Source: Bilabrum cf. latius
Taxonomy: Eukaryota
Reading direction: 5' to 3'
Length of the DNA: 64,000 nucleotides
NCBI GenBank assembly: GCA_965178125.1
Contig: OZ237764.1
Location: 310,001-374,000 of the forward strand
How positions within the stretch are numbered: the stretch's first letter is position 1; each line of letters begins with the position of its first letter. The notes under the pieces were generated by a model. The model saw nothing but the letters and a program-made list of their open reading frames with translations, was not told the DNA's origin and made no database searches. Shown in pieces: positions 1 through 64,000 of this stretch. A program made the translations under genes and the position numbers.

Positions 1-416
1 AAAGGACGGAGCGTTGATACGTCGGTAGGAGGGGCCTGCAGAGCGCCCCGGGGCCCGCCGCTCGGAGTTCGCTTCATGACAGCCGAATCAGAGGCACCTC
101 CCGTGGCTGATCCAGCACCCGCAGGCCCGCCCGAGCCCGCGCCGCTTGCAGCGGGCCCTGCGATCGTACCGGGAACCATAGCGGATTTGGCATTGAAGGC
201 CCGGAACTCTCTTTCCATCTCGGCATCCTCAAGTTCTGCGTCCGCTGCCATCAGCGTTGCGCTGGGAGCCGCCCCAGCTGCGTGTCTCGCCAAAGAACTG
301 CTGGCCCGTGGCTGATCCATCGCCGCACTTGACGCTGCAGCCGAGGTGCTCACTGCGTCTTGAGCTGGAGCGGCTTCGTCGTCTGATGAGTCATCGACTT
401 CAGCCATCATGGACAT
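1..416 (-). CDS. Hypothetical protein, N-terminal part (runs off the window start)
   Basis: ATG at 416 in AAAAATG context (MSMMAEVDDSSDDEAAPAQ...). The frame is open to position 1. It has the same Ala/Gly/Ser-rich composition as other genes here and is divergent from the gene starting at 811. Confidence 0.6.
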   Translation of the reverse strand, partial: MSMMAEVDDSSDDEAAPAQDAVSTSAAASSAAMDQPRASSSLARHAAGAAPSATLMAADAELEDAEMEREFRAFNAKSAMVPGTIAGPAASGAGSGGPAGAGSATGGASDSAVMKRTPSGGPRGALQAPPTDVSTLRP

Positions 417-810
417 TTTTAAATGGTCACTCCGTCCAGACGCTGCCATCACCTCGTTTGACTTGCGAACGCCCCTTCGGTTGTAAATAAGGTAATAATC
501 AGTAGTATTGTACTAAAAACTGCAAGATTCTGCCTTGGGAGGGCCTGCCAGTGTCCATCAGCCATCCGGATTTCACGAACGGTTCCGTCTGCGAATGCGC
601 GGCGATAATTTGTTACGTGGCATTCCGGACAAACAAGACACGGACCACCCCACCGAAGGAGGGCATCCTTGCGATAGCATAACGCCCGTCGGTCTCTGTC
701 CAAATCCTTAGTAGTTGAACTGAGTGTTGTTTGTGTCTGTCTGTGAGAGGATCGCGTAGCGGTCGTCTTCTATTGCAGCGTGGTAAGCGGTTTTTCCCCC
801 GCAAGGAGTT

Positions 811-2077
811 ATGGCGGGAACCGGACAGCAAGGAAGTGCCTGGGCTGGTGGTGGACTTGGTAGTGCGGGAGGTGGAATAGAATCTGTATTTGGATCAGAC
901 ACGGCGGGCCTCAGCTCACTGCTCGGTGGTGGAAGCTTTGGCGCCGATGCCGGTGGGGATGCGCAAGGCTGGGATAGCGCACCTGGTGGCGCAGCGGGCG
1001 CTACAACAGCCGGCTCGTCGGTTGTAGGTGGTATTGGCGAGTCATCTCACCAATCTAGTGCCGCCACGGCAAATTCTGGCCCGTCTGGAGATCAGAAGTC
1101 GAACGGCGAAAGCACGCCGACAGCTGGCGAAGACGATTTTGAGCCCTTGGCAATGCCCATGGCATGCGAGCCTATAGGAGAGGATGAAATGCTTAGCATG
1201 CACATGCCAACAACGTTCCCGGACGAGATGCCGTGGTTCGATGGGGTGATGACGCGCGATTCGATTGCGCCGTACTTGCGAGCACGACCATCCGACGACG
1301 AGGTGAGAATATGTTTGCACCCTGGCGAGTTTTAGAACGCATGCTCCGTCTCTCTTATGCCATTAAGTTCTTCTGCCGATGACGAAGCAAGTATTGACGA
1401 TCGATTCTGAGCCCCGCAAGGCCGTGAACGATGCAACTACCTCCTACTCATTCCGAGGCCTGTCTCTTTCTTTACGGAGCGGCTTTGAACCGTCCAATGC
1501 AGAGTCATTGTACCTAACTCCCTGATTAATTGCATCCTGCTGCTCTGTGCACCGCAGATTGCCAAGCATTGGAAGACCAAGCCGAAGAAAACGTACGCCC
1601 CCCCGGGGGCCATGGGCAGCGGGGGCGGAGGGGGCTCCTCCTCTAGTAGGTGGGGCAACTCGGCGCTGGGACGGTCCACGTCTGGGGCCTCGGCGTCTTC
1701 GACGGCTGCATAGCACGGCAGTGCTGGCGGCGCTGGATCCGGGTCTACAGTGTCAGAGCAGCCCAAGTGGCAGCAGGCCACTCGAGCCAACAAGCCCAAG
1801 GGAGGCGGGGGCGGATCCTGGAGGGACCAGTCGGGCGCGTCCACCGGCGTATTTGCGCGACGGGACGAAAGCCGCCAGGACAAGGATGACGCCAAGAACG
1901 ACGACACGTTCGGGGGGGACGCGCTGGGCGGCGGGTCTGACGATGCCACCTTCGGGGGCGGGGGCACCCTGGGCGGGTTCGACCTGGGTGACCTCAGCAA
2001 GGCAACCGCGGCGTTCGCTTCCAAGCAGCAGCTGTCCATGCGAGGGGACGGTGATGGGGCGGCGTCGTCGCAGAGCT

Positions 2078-2108
<31 letters not shown>

Positions 2109-4827
2109 CCATACTGATGCCAGTGGGACAGCGGCTCTGCGTGCAGCGCTTCAGATCGGCGGGGCGGCGGGAAGCAGCCCCGACGGCGCAGCCATGCAGA
2201 CGGCTGCGCCCGCACCAGCCCAGGCACCGGCCCCAGCGCCAGTGCAGCCGCAGCCGCAGCCAGAGCTACACCAGAGTCCCGTGTCCCCTGGCATGGAGCC
2301 TTCGTCGGACGAGCCGCAGTGGTTTTACCAGGACAACCAAAAGGTGCAGCAGGGGCCCTTCGCTCCCTCTGACATGCGGCAGTGGCTGGACGCAAATTAC
2401 TTCAAGCCCGACCTGCCAATCCGTCATGCCAGCTCTCCCGAGGGCGTTTTCGTGGCGCTGCAGGACGCATTCCCATCCATGCAGTCGGCCTTCATCGGCC
2501 TGGGCAGCTTTGCGCCTCCCAGGCGGCCGGAGCACGCCACGGAGCAGCAGCGGCAGGCAGCGCACCAGCAGCTGCAGCAGGTGCAGCAGAACGGGCGCGG
2601 GATTCAGGCCCGGCTGGAGCAGCTCGGTGCTGCCGTGCAGCAGGTTAGGGGCATTCACGCTGGGCTGCAGGAGGAGCAGAGGGCCGACACGCAGCTCGTG
2701 CAGACGTACCGGGCCGGCGCCATGCAGCTGCAGCAGGCCACCGAGGAGGCCCGCAGCCAGGGAGACCAGGGAGCGGTGGCTCGCTGCGACCAGGAGATGG
2801 CGAGCCTCAAGTCGCAGGCAGCGGAGCTGGCCCAGCGCCTGCGCAACCGCAAGGCCCAGCTGGACCAGGCGGTCGCCAAGGAGGCCGAGCTCATGCAGGC
2901 CGGCAGGGCGCTGCAGCAGGAGATGGTGCGGGTCACGCAGGACATCCGTGGCCTAAACCTAGTCATCGAGGGACACTCCCCGGACAGGGCCATGGAGATC
3001 CTAAAGAGCCAGTTGCAGGCCGAGCGGGAGGCCCAGTTGCAGCAGCAGCAGCAGCGCCAGCAGGAGGCGGAGCAGGAGCAGACCAGGCAAGCCGCGGAGC
3101 GGGAGGCACAGGCGCGTGCCGAGGCAGAGTCACAGGCAGCGGAGGCCCAAAAGGCGGCTGAGCGCAAGCAGCAGGAGGAGCTCAAGCAAGCCGAGCTGGC
3201 CCGCCAGCAGCTCCGGGAGACCCAGAGGCAGCAGCAGGAGGAAGAGAGGAGGAGGCAGCGGCAGGAGGCCGAGGCTCGCGCGGCGCAGGCCAAGGCCTAG
3301 TCTGAGGCCGCGAAACAGCGTGCACAGGCGGCCAAGCAGGCGGCGGAGGAGCAGGAGCGGATCAAGGCGGCGGCCAGGGCGAAGCGCGAGGCGGCCCAGC
3401 AGCAGCAGCGGGCTGCGGCCAGCAAGGGCCAGCGAGAGGCGGTGCCCAGCATCTTGAGGATGCAGGAGAGGCAGGAGGTCAGGCGCACGCGCCAGGACGC
3501 AGCCGCAGCCGCCGCGTCCCCCAAGCAGATCGCCGCGGCCTAGGGCGCCGGCAAGCAGCAGATCGGGCAGGCGCGGTCGCCCATTAAGGCACCTGTCATC
3601 CCCGCGGTGGGCAGCAGCGCCAGTACGAAGGGGGCTGCATCCGCCAAGAAGTAGAAGGGCAAGAAGCAGCAGCAGCAGCCGACTGGCACGGCTTGGGATT
3701 CGCCGGTGGCGTCCAAGCCGGCAGCCAAGACAGCCAGGGCAGGGGGCGCCAGGCCGCTGTCCATCGAGGAAGCCATGCGGCAGGCGGAGGAAGAGGCCAT
3801 GCAGCAGAAGCAGGACCAGGAGCAGAAGAGAGAGCTGCTGCAGCAGGCGCACGTCACCCAGGCCAAGATCCACCAGGCGGGATGGGGCGGGGCGGCGGCC
3901 AGGCCGGCCCAGGTGCAGGACCTTACGCAGGTCATGGCTCAGCAGTCCAGGGAGTCGTAGCAGCGGAGCAGCACCGTCCAGACGGCCAGGAGGCAGCAGG
4001 CCGCTCCCAGGACCAGCTGGGGCGCCGCAGCTCAGGCGGGCAAGCCCAAGCCGCTGGACCAGATCGCTGCAGAGCAGACCGCGGTGGCCCATCAGCAGCA
4101 GCAGCAGAGGGCGCACCGGCTGGCGGCGCAGGGCGTGCCGGCTTCCCTTGCCGCCGCCCGAAGCTCCGGGACCGGCGGGGGCAGTGCCTGGGCCCAGAAG
4201 AAGCCAACGGGTATGGCTGGGGTCAAGGCGGGGCGGGGCACTGCCACGGTGACCCGGCTTGGCAGGCCGGCACCATCGTCAGCGGGTTCTGCGGCGCCTG
4301 GGCAGCCCAGGGCTGCCGCTGCGCCTGGGGGTGGTGGGCCCGCTGTGGGAGCGTGGGGCAAGGCTGCCGCTGCGGCGGCACGACCCCCGGCCAGCGCCCA
4401 CGCCCTCGGTGCACCCGCCCCTGCCCCTGCTCCCGCGCCGGCCGCTGCCGCCCAGCCCAAGGGGCCGGGCCTGCGTGCCATGCACCGGGGGCCCACCACC
4501 AAGTCTTCTTCCTAGGAGGCCGGCGCGGGCGCTTCGAGCGGGGGATCCAAGGCTCGCGGGGCGGTGGCTGGCCTGGGAGGCGTGTCCGGCAAGTTCCGGG
4601 ACTGGGCTACGGGGCGCATGAAGGAGATCAGCGGGGACGACCAGGGGCTCCTTTTCGAGTTCATCGTCGCGCTGAGCAGCCCCACCGAAGTTAGAGATTA
4701 CTGCGAGGATTGCCTCGGCAGGTCTCACGCCGTAGACGCATTCGTGACGGAGTTCCTGTCTCGACGAGAGTTTGAAGGCGGGAACGCGCAGCCTGCAGGC
4801 AAGCGCGGCCGCCGGAAGGGGCGCTGA
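811..4827 (+). CDS. GIGYF/Smy2-like GYF-domain protein (~1,250 aa), TAG read as Gln
   Basis: GYF-domain motif WFYQDNQKVQQGPF...MRQWLDANYF (~2320-2420), Gln-rich coiled coil, and a GIGYF-type C-terminal helical region FRDW...FIVALSSPTEVRDY...LG...AFVTEFLSRR. All are in one frame across TAGs at 1711, 2077, 3298, 3541, 3652, 3958 and 4513. Phase-0 intron 1303-1557 (GTGAGA...CTAAC...ACCGCAG). Ends TGA 4825-4827. Start codon uncertain. Confidence 0.85.
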
Positions 4828-5014
4828 ATCCATCCCCGCGACGCTCTCTGTTTGAATAGAAATGGTGCAGGCTTTGCTGCATATAGCCAATACAGCATGT
4901 TTCATCTTGCCGTACCCGTTCACTCGTTCCTTGCCACTAGCATTAGGTTATGCGACCGAACTTCCACAAGCACCTCAACGGCAACCGCGCCGCCTCGAAA
5001 TTCAGATTGCAACC

Positions 5015-7702
5015 ATGCCGCGCCCAAGACCCGCAGGCAGCACGCTGCTCCTCTCACCGGCCGGAAACAAGCCATTGCGCCATTGGTACACCAAAGGACG
5101 GGTGCGGAGGGCATTTGATAGCTCCTGCAAGGGCTTCAGCGTTCAATTACAAGCCGGCTCAGGTTCGTCGATTGAATGGCCCCGGCGGGGCGCGGAGAAG
5201 CCGCACGGGATGCTATCTTACAAAGTATTGCCCTACATGATATTTTGTGCTCGGCTAATCCCCGGCTCGCCCTGTTCACTGTGTGTTCACGTGAAGACAG
5301 GCCGCTTCGGAGCGAGGCGTCGCATTGACCTCACCACTGCTCTAAAGCAATCAAGAATGACGTCTACTGTATCGACATAGGTTCCACTGCGATTTCCTGA
5401 CCGTGCCATGGGCTCATGGGTGTATCTCCTGATCAATGTGGACTCCGTGTGCCGTCGCGCATTTGGGGAGCCTCTGCAGGAAATCAGCGGGGTGTTTGCG
5501 AGCGGTGCCGTGTAGCTGCGATGCGTCGCGGTTATCTCAGGGCACCCAGATACCTATCCCCCACCACTGGATGTCGCAGAAGAAATCAAGCAGCGGTACG
5601 CGAGAGGCGGCGGCGGCGCTTCCGCGAGGCAGCGGCGGGCGCTTGCGGGGTCGAGCACCGCCTCAACTCGGCTGAGGGAGGGGAGGGTCGGGGGCCAGTC
5701 ATCCTCCGTGGGCGCATCGACCCTCTTGGATCGAGCGGCCGCCCTGCCGGTGCCAGAGACCTCGGGCCTATCCCGCTTCCTGGTCACGCAGGAGGGAGCC
5801 CTGTCCGCCATCGAGCTGAGTCTTGGCTCCCAGGGGGTGCACTTCCCCCCCGGGGTGGGGTACCTTGTGGCTCTGCTGGAATCGCCAAAGACCGGGATCA
5901 AGCTGCTCCCGACAGCGGCAGAGCTGGCGGCTCGCGAAGAAGAAGGGGGCAGCAGGAGGGGGCGGACAGCTGGCTTGGGTCCAGGTGGTGCACTCGGTGC
6001 GGGGGGCTTTGGCTCCGGGGTAGACTCCGAGCTGGAGAGAGCCGCCCGAGATTCCCGCGCCGGACTCGCAGGGGACGCGCTAGGTGATCCTGCGCTGGAG
6101 CCCGTGGCGGGTGGTGCCGGGGCTGGAGCGTACATTTCTTCCAAGGTACTGGCTGGCCGTGGGGCTGACATGGGGAGTGGCAGCGGCGCGGCATCCGAGG
6201 CTAGAATGGGCGGCTATCCAATGCGCAGCGTGTATAACTAGCACGACGAGGAAGATGAAGAAGAGCTGGAGGATAGGGTCGCCCGCGCCAGGGAACACGA
6301 GATGCTGGGAACCGGGCCAGGTGATGCGGCCAGGATCGAGATCTAGTCGAGGCGAACCCTTCTGCGATCAAGGGGCGGCGAGGTCCCGCAGCAGGAAGAA
6401 GAGGAGGAGGAGGAGGAGGAGGAGGAGACGCCGCGCAGCGTCGGCGCATCAGCGGGCGACGCAGCATCGGTGCACCGTGCTGCCGATCTTCAGCCTCAAC
6501 CGGAGGGCGCAGATGATGCAGCAGACAAAGCAAGCGGTGCTTCGAATCTAGACGCGGATGCGGCCGAGAATCCGTTCGACGTGTCCCGGTCTCCGATCTT
6601 TCACCTGCTGCAGGCAAAGGGAAAGCAGGCGGATCGAGAGGCGAGCAAGTCAGCGAGCCAGGTCACCCCGGGTGCACGCCACCCCGGTGAAACTGGCGAT
6701 GGAGGCAGGGCAGGAATTTCCTCGAGTGCGCATGGGGAGGAAGAGGGCGATGCACCCACCGGACCCGAGAATACCGCTGATGACACCGTGACTCATGCAG
6801 AGGGGCGGGGCGGCGCTCTTCAAGACGGTGAGCTAGCAGCGCGTGTCAGGGCCCAGGACAGCGGCAAGGGTGGCGTGCCTCAATCTGGTGAGGACCAGGA
6901 TGGAGATGACGTCGGCAAGGATGGAGAGCTCAGTGACACTAGAGGTTCTGGTCATGACACGGTGCCCGCTGCGCTTCAAGGTTCTGCTGCTACTGCTGCG
7001 GCTACTGCTGTTAAGGGACAACCGGGGCAGGATACGACAGGGGTGGACTCTCATCCAGCGAGCCATACGGTCCAGCGCGCGCACCCCACAAAGCAAGGTT
7101 CGGATGAATCGCGGTCCAGTTCTGTAGTGCAGGGATCAGGCAGCACTACCACTGGTAGTGGCACTGTGACGGCTTCGGTTGACGACCTACTTCGGCTGCT
7201 CAACGCTGCCAGACAAGGGACGCGGGGTGGAGGCCACGGAGGTGATGATAGTCACGATCGTGGTGGGCCCATTGGTGGGACAGCTGCGAGCGCGGGTGGA
7301 TAGCAGCAGGGCGGTCAATACTAGGCGTACAAAGGAGCACCTTCAGCTGCATCGGCGGGACCACCGCCAGCAGTAGCAGCGTCATATGATGCGTCAGGAT
7401 CAGGATTCCCAGCGCCTTCAAGACGCAGGGCTGGATCATTGTGGAGCCTTCCGCCGGCTGGCACACCACCGTCGGCGCCGCCTGCGGACTACGCCTAGAG
7501 TGGGGTGCCGCAAGGTCTCGCCGGGGTCCTATTGCGGCAGCAGGCACTGCTGGCCAGGCTCGAGTCGCAGACAGCAGCGGGGAAGCAAGCCCAGGTCGAC
7601 ATTGGATTGCCGACGGTCCGGTCCACCAGAATGCCAAATGATGATCTGCTGGGACTCCTTCGAGTGCGAATTGATGGAAGTAGGGTCTTGAGTGTTGATT
7701 GA
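5015..7702 (+). CDS. CFAP20-domain (DUF667)-containing protein with long low-complexity tail (~895 aa)
   Basis: N-terminal ~190 aa resemble the CFAP20 domain (KPLRHW..KGRVRRAFDSSCKGF...LPYMIF...RRRI...VPL...W..L.I...V.RRAFG). One frame continues across TAGs at 5378, 5513, 6239, 6344, 7301, 7322 and 7496 to TGA 7700-7702. Confidence 0.65.
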
Positions 7703-7742
7703 TCACAGATCTAGCTTGTGCTGCAAAGCAGTCAACGGAACC
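7230..7742 (+). repeat. Copy 1 of a ~500-bp direct repeat (3' end of the CFAP20-domain gene plus flank)
   Basis: Near-identical to 10277-10752, e.g. shared GGTCAATACTAGGCGTACAAAGGAGCACCTTCAGCTGCATCGGCGGGACC and GATTGATCACAGATCTAGCTTGTG. Confidence 0.92.
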
Positions 7743-7814
7743 TGCCGCTCTCATCCGGATCAGCTGCGGCGCGATACTTGCACCACTTGCCCTGGCAGGA
7801 TGAAGCCGTAAGCC

Positions 7815-8945
7815 TCAAATACCGTCGTTTTCGTAGCTGTCATCTCCCACGAGTGACATGGCCGCGGTGGTCCCGAATGCTCCCATTGCTCCTCTCTAGG
7901 TGTTCCATACGGCCTCGCCACTCTCCCTTTCGAGCTGTGCCGCGCCGGATGTGGCCACAAATCTGGCCGGCGCTGGATGGAGGATGGACGTCTTGACGAT
8001 CCAGAGGTAGTCCCCTGTCTCGCCATTCACCACGGCCAGATCACCGGTGGCGCTGCACTCCTCCCCCGTCAGTAGCAGCATGCAGTTCTTGCCCAAGTGA
8101 CGGGTATGGCTCGCCCACCAGGCGCCGCTCTGGGACCCATCGTGTTGGTTGTCATACCCGACGAAATTGCAGTCGTCCTGCATCCTGTACTCGAACCTGC
8201 GATCAGGGCTGCGGATGCTGTTTCCTGCTGTAAGTACCTCCCCGAGCTTTAGCTCGCTCCCGGAGGCAAGTGGCCTCTTCTTCACTGCATCTACATCGCA
8301 CTGCCCCTTCGGGGCGTGCTTCTTCCATGCCCGCCGAAGTGCGTTCATCATGTTGCCGTTGCCGTCCGTGTGCTCGCGGCTTGTCGTGGTGAACGTCGCC
8401 CATATGATGTCACCACCCTCCTAGTACAAAATAAGATTCCCATCCCCTTGCAATTCCAGAGAGTCGGCAGGTTTGGCGAGCACAGACCCTGGGACGCGCC
8501 AGATGTATTCCTCCGACTGAGTATCGATTATTGCCAAATCACCCGTCGTACTACAACCGTCACCCGTGATTGTAAGTACGCACCGGCTTCCCCTTCCCAG
8601 GGTATTCGTACTGAATCTAGGTTTGTTGTTGTAGTAAAGGACAAGGTTGCAGTCCTCCTGCATGCGCAGCTCGACTTCGTCATCACCATCACGTTGATGG
8701 AGAGACTACCTTGTCTGCAGGTACCACCCTCTCCACATCTTGTTACCAGATGCGAGATGATAGTACATTTTGGGCTGTTTACACTTGAGCTTATGCAGAT
8801 CCTCGTGTATGAACTCGCCACTCGATTCCTGCCATGCTCTGGCCGCGGAAGCAATACGCGCTCGATTCCGTCGCAGAGCGCTCCGAGCCAATGCTGTATG
8901 CAGACAGGAGTACAATGCCAGTACCGCCAGGATAAATCGCATCAT
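7815..8945 (-). CDS. Secreted tandem bulb-type (GNA-related, B-type) mannose-binding lectin (~376 aa)
   Basis: Signal peptide MMRFILAVLALYSCLHTALA. QxDxNxVxY-type motifs MQEDCNLVLY, LQGDGNLILY and MQDDCNFVGY in two homologous domains. Three ORF-track fragments join in frame across TAGs at 8706, 8421 and 7896. Ends TGA at 7815. Confidence 0.85.
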
Positions 8946-9495
8946 TGTTTTCGAAATCCCCGGAGGCAACAGGTGGCTGCGTGAAGCCAGCGCATTGGGC
9001 ATCTGATGATGAATCGCACTCGTCATGCGTCCCCCCCGGGCCGTGGCGCCGCAGCGGAACTTTGGGTTGTGGCGGAGAGCGCACTTGCCTGAGCCAAACT
9101 TTCGGCTCGGGCAAAAGGCCACATTGCCCAAGCCGAACCATTTTATATCTAAACTGGGTTTGCGACCAACAGGCTGCCGATGGATTTGGCAGCTTCTCTT
9201 TCTTCTCTGCGCACGGCACCAGACGAAAGAGGCACGGGAATCGCAAAACACATGTATCGATCCGTGGAATGATTCAACCGCCTCAGATGCAATCGAAGAA
9301 GCTGGCTGCGGGTCACGGTGGAGAGATGCCAGTGGGGAAAGCAACACCGGCAGCGCGGGAGCCGCACATTGGCAACTTGAAGAGGATCCGCCGGCGCACA
9401 ACCACGGCCCGCTTCAAGGGGATTTTCCATCACAAAATCGGACTGCAGCCAGTCAACACCGAGCAGGGCACGCCTTCCTGAAAGAAGGCGGCAGT

Positions 9496-9512
9496 GGGGG
9501 GGGGGGGGGGGG
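9496..9512 (+). repeat. Poly-G tract (G17)
   Basis: Directly visible homopolymer. Confidence 0.9.
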
Positions 9513-9803
9513 CGCAGCGCAGCCGCACTCGAGGGCGGATTTGGTGCTGCAGCGACGCGAGGGATATTCCAGACGTGGATCCGCTGGTGAGAGCCTTGCC
9601 GTATCTCTTGCGGATCTCGGTGCATCGCACAATGGGACGACCGGACGGCGCTAGCGATGGGACTCTCTCGCTGACATCATTATTGAAGGCCTGGGAGAGG
9701 CGCAGGCGAGGGCCAGGGAACAAGAGTAAGAATAAGATGTGCAGGGCAAGGAAGGCGAGCGGTTAGGGCGGGCAGGGGGTAGCGCCACCTTCCCACGGGG
9801 CAC

Positions 9804-9991
9804 GATGCATCTCACCCCACCGAGGACTGTGGGGACTGGCAGCATCGTGGGATGCATCGCACCCCACCGAGGACTGTGGGGACTGGCAGCATCGTGGGAT
9901 GCATCGCACCCCATAGAGGACTGTGGGGACTGGCAGCATCGTGGGATACATCGCACCCCACAGAGGACTGTGGGAACTGGCAGCATCGTGG
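9804..9991. repeat. Minisatellite, 4 x 47 bp
   Basis: Unit GATGCATCGCACCCCACCGAGGACTGTGGGGACTGGCAGCATCGTGG repeated head-to-tail at 9804, 9851, 9898 and 9945, with 0-3 substitutions per unit and no spacers. Confidence 0.95.
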
Positions 9992-10164
9992 TGGCCCCGT
10001 AACAAGTGTTGGGCGCACATCTACACATGGGCAGCATCAGTCCGGGAAACGATCATCGTCGAAGCGCGTGATGGTGACAGAGCGGTGGGCTAGGTTCGGT
10101 ACAGCAGAAGCGAAGGTTCCTCCGGAGCACGAGGGGTTCGTCAGGGTGGCACTCAAGGGGGCTA

Positions 10165-10195
10165 GGGGGGGGGGGGGGGGGGGCGGGGGCGGGGC
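10165..10195 (+). repeat. Poly-G / G-rich tract (G19 followed by CGGGGGCGGGGC)
   Basis: Directly visible. Confidence 0.9.
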
Positions 10196-10276
10196 GAGAC
10201 AGTGGCTGGCTGAGGTCTCACACAGCACCTACCAGGGGGGCATTTCGGATGTCCTCCTGGTATGTGGTGTGTGAGA

Positions 10277-10752
10277 GAGGCCACGGTGGTAACACCCGGA
10301 GGTGACGATGGTCACGATTGTGGTGGGCCCATCGGTGGGACAGCTGCGATCGCGGGTGGATAGCAGTAGAGCGGTCAATACTAGGCGTACAAAGGAGCAC
10401 CTTCAGCTGCATCGGCGGGACCACCGCCAGCAGTAGCAGTGTCACATGATGCGTCAGGATCAGGATTCCCGGCGCCTTCAAGACGCAGGGCTGGATCATT
10501 ATGGAGCCTTCCGCCGGCTGGTGTGCCGGGGTCCTATTGCGGCAGCAGGCACTGCTGGCCAGGCTCGAGTCGCAGACAGCAGCGGGGAAGCAAGCCCAGG
10601 ACGACACTGGATTGCCGACGGTCCGGTCCACCAGAATTCCAAATGATGATCTGCTGGGGCTCCTTCGAGTGCGAATTGATGGAAGTAGGGTCTTGAGTGT
10701 TGATTGATCACAGATCTAGCTTGTGTTTCAGCTGCTCGGCAGTCAACGGAAC
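10277..10752 (+). pseudogene. Copy 2 of the direct repeat: diverged fragment of the CFAP20-domain gene 3' end
   Basis: Matches 7230-7742 with scattered substitutions, a small insertion near the start and an internal deletion of roughly 55-60 bp near 10521. No upstream part of the gene is present. Confidence 0.75.
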
Positions 10753-11185
10753 CACCAATCGCCGCGCGGGCGCAGCGCTTGACAGTTCGACCACACAAAT
10801 ACAATTTCGGCTGGCTAGCATCTGTGCCATCGTGCTAGATTCAAGTGCAGCGGAGGATTAGTTCATTAACCATTAAACTTTGCTGACTGGGATTACGTTA
10901 CTCTCGTGAGTCTTGAATAGAATGCTTGCAGCGGCGGCCTGGAGAAGACGAGAAGAGGGCCTGCGACGCTGAGCAAGCTATGTACCTTTCAGTTGTCCTA
11001 TCTGGCGTCGATATGGTAGAACATTATTGTTTAGGTATTACTTTCTAGCCTCGTGCACCATATATACGCCTCCATTTTACCAAGGGCTTGTCCCGCAGGG
11101 GTTGCCGGATCGTCGGCTCCATCAAGCCAGCAAGTAACGTACATACAGTTGTCCAGTACTAATTTTAAGGTGATTCGTATCGATT

Positions 11186-13108
11186 ATGTCCGATAAACCT
11201 AATCCGACCCGCCAATCGGGGACTGGTGCCGACCAGCCACGCCCTCCGTTGGCAGCTGGAGCACCGCCAGCACGTCCAGCCACCGAGCAACATATGGCGG
11301 CAGCACAGCTAGCTCAAATGGCCAGCCTCCGTTAGCAAGAATATGTAGCATAGCCTGGGTATTAGCAATGGTTGTTGCAGCAGCAAATGATGCTTGGAGC
11401 CCAAGCTGGCATGCCAGGATACTAGCAGTATTCAGACGGCACGCTATTTCAGCTCCCTGTGTCTGCTCCGCATTATCACGGCATTCATGTCCACCCAAGT
11501 GCAGGATATGTACTATCTGGGGCCCAAGGGATGTACCCACCGAGTGCTAGCGGTATGCAGTACGAGTATGGGTCGCAGGGCGCAGCGCAGTATGTGGGTG
11601 GCTAGGGGCGTGGGAACCAAGGTCGGCCGTTGGCAGTAGGGAGTCACAGGCAAAGGGAACCCGATGTTAATACACTCCACGCTAGGGAATAGCGGCCTAA
11701 GACCAGCACCGTTTCCGATGGAAGGGGGAAAGGGGAGTCAGCGGCGGTGCCCGGAGATGCGCGGCTTCATGAAATACCATCAACTGCTGCCGCTGCTGCT
11801 GCCGTGTCTAGTGTTTGGGCCTCACAGAGCTAGGCCCCAGTGAAACTTATTATTTCGAGCAAGGCGGTACAGCTCGCGAGGGAACACAGCCAGGGGCAGG
11901 GCGCCAGAACAATTCCAGCAGGACAAGCGGTCCGGGTGTCTGCAGGTAATTCTGATGCCGGATCACGACAGGGAGCCAAAACGACGATGGAAGCGAATTC
12001 GTTTGCTCCCAAGCGGGCACCAGTGCCTAACAGTGTACCCCTGGCGTCAGGCAAACGTACCCAACAAGCCTAGGCACATGGCAAAGCATCAATATCGGGC
12101 AGCGTATCGTCGGCCGGAGCTGGCGCCAGCGCGAAAGCGCCCGTGGTTCGTGCTGCCAGCAGCAGCGATAAATTACCGAGTCTCACAGACTCCAAACGCA
12201 GCTCGCGGGCGAGGGCAGGCGTGCAGCCCGCAGCTGCCACGACAAAGTCCTCGAGCGCCGCGGGGGCCGCCGGCCGCCGCTCGTCCCGGTCCTCCCGTTC
12301 CTCTGCACAGGGCTCGAGCGCGGGAGACGAGGCCTCGCAGGAGGGCAGCATGGGTCCCGCTATCAGCCTGAGCAGCCTGCCTCTACCAGACGGTGTGACG
12401 AGTGAAGTGCTCCTCCCCGACGATCCAGACGGCCACCTGTCCCGCTGCTTCCTATCGCGGCAATCCAACAAGAGCAACCTGAAGCGCATCGTCAAGGTAG
12501 GCTACACGTTCCAGGTGTTCGATGACCCGCCAGACGCGGGGGAGCACCCCGGGTACTCGGGCGCTTCTGCCCCCTTCAAGCCCATGGGAGTCAGAGAGGT
12601 GTACGAGCGTGTGGAGCGGCGGGCGGCCCGCATGTCCAAGCAGGAGATCGAAGAGTATGAGCCGGTGGATGATGACCTCGCGACCGTGGCGGACGTATTC
12701 CGCGCGCTCAACAGCATCTGGGTGGCTCGAGTGCGGTACCACGGGCCCGGGACTCAGGTCGCCGAGCTGGCGCTGCAGGCAGCGAGGGAGAGCCTGGCCA
12801 AGTACACGGAGTGGGAGCACTCCTTCCTGGCGTGCGACGAGGAGGACAAAGAATACTGCGTGGTGTGTGGGAGCGGGTCCTCTCGAGGGAACAACGAGAT
12901 CGTGTTCTGCCCCAAGTGCGGGTGTGGGCGGCACCAGCGGTGCGGGGGACCGTCCACAGTGCAGACTGAGTGGTTCTGCAAGGGCTGTGCCGGTGAGGTG
13001 GCGAGGCTGAGACGGGAGGGCGAGCCAATCCAGTGGAGGAGGCCGTTTGAGGTGCACATGGTGCCTGTGGACAGTACAATGTAGGGGGCGAGCGCTTCAT
13101 CCAGCAGT

Positions 13109-13139
<31 letters not shown>

Positions 13140-16100
13140 CTGGTGGTGGTGGCGCCCTGCCTACCGGTGCAGGACAGTCGGCCATGCAGGACGATGACGA
13201 TGACTCGGGAGAGAATCTCGAGGACGATTCGATCGGATTGGACGGAGTGTACGGGTAGCTGGCGCAGCGGGCCACCACCGTTAGCTCCATCGGTGACAAG
13301 GGCAGCGGAGCGTTCGGCGGATCTGACTCTGACTCAGACACGCAAGCCACAGGAGGAGCCAAGGCATCGGCAGCGAAAACCGGCTCAGCCAGTGCAGCGG
13401 CAGCACCAGCCCAATCCAGAGCGCCGGCACCCGCAGTCCGTTGCATCAATGGCATTTATGGCCATCAGGGGCCGCAGGGACAGCAGTGGCTGGATCCGCT
13501 CAGCGGGATTTGGTACCAGCGGAAGAACGATCTGTTCAACGTGCTCCGCAAGCTGCGGGACGAGGACCCCAGCAGTCGCGGCGCGGAGGCCATGAAGCTG
13601 ATGCGCAAGGTAGAGAAGTCTCAGCTGGAGAAGCATGGGACCATCGCGTTCTGTCTCAAGAAATCCACCATCTAGGCGTGGCCGGGACTCTCCAAGATCC
13701 TGCTGCATCCCAACCCTCCCATGGAAGCCGTGGGGGCGCCGTACTAGCACCAGAAGCAGCAGCCAGCTGTTGGAGCACTTTCTGGGGGTCTAAGCAGGTC
13801 CGCTTCATCGTCGTCGTCCTCCTCACGGTCGCGCAAGTCCGCCGAATCGATCGGCGGCGGCAATCACGTGGGCAAGCTATCTCGCGGCTTGGGGAAGGAG
13901 GAGCTCGAGGTGCGCAAGAGAGACCTGCTGACTCTGTTCTCGCTCAGTGCCGACGAGCTCGCCAGCAGGGTGTCCTGCCCGGTCGTCAGGATCTATGGGT
14001 CGGTTGACCACCAGATCAACTACAAGCCGAGCGACACGGGCGGACCAGGAGGGCCCAAGTACGGCCTGCCGCCCGGGCACCCGATCGCTCCGGATGTTTC
14101 CTCGGGCTTGCACGGCGACAGAGCCGCTCTTCTGGCCAAGTACCTTGCGGATGAGGTCAGTCGGCAGGACAAGGAGGGCATGCCTCTCTTCCCGGCGGGC
14201 CATTGGAGGACGGAGGGTCGCAATCCGTTCTCCATGCAGGAGGACTGGGCGCTTTTGGTCGCCACGGCAGAGGGCATGAGCCAGCAGCTCGAAGCTGTGG
14301 ATGACCTCGCGTGGGGCCTCGAGACGGTCGTGCCCCCCGCCCCGCTCGTGTACGTTGAGCTGCGCGGCATGTCCATCTCGCCTCTCCTCAAGGCCAGGAT
14401 GGCCAACTCGGGCGCGTCCCACTGCGTCAGAGACCGACTCAAGAAGATCCGGTCGCACCTGAGAAAGAACAGCCTGGATCTGGACACGTGCGATCCGGAG
14501 CGAACCATGGCCATCCTGTACGGGAAGGCGTGGAACCAGTACGCAAGCATGCTGAGGCAAATCGGTCACCTGCCGCGGGCGTGGCCGCGACCTCACGACA
14601 GCCTCGCACAGAAGCGAGCCCTCTTTGCCGTGGAAAAGGATGCCGAAAGGGCAGCGCAGCGGTCCAGCCAATCGGGTGGTGCCAGCGGGGGACAGAAATC
14701 TGGCGCAGCCGGTGCAGCGCAGAAGCGCAGCTCCTCATCGTCTTCCTCCTCTTCTAGGCAAGCAGTCAGTGCGGAGCAGCAGCAGCTCGCCATCGACCGG
14801 GAGCTGGTCCGGCAGGGCCGCGCCCACAATATGCTCAAGAGCACGGCGCCATGGGCCCCGCCGGACGATGTCTCGCTTGCAGCCCGCTTGGAGGCCAAGT
14901 ACAAGGTTCATGACAAGGCCAGGGGCAGAGAAATGGAGCACGGAGGCGACGGAGCTGAGGTCGTGGGTCCTGACGAGGCGCCCAACGGCACACTGGGCGG
15001 GCACGACCCGGAGAGCGGAGCCAGGACGCAAGCGAGCGGGGGCGCGGCATCCGAGCCGGAGGACAACTACGGTCCAAGGGCCGCTGCGCGCGCCATGCTG
15101 GCGGTCGTGGGCGAGGACCTGGCGGGGCATCCCGTGGCTGAGCGGCTTGCGCCGTGCAAGGACGTCGGGCTGGTAAGGCGTATGATCTAGTCTGCGCAGC
15201 ACGCGCCCGAGGTGGGCATCTTCGGGCAGGCCGCATATGGCAGGATGAAGCAGGAGTGGGCCTGTAGAGTGCGCGAGGCTCGGGTGCTGCAAGGGCACTC
15301 GGGCTCGTGCGCAAGGGCAGTCCACGTGCCTGCTGCCAGGACATGGGGCGTGCTGGATCGGGTTCGCACTCAGCTCGGGATCGTTGGAGAGAATAAGGGT
15401 AAGGGCAAGGGGAAAAGCAAGGCGAAGGCAGGAAGCTCGTCACCGAGCAGTGACCAGTCTCAGCCAGATGCTGAACAGAGTCCGCATGCAGTTGCGGAGG
15501 CCGCGCGAGTGGCCATGTTCCGCCGGATCGGAATGCTCGGTGCCTACATCATCGAGACGGGGGCGGCGGTTGACCTTCTGCGCAGCACGGTGACGATGCC
15601 ACGGGCCACGGCGACCGCCGAGGAGCGGAGGAAACCTCCGTCTGAGCAAGCGGCGTCTGCGTTCCGCCGGCTGGCAGAGGATGCAGATGAGTTGGACTCT
15701 GCGCCACTCGCTGGCGCTGCTGCGGCCGCAGCTCGGCGGCGTGCCATGCATCAGGCATGGGGCAGGGCGCGGCCTGCTGCATCCCACAGCGAGATTGGAA
15801 GCAAGCGACCGCGGCCGGATGGATAGGAAGCTGGGACGCTTTCCGGGCTTGGCGCGTTTGCGGCGGCATTCGCCGACTCTGTCGCGCTGCCCGGTCGCGC
15901 CCTCGACCAAGAGAAGGTGGTGGCAGCGCGGTGCGCCATCCCTCTGCCACCCGCGGCCATGGAACTCGCCCTCGCAGCCATCGCAGAGCAGAGGAAGAGA
16001 ATTAGGGAGCAAAACGAAGCCGCTGCTACGAGCAGCAGCAGCAGTAGTGCTAGCAGCAGCAGCAGCAGTAGTAGTAGTGCCAGCAGCGCTAGCGCCGGCA

Positions 16101-16930
16101 CTGATGTGGCGCATGCATCGACCGGCCAAGGAAGGTCGTCGGGTACAGCCCCAGGCGGTGGCGAGCCGGACTCCAAGCGTCGTAGGGTAGACGGAGAGGC
16201 GACGGGGCAAGCTACTGCCCGCGCAGGTGGTACATCCAGCGATCGGACCGAGGCCGGTTTCACGGACGAGTCGTTCAGCCCGACCGAGATGCAGCGGCAA
16301 GAGGCGCAGAAGCTGGCGCTGACTCTACTGCAGCACCACGAGCAGGACTGGAAGAACTGGCAACGGGCCCAGGAGGCCATTGCAAAGGAAGGAGATGGGA
16401 CCATCGTTACGCTTGGTGAGATCAAGCTCGGCGTGGCGGTCGGGCGGATCATGTAGGCCACCCACCTGACCATGCGGCAGAAGCTGAGCAGGCTGCAGCG
16501 ACTCAACGAGGCGATCGTGGCGCAAACTGAAGTGCCGCATTCTGTGGCTCCCCCAAGGCCAGAGGCCATCTCCGCGCAGCTCCTTGCTGACCTAAAGAGC
16601 GCTGCCAACGTTCCTGTGGACAGTCCCAGCGGCCCGGGCGGCGAGGCTGCTGGATCAGCTCCTCACGGAAGCAACAAGAGAGGTGGGATCGGATAGACTA
16701 GCAGCGACAGCTCAGCCTCTGGAGCGGACGAATCCAGCCACGTCGATGTTGGCGAGCACGGTGGAGCGGGCAGCCCCTCGGCCCCATCTTCATCTTCGGC
16801 TGGGGGCGCGGGGAGCGAGGCTGTGAGCAGTAGCGGTGAGGGTGAGGGTAACAACGGCGGTGTTGAGGGTAACAGCGGCGGCCCCGGTGGAGCCTCTGGA
16901 CAACAGCCAATGGGGGATGTTGCTAATTGA
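11186..16930 (+). CDS. Large PHD-finger protein (~1,914 aa)
   Basis: PHD finger YCVVCGSG...EIVFCPKCGCGRHQRCGGP...EWFCKGC (~12855-12990). A single frame from ATG 11186 to TGA 16928-16930 is broken only by ~16 TAGs (e.g. 11831, 12071, 13082, 15188, 15824, 16454, 16694). Q/P/Y-rich N-terminus and poly-Ser tracts. Confidence 0.8.
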
Positions 16931-17006
16931 TCAGATTAAGTAACGCGATTTTCCCCTGTAATTATGGTGATCGATGAAGCGGCGCTGCATCTGGCTGCAT
17001 TATGCT

Positions 17007-17789
17007 TCACAGGCCCATCCCATCGTCACTAGTTTGGGCTTCCTGGGCTTTGTTGGTCGACTTCGGCGGCATACTTGTCTCTACTGTACTCCGGCTTTTT
17101 GCAGCATCGATCGAGGCAAGGCCGGCCTCACAGCCTGCGAGCGTTGCCTTGCTCGCCCCGTCCTCCGTAGCAACTCCCTGAAAGCACACCCAGGCCGCGT
17201 TCTCGTGCATAGGGCGCCCAGTGACGGGACACTTATGCTTCAACTGCGGGTTTGCATGTTTGTTAAGCTTAGCTGGCCAGACTATCTTGATGTTCAAAGG
17301 CTCGCTGCCATCCTTGCAAGATGCAGCGATACTCTGAATGTGGTCCTCGTCATCTTCAGCTTCTTCCAACGTGTACGAGGTGACCAAGCACGGCACATGG
17401 GTCCTTATCATTGCTTTGATCCCAGGCTGCCACGCAGGATATCCCCAAACACCAGCGTTGAAGGCTACGATCACGTCGGGCAGCCTACCTTCCGCCTCCA
17501 TGCGTTCGATGGCATCTTCAGCCGTACACATCGCATACTCTCCCGCACTGGGGCATGTAGACTCTATACTACGACCAGTTAATGAGATAATTGGCTTCGA
17601 TGGAGATTCAGAATACGAGCTGTTGTAATCAACAAGCCCTTTGAACAGTTGCTCTTTGGCATCCCATTCAGCGCTTTCGGCACCGACAACTAGCACCTCA
17701 TTGACTGGTTTCGAGCACGCATCATGAAGAAACGCATATAGTGTATCTCTCCAATGCCTCATTGAGTCGCATACACCGGCAGCGGCCAT
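17007..17789 (-). CDS. MSS51/ZMYND15 C-terminal-domain-like protein (~260 aa)
   Basis: Motifs VLVVGAE and PDVIVAFNAGVWGYPAWQP...VPCLVTSYTLEEAEDD. No internal TAG. Ends TGA. Confidence 0.7.
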   Translation of the reverse strand: MAAAGVCDSMRHWRDTLYAFLHDACSKPVNEVLVVGAESAEWDAKEQLFKGLVDYNSSYSESPSKPIISLTGRSIESTCPSAGEYAMCTAEDAIERMEAEGRLPDVIVAFNAGVWGYPAWQPGIKAMIRTHVPCLVTSYTLEEAEDDEDHIQSIAASCKDGSEPLNIKIVWPAKLNKHANPQLKHKCPVTGRPMHENAAWVCFQGVATEDGASKATLAGCEAGLASIDAAKSRSTVETSMPPKSTNKAQEAQTSDDGMGL

Positions 17790-18020
17790 GTTCTGCTGAT
17801 TGGAAGCCAATCTCCGTACTCTGATATAATGCATCCGGAGTCGCAATAACAATATAACGCGTTACTTCGTTTGCAAGCCGGCTCTAGCAAAAAACATTGA
17901 GCGCCCTTCAGGGCGGCTCGAAGATGTCTGGCTGCACCGCCAATGACTTGATCATGGATGCAGAGTGAGTTGGTATGTATGAGGTTGCGTATTTACACAA
18001 ATGACTCAACGAGAACTGTC

Positions 18021-21000
18021 ATGTCCTCCTCTTTAGGTTTACTGCGCAGTGTTGCTACCGATGGGGGAGTGCTGCATGTGCTAGCACTAGATGCACTCGT
18101 AGCTGCTGTTGTGTTATGCGTGTTTGCTATGTTGGCATGCTGCTGCTCGGATCGATTCGTCACGTGGAAGGATGTGCTCTCGACAGACGGCGACAGGATC
18201 GATGACATTGATGAAGAGGACATGATTGTCGCTACGATTCGGAGGTTTCCGAACAGCTGGGATACGCAAATTGAAAAGAATTCGGACGTAGGCAGTGCCA
18301 CTGGGGTGTCCCGACGGGGGTCTCCACAGCGAACTCTGGGCTCCCCTGGCGGCGCATCAGGCCCGGGCATAGCGCACACCTCGGTGGCTGGCAGCTCCAA
18401 GAGCGGTCGAAGTCAGCAAAGCAGCCAGGACATTCGAATATCAGACGACCCGTTCGCGCTAGCAGTCGCAAAAACAGAAGGCTGCGGAGGAGGCCGGCCG
18501 ATCTATGCTGAGCTAGAGCCGCCCGCCCTGCTCCCCCCGCCATTCGCACCAATCGGGTGCATGGAAACGCCTCTGGCGGAAGGAATGCCCCCAAATACAT
18601 CTGCCCGCATGGTAGTTGCCCCAAAACCTAGCTGGCTCGCGTGCTTTGAGCCCACGTGCGAGATGGCAGTGGCGGATCTCGGCGACGACGACGTGCCAGA
18701 GCACGGCCAGCCCTCCAAGCCCAGCAAGAAAGAGAACAAGAAATTCTGCGGGTGCAGCGAGCGATCATGCTGCGGACTGTGCGGGGTGCTGCGTCAGCTG
18801 GAACAGCTGGGTGATGGAGAGCACCCGGTGGAGCAGCTCAGGGCAGTCCGCACCAGGTCGTCCGTGGCCGTGCAAGGCTGCTTCTCGGCCTGCCATGCAG
18901 TGTGCTGCGTGAATCCAAGGCAGCATGCAACCGCTGGTAGGTTGCCACAGGACGCTTATTTGTATCTCAAGTTTTAGTCCGATGTGCTGTGGGCGGTGGC
19001 AGTGGCAGCGATTGTGGTGCTCGTGCTGATGCCAGTGCATGCAGCCGTCAGACAGGTGGACGCCGATGTGGTGCGAGGAGGAGCGGGGGGTCAATCGCAG
19101 GCACAGGAAGGGCCGAGCGTCGCTCGATTTGTTGCTGGAAATAGTGGCTGGGAAGATGGTGCGGTGATGCAGCACGCGAGTGTTGCAAAGGGTGACATGG
19201 ACCTGTTGGCTGCGCCCTTGGGCCACCAGCGTGGATCTAGAGAGGGCATTTCGAGCGGGTGGGAGGCGAGCGCAGACCAGTCCTTGTGGGAGGGCGTGCT
19301 CATGCGTGACGGGAGATCGGGCGCACTGTTGTAGAGCCAGGGAAGGGAAGGTCTCACGGGTCGCAGCAGTGCGGCTCGCACGGCGAGGGCAGGGGTTAGG
19401 CAGTCGCGGCATAGGGCACGAAACGCAGCCGCAGGGCAGGGCGGTGCTGGGGTACAGTCGATGCAGCATAGAGCATCATATGCAGCCGCTGCGGCACCAC
19501 GACCATCGAAGAACGATACAAAGGCCAGCAAAGGCAAGTCTGGCAGTTTCAATGTGAAGAGCCTGGCCAGCGCAGTGAAAGAGATGGCGAAGGACCCGGC
19601 CCAGGTAGTGCTTGCTTCCAGTCCTATTCGTAAGGCTTTGACTCTCTTTTCGTTCCAGGCCTACACCGCCACTGGGCTGCCTGCTGGTTCGAGGGTTATA
19701 TGGATGCACGTGGCGTGCGGCAGCATAATTGCTGGGGCGATGTGGTTTGCCGTGGCACGCTTGGCAGTGCGCTCTTTCGTGCACGGCAATCGCTGGACCG
19801 ACATGGAGCTGATCAAGAGCATGCAGGCCGACACCGCACGGACCTCGCTCCTGGTATCCAGGCTGGGCCCGATGCGACGGTGGGCGCCGGCCATGCGAGC
19901 CGGTGTGAATCGCGCGATCCGACAAGGATTCGCTGGGAGCCGGTCGTTCCAGCGGAGGATTTTTGCATCCTCTGGGGCAATGCGGCTAGGCTCAGTCCCG
20001 GTAGCCCACGCGGCTCGCAGCGCTGACCCGCGGGCGCTTCTGGATGCCGGGTTGGTTCTCGAGTCCCTCAAGACGCTTGAGCTAGAGCGTGCGCTGGAGT
20101 CGACACCCCGGTCGATGGCACTCGCCCTTGCTGCAGCTGTCGCAACAGAGGCGCAGGAAGCTCTGAGGCTGCTACAAAGGCAGGCTAGGCCTGCTGGTGG
20201 ACATGCCACGTCGCAACACACAAAAACTGCTGGTGGTAGCACGGGGGATGTGGAGAGCCACGGTATGCAATAGAGCCATGGAGAGGACCCAATCGACGAT
20301 GACAGCGCAGTCGCGCCCGTGCGTGCGGTGGTGTCGCTGTCTGTAGACGCTGGAACTGAGTGGACCAGTGCAGGTGTGGCAGGCAGTGCCGCGTCGCCGC
20401 AGAGTGCCAAGGCTGCTGCGGTGGGCCGAGCCGTTGCTTTACTCGACATGGGCGCTGCTGTGCGGCTGAGGCAGTGCCAGCGCGCCGCGAAAGATGCATC
20501 AAAGTTGCCTAGCTCGGAGTCAGAGACCGGCACGGGTGCCGTGCGCGAGCTGACTACGAGCTTAGAGTCGGCAACGCGGGCGGAGAGGTTTCACCGTGCG
20601 TACGTGACTGGGGGGCTGACCGGTCGCTCTCGTTGGCTCACGGCCTGCGACCGCGCGTGCGGCGGTGTGCCTGGGTCCAAGGACGCCGACATGACCCTGG
20701 CCTGGCGCATGGTGCGGTGCAGGTGCTTTGCTTCGTGCGCCATGCGCGGCACTGAGATTGAAGAAGGCGCTGGCAGGGCCTTTGCCCGAGTTAGGCGGGC
20801 GGTGGGACAGGCAGACCGCATCCTGGAGAGCCCCGCCGCCGTAGTGCCTCCCGCGGACCCCATCAGCGACGCTGCAAGCCTTGCCAGCTCCATTGTCGAC
20901 AGCGAAACACATGTGGCCGCTGTACCACCAGCTCTTCTAATGGCAGCTAGCGCGGCACGGCATCCGCTGATTCCGCCTGCGGACCGCCGCCGGTGGGACG

Positions 21001-23285
21001 TGGCCGCTGCTGTGTCGCTGGAAGCAACCTCCCCCAGACAAGCGTAGTTGCTTAGGCGTGCTCTCGTGGTTGCTTCCAGGCATCCCGCTCAGTTCCCTCT
21101 GATCGCTCGGATGAGCGCGGTATGGGACGACGGCTGTGTCCCGCTCCGTGACGCAGGCCCAATCCACGGGCAAGTGGTGGGCGCATTTGGTGTGCAGGCT
21201 GCGCCCGATCGCTGGGGCCCGCGCCCGCCTGCAATGCCTTGTGACGTGGATCCAGCGGCATGGCGACAGCTGGCCAGCGAGGCCCACGTGCTGCCAAGGC
21301 AGCTGGAGGCCCCCTTGAGCCGTTCACTCGAAACTCAAGGGCCCCATGCGCATGCGAATCCGGATGGACGCCGCGATGGCCGGCCTGCTGGAGCACCTAA
21401 CGCAAGCGGTGGCTCGCGCCAACAAGATTAGGCATCAACGGAGGTGCCGGTTGAGAGCGTCCGTCGCCCAGGCTGCTGCGCCTCGACGCTCGCATGCGTG
21501 ACGTGCGGTTGCTGCAGCGCAGCTGCACCCAGCACGTCCACTCGTGGGGTGGGAGGGGGGTGGCTCTCTTGCCTGCGCATCTACACCGGCACTGTGGCAG
21601 GCCACCTCGCCATGCTTCTGGGCTTGCTCGGCATTGTGTGCGTGGTGGCCGGGCTCTCAGCTCTGGGCCGGCTCGAGCACCACGGCGCGTGCCAGGAAGC
21701 TGTGTCTGCCGCAGTGCGCCGCGGGGCAGGCGCCGCTGTTGCCAACGCATGGGGGGCGCTGGTGCGAGCCCCGCTCCCGCTGCTCAACGCGTACCTGTTG
21801 GGCGTGCCATCTCTTTTGCTCGCGGTCCAGGTGTGGCTGCTGCTGCTCGCAGTGCAGGCAATGGCCAGGTCCTGCTGGTCTCCCGTCGTGTCTATCCCCC
21901 GCGCCGCCTCCAGGGCCATGTCGTGGTCGGCTGCCTACGCACTCTTCGCCGTGATCCTGCTGCCCGCCGTGGTGCATGCAGTGGCCGTGGCCCTGGGCGT
22001 TTGGGTGCTGTCGGACGATTTCGACAAGGCAAATTCTGGCAGTGATAGCAGCTCTCACGGGCGGCATCCATTCGTCCTTCCAGCGTCTGTGCTGCTGAGC
22101 GGGGCTGGCGGGGCCGTGTTCACGGCATTCCTGCTCCATCGTGGGCTACTTGGAGGCGCCTTGGAGCTGCTCCGCCCCTTCGAAGCTGTGTCTCGAGCGG
22201 TGCGCACGTGCTGCGCGAGCTCGCACGCCGATGTGGCCCAGTCACGGCGCAGGTCTATGCCGGACTGGCCATCTGCCCACGCCGAGGTGATAGCCCTGGC
22301 CGCAGCTGCCCTGCTGCCAGCTCTCGTGTGCCCTGCCGTGGCCATCGCAGGGGCTCTGGGCCTGTGGGCCAAGCACGCCACCGAGACGCATACGCTCCTG
22401 TATCAGTGCCGCGAGGAGGCAGCACGCAGGCTTGAGACGCAGGGCGACTGGGCCGTGGGTGACGGCAGGGCGAGGGCACGCCTGCCTATTGGTCCCGCGG
22501 GAAGGGGGGAGAGCTCCGGGGCATTGCAGGATCCGCTCCGAGTGTATCGCAGCCCTAGCGTGGGGATCCAGCTGACTGCAACCGCGTCCACATGGCTAGG
22601 GGCAGTCGCCGTCATGTTCCACCTGGTGCTCCTGGCCCTCGCCGCGTTCCACGGCAGGCTGTCCCAGGCTGCAGTGGCGGGCGGGTGCCTCGTGGTCGCT
22701 CTCGTGGCGAGTCTGGGGGCACGGGTGGGCGTGGTTGGGTCGCTGTGGGGCGGTGACGGAGGCGGTGTCGGTGCTGGGGACGTGGATGCTGGTGTAGTGG
22801 TACCTGGGGACGGATCTACTCCGGCTCTGGGCGAGGTGGGGACCGAGGGGTCCGACGGAGAGGAAAGCGGGCTGGGCGCGGGAATGGAAGGCGATTCAGA
22901 GGCAGAGGAAGCTGCATCGGCGGCTGAACGCTTCGGGGACCAGCCGGGAAAAGTTCGTGGGAGTGGGCTGAGCCTGCTCGGGGGCCTGGCGGCGTTCTTG
23001 CGCGGGGAACCGACCGAGCCCATGTTTGGCCCCGATGGATACGCAAGGAAGGGAGTGCCGTACGCCTCTGAACCAGAGAAGGTAGAAGCAGAAGCCGTTG
23101 CATAGGCTGGGGGTGTCGTTCCTCCGTCGCAGGCACAGCCCAGCTGGAGATCAATGCTCACCTTTGAGCAGGTGCTCCGTGGTCCGGAAAACGAGCTTCG
23201 GCAGCGAATACTCCGGCTGCAGGAAATGCAAAAGGCAGAACTTGCCTGGCTGAAGGATCGCGGCATCAAGGTGCAGCAAAAGTGA
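18021..23285 (+). CDS. TMEM63/OSCA (CSC1)-like mechanosensitive channel family protein, greatly expanded (~1,754 aa)
   Basis: N-terminal TM segment GGVLHVLALDALVAAVVLCVF. RSN1_TM-like QDAYLYLKF*SDVLWAVAVAAIVVLVLMPVH and GSRVIWMHV. Many hydrophobic helices at 21.6-22.75 kb. In frame across TAGs at 18975, 19332, 20271, 21045, 21429 and 23103 to TGA 23283-23285. Confidence 0.7.
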
Positions 23286-23346
23286 TCCTGGCGGCAGCTG
23301 CATGTCTGGTACGTGTGCTAATCTCGACAATACAGTTGGGTTGAAA

Positions 23347-26300
23347 ATGGCTTATCGTCGTCAACCCAGTAACGTGTACCATTTGGATTATACCAGTGTT
23401 GCATTGCGGGGAGAAATTCAGACAAAATTGCTTTCTTACTGCATTATTCTGTGCGCAATACGCGCACTTAGTATAATACACATTCAGTTTACACTGGCTG
23501 GTGAGAAATATGCAGCAATTCGCCTTGAATTGGTTTCTGAACTCGGATCCATGTTCCAAAGCGCTCTCGGCGGGAACGACGATGTTTCGCACCATATTAA
23601 GCTCTCTGGCTGGTGTCGCACGAAATAGGTTGATATGTCAAGGACTATTGTAGGCTATGCTAGCTATGATGACTCGTTTAAACTTGTGAACGCAGTTCGA
23701 AGTCGCTAGCAGCGTATACCCAGGTGCTCTTCCATTGCTAGCTGGCGGTACAATGTCTTTCAGCCTCCCATTTTCGATCAAGACCCAAGTTTAGAAGCAC
23801 ATAAACGTGCTGCAGCATGATGCGGATCCAGTCGCCGGGCTTTTCGAGCTTGCCGCTCATGACGGTGATTTTGCGACCGCACTTATTGAAGGAATTCAGG
23901 ATGACGATGTATGCAACAAACCCGAAATGGAGTACGTGCTAACACCTGATGATCGCAAGGATGCTGTTTGGAGAGCTGTGCTCGCGGTTAGAGCAGCTGC
24001 CGCTGGCCATGAAGAAGACGGGCTAGCCAGGCCGGGCCTGCTCGCCTCCATTGCTGAAGAACTCAGTGCGACGGGCAGCGCACCTTCTGACTTTCACAAG
24101 CTTGTTGAGTACCGGCTTGCAGTTCTAGAGTACGCACTGAGGTTGGACCTGATCTTGAGGTCGACAAAAGACGTCGCGCGGCTAACCATGGACGTCCCAA
24201 GGCCTGCAATGCCTGTGTCAGGTATGCGCGTGGTACGAGGACCAAATTGGTGGTAAGTCATGAGTACCTTGAAACGGTCCAATTGATTGCTGCCATCGAT
24301 ATGGAAACGGGCCACTGTTGCTATGCCGGCTGCAAGCTACCAAGCGCTCCGCTGCCAATGCTAGCAACCTGTGCTCTTGCCAACTATACCGCAACCGCAG
24401 CTGGAAAGACGAAGACGGCAAGAAAGGGAACCTCGGAACTATAAAAACTGTTGCACCCAAGGCTCCTGTGCCCCAGCCAGGCGGCGAGGGTGCCGCAGAA
24501 CAGGGCCCCGCTTGCATCGTCCGCGTGCAGTGGGACGGGAGTGCTTCCATGTCCGATGTGGCGTACCGTTGGAACGTGGTCGTGCCCCCCCTTTCTGACG
24601 AGGCCTCAGATGAGGATAAGGCAAAGCACCGCAAGGAGGGGGGAACTGGCCGCAAGTTTGACCTGCAGGTAGTCGCGATGCCTATGGCCTACACGACCGT
24701 GCTGGCCAGGTGCACGGGCAGCATGGCCTTGGCGCGGTACTCATCAGAGCTGAATACAGATGCCGAGCCCGTATCGCGCCAAGCACTTTTCAAGCAGTTG
24801 CTGAAGCTGCAACCGAATCCCGTACACCACGGCACACTCCAGTGCCAAGCATTCAGGGACACGATCCCTGTCGCCGAGAAGATCGGTGGCATGTCGATGG
24901 ACACCATCGCTGATGTGCTACTGGGCGAAAGTCACGGGTCGCCCAAGGCAATCGAGGCTATGGCGGAGGCTATGCACGCGCAGGCTAACGCCGTGAGCAT
25001 GCACGCAAAGGCAGTCGTGTCTGCATACGGCCGCGGGAACAGGCGCGGCAAGCCAAGCAAGTCGGACCGCAGGAGCATCAACAGGGCCAAGGACAAGGCC
25101 AGGGAGCTGCTCGCCAAGGCCTCGAGCATAAACGACGCAGAGCAGGGCCCCGGTGGGGCTGCCACGGCGGGGATCATGCTGCCCGGTGGACGGCTCCCGG
25201 TCACGAGGGAGGATCTTGGCACAGCCGCCAAGCAGCTCAGGGGTCTGTCGTGGTCCCTTGCGCATGCCGCTTTTCTCCGCATCGAGAAAGCGCTCAGGGA
25301 CGTGAAGAGAGACGGCGCTGCCGATGCTGCTGCAGCCAAGAAGCCGGTCACAGCTCCTGGTCCGGGTCCAGCAGACGAGGACCTATATCAGATGGTTCGA
25401 GCCCTTGGGCCCGACCCATCCGCGGAACTATCCGCGGAGGCCTTCGGCGACGGCCTTAAGAGAGACCAGGGCTACCTCATTAACGGGGCTTTGGAGCGGG
25501 CCGTGCTAAATGCCATGCGCATGGTGATCGGCGCGGCTGCGGAGACGCTCCGCGGCACCGAGGCGTAGCGCTCCATTGCTAAGGCCGCTGGGATCGTGAA
25601 CGCGGCCAAGCGAGCGCAGATCAAGGCAAAGCAGGACATTGCGCAGGCGAGAGCTGCGAGGGAGCAGGCGGAGTAGGAGGGTGATGCCTCGCCTCGCCGC
25701 GGGCGCAGCTCCTCAACGGACAGCGAAGGATCGGCCATGTCCGAGCCCGAGAATGTGGACGCTTTCATGAGGCGAGCAACGGGAGCTGCTGCGGGAGGAA
25801 GTGCGTCTGATGGTTCAGATGCGCCTCCGAGCGCTGCAGTTGCAGCCGGTGGTGCTACCCCTGCGAGTACGGGAGGCACGTCCTTGTCCCATTCTGGCGG
25901 TGAAGACCAGGAGCGGCTGGACAGGCAGATAAGGGACTTCAGGCTTGGCAGCAGGGGGGCACAGGCCGCGGAGGCAGTTGCGCTTGCCGAGCTGGCAGTG
26001 GCACGGTTCATGGCTCGGAAACAGAAGAAGGGCAAGAAGGCGTCTGCGGGCCCCTCGGCAGGGGGTGCTGCCTCTGGAGCGGCTGGGGTGGAGGCGGAAG
26101 ATCCTATCTTGGCTCGCTTGGAGGAGGTGGCCAAGGAGGCTGTGGACCGTGCAGAGAAGGCAGAAGCTTTGGCCGCGCCCGAATCGATCCGCGGGAGCCA
26201 TGGCTTCACTCGTGTGGCTCAGGACAAGGGCATCAACTCTCTCGCGGTTATGGCTGCGGCAGTACTCCGGGCGTCGTCAGTGGCGGTGGAGGCCACGGTG

Positions 26301-29300
26301 GAGCAGATCAGGCAGCTTCTAGCAGAGGCAAAGAGGAGAGGAGGGGACGCAGTCGACTCGGAGATCGAGCACAAGTTCGGTCTGATCTCGAATGCCCTGT
26401 GGGACGGTGTGTGCGGGCGGCTGTGCATGCCCCTGGTTCTGTCTTTGCTGCCGTTTGCCTCGAATCTGCCAGTGGCTATTCTGCTCCTTCCCTCTCTGGT
26501 TCGACTGACAAAGGCCGTCAGCGAAGCAGTGCAGGTGCTGCCAGCTGCTAGACAGTCGGCCAAGGCAAGGGAATAGCACGAGCAGAGAGTACTCAGGTCG
26601 AGCGCAGCGGATGAGATGGCCGGCGGCAGTGGGGGCGGCCAGGGTGGCGAGCACTACGAGACTCCTCCGCCTGCTGAGCCGCAGCATTCTCCGCTATTCT
26701 CAGGCAATTGGAACGCCGACCCGCCCGCGGATATCGAGGGCGGCATGCGAGCGCGCAACCGCTTCGTTGTTGCAACCATGCTGTCGCGGCCCTCCAATGA
26801 AGCTGGTGGCGCGCCGGGGCGCACCCACTGGCTCGTTGACCTTCAGCATACGCTGGTCCTGCTGTCCTCGCGAATGACAGCCACCTCCGTAGCTGGCGTG
26901 CCCGAGGGCCGAGTGGAGCACGCGGCCCAGCCCTGGCTTCAGAGCGGGATCCTATCTGGCGGAGCAGCACTCCGCTCCCTCGAGTCGCTCAGGGCAGATG
27001 CAGCGCGGTCTGCCCACGGCACCGACACGGGCGGTGGGACGGCTCTCTCCGAAGCTGCAGCCAAGATGGCCACGACTGCCGATGAACTGTCGTGGGACAA
27101 CGAAATGTTCTCGATCGCGGCGGGGGAGGCAGGGGCAGCTGCAGGCAGCGGATCTGAAGGAAGGGAACCAGCGGACCCGTCGGTGGCGTCTGCCAACCGC
27201 AGCGCTGCCCTCCTGGCAGAGGACCTCACCCAGACCGTGCGCTGGCAGGCGGCGCTGTGCGTCGGCGAGGACTCGGCGTAGTACCCTGTCAGTGACCAAG
27301 AGGCACTCACGGCGATGAAGGCCGCTGACCCTCGAGTCAACGGCGCGGCACGACCGGCAGCAGATGCTGAGAGCAGCAGCGCTTCAGGCAGCGCGGCGGA
27401 CGATGCAGAAAGCAGGGTCGATGGGCTTAGCGTGGTACAGCTTCAGCGCGTTGCCAGCGACGGCGGCGTGGCTGATGCGGCACGTCACCTGTCCGACGGG
27501 GTAGAGCTCGACGTTGCCGCCGAGATCGAGGGATGCCTGTGGGATGTCGCGATGAACCGGCAGTTCAGTCCCTCGGCGGAGGTTCTCGAGACCATTGCCG
27601 AGGCATGCGCTGCCGCAGCAGAGAGCTGCGAGGACGAGGGGGAAAAGGCTCGTCTGCAGGCAATGTCCGACGTAGCCTCTTCAGCGATTGATCCAGCGAC
27701 AGAAGGATCCCTGTCGTCCTCTACTGTGGGAAAAGCAGTGGTGCACCAGGTGAGAAAGATGACAGGGTACAGGTACAAGCTTCCGGAGGGGGTCCGGCCC
27801 AGGGATGCAGCTCGCGTGCTCGCTGCCCTGTGCAAGCACAGCGGGCTCGGTGTTGAAGTGTACGTGCGTTGTACCGCCGCGACTATGCAGTCAGCACCCT
27901 CTTCGGAGGCCACCAAGGCGGCGGAGAAGCTAGTGTCGCTACCCTTGGGATCTCGCATGACAGTCGCCTGGCAGCAGACGAGGGAGTACTGCCGGTTTGC
28001 GGAGCGGCTGGTGACCTTCGACAGCAGCGATTTCTTCCAGCAGGCGCTCTCGACCATGCCTGAAGACCAGGGCCTCGGCGTGTCCAAGTGGCCCTGGCAT
28101 TCCGAAGCCAATTCCATCGTAAGGCGCAGTGCAGAGTCTGCACAGCGCCGGGCGAATGAGCTCGCTGCGGAGCACCTCGCTGCACGCCGTGGTGGCGGCA
28201 GCAGCGAGAGCAAGGAGGCGGAGGGTGGCGCCGAGGGCGAGAGCAAGGAGGCGGAAGAACCAATAGTTGCAGGCGAGATAGCTCCCGCTGGTATGGCCAG
28301 AGAGGCCTCAGAGGCATCGGAAGAGGCCGAGGCGCAGATGACAGCGGCCGGGGGGAGGCGATTCTATCGCGGCCGGGACGGCATGGACGTGGTGACGAGC
28401 TGGAAGGAAGCTCGGGTGCAGCTTGGCCGCAGGGCTCTGTTCATCTTGGCCATGGCTCCTGCCCAGCGGGTCGCGCGGTACCCGGTGCAGCAGCCAAGGG
28501 AGGCACTGGCACTTGAGAAGCTGCTGGCTGGGGATGAGGCTCGCAGCGGCGACGGCAGCGGAGGCGAGGCACCCGCAGGCTCGCTGGCACCTCTTTCCAT
28601 GTCACGATGGAGGTCTGCTTTGGAGCGAGGGGAAGGCAGCGGAGCCGGATTTGGCGGGGCTGCCGGCTCCGACTTGGAGTTACCGGGAGGAGAGGCTGGC
28701 TCACTTGCCGAAGCAGTCAGCCGCGGGCTGCCTCAAGACGGTGACTCCACCAAGCTGCTGATGGCGAACGCCATCCTGTATATCATGCACGGTGACCGGT
28801 ACCCACCCAGGGTGCTGCTCACTGTGATGCGGGCCAGGCACGCAAGGGCAGCACAGCGAAGGTACGGCCTGCGAGCTGCTCTTGCGCTGCTCAAGGTGGC
28901 ACCGCAGGCTGTGTGTCGCAGGGAGGTGCTGGCTCAGCTGAGGCCCGCGCTTCGAACCAAGGTCTCGTGGGGCTCTGGGCATGCTGGCCCTGTATCGGCG
29001 ACTGGTAGTGTCGCTGCCAGCCAGTCCCACGCCGCGGCTACCTCGGCCAATGGTGGCCCTTCCTCTGGTGCCGGTAGTGGTGGTGGCGCCCCGCCGTCCG
29101 CTGCCGATAGCAGCCCCGGTTTTGATCCGTTCACGGGAGCTGCGGTGCCATCGGTCGGTGTTGCAGATGCACCTGCAGTAGCTGAAATGGCCAGCGTGGA
29201 CCTGAAAGAAGAGACTGAGGAGGCCCGCAGGCTGAGCGTGACTGTGCGTCATCACGCTCTGAAGGGCCTCGAAGGGGTCGACACGAGCGCTCGCCGGGCG

Positions 29301-32300
29301 GTGTTCTCTGCGTTTGTCGAGGTGGGCGTCCTCGTGTCGGAGCTGCAAGCTGCCAGCGAGGAAAACGGCGAGGTGTTGCTTTCACACGCATGCCAGTGGC
29401 TGCTGGGTACGGATCATCAGGCTTCAGAGCACGAATTCATCCTCAGGACGGGCATCCTTCCTCGGCTGTACGCGTCTTTCAGCATCGTGCCTGGTCCGTT
29501 GCTGCTGCACGGGGCCGGTGGCTCTCCTGCTGCGAGTGGCCGCGGGGCCAGGTAGTCCCAGTGGTCGGCTTGGTCGGAGGATTTCGTGCGTCGCGCTATG
29601 GCGAGCGGTACCCTGTCTCGTTGGGAGCTGCTGGCCCACGTCGCATCGGCGGGAGCGCCCCCAGGTGACGCGAACAAGGCCTGGTTCGAGGACACTGGGC
29701 TGCCCGGCACGGAGGCGGGCGCACTGGCACGGTCCCTATCGGAGGCCCAGGCCATCGCGCTGTACAGAGAGGCAGCGCGCCGCTGGGAGGCGGCTGGGCA
29801 AGCACCGACTGGCAGCTCGGTTGTCGGGCACGCGGGCTCAATGTCCGCTCCGCCCATGGCCCGCCTCGCATCCACAGATGCACCCGGTGGGGTCGCTGGT
29901 CCGGCCAGCCCTGATGCCGTGGTGAGGGCGAACCTTCGGAGCAGTTCGTGGTCGTTGTTTAAGAGGATCACTGTGGGGGCAGTGGGCGTCCGCAGGCGCG
30001 ATGGGTTTGACTGGATGCAGTCGGTTGTGGCCTGCCATGGCCCCGCCATCGCACGAGACGCCTTGCAACTGGCCTGCCTGCCGTCTCCCGTTGAGGCCTC
30101 CGCCGGAGGAGGTACTGGCGTGGCCCCTGCGATCAAGCCAGTGGACCCGAACGCGGTGGCGGCCGTAGTGAACCTGAGCCACATCCATCGCGACGCCCAG
30201 CCAGCCAGTGCCACTGCCGCATGGTTCGCGGCACACGCCGATCGCGCACGACAGCTTGTGGCAGGTGACCTGTCTGCCGGAGAGGGAGACCAGGCGGACC
30301 GGCCCGCCATCACCCAAGGCCCCGCCGCGGGCAGCGTATCTTCCAGTGGCAAAGCGATCGACACTGCGCAGCGCATTCGTCACACTGTGTGGCTGTGGAG
30401 GCGGGCACTCGCCTGTCTCGCAAGCGAGACCATCTCAGCGCTGGCCGTGGTGGCTGCATCAGCAGCCGAAGGGCTGCCCGCGGGATCCGACCCTCTAGCT
30501 GTAGCTGCAGGCGTCCTGGGTGGCGGGGGGACAGGCCCCGCAGCATCTACGGCAGCCGCCCGCGCCGCTGGGCTGCTTGACAGCGTCACACCGGCTGCTG
30601 CCGAAGATGCCTTGTACCGGAGCCTGGCCCTGTTTGCCTCCACGCGCACTGTGCCAGCGGTGACCAGCGCTCTGCAGCAGCCCGCCATGCTTCGGCTGCT
30701 GGCGCTGGCCACGAGGTTTGGGTCGCTCAGGGTGCAGCGCACATCATTGCGGCTGTGGACCTCCCTCCTTGGAGCCGTGGATCTGTCAGTTGCTGATGCG
30801 TGCGTGCAGGATGCGCTGAAGTGCACACCGCAGGCATCCGCCGTTCTGCAAGACTCGGCGTCTAGTGGCCCAGGCCAGCTAACCGCCCGATGGCTCGCTC
30901 TGATCGTGGGCAGCACTTCCCCTGTGGCGCATGCGAGGCAGCAGATGGGAGTGGACGGCAAGCCCCATGCGCGAGAGGACAAGCCCGAGGCTGCAGCCAC
31001 AGCCAGGTTTCTCACAGTCGGGGGGCTCGTGGTGCCGCGCCTCAGGGGGGCGGGCCACCACATCACTGACATGGCGGAGGAGGCCGTCAGTGCCCTCCGC
31101 CGCATGCTTCGCTGGGCCGAGACTGCCGCCGTACTAGCCAGGCAGGCCAGCATCGATGACGATGCCGCGGCAGGGGGAGCGAGTCCCACCCTCTCGAGGA
31201 GCAATTCCATTTAGGCGGGTGAGTGTGGGCCCATGTGGAGCGATGCTATCTGCGTCGTGCTACGAGCCGCATTTAGCACCGACGCTGTTGCTGCCGCCAA
31301 AGCTGCACAAGACGAGCAGGCTGCCCTGGCCATACAGGCAGATGACACAGCTGCAACGTTGGCCGCTTCCGGTGGAGATGCCAAAGCTTTGTAGCTGAAA
31401 GCAGATGGCAAAGACGGCGGTGTGGGGACGGCAGGTTCAGCCAATACGCCGGCCTCCCATGCGCACGCGCTGTGCATGCTTCAGTCGGCCTTGGCAGTGT
31501 TGGAGGGTCACATTCCCGTGCTTCGGGTGGGCGGGCTGGTCTGCACCTCGGAGCAGCGCGCCAAGGCAGGTTCGCACGCCGAGCTGAGCGCGCTTCGTGA
31601 GCGCCATGCTGCCCTGGTGGTGGACTACGATCCAATGGCGTAGCCTTCGCACCAGCCGGGCGTAAGGATCGTTGAGGACAGCGGGCGCGGAGACGGGCCG
31701 GGCGGCCATGTCCAGGCAGATAGCCTTGTTGCTGCCGATACCCTGACCCCGCTCGGGCCTGCGCCAGCCCCTGCCTCTGCCCTGCGGAATGTGCTCGGCG
31801 CGTCTTCGGATGGCTCGTCACCCATGGAGGTGCTGCGTCAAGTGCTTGAAGTGGCCGCTTCGCTGAGAGTGTCTCCACCTGCAGAGGACGATGACGAGCT
31901 GAGAGGCAGGGAACAGGAGGAGAGCAAGTAGGAAGTAAGCGCATAGGCTACTGGCCTGTCGCGCTGCGAGGTCCTGGACTCATCGTCAGCAGTGGTGCAG
32001 ATTGCCGCAACTGGGCTCCGGTCACTTGAGGTTGCAGTTGCGGTGCAAGAGGTGGCAATGGAGGCAGTACGTGCTGGCGTGTTGGCGACCATCCAGGGGC
32101 TCGCCGAACAGGTGGTTGACCGCAGGAGAGTGTTGTCGCTCGATTTAGCGCTGCTGAGGAGCGTCCATCTTCGGGAGCGCATGCTAGAGTGGGACGCTGG
32201 CTTGATATTTGGTGCCGCGTGGCAGGCAGTTAAGTCTGAGAAGGAGCTGTCACCCGCAGAGCAAGAGCGCAAGGTCCAGGCTGAGGGTATTGCGGGCATG

Positions 32301-35300
32301 CTTGGCATGTCCGTCGAACTTGCTGTTCGCGCTCTGAAGGTCAACAACGACGACGCCAACGCCGCCGTCAACTGGCTCATGGAGGGCCACGGCGAGGCAC
32401 TCGAGTCGGGAGGAGGCCTAACAGAGGGGCCGCAGGGTAGGACGGACAGCGACAAGAGGCTCAAGCTGGCCATGGAACTCGCCTAGAACTTCGGCAAGCC
32501 GCCTCTGATCGTGATCCGTGCCCTGGAGATGTTCGGGGACGACTAGAATCGCGCCATGGAGTGGCTCATGGACAAGGGGGACAGATACATCCCCGGCCTG
32601 TCGGTGCCGGACGTCCCCGCCGCGATGCAGACGGGTCGGGGCGCGGCAGGCACGAGTTAGATCCCCAAGCGATTCCTCCAGGTGGCGGGCGTGGTGCCCA
32701 AGGCTTCGTCCGGGGAGGAAGACGAGGCCGAAGCAGGCGATGCTGGGACCAGTGGAGCTTCCGACCAGATCGATGATTCGGCAGCAGTGGAGGACCTTGA
32801 TGTGGGTCAGGTGGAGCCGATGGTGCAGGAGTGTGACCCCAGAAGGGTTGGATCCCTGCTGGGCGCGCCTGCCGGCAGTGGTGGTGCTGGGGCTGCTAGC
32901 GCGGCGCGCGGCCCCGGGTTGGGCGGCGGGAGCGGTGACGGCGACTCAAGCAGCGCCGTGCGCAGAATGAGGGTTGCTTATCGGACCACTGCACGCGACG
33001 TCTCGTCCTTCTCTGATCTGTCAGCTCGGGTGCAGCTGCAGACGATGGACCGGATGGTGACCGCCGTGTTGGACGGACAGGTGGATCACTCTGAGATCTT
33101 GGATCTCATCAACACCGCTATTCGGACCTCGAGGGGCAGCTCGCCGTCGCAGGTCATGGAGCGCGTGTACGACTCCCTCGCCGAGTTGACAGATGCCTAT
33201 GGGTAGGAGCTTCCGGAGTTCGAGCACTTCATGGAGGAGGGCCCGGAGGCATTTGCACAGATTAACGGGCTCGAGGATCTCGATGAAGCGGGCGGTGACT
33301 ATTCAGGCCTTCATTCCTACAGTGATATTGATGCGCAGCTTAGGGGCTATGACCAGTCTAGCCGCTACGGTCGACCCGCTGCAAGGGGCGCTCCGTCCTC
33401 TTCATCTGCCGCCGGAACTCTCCACTTGGGGCAGGCAGTCAGCTCCAAGAGGGGCAAGAACCGGCGGAACGCGCGTCGCCAGTCGAAACCCACTAGGGAG
33501 GGTGCTGCACCTCGCATGCAGCTGGCGATCGGTGGGGCCGTGCTGCTCGCCCGTGGGCCCGTCGCCGATGCAGCCGCGACTGTGCTGGGCGGGAGTGCTC
33601 TGTCCTCCGGCACAACGGATGGCGCAGCTACGGGAGGGCAGTCTGGCACGGGGCCGGGCGTAAGCCAGGGTGTTGGCATTCCGTTCGCAATCGGTGTCAG
33701 GGCACTTGCACCGGAGCTTGAGGGTGGAACCTCTAGCACCGGTAGCCGCCCTGCCGGCCGCATGATCGGCGTGGACGATTTCGGCCGATTCAACAGATAG
33801 CTCGCGCAGGCACAGGTGCTGGAGCGCCTGGTGGAAGCTGGCTTGGAGGCGGACGAGGGCCAGCTGCGGACGGAAATTGACGCCCACAACAAGAAGTACG
33901 AGAACACGAGGCTGGCTCGTCTGGAGAAGCACCGCGAGAGACTTAGGCGCAGGAGGAGAGGACGGAGAGGAGCCGGGGCTGGGCTGGGCGCGGGAGATGC
34001 GGGCGGGAAGAGCAAGTCAGCGGAGCCAGCAGTCGTGCTTGGGCCTGGCGAGGAGGACGAGGACGCGAGCTGGCTGGTGCGCGTGCCGGTGGCCAAGGCA
34101 GCGGAGTTCGCATCCAGCCTGTGCGGGCCTCTTCATATTGTGAGCGCGGTGGAGAACGGAGCCGATGATGATGAGTACGCACGGGCAGAAGAAACGGGAG
34201 TGCTCGTGCGACTGGGGACTGGAGCCGAGGCAGCCTCTGGGGCAACTCCGTCCGCTATCGTTTGCCTCGACACGGAAAGGTCGCTTCCGCGCGTCGTGCT
34301 CTGCAGGGTTGGGCAGCTTCGCGCCCACTCCCACACCTTTGCGTACCCCGTGACATCGTCTGGCGATGCGAGGACTGTGGCAGCAGCAGCTGATCTGGCC
34401 GTGGCGGTCCTCACTGCCCGCCGTGCCTTTGCTTCCATGCTGGTCTCTTGGCCCACGCAGCTACCGCACCCTCTCGGGTAGGGTGCAGGCAGCGACCTGG
34501 CCATGCGCCCTGCAGAGGGCAAGTCAACCTCTCAGGCCAGCACCCACGATGACGATACCGCAATCGCCGCGGCACAGGTGGTCGCCCGCAGCAGCTTCCT
34601 GCGCGTCCTCAAGCTGACAGCAGCAGCGGAGGACGCGGTCGCTGGGACGGGCAAGATCCCGACCGGGCAGGGCCTGGGCATTGGCAGCGACGGCGCGCTG
34701 ACTCTCCCCAGGGGGGTGCCTGCCATCTCGGCCCTCTAGCTCTTGCTTAGGCGCTGTCTCGCGTCGGAAACGTCCCGCATGGAGCAGGGCCTCGAGGACG
34801 ACCCTGCGGTTGCGAGCGGCGCAGCGGCCGCAGCCAGTGGTGCCGGATCCAGGGCTGACGCTAGCCCCTTGTTCTCTCGCTCCCTGGTCGCAGAGGTCAG
34901 CCGGAACATCCTGAGCGCCACCAGGGTCGGGGGGGCGCCATCCGCGGAACGGAAGATGCGGGAGTCGCTACATCCCCACATACCGAGCGGCAACGCATTC
35001 GATACTATCACGTGCCCGGGAGCTCGTGCCTTGTGGATCACCTTTGACCCGCGGTGCAGCCTGAGCGGCGGCACCGTGCTTCGGTTCCGAGGGGGGTCCA
35101 AGAAATCGGGTGCCACAACAGGTCAGTTCACTGGGGAGGGCGAGGCATGGCGACCCTTCGTGGTGCACGGGGACACTGTCAACGTCGAGTTCGCAGCGCA
35201 GGCCAGGGAACACTGCGGGTGGGGCTACCGCTTCTGGGTGGCCCCCATGCACGGCCTGCAGTGGGAGAACGAGGCGGAGGCGCCCGAGGAGGGGTCCCTC

Positions 35301-37844
35301 GAGTGGGCCCTCTTCGTCCTTGAGCTGCTGCTGAAGGACGCAAGCTCGCTGGTTGAACGTGGCGCGCTGCACGACACCGAGGTGTTTGGGGCCATGGTGC
35401 AGTACCTCAGGGCCAGGGGCAGTCCCTTCAAGCACAGGATCGTAGCCCTTCTGACCCAGCTGCTAAAGGACGTCAGGCTGTTCAAGCAGGAGGGCGGGCC
35501 GGATCTCGAGCCTCTCCGCGGGATCGAGCGGGCGGTCCTGTAGCACTGCTGCAACCTGCTCAAGGAGAGGGGCAGGGGCGGCAACTCGGCGCTGCCCCCG
35601 CAGCTGCTGCAGCTGGTCGAGCTGCTCATTACCGCGCGCACCGCAGAGAGGTCCATCCGCGCTGCTCAGCGGAGAGAGCGACGGGAGAGGGCTGCCAGGG
35701 AACAAGGGCCCGCGTCTGGAGCCGGTGGAGACGGCGTGGGCATGGGCCCGCCGGCGGTCGGGACGAAGTCGACAAGCGTTGCCTCTGTGGACGCAGCGGG
35801 TGTAGTGGATCCGCAGGGAGAGGGTCTCATCTTCCCGCCGCCAGAGGTACCGAGCGCAGCTGAGACGCAGCAGCTGCAGGCAGAGCTGGAGCGGCTGCAG
35901 CAGGCCGCACAGCAGAGGCAAAGGGAGCTGCAGCAGCGGCAGCAGCAGCGCGGGCGCCGTCGCTTGGGCGTGCCTCGAGACCCGGCCGACCAGGATCTGC
36001 AGAGAGCTACGCCCCAGTCCCTGTCCACTGCTCTCGTCGACGTGATGGATATGTGCGAGAGTGTATTCCTGAAGAAGCGGCTGCCGGACCAGGTGCTTTG
36101 GCACGTGGCCCTGGACAGCGGCTGGGTAAAGGACCCCTGTGAGATCACCCCCGATGTGCTATCGGAGCTCTGCAGGGACCTGCTCGGCTGGGGCACGGAC
36201 GCCGACGAAGAGCTGGTGCAGTGGGTCACCACCATCACCTCCCCTGCGAGGAGGGCCCGCGTCGCCAGCGCCAAGGAGGCCGCCAAGAAGGAAGGCGGCA
36301 AGAAGGAGAAAGGAGAGGGCGCAGAGGCCGGACTCAAGTCGGTCAGCGACAGCGGTGCTGGCGATGCCACGGATGCTAGCGACTTGTAGGCCGCAGCCGT
36401 AGAGATGGCATCGGACACGGACGACGCATTCGCGTTCCAGAAGGTGGCGGCTGCGCCTATCCGGAGCACGCGAGCTCGACTCTCTCTCCTGCAGCTCATG
36501 AATCGTCGTCTGCGGTTGGTGATGCCTCTGGTGGACGTGGTGCACGCCACTGACGAGTTCTCACTGGGGTACAAGCTCAGGTCACTGTCGCACTGCATCT
36601 TCCTCGAGTGCAAGCAGGGCGTGCTGTGGAGCGCAGTGGAGCAGACAGAGGGCAGGAGCAGCGGGAAGGAGATCAACCTGGACAACAACGTGGCGGGCCA
36701 GGCCACGGATGCAGCCCAGCGCGATCCGTCCGCCCGATAGGTGGGCACCTACCGCGGCGTGTTCCCTCAGGCATACGAGGAGCTGAAGGGGATCGGAGCT
36801 GCGGCCTGGCGCGCACCCGCCGGCACCGATTCGGGCTCGAAGCTGTTCCGCGTGTCGTTCCGGGGGGAGAGCGGGATCGACGCCGGCGGGCTGTTCCGGG
36901 ACTGCGTGCAGCGGATCGTGGAGGACGCTTTCAGCGAGCACTTCGCCCTGCTGCGCAATGTGCCCAACGGGGTCACCAAGGTGGGCGACAACATGGACAA
37001 GCGAGTGCCCGACCCCACCATCGTGCGGAGGTCGACCGATGCGCAGTGCATGCTGGAGTTCCTGGGCAGGATGATGGGCTTCTCGCTAAGGTGGAAGCAC
37101 TATTTGCCGTACGACTGGGCGCCACTGGTCTGGAAGCTGCTGCTGGAGGCAAAGCCCGATGCCAGTGACCTCATGGCGATCGACAGGCAGGCTCACGCGA
37201 GACTCGAGAGGATCAGACAGTGCCCCTCCTAGGAGAAGTGGGAGTCCGAGTTCCCGGGGCAGACATTCACCTTCCCGGACTGCACGGGCAAGGAGCGCGA
37301 GCTGTTCAGCGGGCAAGGTCACCGTCAGGTCCGCTTCGAGGAGAGGCACATGTTCGCTGATAAGGCCCTTGAGATGAGGCTGAGCGAATTTAACGTGGGC
37401 GTGGCTGCCGTGCGCAAGGGGCTGCAAGTGTGCGTGCCCGCCCGCACTCTCAAGCTGTTCACGTGGCGCGAGCTCGAGCAGCTTTGCTGCGGCGATCCGC
37501 TCGTGGACGCTGCCTACCTCAGGCAGCACACGCACTACTCGGACGGGTATTCTGAGGAACATCCCGTGATCTAGAGGTTCTGGAGGGTGTTCGATTCGCT
37601 TCCGAACAAGGACCGCTCTGATTTCGTCAGGTTCTCCTGGGGTAGAGCACGCCTTCCGAGGCCGGAGCACTTCACGACACCCTTCTCGATCCACGGGATG
37701 GGCGGCGGGGATTCAGCGCTGCCAATGGCGCACACTTGCTTCTTCCAGGTGGACCTGCCGCAGTATTCCTCGGATGAAATCATGCGTCAGAGAATCGTGG
37801 CTGTGTGCAAGTACGGGCTCGGCGGCGAGTTCCTGAACGCCTGA
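23347..37844 (+). CDS. Giant HECT E3 ubiquitin ligase (~4,770 aa) with MIB/HERC2, two UBA-like and a CUB-like domain
   Basis: MIB/HERC2 motif GMRVVRGPNWC|WKDEDG...VRVQWD...YRW, reconstituted by intron 24253-24400. UBA-like repeats at ~32290-32580 (AVRALKVNNDDANAAVNWLME; IRALEMFGDD*NRAMEWLMD). CUB-like ESLHPH...LWITFDPRC...WGYRF. HECT domain with F.GE.GIDAGG, HPVI*RFW and catalytic AHTCFFQVDLPQYSS. More than 20 in-frame TAGs; ends TGA 37842. Probable short intron 23650-23695; 5' structure less certain. Confidence 0.9.
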
Positions 37845-38132
37845 GGGCATCGTGCGGTCCCCGGATGGAGGCGAAGCTTGGAGAGCGGAAAACCATTAGA
37901 TACAAGTTGATCTTTTAAAACGATTCTACATCAGTAAAACATCGTCAGCCCGCGGGGTGGAGCTACTGCTCTGCGCCCCTTGGCCGGCGATTCGGATTCC
38001 CCGATCAGATTCGGATGCTCAGCGACGCATCAACGTCCACGACATCTGCCTCGCAAAGTTCGCCCCTTGCAGTCGCCCGCACCAGCGCAAGCTGCTTCCT
38101 TGCTTCGCCAAGAAGAACAAGCAAGTGCCCCT

Positions 38133-38917
38133 TCAATCCCCACGATGAACCAATATCGTACCGAGCTGAACCGTTAGAGGCTTGAGGAAGTTTGGCGTGC
38201 TACCGACCATGCGCAGAAATTCTGCCTCATTCAGAGCCCCGTCCTTGTCCTCATCCCATGCAACAAGCGTTGATGTTGTCATCTTTCCGATCTCGCGGGG
38301 AGCCACGGCAAGGTTGCCGTCGACAAAAGCTGCCTGAAGCAGCGAACGCAGATCAGGCGAGGATATCTTGCCATCCCCGTCCAAGTCATAGATCTTGAAG
38401 GCAAACTTGGCCCTTGCTTCTGGTGGCGAGCTGTCTGACAGCAACGCCAGTCCATGCACAAACTCCTCGAATCGGATGTACCCGTCACCTGCGAAGGATA
38501 CAGGCTTGCATGCGCTGTAGAGGCCGATGGAGTCGCGCTGAACTGAATGTGGAATCGTTTGCACAATATCTTACGATCCGTATCCATCAGCTAGAATATC
38601 CTTTCCGTGAATAGGCTCGGGGTTCTGTCGACATTGCCGAGCGCCTTCTGAAAGCCAGCTCGAGTGATTAGCGGCTCCTTCGTCTTTGCAGTCTCAGCAG
38701 CAATGCTACTGAAATGAGCATACAAGATATTGACTTGATCATCCGTGACTGCGATGAGAGAAACTTGCGCAGCAGCATTCGATGAAGATGTTGCGCACGT
38801 GTGTTGGAGGGCCAACTCGCGGTGAAACCATTTGGCAACTGTATTCGTCTCACAGTGCGTCGCTTTGGTTAAGGACGCCGCTGTTTCTTTACCTAGCGAG
38901 CTTGCTTTCTGTCCCAT
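38133..38917 (-). CDS. Calcineurin B-like / neuronal calcium sensor-type EF-hand protein (~197 aa)
   Basis: N-myristoylation-type start MGQKAS. EF-hands DTDRDGYIRFEEF, DLDGDGKISSPDL and DEDKDGALNEAEF; KFAFKIYD. Introns 38749-38853 and 38489-38574 restore the frame. One TAG (ERIF*LMD, 38591). Ends TGA. Confidence 0.88.
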
Positions 38918-39134
38918 GCCAGGAGTATTTGTCGGAGTACGTATTTCTAGAGTCGAGCATGTTTCACGCCGCGCAAACATTCGTGCACTGCCAGTGCGGA
39001 ACCTTGTGTGGCGAGACACGTCGAGGACTCGGAACCGGACTCGCGTGCCTAGGCCCGAGTCTGGTCACTGCCATCTATCAAGATGACTCAGCACACATGA
39101 TATAACTGAATTGTTCATTTTGTGGGTGTATTGA

Positions 39135-41555
39135 ATGCTAAGCCAGGCATCAAAGAGACGAAGAAGTCCTGGATTGTCGTCCATTGCTTGTGCAAGAACC
39201 ACTTGCGTGGCTGCACTGGCACTTGTGGCGTTTGTAATAGCTTCACAGCTATCATGGCTCGGTCGCCTTAATGCTGCGATACCAGCAGAAAGATCAATAC
39301 GAGGTAGATCTAGTCGACAATTTCGGCGAACTCACCCGGATCGCAGGCGAGCTGAAACGGAAAAGCTCGCTCGCAGAGCCAGCAAAATTCCAGACGAAAT
39401 GAAATCTGCGAATGATAGGGAAGTCATCAAGAAGAATAATCTGCGTGAAACTCCACAAGCAACTGCCGCCCATGCGCTAGTTTCATCCGTCTCTCCAATG
39501 CCGACGTTCACGATGCTGCCTGTCCCAAGTCCACGGGTGGTGCGTCTAGTAGTTGCGACATCGCTGCCTGCTGTGCGGCTGCAGCCTGAGAATCCGGCTG
39601 TATCAAGTGAACCCATATTGAAGACCAACAGTAAGTTCATCGCATCCGTGCATGAGTTCGACAGCGTTTGGTCGATTCGGGGCCAGCAGGACGCCTTCGT
39701 GCTGAATGCCACCGCACTGCTGGCCCCCCCACCGCTCCCGCGGAGCCCTCACGCGTGTGCGAGACAGGATTGGGGGTATGACCAGGTGCTAGGGTGGAGA
39801 TCTAACTCTGGAGAGATCATGTGCTCGCCCGGGGATGGATCCGGTGTAGAAGGGGCTACCGTCCGAAGCAGGTGCGCCGAGTTTCCGCTGCAGCAGCAGA
39901 GGAATCAGGCAGGAGAAAGCAAAGGAGAAGAAGAAGAAGAAGAGGATAGGGGCGATGGGAGTCGTGGCAGGCGGCTGTGCCTGCTGGATGTCTCGTTTAG
40001 CAGCTAGAGCGCTGGTCCATTGGCACCCGTGCTGGCCCGCAGTGGGGGCGGGGGGCCTGCCACCAGGAAACCGCGGTGGGCCTTGCTCTGTGACCCCACG
40101 GAGGGGTTCTCCCCCCACTCGGGAGATTCCCCCCTGGGCCTGATGTTCGACTGGAAGGAACCTTCGCAAGGAGGTGAGCAGCAGCTTCGAACTGAATTCC
40201 AGAGAGGCATAGCCACAGCTCCGCAGCCGTCGCAAATCGCGAGGGTGCTGGAGAGAGGGCGATAGGCGGGGAAACGGGTCTATCTCTAGTACCTGATGCC
40301 AGGCCCTGGCCCGATCTAGATTGGCCGACAGGGTAAAGCACTGGATTCCAACGAGCTGGCCCCGAGTGATGCCATCGGACAAGGACATGCGACCGCCGAG
40401 ACGGTGCGCCGGCCCCTCTCCGATGCAGTGGTCTAGCCTTCGGGACGGCCCCGCGAAGCGACTGGAACAAGGGCCAGAGAGGCCGCCAATGCGGTTGAAA
40501 GGGGGTATTTCACGGGGTTTGTGTACTACATCGTGCGGCGAGACTGCGGGATGTCACGAAGCAAGCAGACGTGGAACCCCTTCCACTGCATGGCGGACGT
40601 GTTCCTGGCCATCGAGATCCTAGCTGCGCTGGAGCTGAGGCCAGTCGACGTGGTGGTGCTGTTCGCCGATTCCAACGCCTAGAGTCCCTACGAGCACGTC
40701 TGGAGGACGGTGGGAGCGGCTGGAGTGTACACTGCCGCCGGGCTTGCAGCTATACCATCCCAGATCCGTCCTCCTATGCGCCGTGCCATCGTGGCCCCGG
40801 ACCAGGCTGCCTCTCTCATGTGGCAGACCAACCACCACTACATGCAGTGCCAGCACGCTTCGGACCTGTATCGGACTGTGCGGTCCCATGTCCTTCATGC
40901 GCTTGGTATCGCCATGTCCCCCAGTGGTTCGGGCGCGGATCAAACGGCCAAATCGGTCTTGCTTGTAGCACGGCAGCCCCATCCCCACCAGGCCGGTGGC
41001 ATGGATAGGACCATAAGCAATACGGATGAGGTGCTGGCCGCCATGAAGCGGGGCATCATTCGAGCGCTGCAAGGGGGTGTGCGGCACAGGCTGCCTGCCA
41101 GCCTGAACGTGGAGGCCTTGGATTTCGCGGGCATGCCGGTGAGGGAGCAAATATCGAGAGCCGCGCGCGCAAGGGTGATGGTGGGGATGCACGGGGCCGG
41201 GCTGACCTGGAGCATGTTCTAGCCCCCTCTCCCTGGCAGCGGACTCATCGAGCTGCATCCGCAGTGGAAGAACGATGGCATCATATCAAAATGCTTTGCA
41301 AATCAGGCTGTGGCAAGTGGCATCAACTATGCGAGGTGGCACGCGGGTCCGGATGAATCGAAGTACAAGGGTGACACGAGAGTGGATCCATCGACCGTAG
41401 AGGGACTGGTTGTGGCGATCCTTCAGCAAGATCCATCCCGCGACGCAGGACAAGGACTCGGAGGGCCGGGCGTTCTCGGATTGGTACGGACTGGCGACTC
41501 AACCGCGGTTGGTAAGATGCCGAGGCCGAGCCCTGGGTCATCGCAGGACCCCTGA
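39135..41555 (+). CDS. Glycosyltransferase family 61 (EOGT/xylosyltransferase-like), type II membrane protein (~806 aa)
   Basis: N-terminal TM anchor, NPFHCMAD motif, and RTISNTDEV...DFAGMPVREQI...VMVGMHGAGLTWSMF*PP...LIEL. Seven in-frame TAGs; ends TGA. Confidence 0.82.
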
Positions 41556-41682
41556 CCTGGATCGCGGCAAACCCTTCCAGACGGTTGTCGTGGTCCGACC
41601 GCTGTGACCTGCTGTGCCCAGCTTAGTCAGAACATGTTGGCGTGAAAGTAATGCTGAGGTGCTGATATGCTTTCGAATCGAG

Positions 41683-44079
41683 TCACACTCGCTGCAGGAA
41701 GAGTCCATCCAGTGGAGTGACGATCACATGGTCGCTGTCCACGGACGACCCGTTGTTCACGTCAGGGTAGTTTAGCCCATCCAGTCGCCTGTACTGGACA
41801 TTTCCTCCCAGCAAGGAGGTCAGGTTAAATACGACGTCGTGGTGAGACGGGTTGGCGAGCACTGCGCCGCCCTCGAACGCGCGTGCCATCGCATCCGGTC
41901 CGTGCTTGATCCGCATGTCGCGGATGGCAAAGAGCTCGCTGCCCTCCACCACGACGGTAAACTTGAGCTGCGACTGATCGGCCGACTCACCAGAATCAAC
42001 GTTGATGCCAATATCTCTATAGTACACGCTCGTGTTGAACCAAGCCCCTTCCTGGCAGAAGGTCATAGTGCGACCCTCCCCATCCACCCACCTGGCCGAT
42101 GCGTTCTTGGCCACCAGCCCGTCGTTCGTCAGCCACACGAGCCTAGGCACCCCATGCGGCTCATTGACTCGAGTCTTGCACCGAATCTCGAAGCTGATGA
42201 GAACCTCAAGCGGCTGGCCTGCCACCATTGCCGATGGCTTAAATCCTCCGGCCTGTAAGGCCCAAGCAAAGGTTGCATTTGTGGCCGGAATCTCACCTCC
42301 TTGGGCCAGTGGAATAGGCGGTTCGTCCCGCCAGCTGACCAGAAGAGCTGCTGACGAATCGTCTGCACTCCTGGCAGATCCATCTCCAGTGGGCCATGGG
42401 TCCTGCTCCGCCCTGATGTCCAAAGGCTGCCCACCGGCGCCAGGCGTCCACGCTTCAGCAAAGGCGGGCGAAAGGGCAACGCCGCTGCCTCCGAGCAGAT
42501 CCACCGCAGCATCCGCGACACGAACTGAGTCTGTGGTCGGTGCTCCAAGCCAGTTGGACGCATTGTCCCTGCCTCGCGACATCTCGTCAGGTATGGCAGG
42601 CACTGCGATGGGGTAGTCTGGCTTGGCGAGCCACTCGCCGCCCATGAGCGACACGAGGGGCGGGCGACCGGATGACGAGTGCAGCAGCTGCGAGGCGGCG
42701 TACATGGCTCGCACCGTGGAGTGCGGTGGGTTGTCGGCAGAGGCAGCCGGGTATTTTGTGATGATGTGGGACAGCCTCATGTCCTGTCCCGGTACTGAGG
42801 CCCCGGCTGTGCTGCTAGATCCAATTCGACCTCCTTCCGGCACAGCCTGAGGTTCGGTCCGATTTGCACGTCCCCGCCGCCCCATTGCGTGCCACCACCT
42901 GATGCGGTTTACTCCCCCGGACCAATCCGCCAGGATCCACTACCTATCGATGTCACTCGGCCAGCCCTCGCTCTCCATCCCGTTCATGAACGCGATGCTC
43001 CGCTGCATGTCGCACCGCTAGCCCTTGCCGATCATGATCACACCGTCTCCCAGCGCTTCCCGAATGCGGCGGTGCTTCTCCCACTGTCCCAGACCGTAGG
43101 TCTGGTGCCCGTCGAAGATGCACCCGTCGCCCAAAGAATCGCCGTCGCAGTCCGGGAGAAGCCGCTTGCCCGACCGAGCGACGTACGACATGTGCTCCAG
43201 CTACCAATAGCAAGTGTCGAACGAGATCCCGTGAAACCCGCCAGTAAGCCCCCCTGGTCCCATCACTGAGGCAATTTCTTCCGCAAACATGTCCAAGGCT
43301 CGCTTCCCTGACCTATCGCGGGGCGCGTTGAGGGCAAAGTTGAGATTGAATGCATCCACACCGTTCCCGTCTGTGTGAGGCACCCTGTTCGAAGCGATGT
43401 AGGCAGCATTCTATTTTCCCACTTCAATCGGCGCAGTCCCGACTAGTCCTCTTCTCACGGTTACGGTGGCCGTGGGCTCATAGATGCTCTCTACCATCAC
43501 GATCTCGGAGGAATTCCAGTCGGGTTTTCCGTCAGCACGCCATGCTGTAAGTGCAGCGTACCGGCCCTCGGGTAATACTTCCTTTGCTAAGAATCCCGCT
43601 GGCACCCTAACGGTCAGATTCGTTACGTCCCCTGCCTTTGCCGCAGGGATCCTGGTTGAGACGCGTGCACCCTCCATCCACATCCAGTGGGCTACAGAAT
43701 ACTGGAATCCGGTTGCATTGAACGTAGCAGTTCGTAGAGCATCGATGAAATGATTTACTGCTATTTTCTTGGGCTGTTGCTGGGACCAGGTGCAGATTCC
43801 GTCTCGTGCTGCATCGTAAGGCTCCGGCTTGCCGTTGCTGGGCTGCAGTGAGTCTTGCGCCACGATGATGGCGCCGTTACTCCTGTTCCACCAGTGCTGC
43901 CATTGATCGGGAAACACTTTCAACGTATTCTCGTTTCGAAACATGTCGAAGGTTGGTGATGCGTCGCTCTACAGTGCATTCAGTTCGGATGGTTGCCCAG
44001 CAGGACCCTTGCATGGCTGTAGCTGCACGCCATGGATGCTACCTATCAGCAGAACAATGAACAAAGTAATATTCTTCAT
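41683..44079 (-). CDS. Secreted bacterial-like protein, putative glycoside hydrolase (GHL15-like C-terminus) (~798 aa)
   Basis: Signal peptide MKNITLFIVLLIGSIHG. Motifs FHGISFD, FMNGMESEGWP...DWSGGVNR and C-terminal RAFEGGAVLANPS...FNL...NNG...DGLFL. Fragments join in frame across five TAGs; ends TGA. Function is inferred from remembered motif resemblance. Confidence 0.6.
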
Positions 44080-44235
44080 AATCCCGCGCATTTGAAAGAC
44101 TTGGCTCTGTATCTTCGGGTTAAAGAGGGAAAAGTGTGAATCAAGATTAAGAACGAGAACAAAGTTTCATGGATCTAGACTCTACTAGCGCTTCTTTCTG
44201 TACAGACGGAAAGAGAGAAAATGTAAGGATGCAGC

Positions 44236-46773
44236 TCATGCCACTTCCTTCTCGTCTGACCTCGCCGAGCTGCTGCCCTGCTTTCTCGCTTTGCGCAGCT
44301 GCTTGGTTCGAAGCCGTCTGCTCTTGGGCGCTCGCTTCTCCTCGGCAGAAGGCACCTTGGCCGTCTTGGGTGCCGACACAACCGCCTCCCCCGCGGCCTC
44401 CGCAGCCGCTGCCTCTGCTTCCTGCCGCCTCCCCTCCTCCTGCCTTCGCTCGATCGCCTCCACCACCGACCGAGGTGTACCCGACTTCGCGCTGCCCTCC
44501 ATCTCAGCACCAGAGAACTCAGCCCCGCCCACCACCGCCTTCCGCTTCGCCTCCCTGGAATCCTGCCCAAATCCGGTTGCAACCGCTAACGACGAGTCCC
44601 CCCCACCCCTGAACGGGTTCCCACCGCTGGCCCCGCTTCCCACCAGCGCATCCTCTGGCTTCCCACCCTCTTCTCCTCCTCCGCCTCCGTCAGCCGAGAA
44701 CAGGCCCTGTGGGCCCTGCGCCAGGGACCGCACGTCCACCGGCCTGACTTTGGGACCCCCAAACACGCTCTTCTCGCCCTCTTCGGCGGTCCCCTACCCC
44801 CCATCTCCCTGGGGAACAAGCCCCTTGCCCCCATCTCGCTCCTCCTCCGCCACAGATGTCTCCCCCCTATCTACTGCCGCCCGCTCCGCACGGATCCTCT
44901 CGTCCCTTGAAGCCATCCACTCCTCCTGCGCCTTAAGGATCGGGTCCTCTTCCCCGTATGCCTCCAGGATCGCAGCCCGCTGCACGATGGCCTGGTCCAT
45001 GCGGCCCCACTCCTTGTACATCTGGAACAGATTGGCACGGGCCATCAGCAGGTCCGCGTGCTTGGGCTGGTACCTAGCTTCTCGGTACTCCAGCACGCGT
45101 CTGTACGCCTGCTCGCTGCCGGCGAAATCCTTCTTCTTCTTCAAAATGTACCCCAGATTGTTGAGCGCAGTGGCGACGAGAGCGTGCGATGGTCCAAGGA
45201 CAGCCTCCAGATCAGCAAGGGCCTCCCGCGCCAGCTTCTCGCCCTGCCTCGGGCCCGTCAGCTGGCACCGCACCACGGCTAGGTGCGTCTTGATCAGAGC
45301 GGTGTCTGTTCTCCCGTGCCCCTGCATGGTCGCAGCCACAAGCTTGCTCGACTTCTTGTTCCTCAGGTGCGAGGGCAGCGGGCCGGGGTCTCCCCCGCGC
45401 GCGGCGAGTCGCCTCCTCCTCAGCTGTTCCTCATCGTTTCCCTCTTTGCCCACCTCGTCGTAGGCCCAGGCCCGGGCCCTCTCCCGCTCCTCGTCCCGAA
45501 GCACCATGGCGGGGTCGTTGATGCTGGCGCCCGCCCCAGGCCCAGCCTCCTTGCCCAGCCTGCTCTCGAGCACCTCGGGCAGGCCATAGCCATGCTCCTG
45601 CTGGTATTCGTCCACCTCCTTGAGCAGCCCGTCGTTGGCAATGGAGGCCTCGAGCGCCACTTCCAGCGCGGCCTCTGCCACCATCCAGCGCTGAAACCTG
45701 TCCGCGGACTTCTCCTCCAGATCGCCCATCTGGTGGTACATTGCCCCCATGTTCATCTGAATCCTCGCGGTGAAAGGGTGATCCTGCCCGTAGATGGCCT
45801 CGTACCTGTCGTCTGCCTCCTGCAGCAGCTTGAGGGCAAGCGCGTAGTTCAGGTCTAGCTTCTCTGCCATCGCAACCCCAACCAGCGATGCGGCGTAGAT
45901 GGAAGATCCCTTCCCGTAGTACTGCTTCGCGAGATCCCTGCCGAGGTTGGCGGCTTCCCGCGCCCGGCCTGGCTGCCGCCTGCGCATCGAATCCCTTAGC
46001 TCGTTTTGGACGATTCCAAGCAGCTGCTCCCTTGTGAACATGTGGCCGAAGTACTGCACCCTGCCGCGGAGGTCTTCCGGTACCTCGTCTGGATCGCCCG
46101 TGGGTGCCTTTTTCGGATCAAACTTTTGCTTTTTCTTGTTCTTTTCGGCGAGGTACTGCTTCAGCTTGCGGTACTCGGCAGTATCTGTTCCGATGGATTC
46201 AGGAATGTGCAGGTCGTCCATAATGACTTCTTGCGGCTCTCCGTCATCCGGCTGGTCTTCATGATACGACCCATCCTGGTTCGTTCCTGCTGCGGATGGC
46301 CTTGGTCGTTTCCCATCCGCGGGACGCGGACGCTTGCCACCCGCAGGCCTTGGGCGCTTGCCTGCTACAGCTACGGCCGTGCTTGTTGAGTCCCCCCCAA
46401 TGCTCTTCTGCGCTTGTTCAGCCGCAAGCTTACGCACGGTCTGCTTTATCATTCTATCGCGGTTCTCTTCATACTTGTCTCCAACCACAACCTTCAGTTG
46501 TCGGTGCCTCAACTCTTCTGGAACCGCCCGCAGCCCCGCAGGCGAGTTCACTGTCACGCTAGGCACGTCTCCATCGTACGAAATTACCTGACTGTCATCC
46601 CCTGGTGCGTGCTCCAGTTCTATCTCGGTCACCTTCAAGGCCTTGAGTTTCTTGTCCCTCTCGGCATTCCTTGTTGCTTCAGAGGCCAAACATCTCGAAA
46701 ATTGAGAGTGCCCGGGGCACAAATGAGATCTACGCCGTAAGGCGAAAAACCTTCTCGCGATAGCTTGCCTCAT
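44236..46773 (-). CDS. TPR (kinesin-light-chain-type repeat) protein, probably mitochondrial (~845 aa)
   Basis: TPR repeats (YGQDHPFTARIQMNMGAMYHQMG; LGPSHALVATALNNLGYILKKKKDFAGSEQAYRRVLE). Arg-rich, acid-free N-terminus MRQAIARRFFALRRRSH. One TAG (44794) joins the 44236-44766 ORF; ends TGA. Confidence 0.78.
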
Positions 46774-47081
46774 GATGCTTGTAGACGCAACACGATCCGA
46801 TCGGCACGTCGGCGGATGAACCGTGTGTGACGAGCAGAATGTCAATTCGCAAGCGATGCAATGAGCGAGCGTGATTGAGAGCCGAATTACAAGGTGGGAA
46901 GTCGTTTGTTTAGAATTCAGTCACCCACCCACTGCCACTCTCCTCAAGACGCCCCTCTTGCAGCAAGAGTGTCGCAAGACGCGCCCCACGACACACGCCA
47001 CTCCACCCCCCCTCTGCATACATACATTCCCGTCGGAGGGGCGCCCGCCCAACCCCGGCAGACCATCCGTCCAACCATCCA

Positions 47082-48029
47082 TCAGACGGTGTAATCCTTG
47101 TGCATGGCGAAGTGGGAGACCTTCATGCCCTTGGACTCTGCGAAGCCGCCCAGCAGCTCGTTGAGCTTGCGCACCGTGGCCCTGATCGAGTCCGAGTCGC
47201 CCTCGTTGAACCAGAGGTCCAGGTTGATCTTGTAGTTGGAGGCCTTGGCGCTCTTGTCCGTCACACCCACACCGTTCAGCTTGTCGCAGCCGGGCAAGCT
47301 TTCCCCGATGGCGAGCATGACGAGGTGCTCCCACAGAGCGTCCCAGTGGCGCATGTCGTCGTCGCGCATCTCGGTGGTGGACCGGTACACGCATTTGGTT
47401 GCGCGCCGAGACTTGGCGGGCCACTCCGTGAAGGGCTGGACGCTCTTCCTGAACACCTGATAGCTCTCGATGGCGTACGTGCGCATCTCTGGCTTCTTGG
47501 CGTCCTTTCGCTTCACCTTCTGCTGGCCATCCGGGAAAATGAAAACCTCGCTGCGATGGAAGATCGAATCAAATAGTAGTGCATTCACGGTAATTGGCTC
47601 GCCGTGACTGCATGCAGCACGGAACTCTGGATGTGGGGGGTTCCAAATACAGAACACTAGTACGCGCCAGTGACTGCAAATCAAGCGCATTCCAGCAGCC
47701 CACAAACATTCATACGCATTTCACACTAAATTAAGCGCGTAAACAGCGTTTTTATGGGCAGTCGTGCGAAACGGACGGTGTGTTCCCAGTGCTCGCCGGT
47801 CTCACTTCAGTCTTGGCTGCAGAGCCCATCTTCTCCAGAAATCCTCGACTGTATCAAACTCGTAAATGACTATACGAGAATCATTCCAATGACCTTCGTA
47901 CTTCTTGTCCTGCGGATGGCCCTCCCAGACGCACCAAGAATCGCCCAACTTGTGCTCGCCACCGGCGGCTCCACCAGTCGCGGCGGCACCGCCGCTTGCT
48001 GCACCACTGCTACCCCTAACTCCCGCCAT
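47082..48029 (-). CDS. eIF4E: eIF4E-family cap-binding protein, divergent (~230 aa)
   Basis: HKLGDSWCVWE, HWNDS, FDTVEDFW, YQVFRKSVQP, LWEHLVMLAIGE...LNGVGV and LDLW. Intron 47551-47805 (GTGAGA...ATCGCAG) joins the two ORF-track pieces. Ends TGA. Confidence 0.85.
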
Positions 48030-48578
48030 GAAAGCTTTTGGGAGAAGAGAGAATATGAAAAGAAAAAGTAATTCAAACGGGACAGCACAGAGGCTGTATG
48101 AATGCCATGTCGGTGCGCCCAACTGCATTTCGAGCTCAAACCGCACGTTACCACCGTTTCGTAAGGTGGGCAACTGCCTCATAGACGAGCGAGCGTACCC
48201 AGACTATTTCAGCTTCGCAACAAGTAAAACGTCAATAGAACAACTGGAATAATGGCTCGACCGGTCCCGAGATGCGCCCGGTATCAATGCATCGAATCGA
48301 GCAAGGCAGACTCCACTGCCAGTGCAGGTCAAGTGGATGGATCCCCGTCCGACCAGGCGCTAGATACGTGTCCATCGGCGTACACAGCTTTATCACCGAA
48401 CGGCCAACTAAACGCACGTTCACTGTCTAGATCGAATTCAAAGACTGCATGCACAGCTCTAAATGGCATGCAGCAGCAGCTGCAAGCATAGCTCAACCAG
48501 TGGTTGGCCTCACCAAGGGTGCACCGCACGGTAGCGAAAGGACCAGTTGATCTCCAGGCGGCACATAGTCGGGCAACG

Positions 48579-51500
48579 ATGAATTATCAGTCTGATCTGG
48601 AGCAACAGATCATACATAGACTGTATGCATACCCGGGGGCTGCCATTTTGCTCAGAGAATGCGTGATTACGGGTGTGTGTGGCCCGTGCTCCGCGAGGGC
48701 AATTGGCATCGCGCACCCGTCGGCGCTTGTTTTGCAAGACAGTGAAATCAGAGCAATCATCTAGAATCTGGTCCAACTACCATCCTATTCCATGGATCGA
48801 GACAAAGGGAAAACATGTCCTGTGTGCGCCGGCATGTCACAGCGGACTGGAGTGCTAGATGCGAAAGGCAAGCTTTACTATGCTCAAAACTCAGGGAGGT
48901 TCACTGACCACAAGACAACAAATGAGAGATCGGAGGTGAATCGTTCTATGATGCGCCAAGTCCGAAATGAGCAGGAAACTGTCGAAGCAGGCGGGCGCTT
49001 GCACGTCGCTGCCCGCTCGTTCGGACTGTCCAATGGCGACACAATCGAAGGAGAGGAAGCCTCATCTATGCGAGCCCAGAGCCTGCACGATGCTACCGTT
49101 CCACTGCTGCAGGGTCGCCGCCACAAGACGAATGAGGTCACGGTCTCTCTCGCGCTCCCGCCTGCAGTGGCCCTCCGTGACGCCTACTTCATTCAGAGGA
49201 TGCGGGTCCTTTTCGCGGCTGCAGCACAATCGATGCCGGAATCTTTGCACCGGGCCGGCCAATCATCTTCCAGTGCAGCACTTGCCGAGCCCCCGGCTAA
49301 GAAATCAAGGGTTGGTGAGCAGCCAACAGCTAGCACCACAGCCGTCCATCAGACCGCCGCACTCGGTCTACCATGGGGCATCGCGGACCTCAAGTCGGAC
49401 CTCAAGCGCGGCCTCCAGCTGCACCTGGAATCCGCTGGATACAAGGTGCAGCACGACGCCGAAATTGACGTATCGACAGTCATGCTGGCGAGCGACGTCG
49501 ACGACAGCGCCGCTGCCCTGGCCGTGCCAATCCTAACTAGGCACAGGGGGGTTGACACGCTGGACGCGGTGCAGCGGCTGGGCAAGCGATTCAAGCAGGC
49601 GGGGAACAAGAGATAGAGGGGAATCGATGCCCTGAAGGCTGCATCCGGTGCTGAAGATGCCGTGACGAGTGCGACTTCAGAGGCCCCGCAGGTCCCGATG
49701 CAGGGTGCGGGAGCGTCGACGTCCGAGGTTGGGGTGAAATCCAGCGGCAGCCCGGCTGCCAGCGCCTCTGCAGCGACTGCCGGCGGTGCAAGCTTGACCT
49801 CCAGCTGTAGCTCCAGCCCCGGCTCTGGTTCTGGCTTAAGCAGCAGCTCCAGCATTCCCTCTGCATCGTCTGCTGGCCTCGTGGACCCTGAAGTGGCCCT
49901 CATGTGCGCCCACCTCGTACCCGCTCAGCTGGCCCCCTCTCTTCTGCGGAAGGGCCTGGGTGCCAGTGACCTCTGTGGCGGGGGTGTGCTCCCAGCGGGT
50001 GGCGCGGCCTAGCTGGCAATGATGGCGAGGATGAGCCAGGCACGGCTGGAGAAGGTTCTCTATGGGATCGCGTGGGCCGGTGAAGCCGGCGGGGAGCAGC
50101 TGGCAGACGAGGCGACCGCTGCCTGGAAATCTCTGGAGGAATCGGGGTTCTGCGAGCGGCTTAGGGGTGGTGCGTTGGATGGCTCAGGCCCCACCGCTGG
50201 CTCGGGTCAAGCCTCCAGCCGGGCAGCTCCTTCGAGTTCACCAGAGAATCCCAAAGTGGCCGGGCACCCGCTGCCTCCCATGGATGACCTGCGGGAGCAA
50301 TACGGGCGCGGGCTGCTGCCCTCCCCAGCGCACGGAGGCATGCCCTGGCCCCTTCCGTAGCCGTTTCTCCCTGTTGCTTTCAGGGTAAACGTGTCGCACG
50401 CGCCCGTCTTCATTCGCGGGAGGTACCTGAAGCTGGCCAGGGGCATCAGCCAGTCGCCGTGGACGCTGCCTGCGGGCGAGACGGCAGGCAATATGGCCGA
50501 AGGAGCGCAGGCAGGTACCGGCGGTGCAGATGAAGACGATGAGGAGGATGAGGAGGAGGATGAGGAGGAGGAGGATGCAAGCAGCAAGAGTGGCGGCGGG
50601 GCATCGACCAAGAGTCGCACCGGCCGAAGCATCCGCAACGTGGAAACTGACGTGTGCAGTCCCTTGAAGAGGATGTTCGGGAGCCCCGCCGCGAAATTGA
50701 TCGGGTCTGGGCGGGAGGACCGAGACGTCAGGATGCTGGGCAGGGGACGGCCGTTCGTGGTGGAAATTTTGGACCCGTAGGACACGCTTGTGGGCGAGGA
50801 CGGCTTGAGGCAGGCTCAGATCGAGATCAATTTCGCGGGGGATCAAGCGGGCCTGCAGAGGGCCCTGGCAGCCGAGCGAGCTAGAATCCATACGTCTGCA
50901 AGTGGAGGCAGCAGCGCAGAAGGCGAGCAGTAGGTCTCGTCCGCTGATGAATCAACACTATCAACCTCGCGTAGTATCGCAGCGCAGCAGGGGGCAGGGG
51001 CGGCAACAGCAACAGCAACCGGCCCGCAGCAGGAGTCTACCATGGCGGCGTATCTCGCCTCCGGATCCGTTGAGTTCGATGAAAGCCAAGGAACAAGTGA
51101 TGTGCAGGTGCGCGGGCTGGAGTTCGGCAACAGGTCCGACGTACTTGGGATGCAGCAAGGTGCATCGGTCAAGCGCAAGCACTATTGCGCCCTCTGCTGG
51201 TGCAAGGCATCCCTGACACAGGCAGTGCTTGACGATAGGCTAGGGTCGCAGAAGGACCTGCTCGTGCATCAGCTGACCCCCGTGCGCGTGCTGCATCGCC
51301 GCACGGCCATGACGAGGAAGAAGATGATCCACTCGATGAGCGCCGAGCTCGTGAATGAGCACTGGTTCGTGCTGCGGCTAGAGACGAGCGCGGGGACGTA
51401 CGTGAAGGAATTCGTGCACGGTGACATGGGACGGACTGCCCCCAACGTGGGGGACCTGCTTGGAGGCAGCTGCGACATTTTGCAGCTGGATGTGACTGGT

Positions 51501-51701
51501 ATCGTGGAGCCGCCACCGGGGACCATGCTGCCGGCTGCACTCCGGGGGTCGGGTTAGGGGTCAGCTAGAAACGATGGGAAGAACCGTGGGGGCGGTGGAG
51601 ATAGGAGAGGTGGTAAGGGTCGTGGACGTGGTAGGGGGCGGGGCAGGGGCAGGGGCAGGGGCAGAGGTAGGGGCAGGGGCAGGGGCGGAGGGAGACGTTA
51701 A
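48579..51701 (+). CDS. PUS10: tRNA pseudouridine synthase Pus10 with insertions and a C-terminal RG tail (~1,040 aa)
   Basis: N-terminal CxxC pairs (CGPC, CPVC), VFIRGRYLKLARGISQSPW, catalytic GREDRDVRMLGRGRPF, QLTPVRVLHRR, and AGTYVKEFVHGDMGRTAP...LDV. Seven in-frame TAGs. Ends TAA 51699-51701. The frame is also open upstream to ATG 48252. Confidence 0.9.
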
Positions 51702-51929
51702 TGCATGGACCCAGTGGGGCGAGATTCTAAAAACGCGTGTTTTCGGTGTGTTCACCTGCTCAGCATACTCGTTGATTCGCCAAATTCTACTGCACAAGGC
51801 AAGACGCTGCGGCTTGGTTTGGTCACTTCTGCTTTGTTCCGGTTTGAAGGCGCGGATCGGATTCAACAAGAACGCAACTTTCCTCAGCCTTATAGCGACA
51901 CAATACATAGGTACTCAAAATAATTCGAG

Positions 51930-54900
51930 ATGCGAAAATTCTCAATAGATGATATACTCAAGCATTTCGAGGCTGGAACTGGCCAGGACGTGCTCAGTCT
52001 GGCAATTCGTCAGCTACGATCGGATGCGAGGAAGCCTGCAGTTGAGCAGCGTGGGATCATCGGGTAGCCCGGTGGGGTTATTTGTGTGCAGTCTACCGAG
52101 GATGGGTACACGGTACTGCATTCCATTGCGTTCGTCGATGCACTGGTGGCGGCCAGGCAGGTGTTCCATTGGGTTGATGCAAACCTTGACGACGCGAGCA
52201 AAGGAGCGGTATTGGACAGCACCTGGTAAGCAAGCTTGAGTGTTTGCTGCGCTTTGCGTGCATTGCTATTGAAAGCTCCCGATTGTAGGAGGGATGTGAA
52301 TCTGCGAGTGGTGATGCCATCTCTTACCTGCTTGCACACACGTCGAGAAAAGTGGTTCCCGGGCCCGTGGCTACAATTCTGCGGTTGCACCGGGCTGATG
52401 CACCGCCCATGACCAGAACTGCGACGCAATGATTCGATGAATCTAAATGTTACTATTTCGCGACTGGCCTCAATAATTTCCGCAGCTCCAAGGGCGAGAC
52501 CCCGCTCGTGATCGCCGCCACGCGAGGCAACGAGCAGATGGTCAGGTTGCTGCTTGCTGCAGGGGCTAATCCCAGGGGTGCACCCGCTGGCCGTCCGAGC
52601 GCTGCCCGCGTTGCCATGAGCAGGAATCACCACGCGGTCGCTCGCATCTTGCTGAACCTGGGCCCGGAGGACGAGCTGCCCATGTGCCCCGTGTGCTTCG
52701 ATGTCGCCGATGAGACCCTGGTCCGCTGTGGGCACAGGCTGTGCGTCAAGTGCGCGCAGACATGCGTCGAGACGTGGTTGCAGTCCAAGGACGAGACCCC
52801 GCTGCGCTGTCCTCACCACGGCTGCGACACCGCTTTCACCGATGCTGAGCTGGACCTGTTCTGCCACCACCCAGTGCTGCAAAGGGAGCTGGACGACAAG
52901 AGGCTGAGGGTTGCCCTCAGGAGCATGCCCGATTACGTGAACTGCCCCCACTGCGATGCCGGTGGAATCTACCCGAGTAGCCTCGAGGCCGGGCTGGCCC
53001 AGCCCTCGGCCGCTGGGGCTGCCACTGGCGGTGCGGCTGCCCTCGAGGCGTCCGCTTCCAAGGACTCCTCCGCCAGAGCAGAGGGTGTGGGCTCCGGCCC
53101 CATGCTTGAGAGCAAGGGGGCGGTGGCGGTGACCAAAGGGACTGATGCAGCCAGAGCCACTGCTGCAGGTGCTGAGGCTGAGGCTGCGGTGCCCAGTGCC
53201 TCTCCTGAGTCGGTGTGCCTGGACTTGTATTGCCCCCGTGGTCACCACTTCTGCAGGGGATGCAAGATGGGGGCGCACCCAGGACTGTCGTGTGACGAGT
53301 ATAAGGCCACAGCGGTGTGCAAGGACGAGCTGGCCAAGATGAACGGGGCCAAGCCGTGCCCTGGGTGCGGCTCGTTCACTTACAGGTCCGGCGGGTGCAG
53401 TCACATGACCTGCCGGAGGTGCCGGAAGGAGTGGTGCTTTCTCTGCGGAGGGGACTATATTGGACACTACGTGATGAGTGGCGACAAGTGCGCCTGTGCT
53501 AGCATCAGGACGCGCAGGCGCAGGCAAGAGCTGGGCTCCGGTGACGCTTCTGCTCGTGGTCTCGCGGCTGCCTGGGCTGGCCTGGCCTCAGGTGGCACTC
53601 CCGCAACACCGGCGCCGGGTGCCGCAGCATCAGGCGCGGGCACTGGTGAAGCAGCTGCGCCGGAACCCTAGCCTCGAACAGAGCGTGAGCCCATTCGAAC
53701 GAGCCCCGTCGTGACGGTCGAGGTTCCATCTAGTGCTGGCGCAATTCCCACGGCTGCCTACACCCTGGACACACCCACCGCAGCAATGGGGTCGGCTCCA
53801 ATGCCCGAGGCAACGCACATTGCAACCGGTGACAGGGTACTCCGTCGAGATATGAGGGGTTTGCATAGCGCGTACCGTGCCCGGTAGCCGTCTGGTGCTG
53901 CCGCGAGCACCCGTTCGACTGGCACGATGGGGCCTACTCCGTCCTCTCCATCGAGTGGTGCACCTCCTACCTCTATGGCAAGGGCAGAGCCGCCCACAGA
54001 CGTCGATGCAGCCCTGGCATCCATGCACAGGGATCGTGATCGTGCGGCTCTCAGGGCTCGAGGGGATCGACGCAGCTCTGCCCGGGGAACCAGGCACCTT
54101 GCCCAGCAGCAGTACAGCGACTACCTGGCGAGCTCCTCGAGATCTTGGCAGGATGCTTTGTCGCCCCGTACCAGCCCCGGGATCACCATCGAGCGTAGTC
54201 GCCGTTCTCGTGATACCCCTGCTGGACGTACACCTCCTCGAGGGGTGGCAGCCGGTGTGCACCCGCGAGTTGCAGCCCGGGAGTACCCCAAGGATGCGGT
54301 TGACTCTCGGCCGCGCGGTGGTCGTGATTTCTCTCGCGCCGAGCCGAGTCCACGGTTGCCAGGCCACAGGCGAGAGGTGCGCGCAACACACCGGCGTCAC
54401 CCTGAGCTAAGCGCTGCGGATCGACGGGCGGCACTTGGCACAAGAATGCAACTGCGAAGGTCGGTCGATGCTGCAACCAGAACGCCAACTGGAAGCAGCC
54501 GCGAGCGCGAGAGCAGCCGCAGGCATGCTGGCCGCGACGAGGCAGAACGCTCGCGCCATGGGGTGCTGGGTAGAAGGCCCGCAGCACGCCGAGCAGCGCA
54601 AGTTTCCTCTGCTACAGAGCCCGCCCCGCGTCCCGAAGGCCTCCACAGGCGTCGAGCAGAGTGTGGGAGTGGGTCTAGGCACTGGACCATGATACGGGAG
54701 AGGGTGCGACGGGGCGGGGCAGTCGAGGCAGGTGTAGGGGCTAGCACCACCGGTGCCAGAGCCGCTGGAGGGAGAGGCTCACGGGATGCGCGTCAGCAGG
54801 CTAGGACAAGTACCGGCGCTTCTACCCGATCTGACAGATCCCGAGCTGCTCCAGCAGCCGCCGAGGAGAGAACGTTTTGGCAGCGACCCGTCCGTCGCGA

Positions 54901-55102
54901 CCGTAGAGTCGTGCAGGCGAGGCCTAGGAAGGCAGGTAGCGTGCGCGGCAGTCGTCGGATCCTTGAAGAGGCCATGGAAGAGGTTGATCGGGAGGCTTGG
55001 GTACTAAGGCACAGGGAGGACAGCGTCAGCCATACACGCGGTTACTCGCGAGCAGCGCAGCCGGGACCACGGGCAGCAGAGGTGAGGGCCAGCCTCCACT
55101 GA
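51930..55102 (+). CDS. Ankyrin-repeat RBR (RING1-IBR-RING2) E3 ubiquitin ligase (~970 aa)
   Basis: Ankyrin motifs GYTVLH and GETPLVIAATRGNEQMVRLLLAAGANP. RING1 CPVC...CGHRLCVKC...CPHHGC, split IBR, and RING2 CPGC...GGCSHMTCRRCRKEWCFLC. Intron 52226-52485. Three TAGs; Arg-rich tail; ends TGA. Confidence 0.85.
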
Positions 55103-55248
55103 TCCGCCTGGCAGAGGAGTAGACTATCGCAGTCCTTTGATGAACAGAGTCACATTCGATGGAAGTTGTATGGCGTCCTACCTTGGCCTACAGGCCGATA
55201 ACACACCCGGGTATACTCAAACACAATCCGGGGTGCTTGATGGATTTC

Positions 55249-58200
55249 TCAGGCACAAATCAAGTCAAATTCATAGCTGCCGCCACCAAGCTGCATGCCG
55301 GCCACGAGATCAGGCTTTCCCTGTGCTCCCAGATCACGCCCAAGCGAAGCGGCTAGTACAGCCGCGCGCGGCCCAAACAGAACATCCCACCGGCCGCATC
55401 GAACCGTCTGAACGCTGGCAAATGGCGCAACCATGGCTGAGCTGCACTGTCCTCCCTATCCGCTGGTCCGCTCCAATACACTGCAGGACTCCATGGAGCT
55501 GACCGGCGCGATCACGCGCGCCTTGGTGCCCAGAGGCACGGTGACCTGCACCCGTGTCACCGTCCCGGCTCCATCCTCGCTCTCCTGCGGCAGAGGCACA
55601 GACACGTTGGCCCGCACTATGCCCCTCGCCATCGTCCTCGAGCTGCTGACCCACTGCACGCCCACCAGGTCTGGCCTGGGTGCCACCACCACCTGCCCCC
55701 AGGGGTCCACGGCCGAGTCATCCACCGGCCGGATGCCGCCAATGCCCGTGTAGGCAAAGCTCACGGAGCCTCCGAACATGATGTGCGCCCAAGAACCGTC
55801 AGCATAGGACCCATTCTAGTACGATCCGAACCATCGCTCCCAGATGGTGCTTCCCCCCGTGGTGGCCATCCAGTAGTAGGAAGGCAGGGCCGTCCTGGTC
55901 AGCACCTGGGCCGCTTCCTCCTCGAAGCCCTCGGTCTGCAGCACGGTTGTGAGGACAGCTGCACCCACCACCCCGGTCTGCATCGCGTAGTCGGTATCGA
56001 CTACGCTTTGCTTCAGCACTGCGGCAGCACGCTGCTTCTCGGTCGGGTCCTGAAGGACACCGAGCCTTAGGCTGATCGACTGCGTGGTCTGCAACGGTGG
56101 CCTGAAATTCACCGCGTGAGGGGTCTTGGCGGGCAGATCAGGATCCCTGAACTGGCCTGTTGTCTGATTATAGAAAGCATCATGGTACGACAGCCGCAGC
56201 TGAGTTGCAAGCTTCCCGTACTTTGCCTCACTGGGTGCGTCATTCATGGCGTGAGCCGCGCGAGTCACGGCGTCCAGACCCATGCCGAGATAGTACGAGT
56301 TGAGGGGGTTGGAAATGTGGTTGCAGCCGAGATCGCTCGGCTCGTTCCACCCGCACCAGTCACCATTGTTGGTCCCCGGGTAATTCGTGTGCAACAGCCC
56401 GGTACTCTGGTTGGTGAACCCCAGCAGCAGGTCAACGTAGTCCTTCACGCCCTGGTAGTGCTCCTTGAGGATGCCCCTGTCGCCGTAGTGGCGCCAGGCG
56501 TAGTCGTATATCAGCGGATAGGCGCCGCCCCATGCCGTGTCAGAGTAGTACTTGCCCGACACACTCAGGAAGATGGAGGGCTCCATCTAGCCGATCGATC
56601 CGTAAAAGGCGGCGTGGGTCTGCGACTGCCGGATATCGGTGAGCCATTTCCTGTAGGGGGCCTGCATGTCGAAGGCAGCCGCCATGAAGAGGAGAGCCGC
56701 CCCGCTATCTCCCATCCAGCCCCGCTTCTCTCTCGTGGGACAGTCCGTGGGGATGGACATGAAGTTCAGCACGCCAGATGCACGGGTGGCGTTCACCACT
56801 CGGGTCAGGGCATACCCCGCACTCACGGCGCTCTGGTCCGATGCCGAGGCATCCTCAAGCTCGGGCCCCAGCTCCAGCTCGGAAGCGTTCTTCAGGTCTG
56901 TGTGGAAGGACAGGCACTTGAGCACGGGGTTGGACTGGGAGGGCGAGGGGCCCTGCCACCCCTCTACCCCGATGTACCGGTAGCCAGTGTACATGAAGCG
57001 GTTGGGCACCACGGGAGGGTCCAAGCCCGGGTCACCTGCGCACTCATACCGGGCCATCTGCTGCTCCCTGCCGCCATGCTTGCGGTCAGGCACCGTGGGT
57101 GTGGGCATCACGGTGCCATTGTCGTACAGCGTCTCAGCATAGATGGTCTTGACCACCGTGCCGGCCGTGCACCAATCGGACCCGCTGGCAGGACCACCAG
57201 TTCCCGCACCATCAGCATCTGCCTCGGCCCGCAGCACCAGCATGCAGTGTCCAGAGACCTCCCTCCCCGCGTCAAAGACCAGCTGGCCCTGGTCCCCTCT
57301 CCTCCCCAGAAACTCGGGGAAGAGAGTCTCCTGCACCCGGATGGGGGGCTCCTGCGTCACCGCCATGGCTCCAGTGGGCCCCGGCAGCTTGTCCGCCGCC
57401 CGCCACTGCGTCCCACCTGGGTTGAACCCCTTCTTTGTCCACCCCGGAGTGGCCCTCAAGCCGCTCCTGAACTCGCCCAGGTGCATGTCGTCCTCGATAA
57501 GGTCACCTGCCCCCAGCCGGGCGTCCTGTGCCCGTGAGATGGCCGTGCCGTTCGCCGATGGGTTCTGGGTCTGCCACTGGATGGCAAATCTGACCATCCT
57601 CGGCCCCTGTGGCATGGGCATAGGAGGGTTGTAGAAGTAATCGTTCCAGATGGCCCACCACCACCGGCCCATCTCGAATGCAAGCGTGACCCTGGAATCG
57701 CCCACCGGAGGGCTCCCCGCGCCATCGGTCCCTGCCAGCGCCTGCTAGAGCGCCTCTGTGCAGTCGATCACGTCGTACAAGGTCCTGTTCCTCCATTCCG
57801 TCACAGTTGCGTGCACCTCGTCTGGGGCAAGGGGCACGCCGCCCAGCCAGCCAGCGTAGGCGCCCAGACCTGAGACGAAACAGGACGCATGCTGCAGAGT
57901 TGCGCCTGCCGGTATGTTTAAATCAATGTCAAAGAGCAGCTGGGACGCGCTGCTTTCCGGCATGGAACGGTTGGTTACTGCGTTTCCCACCCACTCGGCA
58001 CCGTTCCAATCCTGCTCGGTCAGCAGTCCCGTTCGGAATTCCGGTCCGTCAGCGTACGGGCTGGGAGCATCTGAGCCGGCGGAATCGACCCAAATACGCG
58101 CCTACCACACGTATCGACTGCTAGAAAGGAGTGGTTCCCCGCGGTACTGGATCCAGCTCATCGGAGTCTAGGGATTCACCTGGAGCTTGCCTGAGTCCCA

Positions 58201-58443
58201 CGTCTGCAGGTCAGACGATTCACCCCAGGCACGAAGCGCGACGACTATCTGTATCGCGGTAATATTTGCACCCCAAAGAGCGGTCTGGGAAGGGGCGGGG
58301 CTTCCAACTGAGAATGACGGAGCGGAATCGACAGCAACGGGCTCGGCGGAGCCTTGGACCCTAAGATTGACAGGAGCAGGCGGCACCATGACGGCTGCTG
58401 CATAGCACATGCTAATCAGCATTGTTCCAGCTTGTGAGACCAT
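55249..58443 (-). CDS. Alpha-L-rhamnosidase, GH78 (~1,064 aa)
   Basis: WDSGK...YRGEPLLSSSRYVW*ARIW, SGLGAY, FMYTGYRY, IPTDCPTREKRGWMGD, STIWERW and SWAHIMFGG. The ORF pieces join in frame across six TAGs; ends TGA. Confidence 0.9.
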
Positions 58444-58648
58444 TTACGTAAGGGCTTCTGATGGTGCAATTGGACAGCGAGAGCGTGTTTTGGTTGCGTG
58501 CATTTCCGAATGCGTATTGATGGGATCTTTGACAAGGTAGTTCGAGGAGCGAAACGTGCGCAAGCATAGATACTGAAGTGTTTTGATGCGTTCCTAATTA
58601 AGGTAGGTCCAAGACGAACCTGAGTCTGACCGAGCCACACTCACTGAA

Positions 58649-60064
58649 ATGCAGCGTAACGGCAACTACTTGCAGCCAATCGCTGGCCAGGTTTTGCGTT
58701 GCACTGGCACACTGCAAGGCAATGGGGGAAACAGACATACCTCTCCGATCGAACTGCGTCGTGCTGGGGGTGGAAGTCGCCTATAGCCGATCTCTCCCAG
58801 GCCAAGCAAGGGATCTGTGGATTCGGGGCGTAGCACGCCAACGCACATGCCTGGCTAGTTGGATAAGCACGAGTGGCGCCCGCCATCGCTGCCTACTACG
58901 ATACATCCATAGAATGGCGCTCATAGATCACCTGAATCACTTGTTCACCGGCCGAAGCGACAAGTTGGTATTTCAGCCATCCGGGCAGCTGCTGAAGCAG
59001 ACCTGGCTCAGCAGAGTTCTGCCGGCATAATGCGAGGACAACCCAGAAAAGGCCGGTCTGGAAAAGAACTTGCCCCCATCGATCGACCGGGCCCCGCTGC
59101 GGCTGGCCAAGGTGCTCATTCCTCCCTCGGGCCCAAGCCACCCCGAGGAGCAGCCCCCCATAATCCCCGAGCAGGTCTCAGGCCGGGGGCAGGGACCCGC
59201 GGGTTGACGCGATCCAGCAGCAACGGATCGGGAGGCGGCGAGGCCCATCGGCCCGGGGTGCCTGGTCTGGTCCCGCTGTCAGAGAGGGGGGCTCAACAGA
59301 GCCAGAGGCAGCTGGCAGAGGTGGGGAGGACACTCCTCAGGGCCGCGAGCGGGGGCAGTTCCGGTTTCGCCGAGGCGCGCTCGCCGATGCACAGCGCGCG
59401 GTCAGTAGGGTCCATGGCGGCAGCTGGAGGTAGTCAGGGCAGCGAGGGCCAGGGGGGCTCCCACGGGATGTCCATGGCACGTAACCTGGCTGATGCCAAC
59501 CACTCCCTTCAGGTGGAGGCGAGTGCCAGGGCACAGGCCAGCGGAGGGAGGACCGGGGTGAGGCTGGGAGACAGGGGCCGAGACTTTGGAGAAGTGTGGT
59601 CGGGCGGGGCGAGGGGACAGGATCCTATGGGTCCCATGGGTGGTGGTATGGCAGGGCGGGCGGCGAGTGTGCGGGCACAGGCCCTCGCTCAGCTAGAGGA
59701 CAGTGAGGACCAGCGCGGGCTGGGGAATAGTGGTCCAGGGAACAGTGGGGTGGGATACCGTCGATTTGGAGCTGGTACGGGGGAACAGTATCGACGCAAG
59801 GGGAGCTGGATTCAGGACCGAGCCCCAGTTGGCCGGGGACGAGCAGGGGCTGGGGCAGGAGCTGCACTTGGGCAAACGGGAGTGGGGTCATCAACGAGTA
59901 GTGGCATGACACTGGATCCGATCATTTCACCCATGAAGGCGAGTTAGGGCGGAGCTGTACCGCCGGGGATGGGGATTCCGCAGGCTACGTAGGGGCGTGG
60001 ACCTGGTGGTGGCAGCGGTGGCAGAACTGCCAGAGCTGGGGCAAGGCTTAAGCCACTGGGGTGA
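58649..60064 (+). CDS. Hypothetical Gly/Arg-rich low-complexity protein (~470 aa)
   Basis: The frame of ORF 59030-59947 extends upstream to ATG 58649 and downstream to TGA 60062 across five TAGs. No recognisable domain. Confidence 0.5.
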
Positions 60065-60360
60065 TCGCACATGATCCAGATAGATCTATAGACCAATGCA
60101 AATCAATGTTTAGGATTCAAGGATTGCTGCGCCGGTCACAGCCCAGACCGAACGTTGTCACTGGCAGAGATCCAGAGCTCCAGATAGATCATAAGATTAA
60201 ACCAAACTGGATGCAGCCACACCAGGCCTGAACTACACTAATGCTGTCATCATCCCGATCAGATCGTATCAGATCACCACCCGCACTTCAAGATTTCTTC
60301 CAAGCAGAACAACCGGGCATGCGCCTACCCTGTGATCATGAGCAGAGCAGACCCTATCGA

Positions 60361-62328
60361 TCAAACCTTGATCGTGACATCGGCCCCCTGCTGCCAGTCG
60401 TACATGGACACCGTCGCAGATCCCTTCTTGCCACCTCCCGAGGCGTCCTCTACCGTCACCTCGTAGTCGCCCAGGAACCCACGGACCTGAACCGTCCCGT
60501 CCTCGCTCGTCACACCGGTCGCGTTTGTCCACCACTGGTTGAACACGAGGTCCCGCCAGCGGTAGTACCCGGGCTTGGGCACGTAGACATCTGGCTCCGG
60601 GTTGGAGAACAGCGGCCCGCTGTGCCTCCAGTGGAACTGGTCCGCGAATCCCCACATCAGGAAAGACTCCACCCCCGGCACGGAGAAAGCCGCCGTGAGG
60701 TAGTCAGCCAGATGGTCCCCGTACAGCTCCAGGTCCGTCTGCACCACGTCGTATTCAGTGACCCTCAGGGGAATGCCCCCCCACCCGGGGGCACCCTCTC
60801 CGGGGGCCAGCGACTGCATGCATCGCAGCACTGCCTCCATCGCCGGCATGCCCCACTCGAAGTGGCTCTCCAGCCCGAAGAACGTCATGGCTTCATTAGG
60901 CCCGCCCCCCTGGGCCTTGATGGCCGCCTGGATGGCAGGCAGCTTCTCCTGGTAGAATGGGAGCCTACCCGCCCCGAACACGCTCGAGCACACGTCGTCG
61001 TCGTTTAGGCCCGTCCCCGCCTTGGGGTCACCCTGCGCCGCCAGACGCATCCAGTGGGCCACGGTCCCGACCGGGTCACCAGACTTGTCCTGAATCAGAT
61101 TGTTCGAGTAGATCTCATTCGCGACGTCCCATTCTAGGGACTGGCCGCCGAACTGGGCGAGGCGGGCACGCGTCCCGCTCGTCTCGTTGATGACGTGCTC
61201 GTTCGCCCGAGCAAGTGCTTCGGCGGACTTGTTGGCGTTCACGAGAGCGCATACGTCCTTGGGGAGCCAGCGGCAGCTGTCCCAGACTAAAGAATGGGTC
61301 CTGATCACGTGCCGTGACTTGTTGGCGTTTAGATGCAGGTTGTTGTGCATCCATTCGAACACTTCAAAGGTCTGGTTCTCCACCTTGGAGTCCGGGCCTT
61401 CCTCCCAGCCCCACCAGTCGAACCCCGATTCCATCACGGCGGCATTGAAGTTGTCTTTGAAGATCCGAAAGTACTCGTTCGTCGTGTTGCCGTAGTGGTC
61501 GAGAATCCCGGTGCTCATGAAGCAGCCAAACCGGAAGTAGTGCCCTTGCATGTCGGCGGAGACCCTGGCCCCCTGCACGGGCTGGCCGGTGCTCTGGTCC
61601 ACAACGCGCACCGTCAGGTCGCCCTTCCGATACTTTTCGATGCGCTCTGCGGCTGCGCTGCGCCAGGGCGCGTCTTTGGCCCTGCCGCCGTACGTAAAAC
61701 CGGAAGAAGGGAGGTCGAAAGGGGTGGGCGTGCCTTGCCCCTGCCCGTAGTTGCGGACCTGCAGCCCGCTCACAGCGATCACCTGGCCTTCGAACGGCAC
61801 GCCAACGTTGGTGTTGTACTGGCATGGAGTCGATTCAGAGCACTCGGTCTCGGCGGAAATCGCAAATCGGACCGGGGTCCAAGTCGCGTTGACCATCGGG
61901 ATGTCCATGGACTGGTAGCCCGCGTACGTGTTGGCCTGCTCCATGATGACCTGCGCGCCCGCGCCAAATGTCTCGTTGCTCTTAATCACCTTGACCTGCA
62001 CCTCAAACCCAATCGTGTCTCCCTTGGCAACCGGGGCGCTGGTTTGCACCGTAATGGTGGCTTTGTATATAAGTGGCGCTGGAGCTACGGTCGTTACCTC
62101 TAGCCCAGCCAAGCCGGAGCTGTTGTCCCATTGAAATGTAACGTACTCGGGTTCTCCGTAGTAGTGGGCGTACTTGTATCCGTCCTCTACGATTGTCTTG
62201 TACGGATAGCTGAGCCACGGATCCGGTGACGGTGTGCCGCCCAAAGTGCCAGACATGCAGGAGGCAGCAGCAAATACTGCAGGTAGAATATGCCACATGC
62301 ATTTCGAACGATAGTTTGAGCATATCAT
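60361..62328 (-). CDS. Secreted GH10 xylanase-like glycoside hydrolase with N-terminal CBM-like module (655 aa)
   Basis: Signal-like N-terminus, AAERIEKYRKGDLTVRVVD, HSLVW, acid/base WDVANE, nucleophile RVTEYD, FLMWGF and C-terminal VRGFLGDYEVTV. No TAG; ends TGA. The start may be ATG 62298. Confidence 0.85.
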   Translation of the reverse strand: MICSNYRSKCMWHILPAVFAAASCMSGTLGGTPSPDPWLSYPYKTIVEDGYKYAHYYGEPEYVTFQWDNSSGLAGLEVTTVAPAPLIYKATITVQTSAPVAKGDTIGFEVQVKVIKSNETFGAGAQVIMEQANTYAGYQSMDIPMVNATWTPVRFAISAETECSESTPCQYNTNVGVPFEGQVIAVSGLQVRNYGQGQGTPTPFDLPSSGFTYGGRAKDAPWRSAAAERIEKYRKGDLTVRVVDQSTGQPVQGARVSADMQGHYFRFGCFMSTGILDHYGNTTNEYFRIFKDNFNAAVMESGFDWWGWEEGPDSKVENQTFEVFEWMHNNLHLNANKSRHVIRTHSLVWDSCRWLPKDVCALVNANKSAEALARANEHVINETSGTRARLAQFGGQSLEWDVANEIYSNNLIQDKSGDPVGTVAHWMRLAAQGDPKAGTGLNDDDVCSSVFGAGRLPFYQEKLPAIQAAIKAQGGGPNEAMTFFGLESHFEWGMPAMEAVLRCMQSLAPGEGAPGWGGIPLRVTEYDVVQTDLELYGDHLADYLTAAFSVPGVESFLMWGFADQFHWRHSGPLFSNPEPDVYVPKPGYYRWRDLVFNQWWTNATGVTSEDGTVQVRGFLGDYEVTVEDASGGGKKGSATVSMYDWQQGADVTIKV

Positions 62329-62481
62329 GGCGGCACTTGTGTCTTCTGACCCGCCGCAGTTCTTGCAGGAATCGGTTCAGTTGCAGTTGGGCTCGTGCGC
62401 GGCTGCCCCGGGCCAACGGTTCCGCTGGCACCGCGTCGGTTGGACCGCGTCATTTCTCGTGCTATTCTAGAAATACTTCGA

Positions 62482-64000
62482 ATGCGTCAGTCCATTCTAT
62501 TCTGTCTTGCCCTGGTACCGGCACTATCTGCGTAGGCTCAAATGGGATTCTGGGTCGACCCGGAGGGCAGCGACGCCAACCCTGGCACCTAGTCTCAACC
62601 TTTCAAGACGCCGCAGCATGCTCAGCAGGCAGTTCGCAAGGCCATAGCATCTGGAATGTCTTCCAATATTACGGTGACGATGGCAGCAGGCCGCTACCTC
62701 CTGAACACTTCGCTGGCACTTGGCCCGGAAGACTCTGGAAGGGACGGGTACGTTGTGAGGTGGATCGGGGCTCAATCAGGACTGCCTTGGTGCCGCGTGC
62801 CGCCATCAACGCGTTTGAACAGCACTTTTACTGGTTTCCTGGCGACCGGATCCTCCCAGTGGGCAGCATCCTGCGACCAGCGGGACAAAACGAACGCGAC
62901 TGTTCTAAGCGTAGGTATCCCGGTCCAATCCTGGGAGCCGCCCGCGGCGGGGTCCAAGGCTTGGACCGGCAAGCTTCCATCGGGCAGTACCCCGCTGACC
63001 AGATTCCCGTCGGATCTTGCCGACTCGCTCGGTACTGTCCGCACACGGGCGCGCACCCCTGACCTTGGCCAGTTCTTCGTGTGGGCTGACACCGTGTGCA
63101 AGAACGTTCGCGAACCTCCGTGCACCCAGTTGGCCCGCCGCGGTTTCGTCTATGCCCCCGGGTAGGTCCCTGACTCCTTCTCCCAGCCCCAGCACACGCG
63201 GATGGTCCTGTACCACGGATGGACCGACAGCTCCCACTCAGTGAAATCTGTATTTCCGGGAAACCGCACGGTACTCCTGACGAACCCGGCCGATCGTCCC
63301 ATCGGCTACTGGCCCAACCACGATAGCGAAGGCGGTGGCAGGTATTTCTACGAATCGCTCGAGTCCCTGGACTCTGGAGGCGAATGGTACTTCGACTGGG
63401 AGGGGCAGCAGCCCCTATACATCCCCGAGGCCAAAGACGAGGACCCGAACGACATGGGGTTCGTGCTGAGCGGCAGCACTGAGGTCATTACGATGGAGGG
63501 GGCGCACGACATCGAGATTGACGGCATCTCTGCCAGACACGCCTCGTGGCACTGCGACTACGAGGGGCAGCAGGTGTGCGACAGGCAGAGCACAGCATGG
63601 CAGCACTACGCCGCCATCAACATCGGAGTGGGGTCCAGGCGGGTCGCCGTGCGGAACACTGAGGTGGCGGGCAGCGGGGGTCCGGGCGTCTGGGCCTCTG
63701 CCAACGTCAGCGGTGTGACGATTGAGGGGTGCAGCATCCACGACCTGGGTGGAGGTGGGATCCGGGTCGGCTTTGACAACGCTTTCCTGTCGGGCTATGA
63801 AAGGGCAGCGGCTCAGGATTCCCACACTTATGGCGAAGCTGCGAACAGCTACTCCCATGAGATCCAGGAGCTGCGGGCGCGTCTCCTTTCGGGCAACGTG
63901 TCAGCCGACTCGTACTGCCACGGCAAAGGCAGTGGGCTGGCTGCGTTGTCAGACTTCGACCGTCAGTCCGCCCTGGCCCTTGCTGCCGGGATGCCGCCAC
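62482..64000 (+). CDS. Secreted right-handed beta-helix glycosidase, GH141-like (partial, runs off the window)
   Basis: Signal peptide MRQSILFCLALVPALSA|*. Motifs VDPEGSDANPGT*SQPFKT...GRYLL...LGPEDSG, RARTP, RYFYESLESLDSGGEWYFD and beta-helix IHDLGGGGIRVG. TAGs at 62533, ~62590 and 63163. Confidence 0.78.

What the first reader, a model, noticed from the sequence alone, without database searches (positions are those of the whole stretch)
811..64000. Non-standard nuclear genetic code: TAG reassigned to a sense codon while TGA and TAA stay stops
Seen: about 100 in-frame TAGs (manual count) interrupt 15 otherwise continuous genes, including inside or between domains that must be one polypeptide (HECT lobes, GH78, PUS10, GT61, lectin, EF-hand protein). 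I found no in-frame TAA or TGA in any modelled exon. Of 17 complete genes, 16 end in TGA, one in TAA and none in TAG. Known: nuclear reassignments usually change UAA and UAG together (ciliate-type table 6). Uncoupled UAG=Gln (table 15-like) is rare and known to me only from a few lineages such as the fornicate Iotanema and some phyllopharyngean ciliates. Inference: this GC-rich, non-ciliate-looking protist may be an independent, possibly undescribed origin.
Basis: partly seen in the sequence, partly recalled or inferred. Interest (0 to 1): 0.97.

Follow-up and report, generated by a model that had tools for sequence, protein, structure and literature searches.

The report
TAG codes for glutamine here
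This GC-rich nuclear DNA, probably from a stramenopile protist, reads the stop codon TAG as glutamine while TGA and TAA still end genes, a rare change to the genetic code.

Summary
Reading TAG through turns fragmented frames into very long ORFs (4523, 1918 and 1777 aa, against a standard-code maximum of 757). Reading TAA or TGA through does not. Seventeen gene models hold 94 in-frame TAGs in 14 genes and no in-frame TGA or TAA. Of 16 complete models, 15 end in TGA, 1 in TAA and none in TAG.

TAG means glutamine. In 25 comparisons with two related organisms, the partner residue is Gln 17 times (P about 1e-16; lnL -48.6, against -69.2 for Glu). TAA is not coupled to TAG: about 19 in-frame TAAs would be expected and none is seen.

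Contigs of two studies that are spliced at a GT..AG intron keep the TAGs unchanged. That argues against editing, splicing-out and assembly error.

Two markers (Pus10 tree; giant HECT ligase orthologues) place the organism among stramenopiles. The listings of six literature searches showed no nuclear code change in that group.

The code type (UAG=Gln only) is already known from Iotanema and a few ciliates, so this is a new member of a known kind, probably an independent origin. The tRNA and eRF1 mechanism could not be tested because no genome is held.

The parts
1612..4827 (+). GYF-domain protein gene, 1071 aa, 7 in-frame TAG, ends TGA
   Evidence: Pfam GYF 6.4e-14; TAG coordinates and terminator
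4862..7702 (+). CFA20-domain protein gene, 946 aa, 7 in-frame TAG (2 inside the domain), ends TGA
   Evidence: Pfam CFA20_dom 1.7e-07
7815..9026 (-). lectin-like gene (weak B_lectin match, below Pfam cut-off), 403 aa, 3 TAG, ends TGA
11186..16930 (+). long low-complexity protein with a weak PHD finger match, 1914 aa, 16 TAG, ends TGA
17010..17834 (-). MSS51_C-domain gene, 275 aa, no TAG, followed by TGA
   Evidence: Pfam MSS51_C 2.3e-16
17958..23285 (+). RSN1_7TM (calcium-dependent channel-like) membrane protein gene, 1775 aa, 6 TAG, ends TGA
   Evidence: Pfam 4.2e-08
24252..24399 (+). spliceosomal intron (GT..AG, 148 nt) in the 5' part of the HECT gene; the reading frame continues upstream of it
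   Evidence: joint 24251>24400 in contigs of runs X5 and X6, while X8 runs through; frame continuity across the joint
24549..37844 (+). giant HECT ubiquitin ligase gene (at least 4431 aa from this ATG; the true start lies upstream of the intron), 22 in-frame TAG of which 2 are inside the HECT domain, ends TGA
   Evidence: Pfam HECT 1.7e-50; PDB HECT alignments run to the C-terminus; TAG coordinates; contigs of X5 cover 24400-38486 with 0 differences
38133..39064 (-). EF-hand (calcineurin-B-like) gene with two introns (38487-38572, 38749-38853) and one in-frame TAG at 38591-38593; ends TGA
   Evidence: joints CT..AC in X5; spliced frame; Pfam EF-hand 4.7e-15
39135..41555 (+). GT61 glycosyltransferase gene, 806 aa, 7 TAG, ends TGA
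   Evidence: Pfam 9.2e-10
41683..44091 (-). gene of unknown family, 802 aa, 5 TAG, ends TGA
44236..46773 (-). TPR-repeat protein gene, 845 aa, 1 TAG, ends TGA
   Evidence: Pfam TPR_12 1.9e-19
47085..47690 (-). eIF4E-like gene, 202 aa, no TAG, followed by TGA
   Evidence: Pfam IF4E 9.6e-09
48252..51701 (+). Pus10 tRNA pseudouridine synthase gene, 1149 aa, 8 TAG, the only gene ending in TAA
   Evidence: Pfam Pus10_C 5.5e-67
52538..55102 (+). ankyrin + RING/IBR (RBR-type) ligase gene, 854 aa, 2 TAG, ends TGA
55249..58443 (-). GH78 alpha-L-rhamnosidase gene, 1064 aa, 6 TAG, ends TGA
   Evidence: Pfam Bac_rhamnosid6H 2.3e-57; PDB; 108 homologues
60361..62328 (-). GH10-like glycosidase gene, 655 aa, no TAG, ends TGA
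   Evidence: Pfam 1.6e-11
62482..63999 (+). beta-helix (pectate-lyase-like) gene, runs off the window, 3 TAG so far

Best explanation
The window is nuclear DNA of a GC-rich, intron-poor protist, most likely a stramenopile. Its translation system reads UAG as glutamine and keeps UGA (the main stop) and UAA as terminators. This is the pattern of NCBI table 15.

Shown here:
- UAG is an ordinary in-frame codon, about 10% of glutamine codons.
- It stands where relatives have Gln, and the reverse.
- It survives in spliced transcripts.
- The trait is shared by at least two related organisms, one about 90% identical in DNA and one about 68% identical in protein.

Inferred, not shown: decoding by a dedicated tRNA-Gln with anticodon CUA, which pairs with UAG but not UAA, together with an eRF1 that has lost affinity for UAG but still recognises UAA and UGA. 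This is what was proposed for Iotanema (PMC5304391, passages read).
For: 1. ORF structure. With TAG as sense the longest ORFs are 4523, 1918 and 1777 aa, against 757 under the standard code. The TAA-sense and TGA-sense controls give 757 and 978.

2. Real genes. Pfam domains of 13 families lie in the TAG-containing frames, and TAGs lie inside the HECT, GH78, CFA20 and GT61 domains.

3. Codon counts. In 17,220 codons there are 93 TAG, 0 TAA and 0 TGA in frame. Off frame there are 98/115, 48/48 and 260/319.

4. Terminators. Of 16 complete models, 15 end in TGA, 1 in TAA and 0 in TAG.

5. Close relative (93-97% identical protein fragments). At the 12 window TAG sites covered it has Q 8 times, K 2 times and S 2 times. 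All 5 distinct fragment ends are followed in the window by Gln (CAG 4 times, CAA once).

6. More distant relative L001. It has 6 in-frame TAG and 0 TGA/TAA in 583 codons. The window has CAG at 3 of those 6 sites, and one of the 2 window TAGs covered is CAG in L001.

7. Pooled comparisons. 17 of 25 are Q, with binomial P 1.5e-16 against a 5.3% Gln background. lnL is -48.6 for Q, -69.2 for E and -69.9 for K.

8. TAA is not coupled. CAA/CAG is 0.21, which predicts about 19 in-frame TAA. None is seen, P about 5e-9.

9. Transcripts. Contigs of X5 and X6 (two studies) skip a 148-nt GT..AG intron that X8 retains. X5 covers 24400-38486 with 0 differences, which includes all 22 HECT TAGs and the EF-hand TAG.

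10. Lineage. In the Pus10 tree the window sits in a 5-member clade (support 0.93) with Tribonema. The enclosing 24-member clade (0.93) has as named members Tribonema, Pythium, Lagenidium, Hondaea, a MAST and Vitrella. The 6 strong named orthologues of the HECT ligase are all stramenopiles.
Against: 8 of 25 comparisons are not Gln (S 3, K 2, R 1, L 1, V 1). Most sit in locally variable stretches, but this was judged by eye.

Distant homologue columns are uninformative. In GH78, 3 of the 6 TAG sites fall in well-occupied columns, and these show K/R, R/K and D/N. In Pus10 the one well-aligned site shows R/K/H. These columns agree with a polar residue but do not single out Gln.

No tRNA and no Rfam family is in the window, and no genome is held. 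The tRNA-Gln(CUA) and eRF1 steps are therefore untested.

The tool calls the RNA nature of X5 and X6 a guess ('probably DNA' for X5). I infer RNA from three intron-shaped joints and uneven depth per gene.

Only 16 terminators were seen, so rare use of UAG as a stop cannot be excluded.

The placement rests on two single-gene results, and one alveolate (Vitrella) sits in the same Pus10 clade.

The relatives' fragments were found through a search that returns long ORFs, so TAG turnover rates cannot be read from them.
Confidence: 0.9

Rival explanations
1. UAG has two meanings: glutamine inside genes and stop at some gene ends, depending on context, as in Condylostoma, karyorelict ciliates or Blastocrithidia (there for UAA).
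For: Only 16 terminators could be examined. Several genes have a TAG within 30-70 codons of the annotated end (B_lectin, Pus10, RSN1_7TM, GH78), where termination at TAG could not be told from read-through by sequence alone.
Against: 0 of 16 complete models end in TAG. The sequence after the last TAG still looks coding. In GH78 the frame stays open for 69 more codons, and in Pus10 an in-frame Arg-Gly repeat tail follows.
Confidence: 0.05
2. The standard code with very efficient read-through of UAG by a near-cognate tRNA-Gln (anticodon CUG), with no dedicated suppressor tRNA and no change in eRF1.
For: Near-cognate tRNA-Gln read-through of stops is described for canonical-code organisms (abstract of PMC13192750, seen in the listing). 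No tRNA gene could be examined here.
Against: A protein with 22 in-frame UAGs needs close to full decoding at each site to be made at all. TAG is as frequent in frame as out of frame and is never a terminator. In effect that is a reassignment, whatever the tRNA.
Confidence: 0.04
3. UAG encodes another amino acid, with Glu, Lys or Ser the next candidates, as in the ciliate PL0344 (Glu) or Scotinosphaera (Ser).
For: K (2) and S (3) occur opposite TAG in relatives. Distant GH78 and Pus10 columns favour K/R and D/N.
Against: Q occurs in 17 of 25 comparisons. lnL is -69.2 for Glu, -69.9 for Lys and -76.0 for Ser, against -48.6 for Gln. All five ends of the relative's fragments face Gln codons in the window.
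Confidence: 0.02
4. There is no code change. The TAGs are artefacts or are removed before translation, through decaying pseudogenes, assembly error, unrecognised introns or U-to-C RNA editing.
For: None found.
Against: There are no in-frame TGA or TAA and no frameshifts over 17,220 codons. Contigs of runs from three other studies (X5, X6, X8) match the window, with 0 differences in the listed pieces and 1, 1 and 5 differing places per run over the whole 20-kb stretch. Spliced contigs keep the TAGs, and the only joints are three canonical introns that do not remove TAG sites. Two related organisms also have in-frame TAGs, at other positions.
Confidence: 0.01

Closest known systems
Iotanema spirale (Fornicata): UAG=Gln, with UAA and UGA as stops (PMC5304391)
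   Same: The same code: only UAG is reassigned, to glutamine. It is a non-ciliate protist. A tRNA-Gln(CUA) and a weakened eRF1-UAG contact were predicted there too (passages read).
   Different: An unrelated lineage (metamonad, against probable stramenopile). The paper speaks of a 'scarcity of UAG codons' in Iotanema. Here TAG is about 10% of Gln codons. Iotanema's eRF1 carries a change in the GTS motif; eRF1 could not be examined here.
Ciliates with UAG=Gln only: Hartmannula sinica, Trochilia petrani, Protocruzia tuzeti (PMC11687900)
   Same: The same assignment, with UAA kept as a stop (passages read).
   Different: Those are ciliates. The window's Pus10 and HECT ligase group with stramenopiles, and the genes have spliceosomal GT..AG introns in a 62% GC genome.
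Rhizarian exLh and TARA phyllopharyngean ciliates (UAG=Leu); Scotinosphaera (UAG=Ser)
   Same: UAG alone is reassigned and UAA is kept as a stop.
   Different: The amino acid differs. Leu occurs opposite TAG once in 25 comparisons and Ser 3 times, against Gln 17 times.
UAR=Gln codes (NCBI table 6): many ciliates, ulvophycean green algae, Hexamita, Streblomastix, Amoeboaphelidium protococcarum
   Same: Stop-to-glutamine reassignment. The aphelid is likewise associated with algae.
   Different: In those, TAA is also glutamine. Here there are 0 in-frame TAA where about 19 would be expected, and one gene ends in TAA.

Membership tests
UAG=Gln-only nuclear code (NCBI table 15 pattern) | In-frame UAG inside conserved protein-coding genes | tested here: met
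   94 TAG in 14 of 17 gene models, including inside the HECT, GH78, CFA20 and GT61 domains
UAG=Gln-only nuclear code (NCBI table 15 pattern) | UAG positions correspond to glutamine in relatives | tested here: met
   17 of 25 comparisons are Gln, P 1.5e-16; lnL gap to the next residue is 20.6
UAG=Gln-only nuclear code (NCBI table 15 pattern) | UAA remains a stop and is not a sense codon | tested here: met
   0 in-frame TAA in 17,220 codons against about 19 expected; Pus10 ends in TAA
UAG=Gln-only nuclear code (NCBI table 15 pattern) | UGA remains a stop | tested here: met
   0 in-frame TGA against 260 and 319 off frame; 15 of 16 terminators are TGA; the HECT domain ends at the usual distance from the catalytic Cys, just before the TGA
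UAG=Gln-only nuclear code (NCBI table 15 pattern) | UAG is not used as a terminator | tested here: met
   0 of 16 complete models end in TAG; the sample is small
UAG=Gln-only nuclear code (NCBI table 15 pattern) | UAG is present in mature mRNA (not edited, not spliced out) | tested here: met
   Spliced contigs of X5 and X6 carry the TAGs with 0 differences. That these runs are RNA is inferred from GT..AG joints; it is not on record.
UAG=Gln-only nuclear code (NCBI table 15 pattern) | tRNA-Gln with anticodon CUA | not testable with these tools
   No tRNA in the window; no genome held
UAG=Gln-only nuclear code (NCBI table 15 pattern) | eRF1 N-domain altered at stop-recognition motifs (GTS, NIKS, YxCxxxF) | not testable with these tools
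   eRF1 is not in the window; no genome held
UAG=Gln-only nuclear code (NCBI table 15 pattern) | Gln found at UAG sites in the protein | not testable with these tools
   Needs proteomics
UAR=Gln code (NCBI table 6) | UAA is also read as glutamine | tested here: not met
   0 in-frame TAA, P about 5e-9
UAG=Leu code (table 16 pattern, rhizarian exLh type) | UAG aligns with leucine | tested here: not met
   Leu in 1 of 25 comparisons
Stramenopiles (organism placement) | Marker proteins group with stramenopile sequences | tested here: met
   Pus10 falls in a 5-member clade with Tribonema (0.93) and a 24-member clade (0.93) with 5 stramenopiles and 1 alveolate among 6 named members. The 6 strong named HECT orthologues are all stramenopiles. 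This is two genes only, with no rRNA.

The most novel reading that the evidence does not exclude
This would be the first nuclear genetic-code change in stramenopiles. It would be an independent origin of the rare UAG-only glutamine code, in a clade with at least three sampled members (the window organism, a relative about 90% identical in DNA, and one about 68% identical in protein). It arose in a 62% GC genome, where TAG would not be expected to have been driven to disappearance by AT pressure. TAG and CAG are visibly exchanging between close relatives. That would make the clade a natural system for watching how a newly captured codon spreads.
Probability: 0.55. Interest if true: 0.88.

Novelty: new member of a known kind. 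Interest (0 to 1): 0.82.

Why it matters
Changes to the nuclear genetic code are rare. Cases where UAG and UAA part ways are rarer still: the two papers read list only a handful.

A further, probably independent origin in a major group with no known nuclear variant would add a data point on why UAG alone can be captured. It would also offer a non-ciliate, GC-rich contrast to the AT-rich cases.

There is a practical side too. Gene callers using the standard code cut this organism's proteins into fragments. The public protein collection holds the relatives' 4,400-aa ligase only as pieces of 200 to 1084 aa. Annotation, completeness estimates and metagenomic binning of this clade will therefore be wrong until table 15 is used.

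Tried and rejected
Whole genome: none is held. So there was no genome-wide codon inference, tRNA scan, eRF1 or rRNA.

tRNA and Rfam scans of the window found nothing.

Distant-homologue column analysis:
- GH78 (108 homologues): 3 of 6 TAG sites fell in well-occupied columns, showing K/R, R/K and D/N.
- Pus10 (149 homologues): 1 of 8 sites was well aligned, showing R/K/H.
- These are too variable to name the residue. PDB alignments were likewise mixed.
- Columns in 12 HECT orthologues gave Q as the commonest residue at 2 of 6 sites, which is weak.

Aphelid hypothesis (Amoeboaphelidium, an algal parasite): rejected. That code also reads TAA as Gln, and the markers group with stramenopiles.

Sequencing runs: no listed holder is on record as RNA.

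Per-site differences between the window and the relative in run X9 were cut to 40 of 1914 rows, so the codon-level comparison over the 20 kb was not possible.

The metagenome scan gave only two loci, of which one (L002, 31% identity) is an unrelated HECT protein.

Supplementary files of the papers were closed. Lists of taxa with variant codes in supplements could bear on the claim that no stramenopile case is in print.

Literature searches were read as listings only, apart from the passages cited.

Full report
WHAT IS THERE

The window is 62% G+C. From stop to stop under the standard code its longest open frame is 757 aa. If TAG alone is read through, frames of 4523, 1918, 1777, 1157, 1112 and 1064 aa appear, and 18 frames reach 500 aa instead of 6. 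Reading TAA through changes nothing (longest 757). Reading TGA through, the commonest stop triplet in this G+C-rich DNA, gives at most 978 aa.

The long TAG-containing frames are real genes. Pfam finds GYF, CFA20, RSN1_7TM, HECT (1.7e-50), GT61, TPR, Pus10_C (5.5e-67), ankyrin plus IBR/RING, GH78 (2.3e-57), a beta-helix and EF-hands in them. B_lectin and PHD matches are weak. Three genes without any TAG are GH10, MSS51_C and IF4E. Alignments to solved HECT and GH78 structures run straight across TAG positions.

COUNTS

I model 17 genes. Fourteen of them hold 94 in-frame TAGs. Three doubtful ORFs would add 10.

In 17,220 codons of 14 ORFs, TAG occurs 93 times in frame and 98 and 115 times in the other two frames, so it is not avoided. 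TGA occurs 0/260/319 times and TAA 0/48/48. The zeros are partly by construction. Even so, a 4523-codon frame free of TGA and TAA has a chance probability of about 3e-39 at the off-frame rates.

Of 16 complete models, 15 end in TGA, one (Pus10) in TAA and none in TAG.

WHICH AMINO ACID

Distant homologues did not settle it:
- GH78 (108 homologues): three of the six TAG sites fall in well-occupied columns, showing K/R, R/K and D/N.
- Pus10 (149 homologues): the single well-aligned site shows R/K/H.

These columns are polar but not specific.

Close relatives did settle it. A search for short proteins along the giant HECT ligase returned five ORF fragments of a relative, 93-97% identical to the window. 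A sixth fragment lies in Pus10.
- At the 12 window TAG sites that these fragments cover, the relative has Q eight times, K twice and S twice.
- Conversely, each of the five distinct fragment ends, where the relative must carry a stop codon, is followed in the window by glutamine: CAG four times and CAA once.

A metagenome contig of a more distant relative (L001, 68% protein identity, 61% G+C) has six in-frame TAGs and no TGA or TAA in 583 codons. The window has CAG at three of those six sites and CGT, TCG and CTG at the others. Of the two window TAGs that L001 covers, one is CAG and one GTT.

Pooled, 17 of 25 comparisons are glutamine, against a background of 5.3% Gln. The binomial P is 1.5e-16. 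With BLOSUM62-derived substitution probabilities the log-likelihood is -48.6 for Gln, -69.2 for Glu and -69.9 for Lys. The eight non-Gln cases are told in full: S 3, K 2, R 1, L 1, V 1.

IS TAA COUPLED?

It is not. CAA/CAG is 139/675 = 0.21. If TAA were glutamine with the same bias, about 19 in-frame TAAs would accompany 93 TAGs. None is seen (P about 5e-9), and one gene ends in TAA. TAG makes up 10% of glutamine codons.

IS IT IN THE RNA?

Nine runs of five studies hold the stretch or a part of it. None is on record as RNA. I laid four runs from four studies on 24001-44000.
- Contigs of X5 and X6 join 24251 to 24400 across a 148-nt GT..AG gap. X5 also joins across two CT..AC gaps (38487-38572 and 38749-38853).
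- X8 runs through all three places.
- Depth per gene is very uneven in X5 and X6.

I read X5 and X6 as transcript assemblies. The tool itself marks this as a guess.

X5 covers 24400-38486 with no differing letter. That span holds all 22 TAGs of the HECT gene and the TAG of the EF-hand gene (38591-38593, minus strand). Removing the introns restores continuous frames.

This rules out assembly error, since three further studies agree: their listed pieces show no differing letter, and the runs differ from the window at 1, 1 and 5 places over the 20-kb stretch. It also argues against splicing-out of the TAGs. If X5 and X6 are RNA, it rules out U-to-C editing too.

WHO IS IT?

There is no rRNA or tRNA in the window.
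- Pus10 tree: in a FastTree of Pus10 with 149 representatives, the window's protein sits in a 5-member clade (support 0.93) with Tribonema minus. It also sits in a 24-member clade (0.93) whose named members are Tribonema, Pythium, Lagenidium, Hondaea, a MAST assembly and Vitrella. Klebsormidium falls outside.
- HECT ligase: 14 full-length relatives were found. The six strong named ones are three Phytophthora, Peronospora, Cafeteria and Saprolegnia, all stramenopiles. The only other named hits are two weak animal HECT proteins.

The organism is therefore probably a stramenopile. Which class it belongs to cannot be told from this window.

An aphelid was considered, because one relative lies in a run labelled 'algae metagenome'. 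It was rejected because Amoeboaphelidium is reported to read both TAG and TAA as Gln, and because the markers do not group with fungal relatives.

HOW IT MOST LIKELY WORKS

Shown: UAG is decoded as glutamine throughout long genes, and UGA and UAA terminate.

Inferred from established knowledge: only an anticodon CUA reads UAG without reading UAA. A tRNA-Gln(CUA), one anticodon change away from tRNA-Gln(CUG), is therefore expected, together with an eRF1 that no longer competes at UAG. This is the proposal made for Iotanema, whose eRF1 has a change in the GTS motif (PMC5304391, passages read). Neither component could be looked at here.

COMPARISON WITH WHAT IS KNOWN

Passages read in PMC11687900 and PMC5304391 list the nuclear cases in which UAG and UAA differ:
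- rhizarian exLh (Leu)
- Iotanema (Gln)
- Scotinosphaera (Ser)
- Protocruzia, Hartmannula and Trochilia (Gln)
- three TARA phyllopharyngean ciliates (Leu)
- ciliate PL0344 (UAA=Lys, UAG=Glu)

The code found here is the Iotanema/Protocruzia type, so the kind is known. The lineage seems new. The listings of six full-text searches showed papers on organellar codes in stramenopiles but none on a nuclear one. The library lacks most subscription journals and supplements were closed, so this is not proof of absence. All the runs that hold the sequence date from 2024-2025, so the data producers may already know.

VERDICT

It is a new member of a known kind of code variant, of high interest to specialists. 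The mechanism is still inferred and the placement still rests on two genes.

Noticed in passing
window 10214-10704 (+) compared with 7250-7702 (+): A partial second copy of the 3' end of the CFA20-domain gene. It is about 96% identical over roughly 440 nt, with one deletion of about 55 nt. One codon is CAG in the full gene and TAG in the copy. Whether the copy is expressed or is a dead fragment is unknown.
   Followed up: partly
window 9480-10270: Several overlapping frames show a peptide unit of about 40 residues repeated three or more times (seen in the translations), which suggests a tandem DNA repeat between the lectin-like gene and the duplicated fragment.
   Followed up: no
window 37845-38486: The HECT gene (+) and the EF-hand gene (-) converge. 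A single contig of run X5 runs from one into the other, so their 3' ends lie very close or overlap.
   Followed up: no
window 23690-24251: The HECT reading frame continues upstream of the intron, and an MIB/HERC2-like motif straddles the splice junction. The protein is therefore longer than the 4431 aa counted from the first ATG after the intron. Its true start was not found.
   Followed up: partly
window 55249-63999: Three neighbouring genes for carbohydrate-active enzymes (GH78 rhamnosidase, GH10-like, beta-helix). The named GH78 hits are mostly bacterial or from metagenomes. The top hit is a malawimonad transcript at 28% identity. Acquisition from bacteria is possible.
   Followed up: no
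runs X1-X8: The same DNA is held by runs of four studies that carry four different organism codes. In the three of these studies that were laid (X5, X6, X8) the listed pieces show no differing letter. A relative lies in a run labelled 'algae metagenome'. The organism may live with, or be filed under, other organisms.
   Followed up: no
fragment P0261 against window 34600-37844: In the last 1079 aligned residues of the HECT ligase the window has 6 TAGs and the 97%-identical relative has none. The relative has TAG-like stops at five places where the window has CAG or CAA. TAG and CAG seem to exchange quickly, but the search favours long TAG-free fragments, so no rate can be given.
   Followed up: partly

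What the first reader, a model, noticed from the sequence alone, without database searches (positions are those of the whole stretch)
37560..37590. TAG occupies Gln-favoured positions in conserved motifs, pointing to Gln as the amino acid
The HECT C-lobe reads HPVI*RFW (TAG 37572), and this motif is commonly HPVIQWFW. TMEM63-like DAYLYLKF*SD (18975) matches the family DA..YLxFQ. GH78 RYVW*ARIW (58102-58104, minus) matches Y.WQVRVW. EF-hand ERIF*LMD (38591) and the residue right after the GH141-like signal peptide (62533) also suit Gln. The consensus residues are recalled, not computed.
Basis: partly seen in the sequence, partly recalled or inferred. Interest (0 to 1): 0.85.

Follow-up and report, generated by a model that had tools for sequence, protein, structure and literature searches.

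The report
TAG codon read as glutamine
This stretch of a GC-rich eukaryote's genome uses the usual stop codon TAG as an ordinary codon for glutamine, a rare kind of genetic-code change that is already known from a few other protists.

Summary
There are 99 in-frame TAGs in 15 long ORFs (18,155 codons). ORFs reach 4,523 aa only if TAG is read through.

In distant homologues the TAG columns are weakly conserved. Gln ranks first only narrowly over Lys, Ser, Asn and Glu, while Leu, Tyr and Trp are clearly excluded. The GH78 "motif" column is mostly Lys/Arg, and the EF-hand column is Asp in the one solved relative.

The decisive evidence comes from close relatives (92-97% identical). At 14 window TAG sites they have Gln 10, Lys 2, Ser 1, Glu 1. 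At all 9 distinct places where their ORFs break on an in-frame stop, the window has CAG. Two further breaks coincide with window TAGs.

A 59%-identical GH78 orthologue on a metagenome contig has 8 in-frame TAGs, no TAA and a TGA stop.

TAA is not reassigned: 0 in-frame where about 22 would be expected. Stops are TGA in 16 of the 17 genes whose 3' end lies in the window and TAA in 1.

This is the UAG-only-to-Gln code (NCBI table 15 type) in an unidentified lineage. It is not Amoeboaphelidium. No suppressor tRNA or eRF1 gene could be examined.

The parts
37572..37574 (+). The TAG of the finding, in the HECT C-lobe (HPVI-TAG-RFW), HECT protein residue 4434
   Evidence: sequence. Gln in close relative P0001. 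Gln in HECTD3 and one HUWE1, Arg in another HUWE1.
24273..37844 (+). Intronless 4,523-aa open frame with a C-terminal HECT domain; 22 in-frame TAGs; ends in TGA
   Evidence: Pfam HECT E 1.7e-50. 14 of its TAG sites are covered by close relatives: Q 10, K 2, S 1, E 1.
31641..31643 (+). TAG (HECT residue 2457) shared as an in-frame stop with one relative (P0211 ends just before it) and read as Gln in another (P0210)
30831..30833 (+). Example of a window CAG (HECT residue 2187) where one relative's ORF (P0165) breaks on an in-frame stop and another (P0211) has Gln. The other such CAGs start at 26304, 27231, 28905, 29022, 31653 and 49416 (+ strand) and at 56935 and 56626 (- strand).
   Evidence: all nine window codons at these sites are CAG.
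18975..18977 (+). TAG in the N-terminal membrane part of the RSN1/TMEM63-like protein (ORF 17952-23285, 6 TAGs)
   Evidence: translation; RSN1_7TM E 4.2e-8 at residues 1285-1489 only. No alignment over this TAG could be obtained.
55249..58443 (-). GH78 alpha-L-rhamnosidase gene, 1,064 aa, 6 TAGs (58168, 58102, 57745, 56587, 55816, 55456); TGA stop
   Evidence: Pfam Bac_rhamnosid6H E 2.3e-57. Columns in 150 homologues. Orthologue L001.
55816..55818 (-). TAG (GH78 residue 876) conserved as TAG in the 59%-identical orthologue on L001
38573..38748 (-). Middle exon of a calcineurin-B-like EF-hand gene; holds the TAG at 38591-38593. Flanked by GT..AG introns at about 38489-38574 and 38749-38853.
   Evidence: Joints in X5 contigs. 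Spliced translation. CBL2 alignment with Asp at the TAG.
62533..62592 (+). Two TAGs (62533, 62590) at the N-terminus of a GH141-like beta-helix protein (ORF 62350 to the window end)
   Evidence: PDB BT_1002 (GH141) E 6.8e-10; Arg and Ser at the 62590 column.
48228..51701 (+). Pus10 gene, 8 TAGs. The only ORF ending in TAA (51699-51701). The TAG at 48762 coincides with the end of relative ORF P0207.
   Evidence: Pfam Pus10_C E 5.5e-67.. The frame after the TAA has GC3 0.53 and a TGA after 73 codons.

Best explanation
The window is nuclear DNA of a GC-rich, intron-poor eukaryote whose genetic code reads UAG as glutamine. UGA (mostly) and UAA remain stops, which is the NCBI table 15 type of code.

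Shown here: TAG is translated through in essentially every long gene. It stands unchanged in spliced transcript contigs. It interchanges with CAG between close relatives in both directions. TAA is not used as a sense codon.

Inferred from what is established for other UAG-to-Gln lineages, and not shown here: decoding by a tRNA-Gln with anticodon CUA, probably derived from a normal tRNA-Gln, together with an eRF1 that no longer recognises UAG efficiently.
For: (1) Sense use. There are 99 in-frame TAGs, 0 TAA and 0 TGA in 15 ORFs totalling 18,155 codons. ORFs of 4,523, 1,918 and 1,777 aa are open only with TAG read through. Pfam domains lie downstream of TAGs: HECT, Pus10_C, GH78, GT61.

(2) Close relatives. 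These are ORF pieces called with TAG as a stop. P0014 is identical to L001 2298-3233 and ends on a TAG in the DNA. 14 window TAG sites in the HECT protein are covered by relatives that are 92-97% identical: Q 10, K 2, S 1, E 1. The chance of 10 or more Gln at a 3.9% Gln background is 7e-12.

(3) Reverse direction. 9 distinct in-frame stops of relatives align with window CAG (9 of 9, never CAA), and 2 more align with window TAG.

(4) Three-way sites. Examples are window CAG / relative 1 Gln / relative 2 stop, and window TAG / Gln / stop.

(5) The read-laying table shows 31212 T>G, that is TAG to GAG, matching the Glu in P0210 and P0211.

(6) L001 carries a GH78 orthologue at 59% identity with 8 in-frame TAG, 0 TAA and a TGA stop. 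In well-aligned parts its TAGs match window CAG twice, GAG once and TAG once.

(7) Distant homologues, 9 columns: Q has the highest summed log-odds (0.78). L is -7.5, Y -8.3 and W -10.2.

(8) No editing. X5 contig 1 joins across the two EF-hand introns and covers 31001-38486 (17 TAGs) with 0 differing letters. X7 contig 10 covers 34780-37870 (5 TAGs) with 0.

(9) TAA. About 22 in-frame TAA would be expected from CAA/CAG = 0.22 if TAA were Gln; 0 are seen (P 4e-10). Stops are TGA in 16 of the 17 genes whose 3' end lies in the window and TAA in 1.
Against: At 4 of 14 TAG sites the close relatives do not have Gln (K, K, S, E). That is more than at ordinary Gln codons (5 of 131; Fisher P 0.005). 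I read this as TAG arising or persisting at weakly constrained sites, and as the effect of counting only sites where the relative's codon differs. This reading is an inference.

In distant homologues Gln is never a strong consensus at a TAG column. Two of the better-populated columns are Lys/Arg-dominated: GH78 column 114 (K 55, R 26 of 120) and Pus10 column 851 (K 17, R 6 of 36). Lys scores nearly as well as Gln overall.

TAG is not enriched next to Gln codons: 9 of 198 neighbours against a background of 0.047.

No tRNA gene is in the window or in L001/L002. No genome is held. So the decoding tRNA and eRF1 are unseen. There is no protein-level evidence. Except for L001 and one site, the relatives' stop codons are inferred to be TAG rather than seen.
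Confidence: 0.9

Rival explanations
1. TAG encodes another polar residue (Lys, Glu, Ser or Asn), and the Gln seen in relatives is conservative replacement.
For: Two of the better-populated TAG columns are Lys/Arg-dominated. Summed log-odds for K (0.58), S (0.28), N (0.17) and E (0.08) are close to Q (0.78). Close relatives show K twice, E once and S once at TAG sites. The EF-hand column is Asp in CBL2.
Against: Close relatives have Gln at 10 of 14 TAG sites, while ordinary K, E and S codons stay unchanged at 91-96%. If TAG were Lys, AAG would dominate. All 9 relative stops align with window CAG, and none with AAG, GAG or TCG among the >=85%-identical relatives.
Confidence: 0.04
2. TAG is ambiguous. 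It is read as Gln inside genes but also ends some genes depending on context, as in Condylostoma, karyorelicts or Blastocrithidia.
For: It cannot be excluded from one window. A gene ending at TAG would simply look like a longer frame here. Several ORFs have long low-complexity tails of unknown reality.
Against: Where the true C-terminus can be judged it is followed by TGA: the HECT domain runs to the last residues, and the GH78 gene and its orthologue L001 end at the same place. All 17 genes whose 3' end lies in the window end in TGA or TAA. TAGs lie throughout ORFs, including 90 codons before the HECT stop.
Confidence: 0.05
3. Both UAA and UAG are reassigned to Gln (table 6 type, as reported for Amoeboaphelidium), and TAA is merely rare because of GC bias.
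For: UAA and UAG usually change together (PMC11687900 and PMC5304391, passages). The genome is GC-rich, so TAA would be the rarer of the two.
Against: There are 0 in-frame TAA against 99 TAG. A/G third-position ratios in other NNR pairs are 0.14-0.34, which gives about 22 expected TAA (P 4e-10). L001 also has 8 TAG and 0 TAA. All nine window codons opposite relatives' stops are CAG, never CAA. The Pus10 frame after its TAA loses coding character.
Confidence: 0.03
4. The TAGs are not translated as such: RNA editing to CAG, pseudogenes or assembly errors.
For: None specific. Contigs drop rare variants, so partial editing cannot be excluded.
Against: Spliced contigs of two runs carry the TAGs unchanged. 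TAGs occur in relatives at other positions, and one is conserved at 59% identity. Four runs hold the identical sequence. Third-position-biased divergence from X9 shows purifying selection on these frames.
Confidence: 0.01

Closest known systems
UAG-only reassignment to glutamine (NCBI translation table 15 type), reported for the fornicate Iotanema spirale, the ciliate Protocruzia tuzeti and two groups of phyllopharyngean ciliates
   Same: UAG is read as Gln, UAA is kept as a stop, and UAG sits at Gln positions of relatives (passages of PMC11687900 and PMC5304391).
   Different: This is a GC-rich (58-66%), intron-poor genome in which UGA is the main stop (16 of 17), whereas the ciliates cited end almost always in UAA (PMC11687900 passage). 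By gene content (GH78/GH10/GH141, giant HECT), base composition and the Pus10 tree, it is neither a ciliate nor a fornicate. That placement is a weak inference.
UAR (UAA and UAG) to glutamine, NCBI table 6: many ciliates, Dasycladales/Cladophorales, Hexamita, Streblomastix, Amoeboaphelidium protococcarum
   Same: Same amino acid. An algal-associated protist is among the known cases (Amoeboaphelidium), and a relative of this window occurs in a run labelled algae metagenome.
   Different: TAA is not a sense codon here. Amoeboaphelidium genomes are 40% GC (PMC10608142, Table 1 passage), against 62% here.
UAG to leucine (uncultured rhizarian exLh, some ciliates) and UAG to serine (Scotinosphaera)
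   Same: Only UAG is reassigned, and UAA is kept as a stop.
   Different: The amino acid differs. Leu is rejected (log-odds -7.5; 0 of 14 in close relatives). Ser appears once in 14.

Membership tests
UAG-to-Gln nuclear code (table 15 type) | In-frame UAG inside conserved protein-coding genes | tested here: met
   99 TAGs in 15 ORFs, with Pfam domains downstream of TAGs.
UAG-to-Gln nuclear code (table 15 type) | UAG positions correspond to Gln in homologues | tested here: met
   Close relatives: Q at 10 of 14. Relatives' stops opposite window CAG at 9 of 9. Distant homologues alone are inconclusive: Q 0.78 against K 0.58.
UAG-to-Gln nuclear code (table 15 type) | UAA not used as a sense codon | tested here: met
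   0 in-frame TAA against about 22 expected. One ORF ends in TAA.
UAG-to-Gln nuclear code (table 15 type) | UGA still a stop | tested here: met
   16 of the 17 genes whose 3' end lies in the window end in TGA. There is no in-frame TGA.
UAG-to-Gln nuclear code (table 15 type) | A tRNA with anticodon CUA and glutamine identity | not testable with these tools
   No tRNA in the window, L001 or L002. No genome is held. Rfam found nothing.
UAG-to-Gln nuclear code (table 15 type) | eRF1 altered in its stop-codon recognition motifs | not testable with these tools
   No eRF1 gene in the window.
UAG-to-Gln nuclear code (table 15 type) | Gln found at UAG sites in the protein | not testable with these tools
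   Needs proteomics.
UAR-to-Gln code (table 6) | UAA also read as Gln | tested here: not met
Context-dependent (ambiguous) stop/sense codes | The reassigned codon also ends genes | tested here: inconclusive
   No gene in the window needs TAG as its stop, but one window cannot exclude it.

The most novel reading that the evidence does not exclude
The window comes from a so far undescribed clade of GC-rich, intron-poor eukaryotes, possibly stramenopiles by the Pus10 tree. This clade would have evolved a UAG-only-to-Gln code independently, with UGA as the main stop. The code would be old within the clade, because it is shared by lineages only 59% identical in GH78, one TAG being conserved. TAG and CAG are still turning over between near-identical strains. 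The clade turns up in algal samples and in runs filed under four different organism labels.
Probability: 0.4. Interest if true: 0.7.

Novelty: new member of a known kind. Interest (0 to 1): 0.55.

Why it matters
Nuclear code changes in which UAG and UAA part ways are few. Every independent case bears on how release-factor specificity and suppressor tRNAs co-evolve.

A GC-rich lineage that keeps UGA as its main stop would contrast with the ciliate cases, which end in UAA.

There is also a practical point. Gene callers using standard or bacterial codes cut this organism's genes into pieces, and the database entries found here are such pieces. Its proteins are therefore mis-annotated in public collections. 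Annotating this genome requires table 15.

Tried and rejected
- No whole genome is held, so no genome-wide tRNA or eRF1 search was possible.
- The look-up of sequencing runs: no RNA holder listed. The RNA origin of X5 and X7 rests on their spliced joints only.
- Read laying printed only 40 of 1,702 differing positions. The planned codon-by-codon TAG/CAG comparison with X9 therefore gave one site (31212). It was replaced by the database ORF pieces.
- PDB searches found nothing for the whole TMEM63-like protein, nothing for its N-terminal 150 aa, and only chance-level hits for the CFA20-like part.
- TAG next to poly-Gln: no enrichment (9 of 198).
- ESM Atlas gave Pus10 family hits but no usable taxonomy.
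- A genome-contig scan with P0001 found no relative.
- Rfam: 0 matches.
About 58% of the protein and 14 of its 22 TAGs are covered by close relatives.
- The careful Pus10 tree did not finish, so only the quick tree was used.
- Amoeboaphelidium was considered as the source and rejected on GC content.
- A green alga was considered and rejected only by argument (few introns, no green-algal top hits). It was not tested.
- Supplementary files of the code papers were not seen.
- Rows left out: the distant-homologue test dropped 12 close or lineage relatives (P0001, P0014-16, P0018, P0164-167, P0169, P0207, P0208) and columns with fewer than 8 residues. ORF-piece ends of P0208/P0216, P0015 and P0018 were not counted as stop sites from the protein data, because the alignment or the contig end was uncertain. 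L001 later showed that the ends of P0014 and P0015 are TAGs.
Full report
**What is there.** The window is 58-66% G+C. Under the standard stops no frame exceeds 758 codons. If TAG is left open, frames of 4,524, 1,919, 1,778, 1,158, 1,113 and 1,065 codons and more appear.

Fifteen long ORFs hold 18,155 codons with 99 in-frame TAG, no TAA and no TGA. Counting the EF-hand exon there are 100 TAGs.

Pfam identifies eukaryotic proteins:
- GYF, CFA20-like, PHD and RSN1_7TM (TMEM63/OSCA-like) proteins;
- a 4,523-aa HECT ligase (E 1.7e-50);
- GT61, TPR and Pus10 (E 5.5e-67);
- an Ank-RBR ligase, GH78 (E 2.3e-57) and GH10;
- a beta-helix protein whose best solved relative is GH141 BT_1002.

The TAG of the finding reads P V I TAG R F W at 37572.

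**Gene structure and transcripts.** Contigs of runs X5 and X7 join across three GT..AG introns on the minus strand: two in the EF-hand gene and one in an eIF4E-like gene at 46899-48024. An X8 contig covers 36862-39088 unspliced. The tool only guesses that X5 and X7 are RNA. The spliced joints and the gene-by-gene depth are my grounds for treating them as transcript assemblies.

X5 contig 1 covers 31001-38486 (17 TAGs) and the EF-hand exon holding the TAG at 38591, with no differing letter. X7 contig 10 covers 34780-37870 (5 TAGs), likewise with none. So the TAGs are in the transcripts. Editing to CAG is not the explanation, although contigs cannot exclude a minor edited fraction.

**Which amino acid: distant homologues.** The data were:
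- 150 GH78 representatives;
- 40 Pus10 hits, of which 4 close relatives were dropped;
- 13 HECT homologues.

These gave nine TAG columns with at least 8 residues. I scored each column against substitution frequencies learned from the non-TAG positions of the same alignments. The sums are Q 0.78, K 0.58, S 0.28, N 0.17, E 0.08, R -0.23, then L -7.5, Y -8.3 and W -10.2.

TAG therefore sits at polar, poorly conserved positions. Hydrophobic and aromatic meanings are excluded, but Gln is not separated from Lys, Ser, Asn or Glu.

- The HECT column has Gln in HECTD3 and one HUWE1 sequence and Arg in another HUWE1. It has Gln in 3 of the 13 nearest database homologues, one of which is the close relative.
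- The GH78 column is K 55, R 26, T 11, Q 6 of 120.
- The EF-hand column is Asp in CBL2.
- The TMEM63 motif could not be tested.

**Which amino acid: close relatives (decisive).** The protein collection holds ORF pieces from organisms 92-97% identical to the window in the HECT protein and 85-87% identical in Pus10. These pieces were called with TAG as a stop:
- they begin with M where the window has other residues;
- they break in frame while similarity continues into the next piece;
- P0014 is identical to L001 2298-3233, and the DNA shows a TAG at its end.

Fourteen TAG sites of the window's HECT gene fall inside such pieces. The relatives have Gln at 10, Lys at 2, Ser at 1 and Glu at 1. With Gln at 3.9% of the compared positions, 10 or more of 14 has P = 7e-12. 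No site shows Leu, Tyr or Trp, although TGG is also one transition away from TAG.

In the other direction, the relatives' pieces end on in-frame stops at nine distinct places where the window has a Gln codon, and every one is CAG:
- HECT residues 678, 987, 1545, 1584, 2187 and 2461;
- Pus10 residue 397;
- GH78 residues 503 and 606.

Two further ends fall exactly on window TAGs (HECT 2457, Pus10 179).

Three sites show all states among three lineages. At HECT 2187 and 1545 the window has CAG, one relative has Gln and another has a stop. At HECT 2457 the window has TAG, one relative has Gln and another has a stop.

The one TAG site visible in the truncated read-laying table (31212, T>G) agrees with the Glu seen in the protein pieces. 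This is the pattern expected of a synonymous TAG/CAG transition drifting between strains.

**A caveat that I cannot fully explain.** Four of 14 TAG sites are non-Gln in the relatives, against 5 of 131 ordinary Gln codons (Fisher P 0.005).

Part of this is a counting effect. Only sites where the relative's codon is not TAG can be seen, so unchanged sites are missing from the denominator. The rest suggests that TAG codons sit at weakly constrained positions. All four alternatives (AAG, AAG, GAG, TCG-type) are one-step neighbours of TAG.

**A more distant relative with DNA.** L001 is a 4,637-nt metagenome contig with 58% G+C. It carries a full GH78 orthologue with 619 of 1,041 aligned residues identical. 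It has 8 in-frame TAG, no TAA and a TGA stop at the same C-terminus. In well-aligned parts its TAGs face window CAG twice, GAG once and TAG once (GH78 residue 876, a conserved TAG). The other four lie in poorly aligned parts. The code is therefore shared by a clade, not by one strain.

**TAA and stops.** CAA/CAG is 0.22 and the other NNA/NNG pairs are 0.14-0.34. If TAA were Gln, about 22 in-frame TAA would be expected; none is seen (P 4e-10).

Sixteen of the 17 genes whose 3' end lies in the window end in TGA. Pus10 ends in TAA, after which GC3 falls to 0.53 and a TGA follows within 73 codons. So the code is UAG-only, not UAR.

**Who is it.** Not identified.
- It is not Amoeboaphelidium. TAG and TAA are reported to appear to encode Gln there (PMC6299283 passage), and its genomes are 40% G+C (PMC10608142 Table 1 passage).
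- Named top hits for Pus10 are oomycetes at 50-53% identity.
- In a quick, single-gene tree the window falls, on a long branch, in a 15-row clade with the oomycetes (SH-aLRT 95). This is a weak hint of stramenopile affinity, no more.
- The identical sequence is held by runs under four organism codes in four studies. A roughly 10% diverged relative is in a run labelled algae metagenome.

**Literature.** I read passages of PMC5304391, PMC11687900, PMC6299283 and PMC10608142. All other papers were seen only as search listings.

UAG-only-to-Gln is reported for Iotanema spirale, Protocruzia tuzeti and phyllopharyngean ciliates. UAR-to-Gln is reported for ciliates, ulvophytes, Hexamita, Streblomastix and Amoeboaphelidium.

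Seven full-text searches turned up no report of this code in a GC-rich or stramenopile-like lineage. That is absence from the held library only, and supplements were closed.

**Mechanism.**
- Shown: TAG is transcribed unchanged, lies in frame in conserved genes, and behaves as a synonym of CAG.
- Inferred from established knowledge of other stop-to-Gln codes: a tRNA-Gln(CUA), one anticodon change away from tRNA-Gln(CUG), plus an eRF1 with weakened UAG recognition.
- Neither component is in the window.

**Verdict.** The phenomenon is a known kind of code variant (table 15 type) in what may be an unreported lineage.

Noticed in passing
window 38489-38574, 38749-38853, 47551-47805 (minus strand): Only three introns were seen in the 20 kb laid with reads. 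Two of them share nearly identical ends (GTGAGAC...CATCGCAG). Otherwise the genes are intronless, including a 13.6-kb ORF.
   Followed up: partly
window 55249-63999: A cluster of secreted, bacterial-type carbohydrate enzymes: GH78, an unknown 488-aa ORF, GH10 and a GH141-like beta-helix protein. GH78 and the GH141-like gene carry TAGs. GH10 has none in 671 codons (3.7 expected, P 0.026), which could mean a later acquisition or chance.
   Followed up: partly
window 31001-51000, runs X1-X8: The same sequence, with no differing letters in the listed pieces, is held by runs filed under four different organism codes in four studies. In X8 it is at depth 2-3 beside much deeper unrelated contigs. This suggests a co-cultured or contaminating eukaryote.
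   Followed up: no
window 46899-48024 (minus strand): An eIF4E-like gene with one 255-nt intron has by far the deepest contigs in X5 and X7 (600 and 160). It has no TAG in the part seen, and a TGA stop.
   Followed up: partly
window 7815-9413 (minus strand) and 7857-8984 (plus strand): Two long open frames overlap on opposite strands. The minus one has a weak B_lectin match and a signal-peptide-like start. The plus one is probably a shadow frame of a GC-rich gene.
   Followed up: no
window 41683-44166 (minus strand): An 827-aa secreted-looking protein with 5 TAGs has no Pfam family at E 0.01.
   Followed up: no
L001 1-1454: The 1.4 kb upstream of the GH78 orthologue shows no long open frame in the gene's frame. 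It contains TAA and TGA stops, so it is probably intergenic or belongs to a gene on another frame or strand.
   Followed up: no
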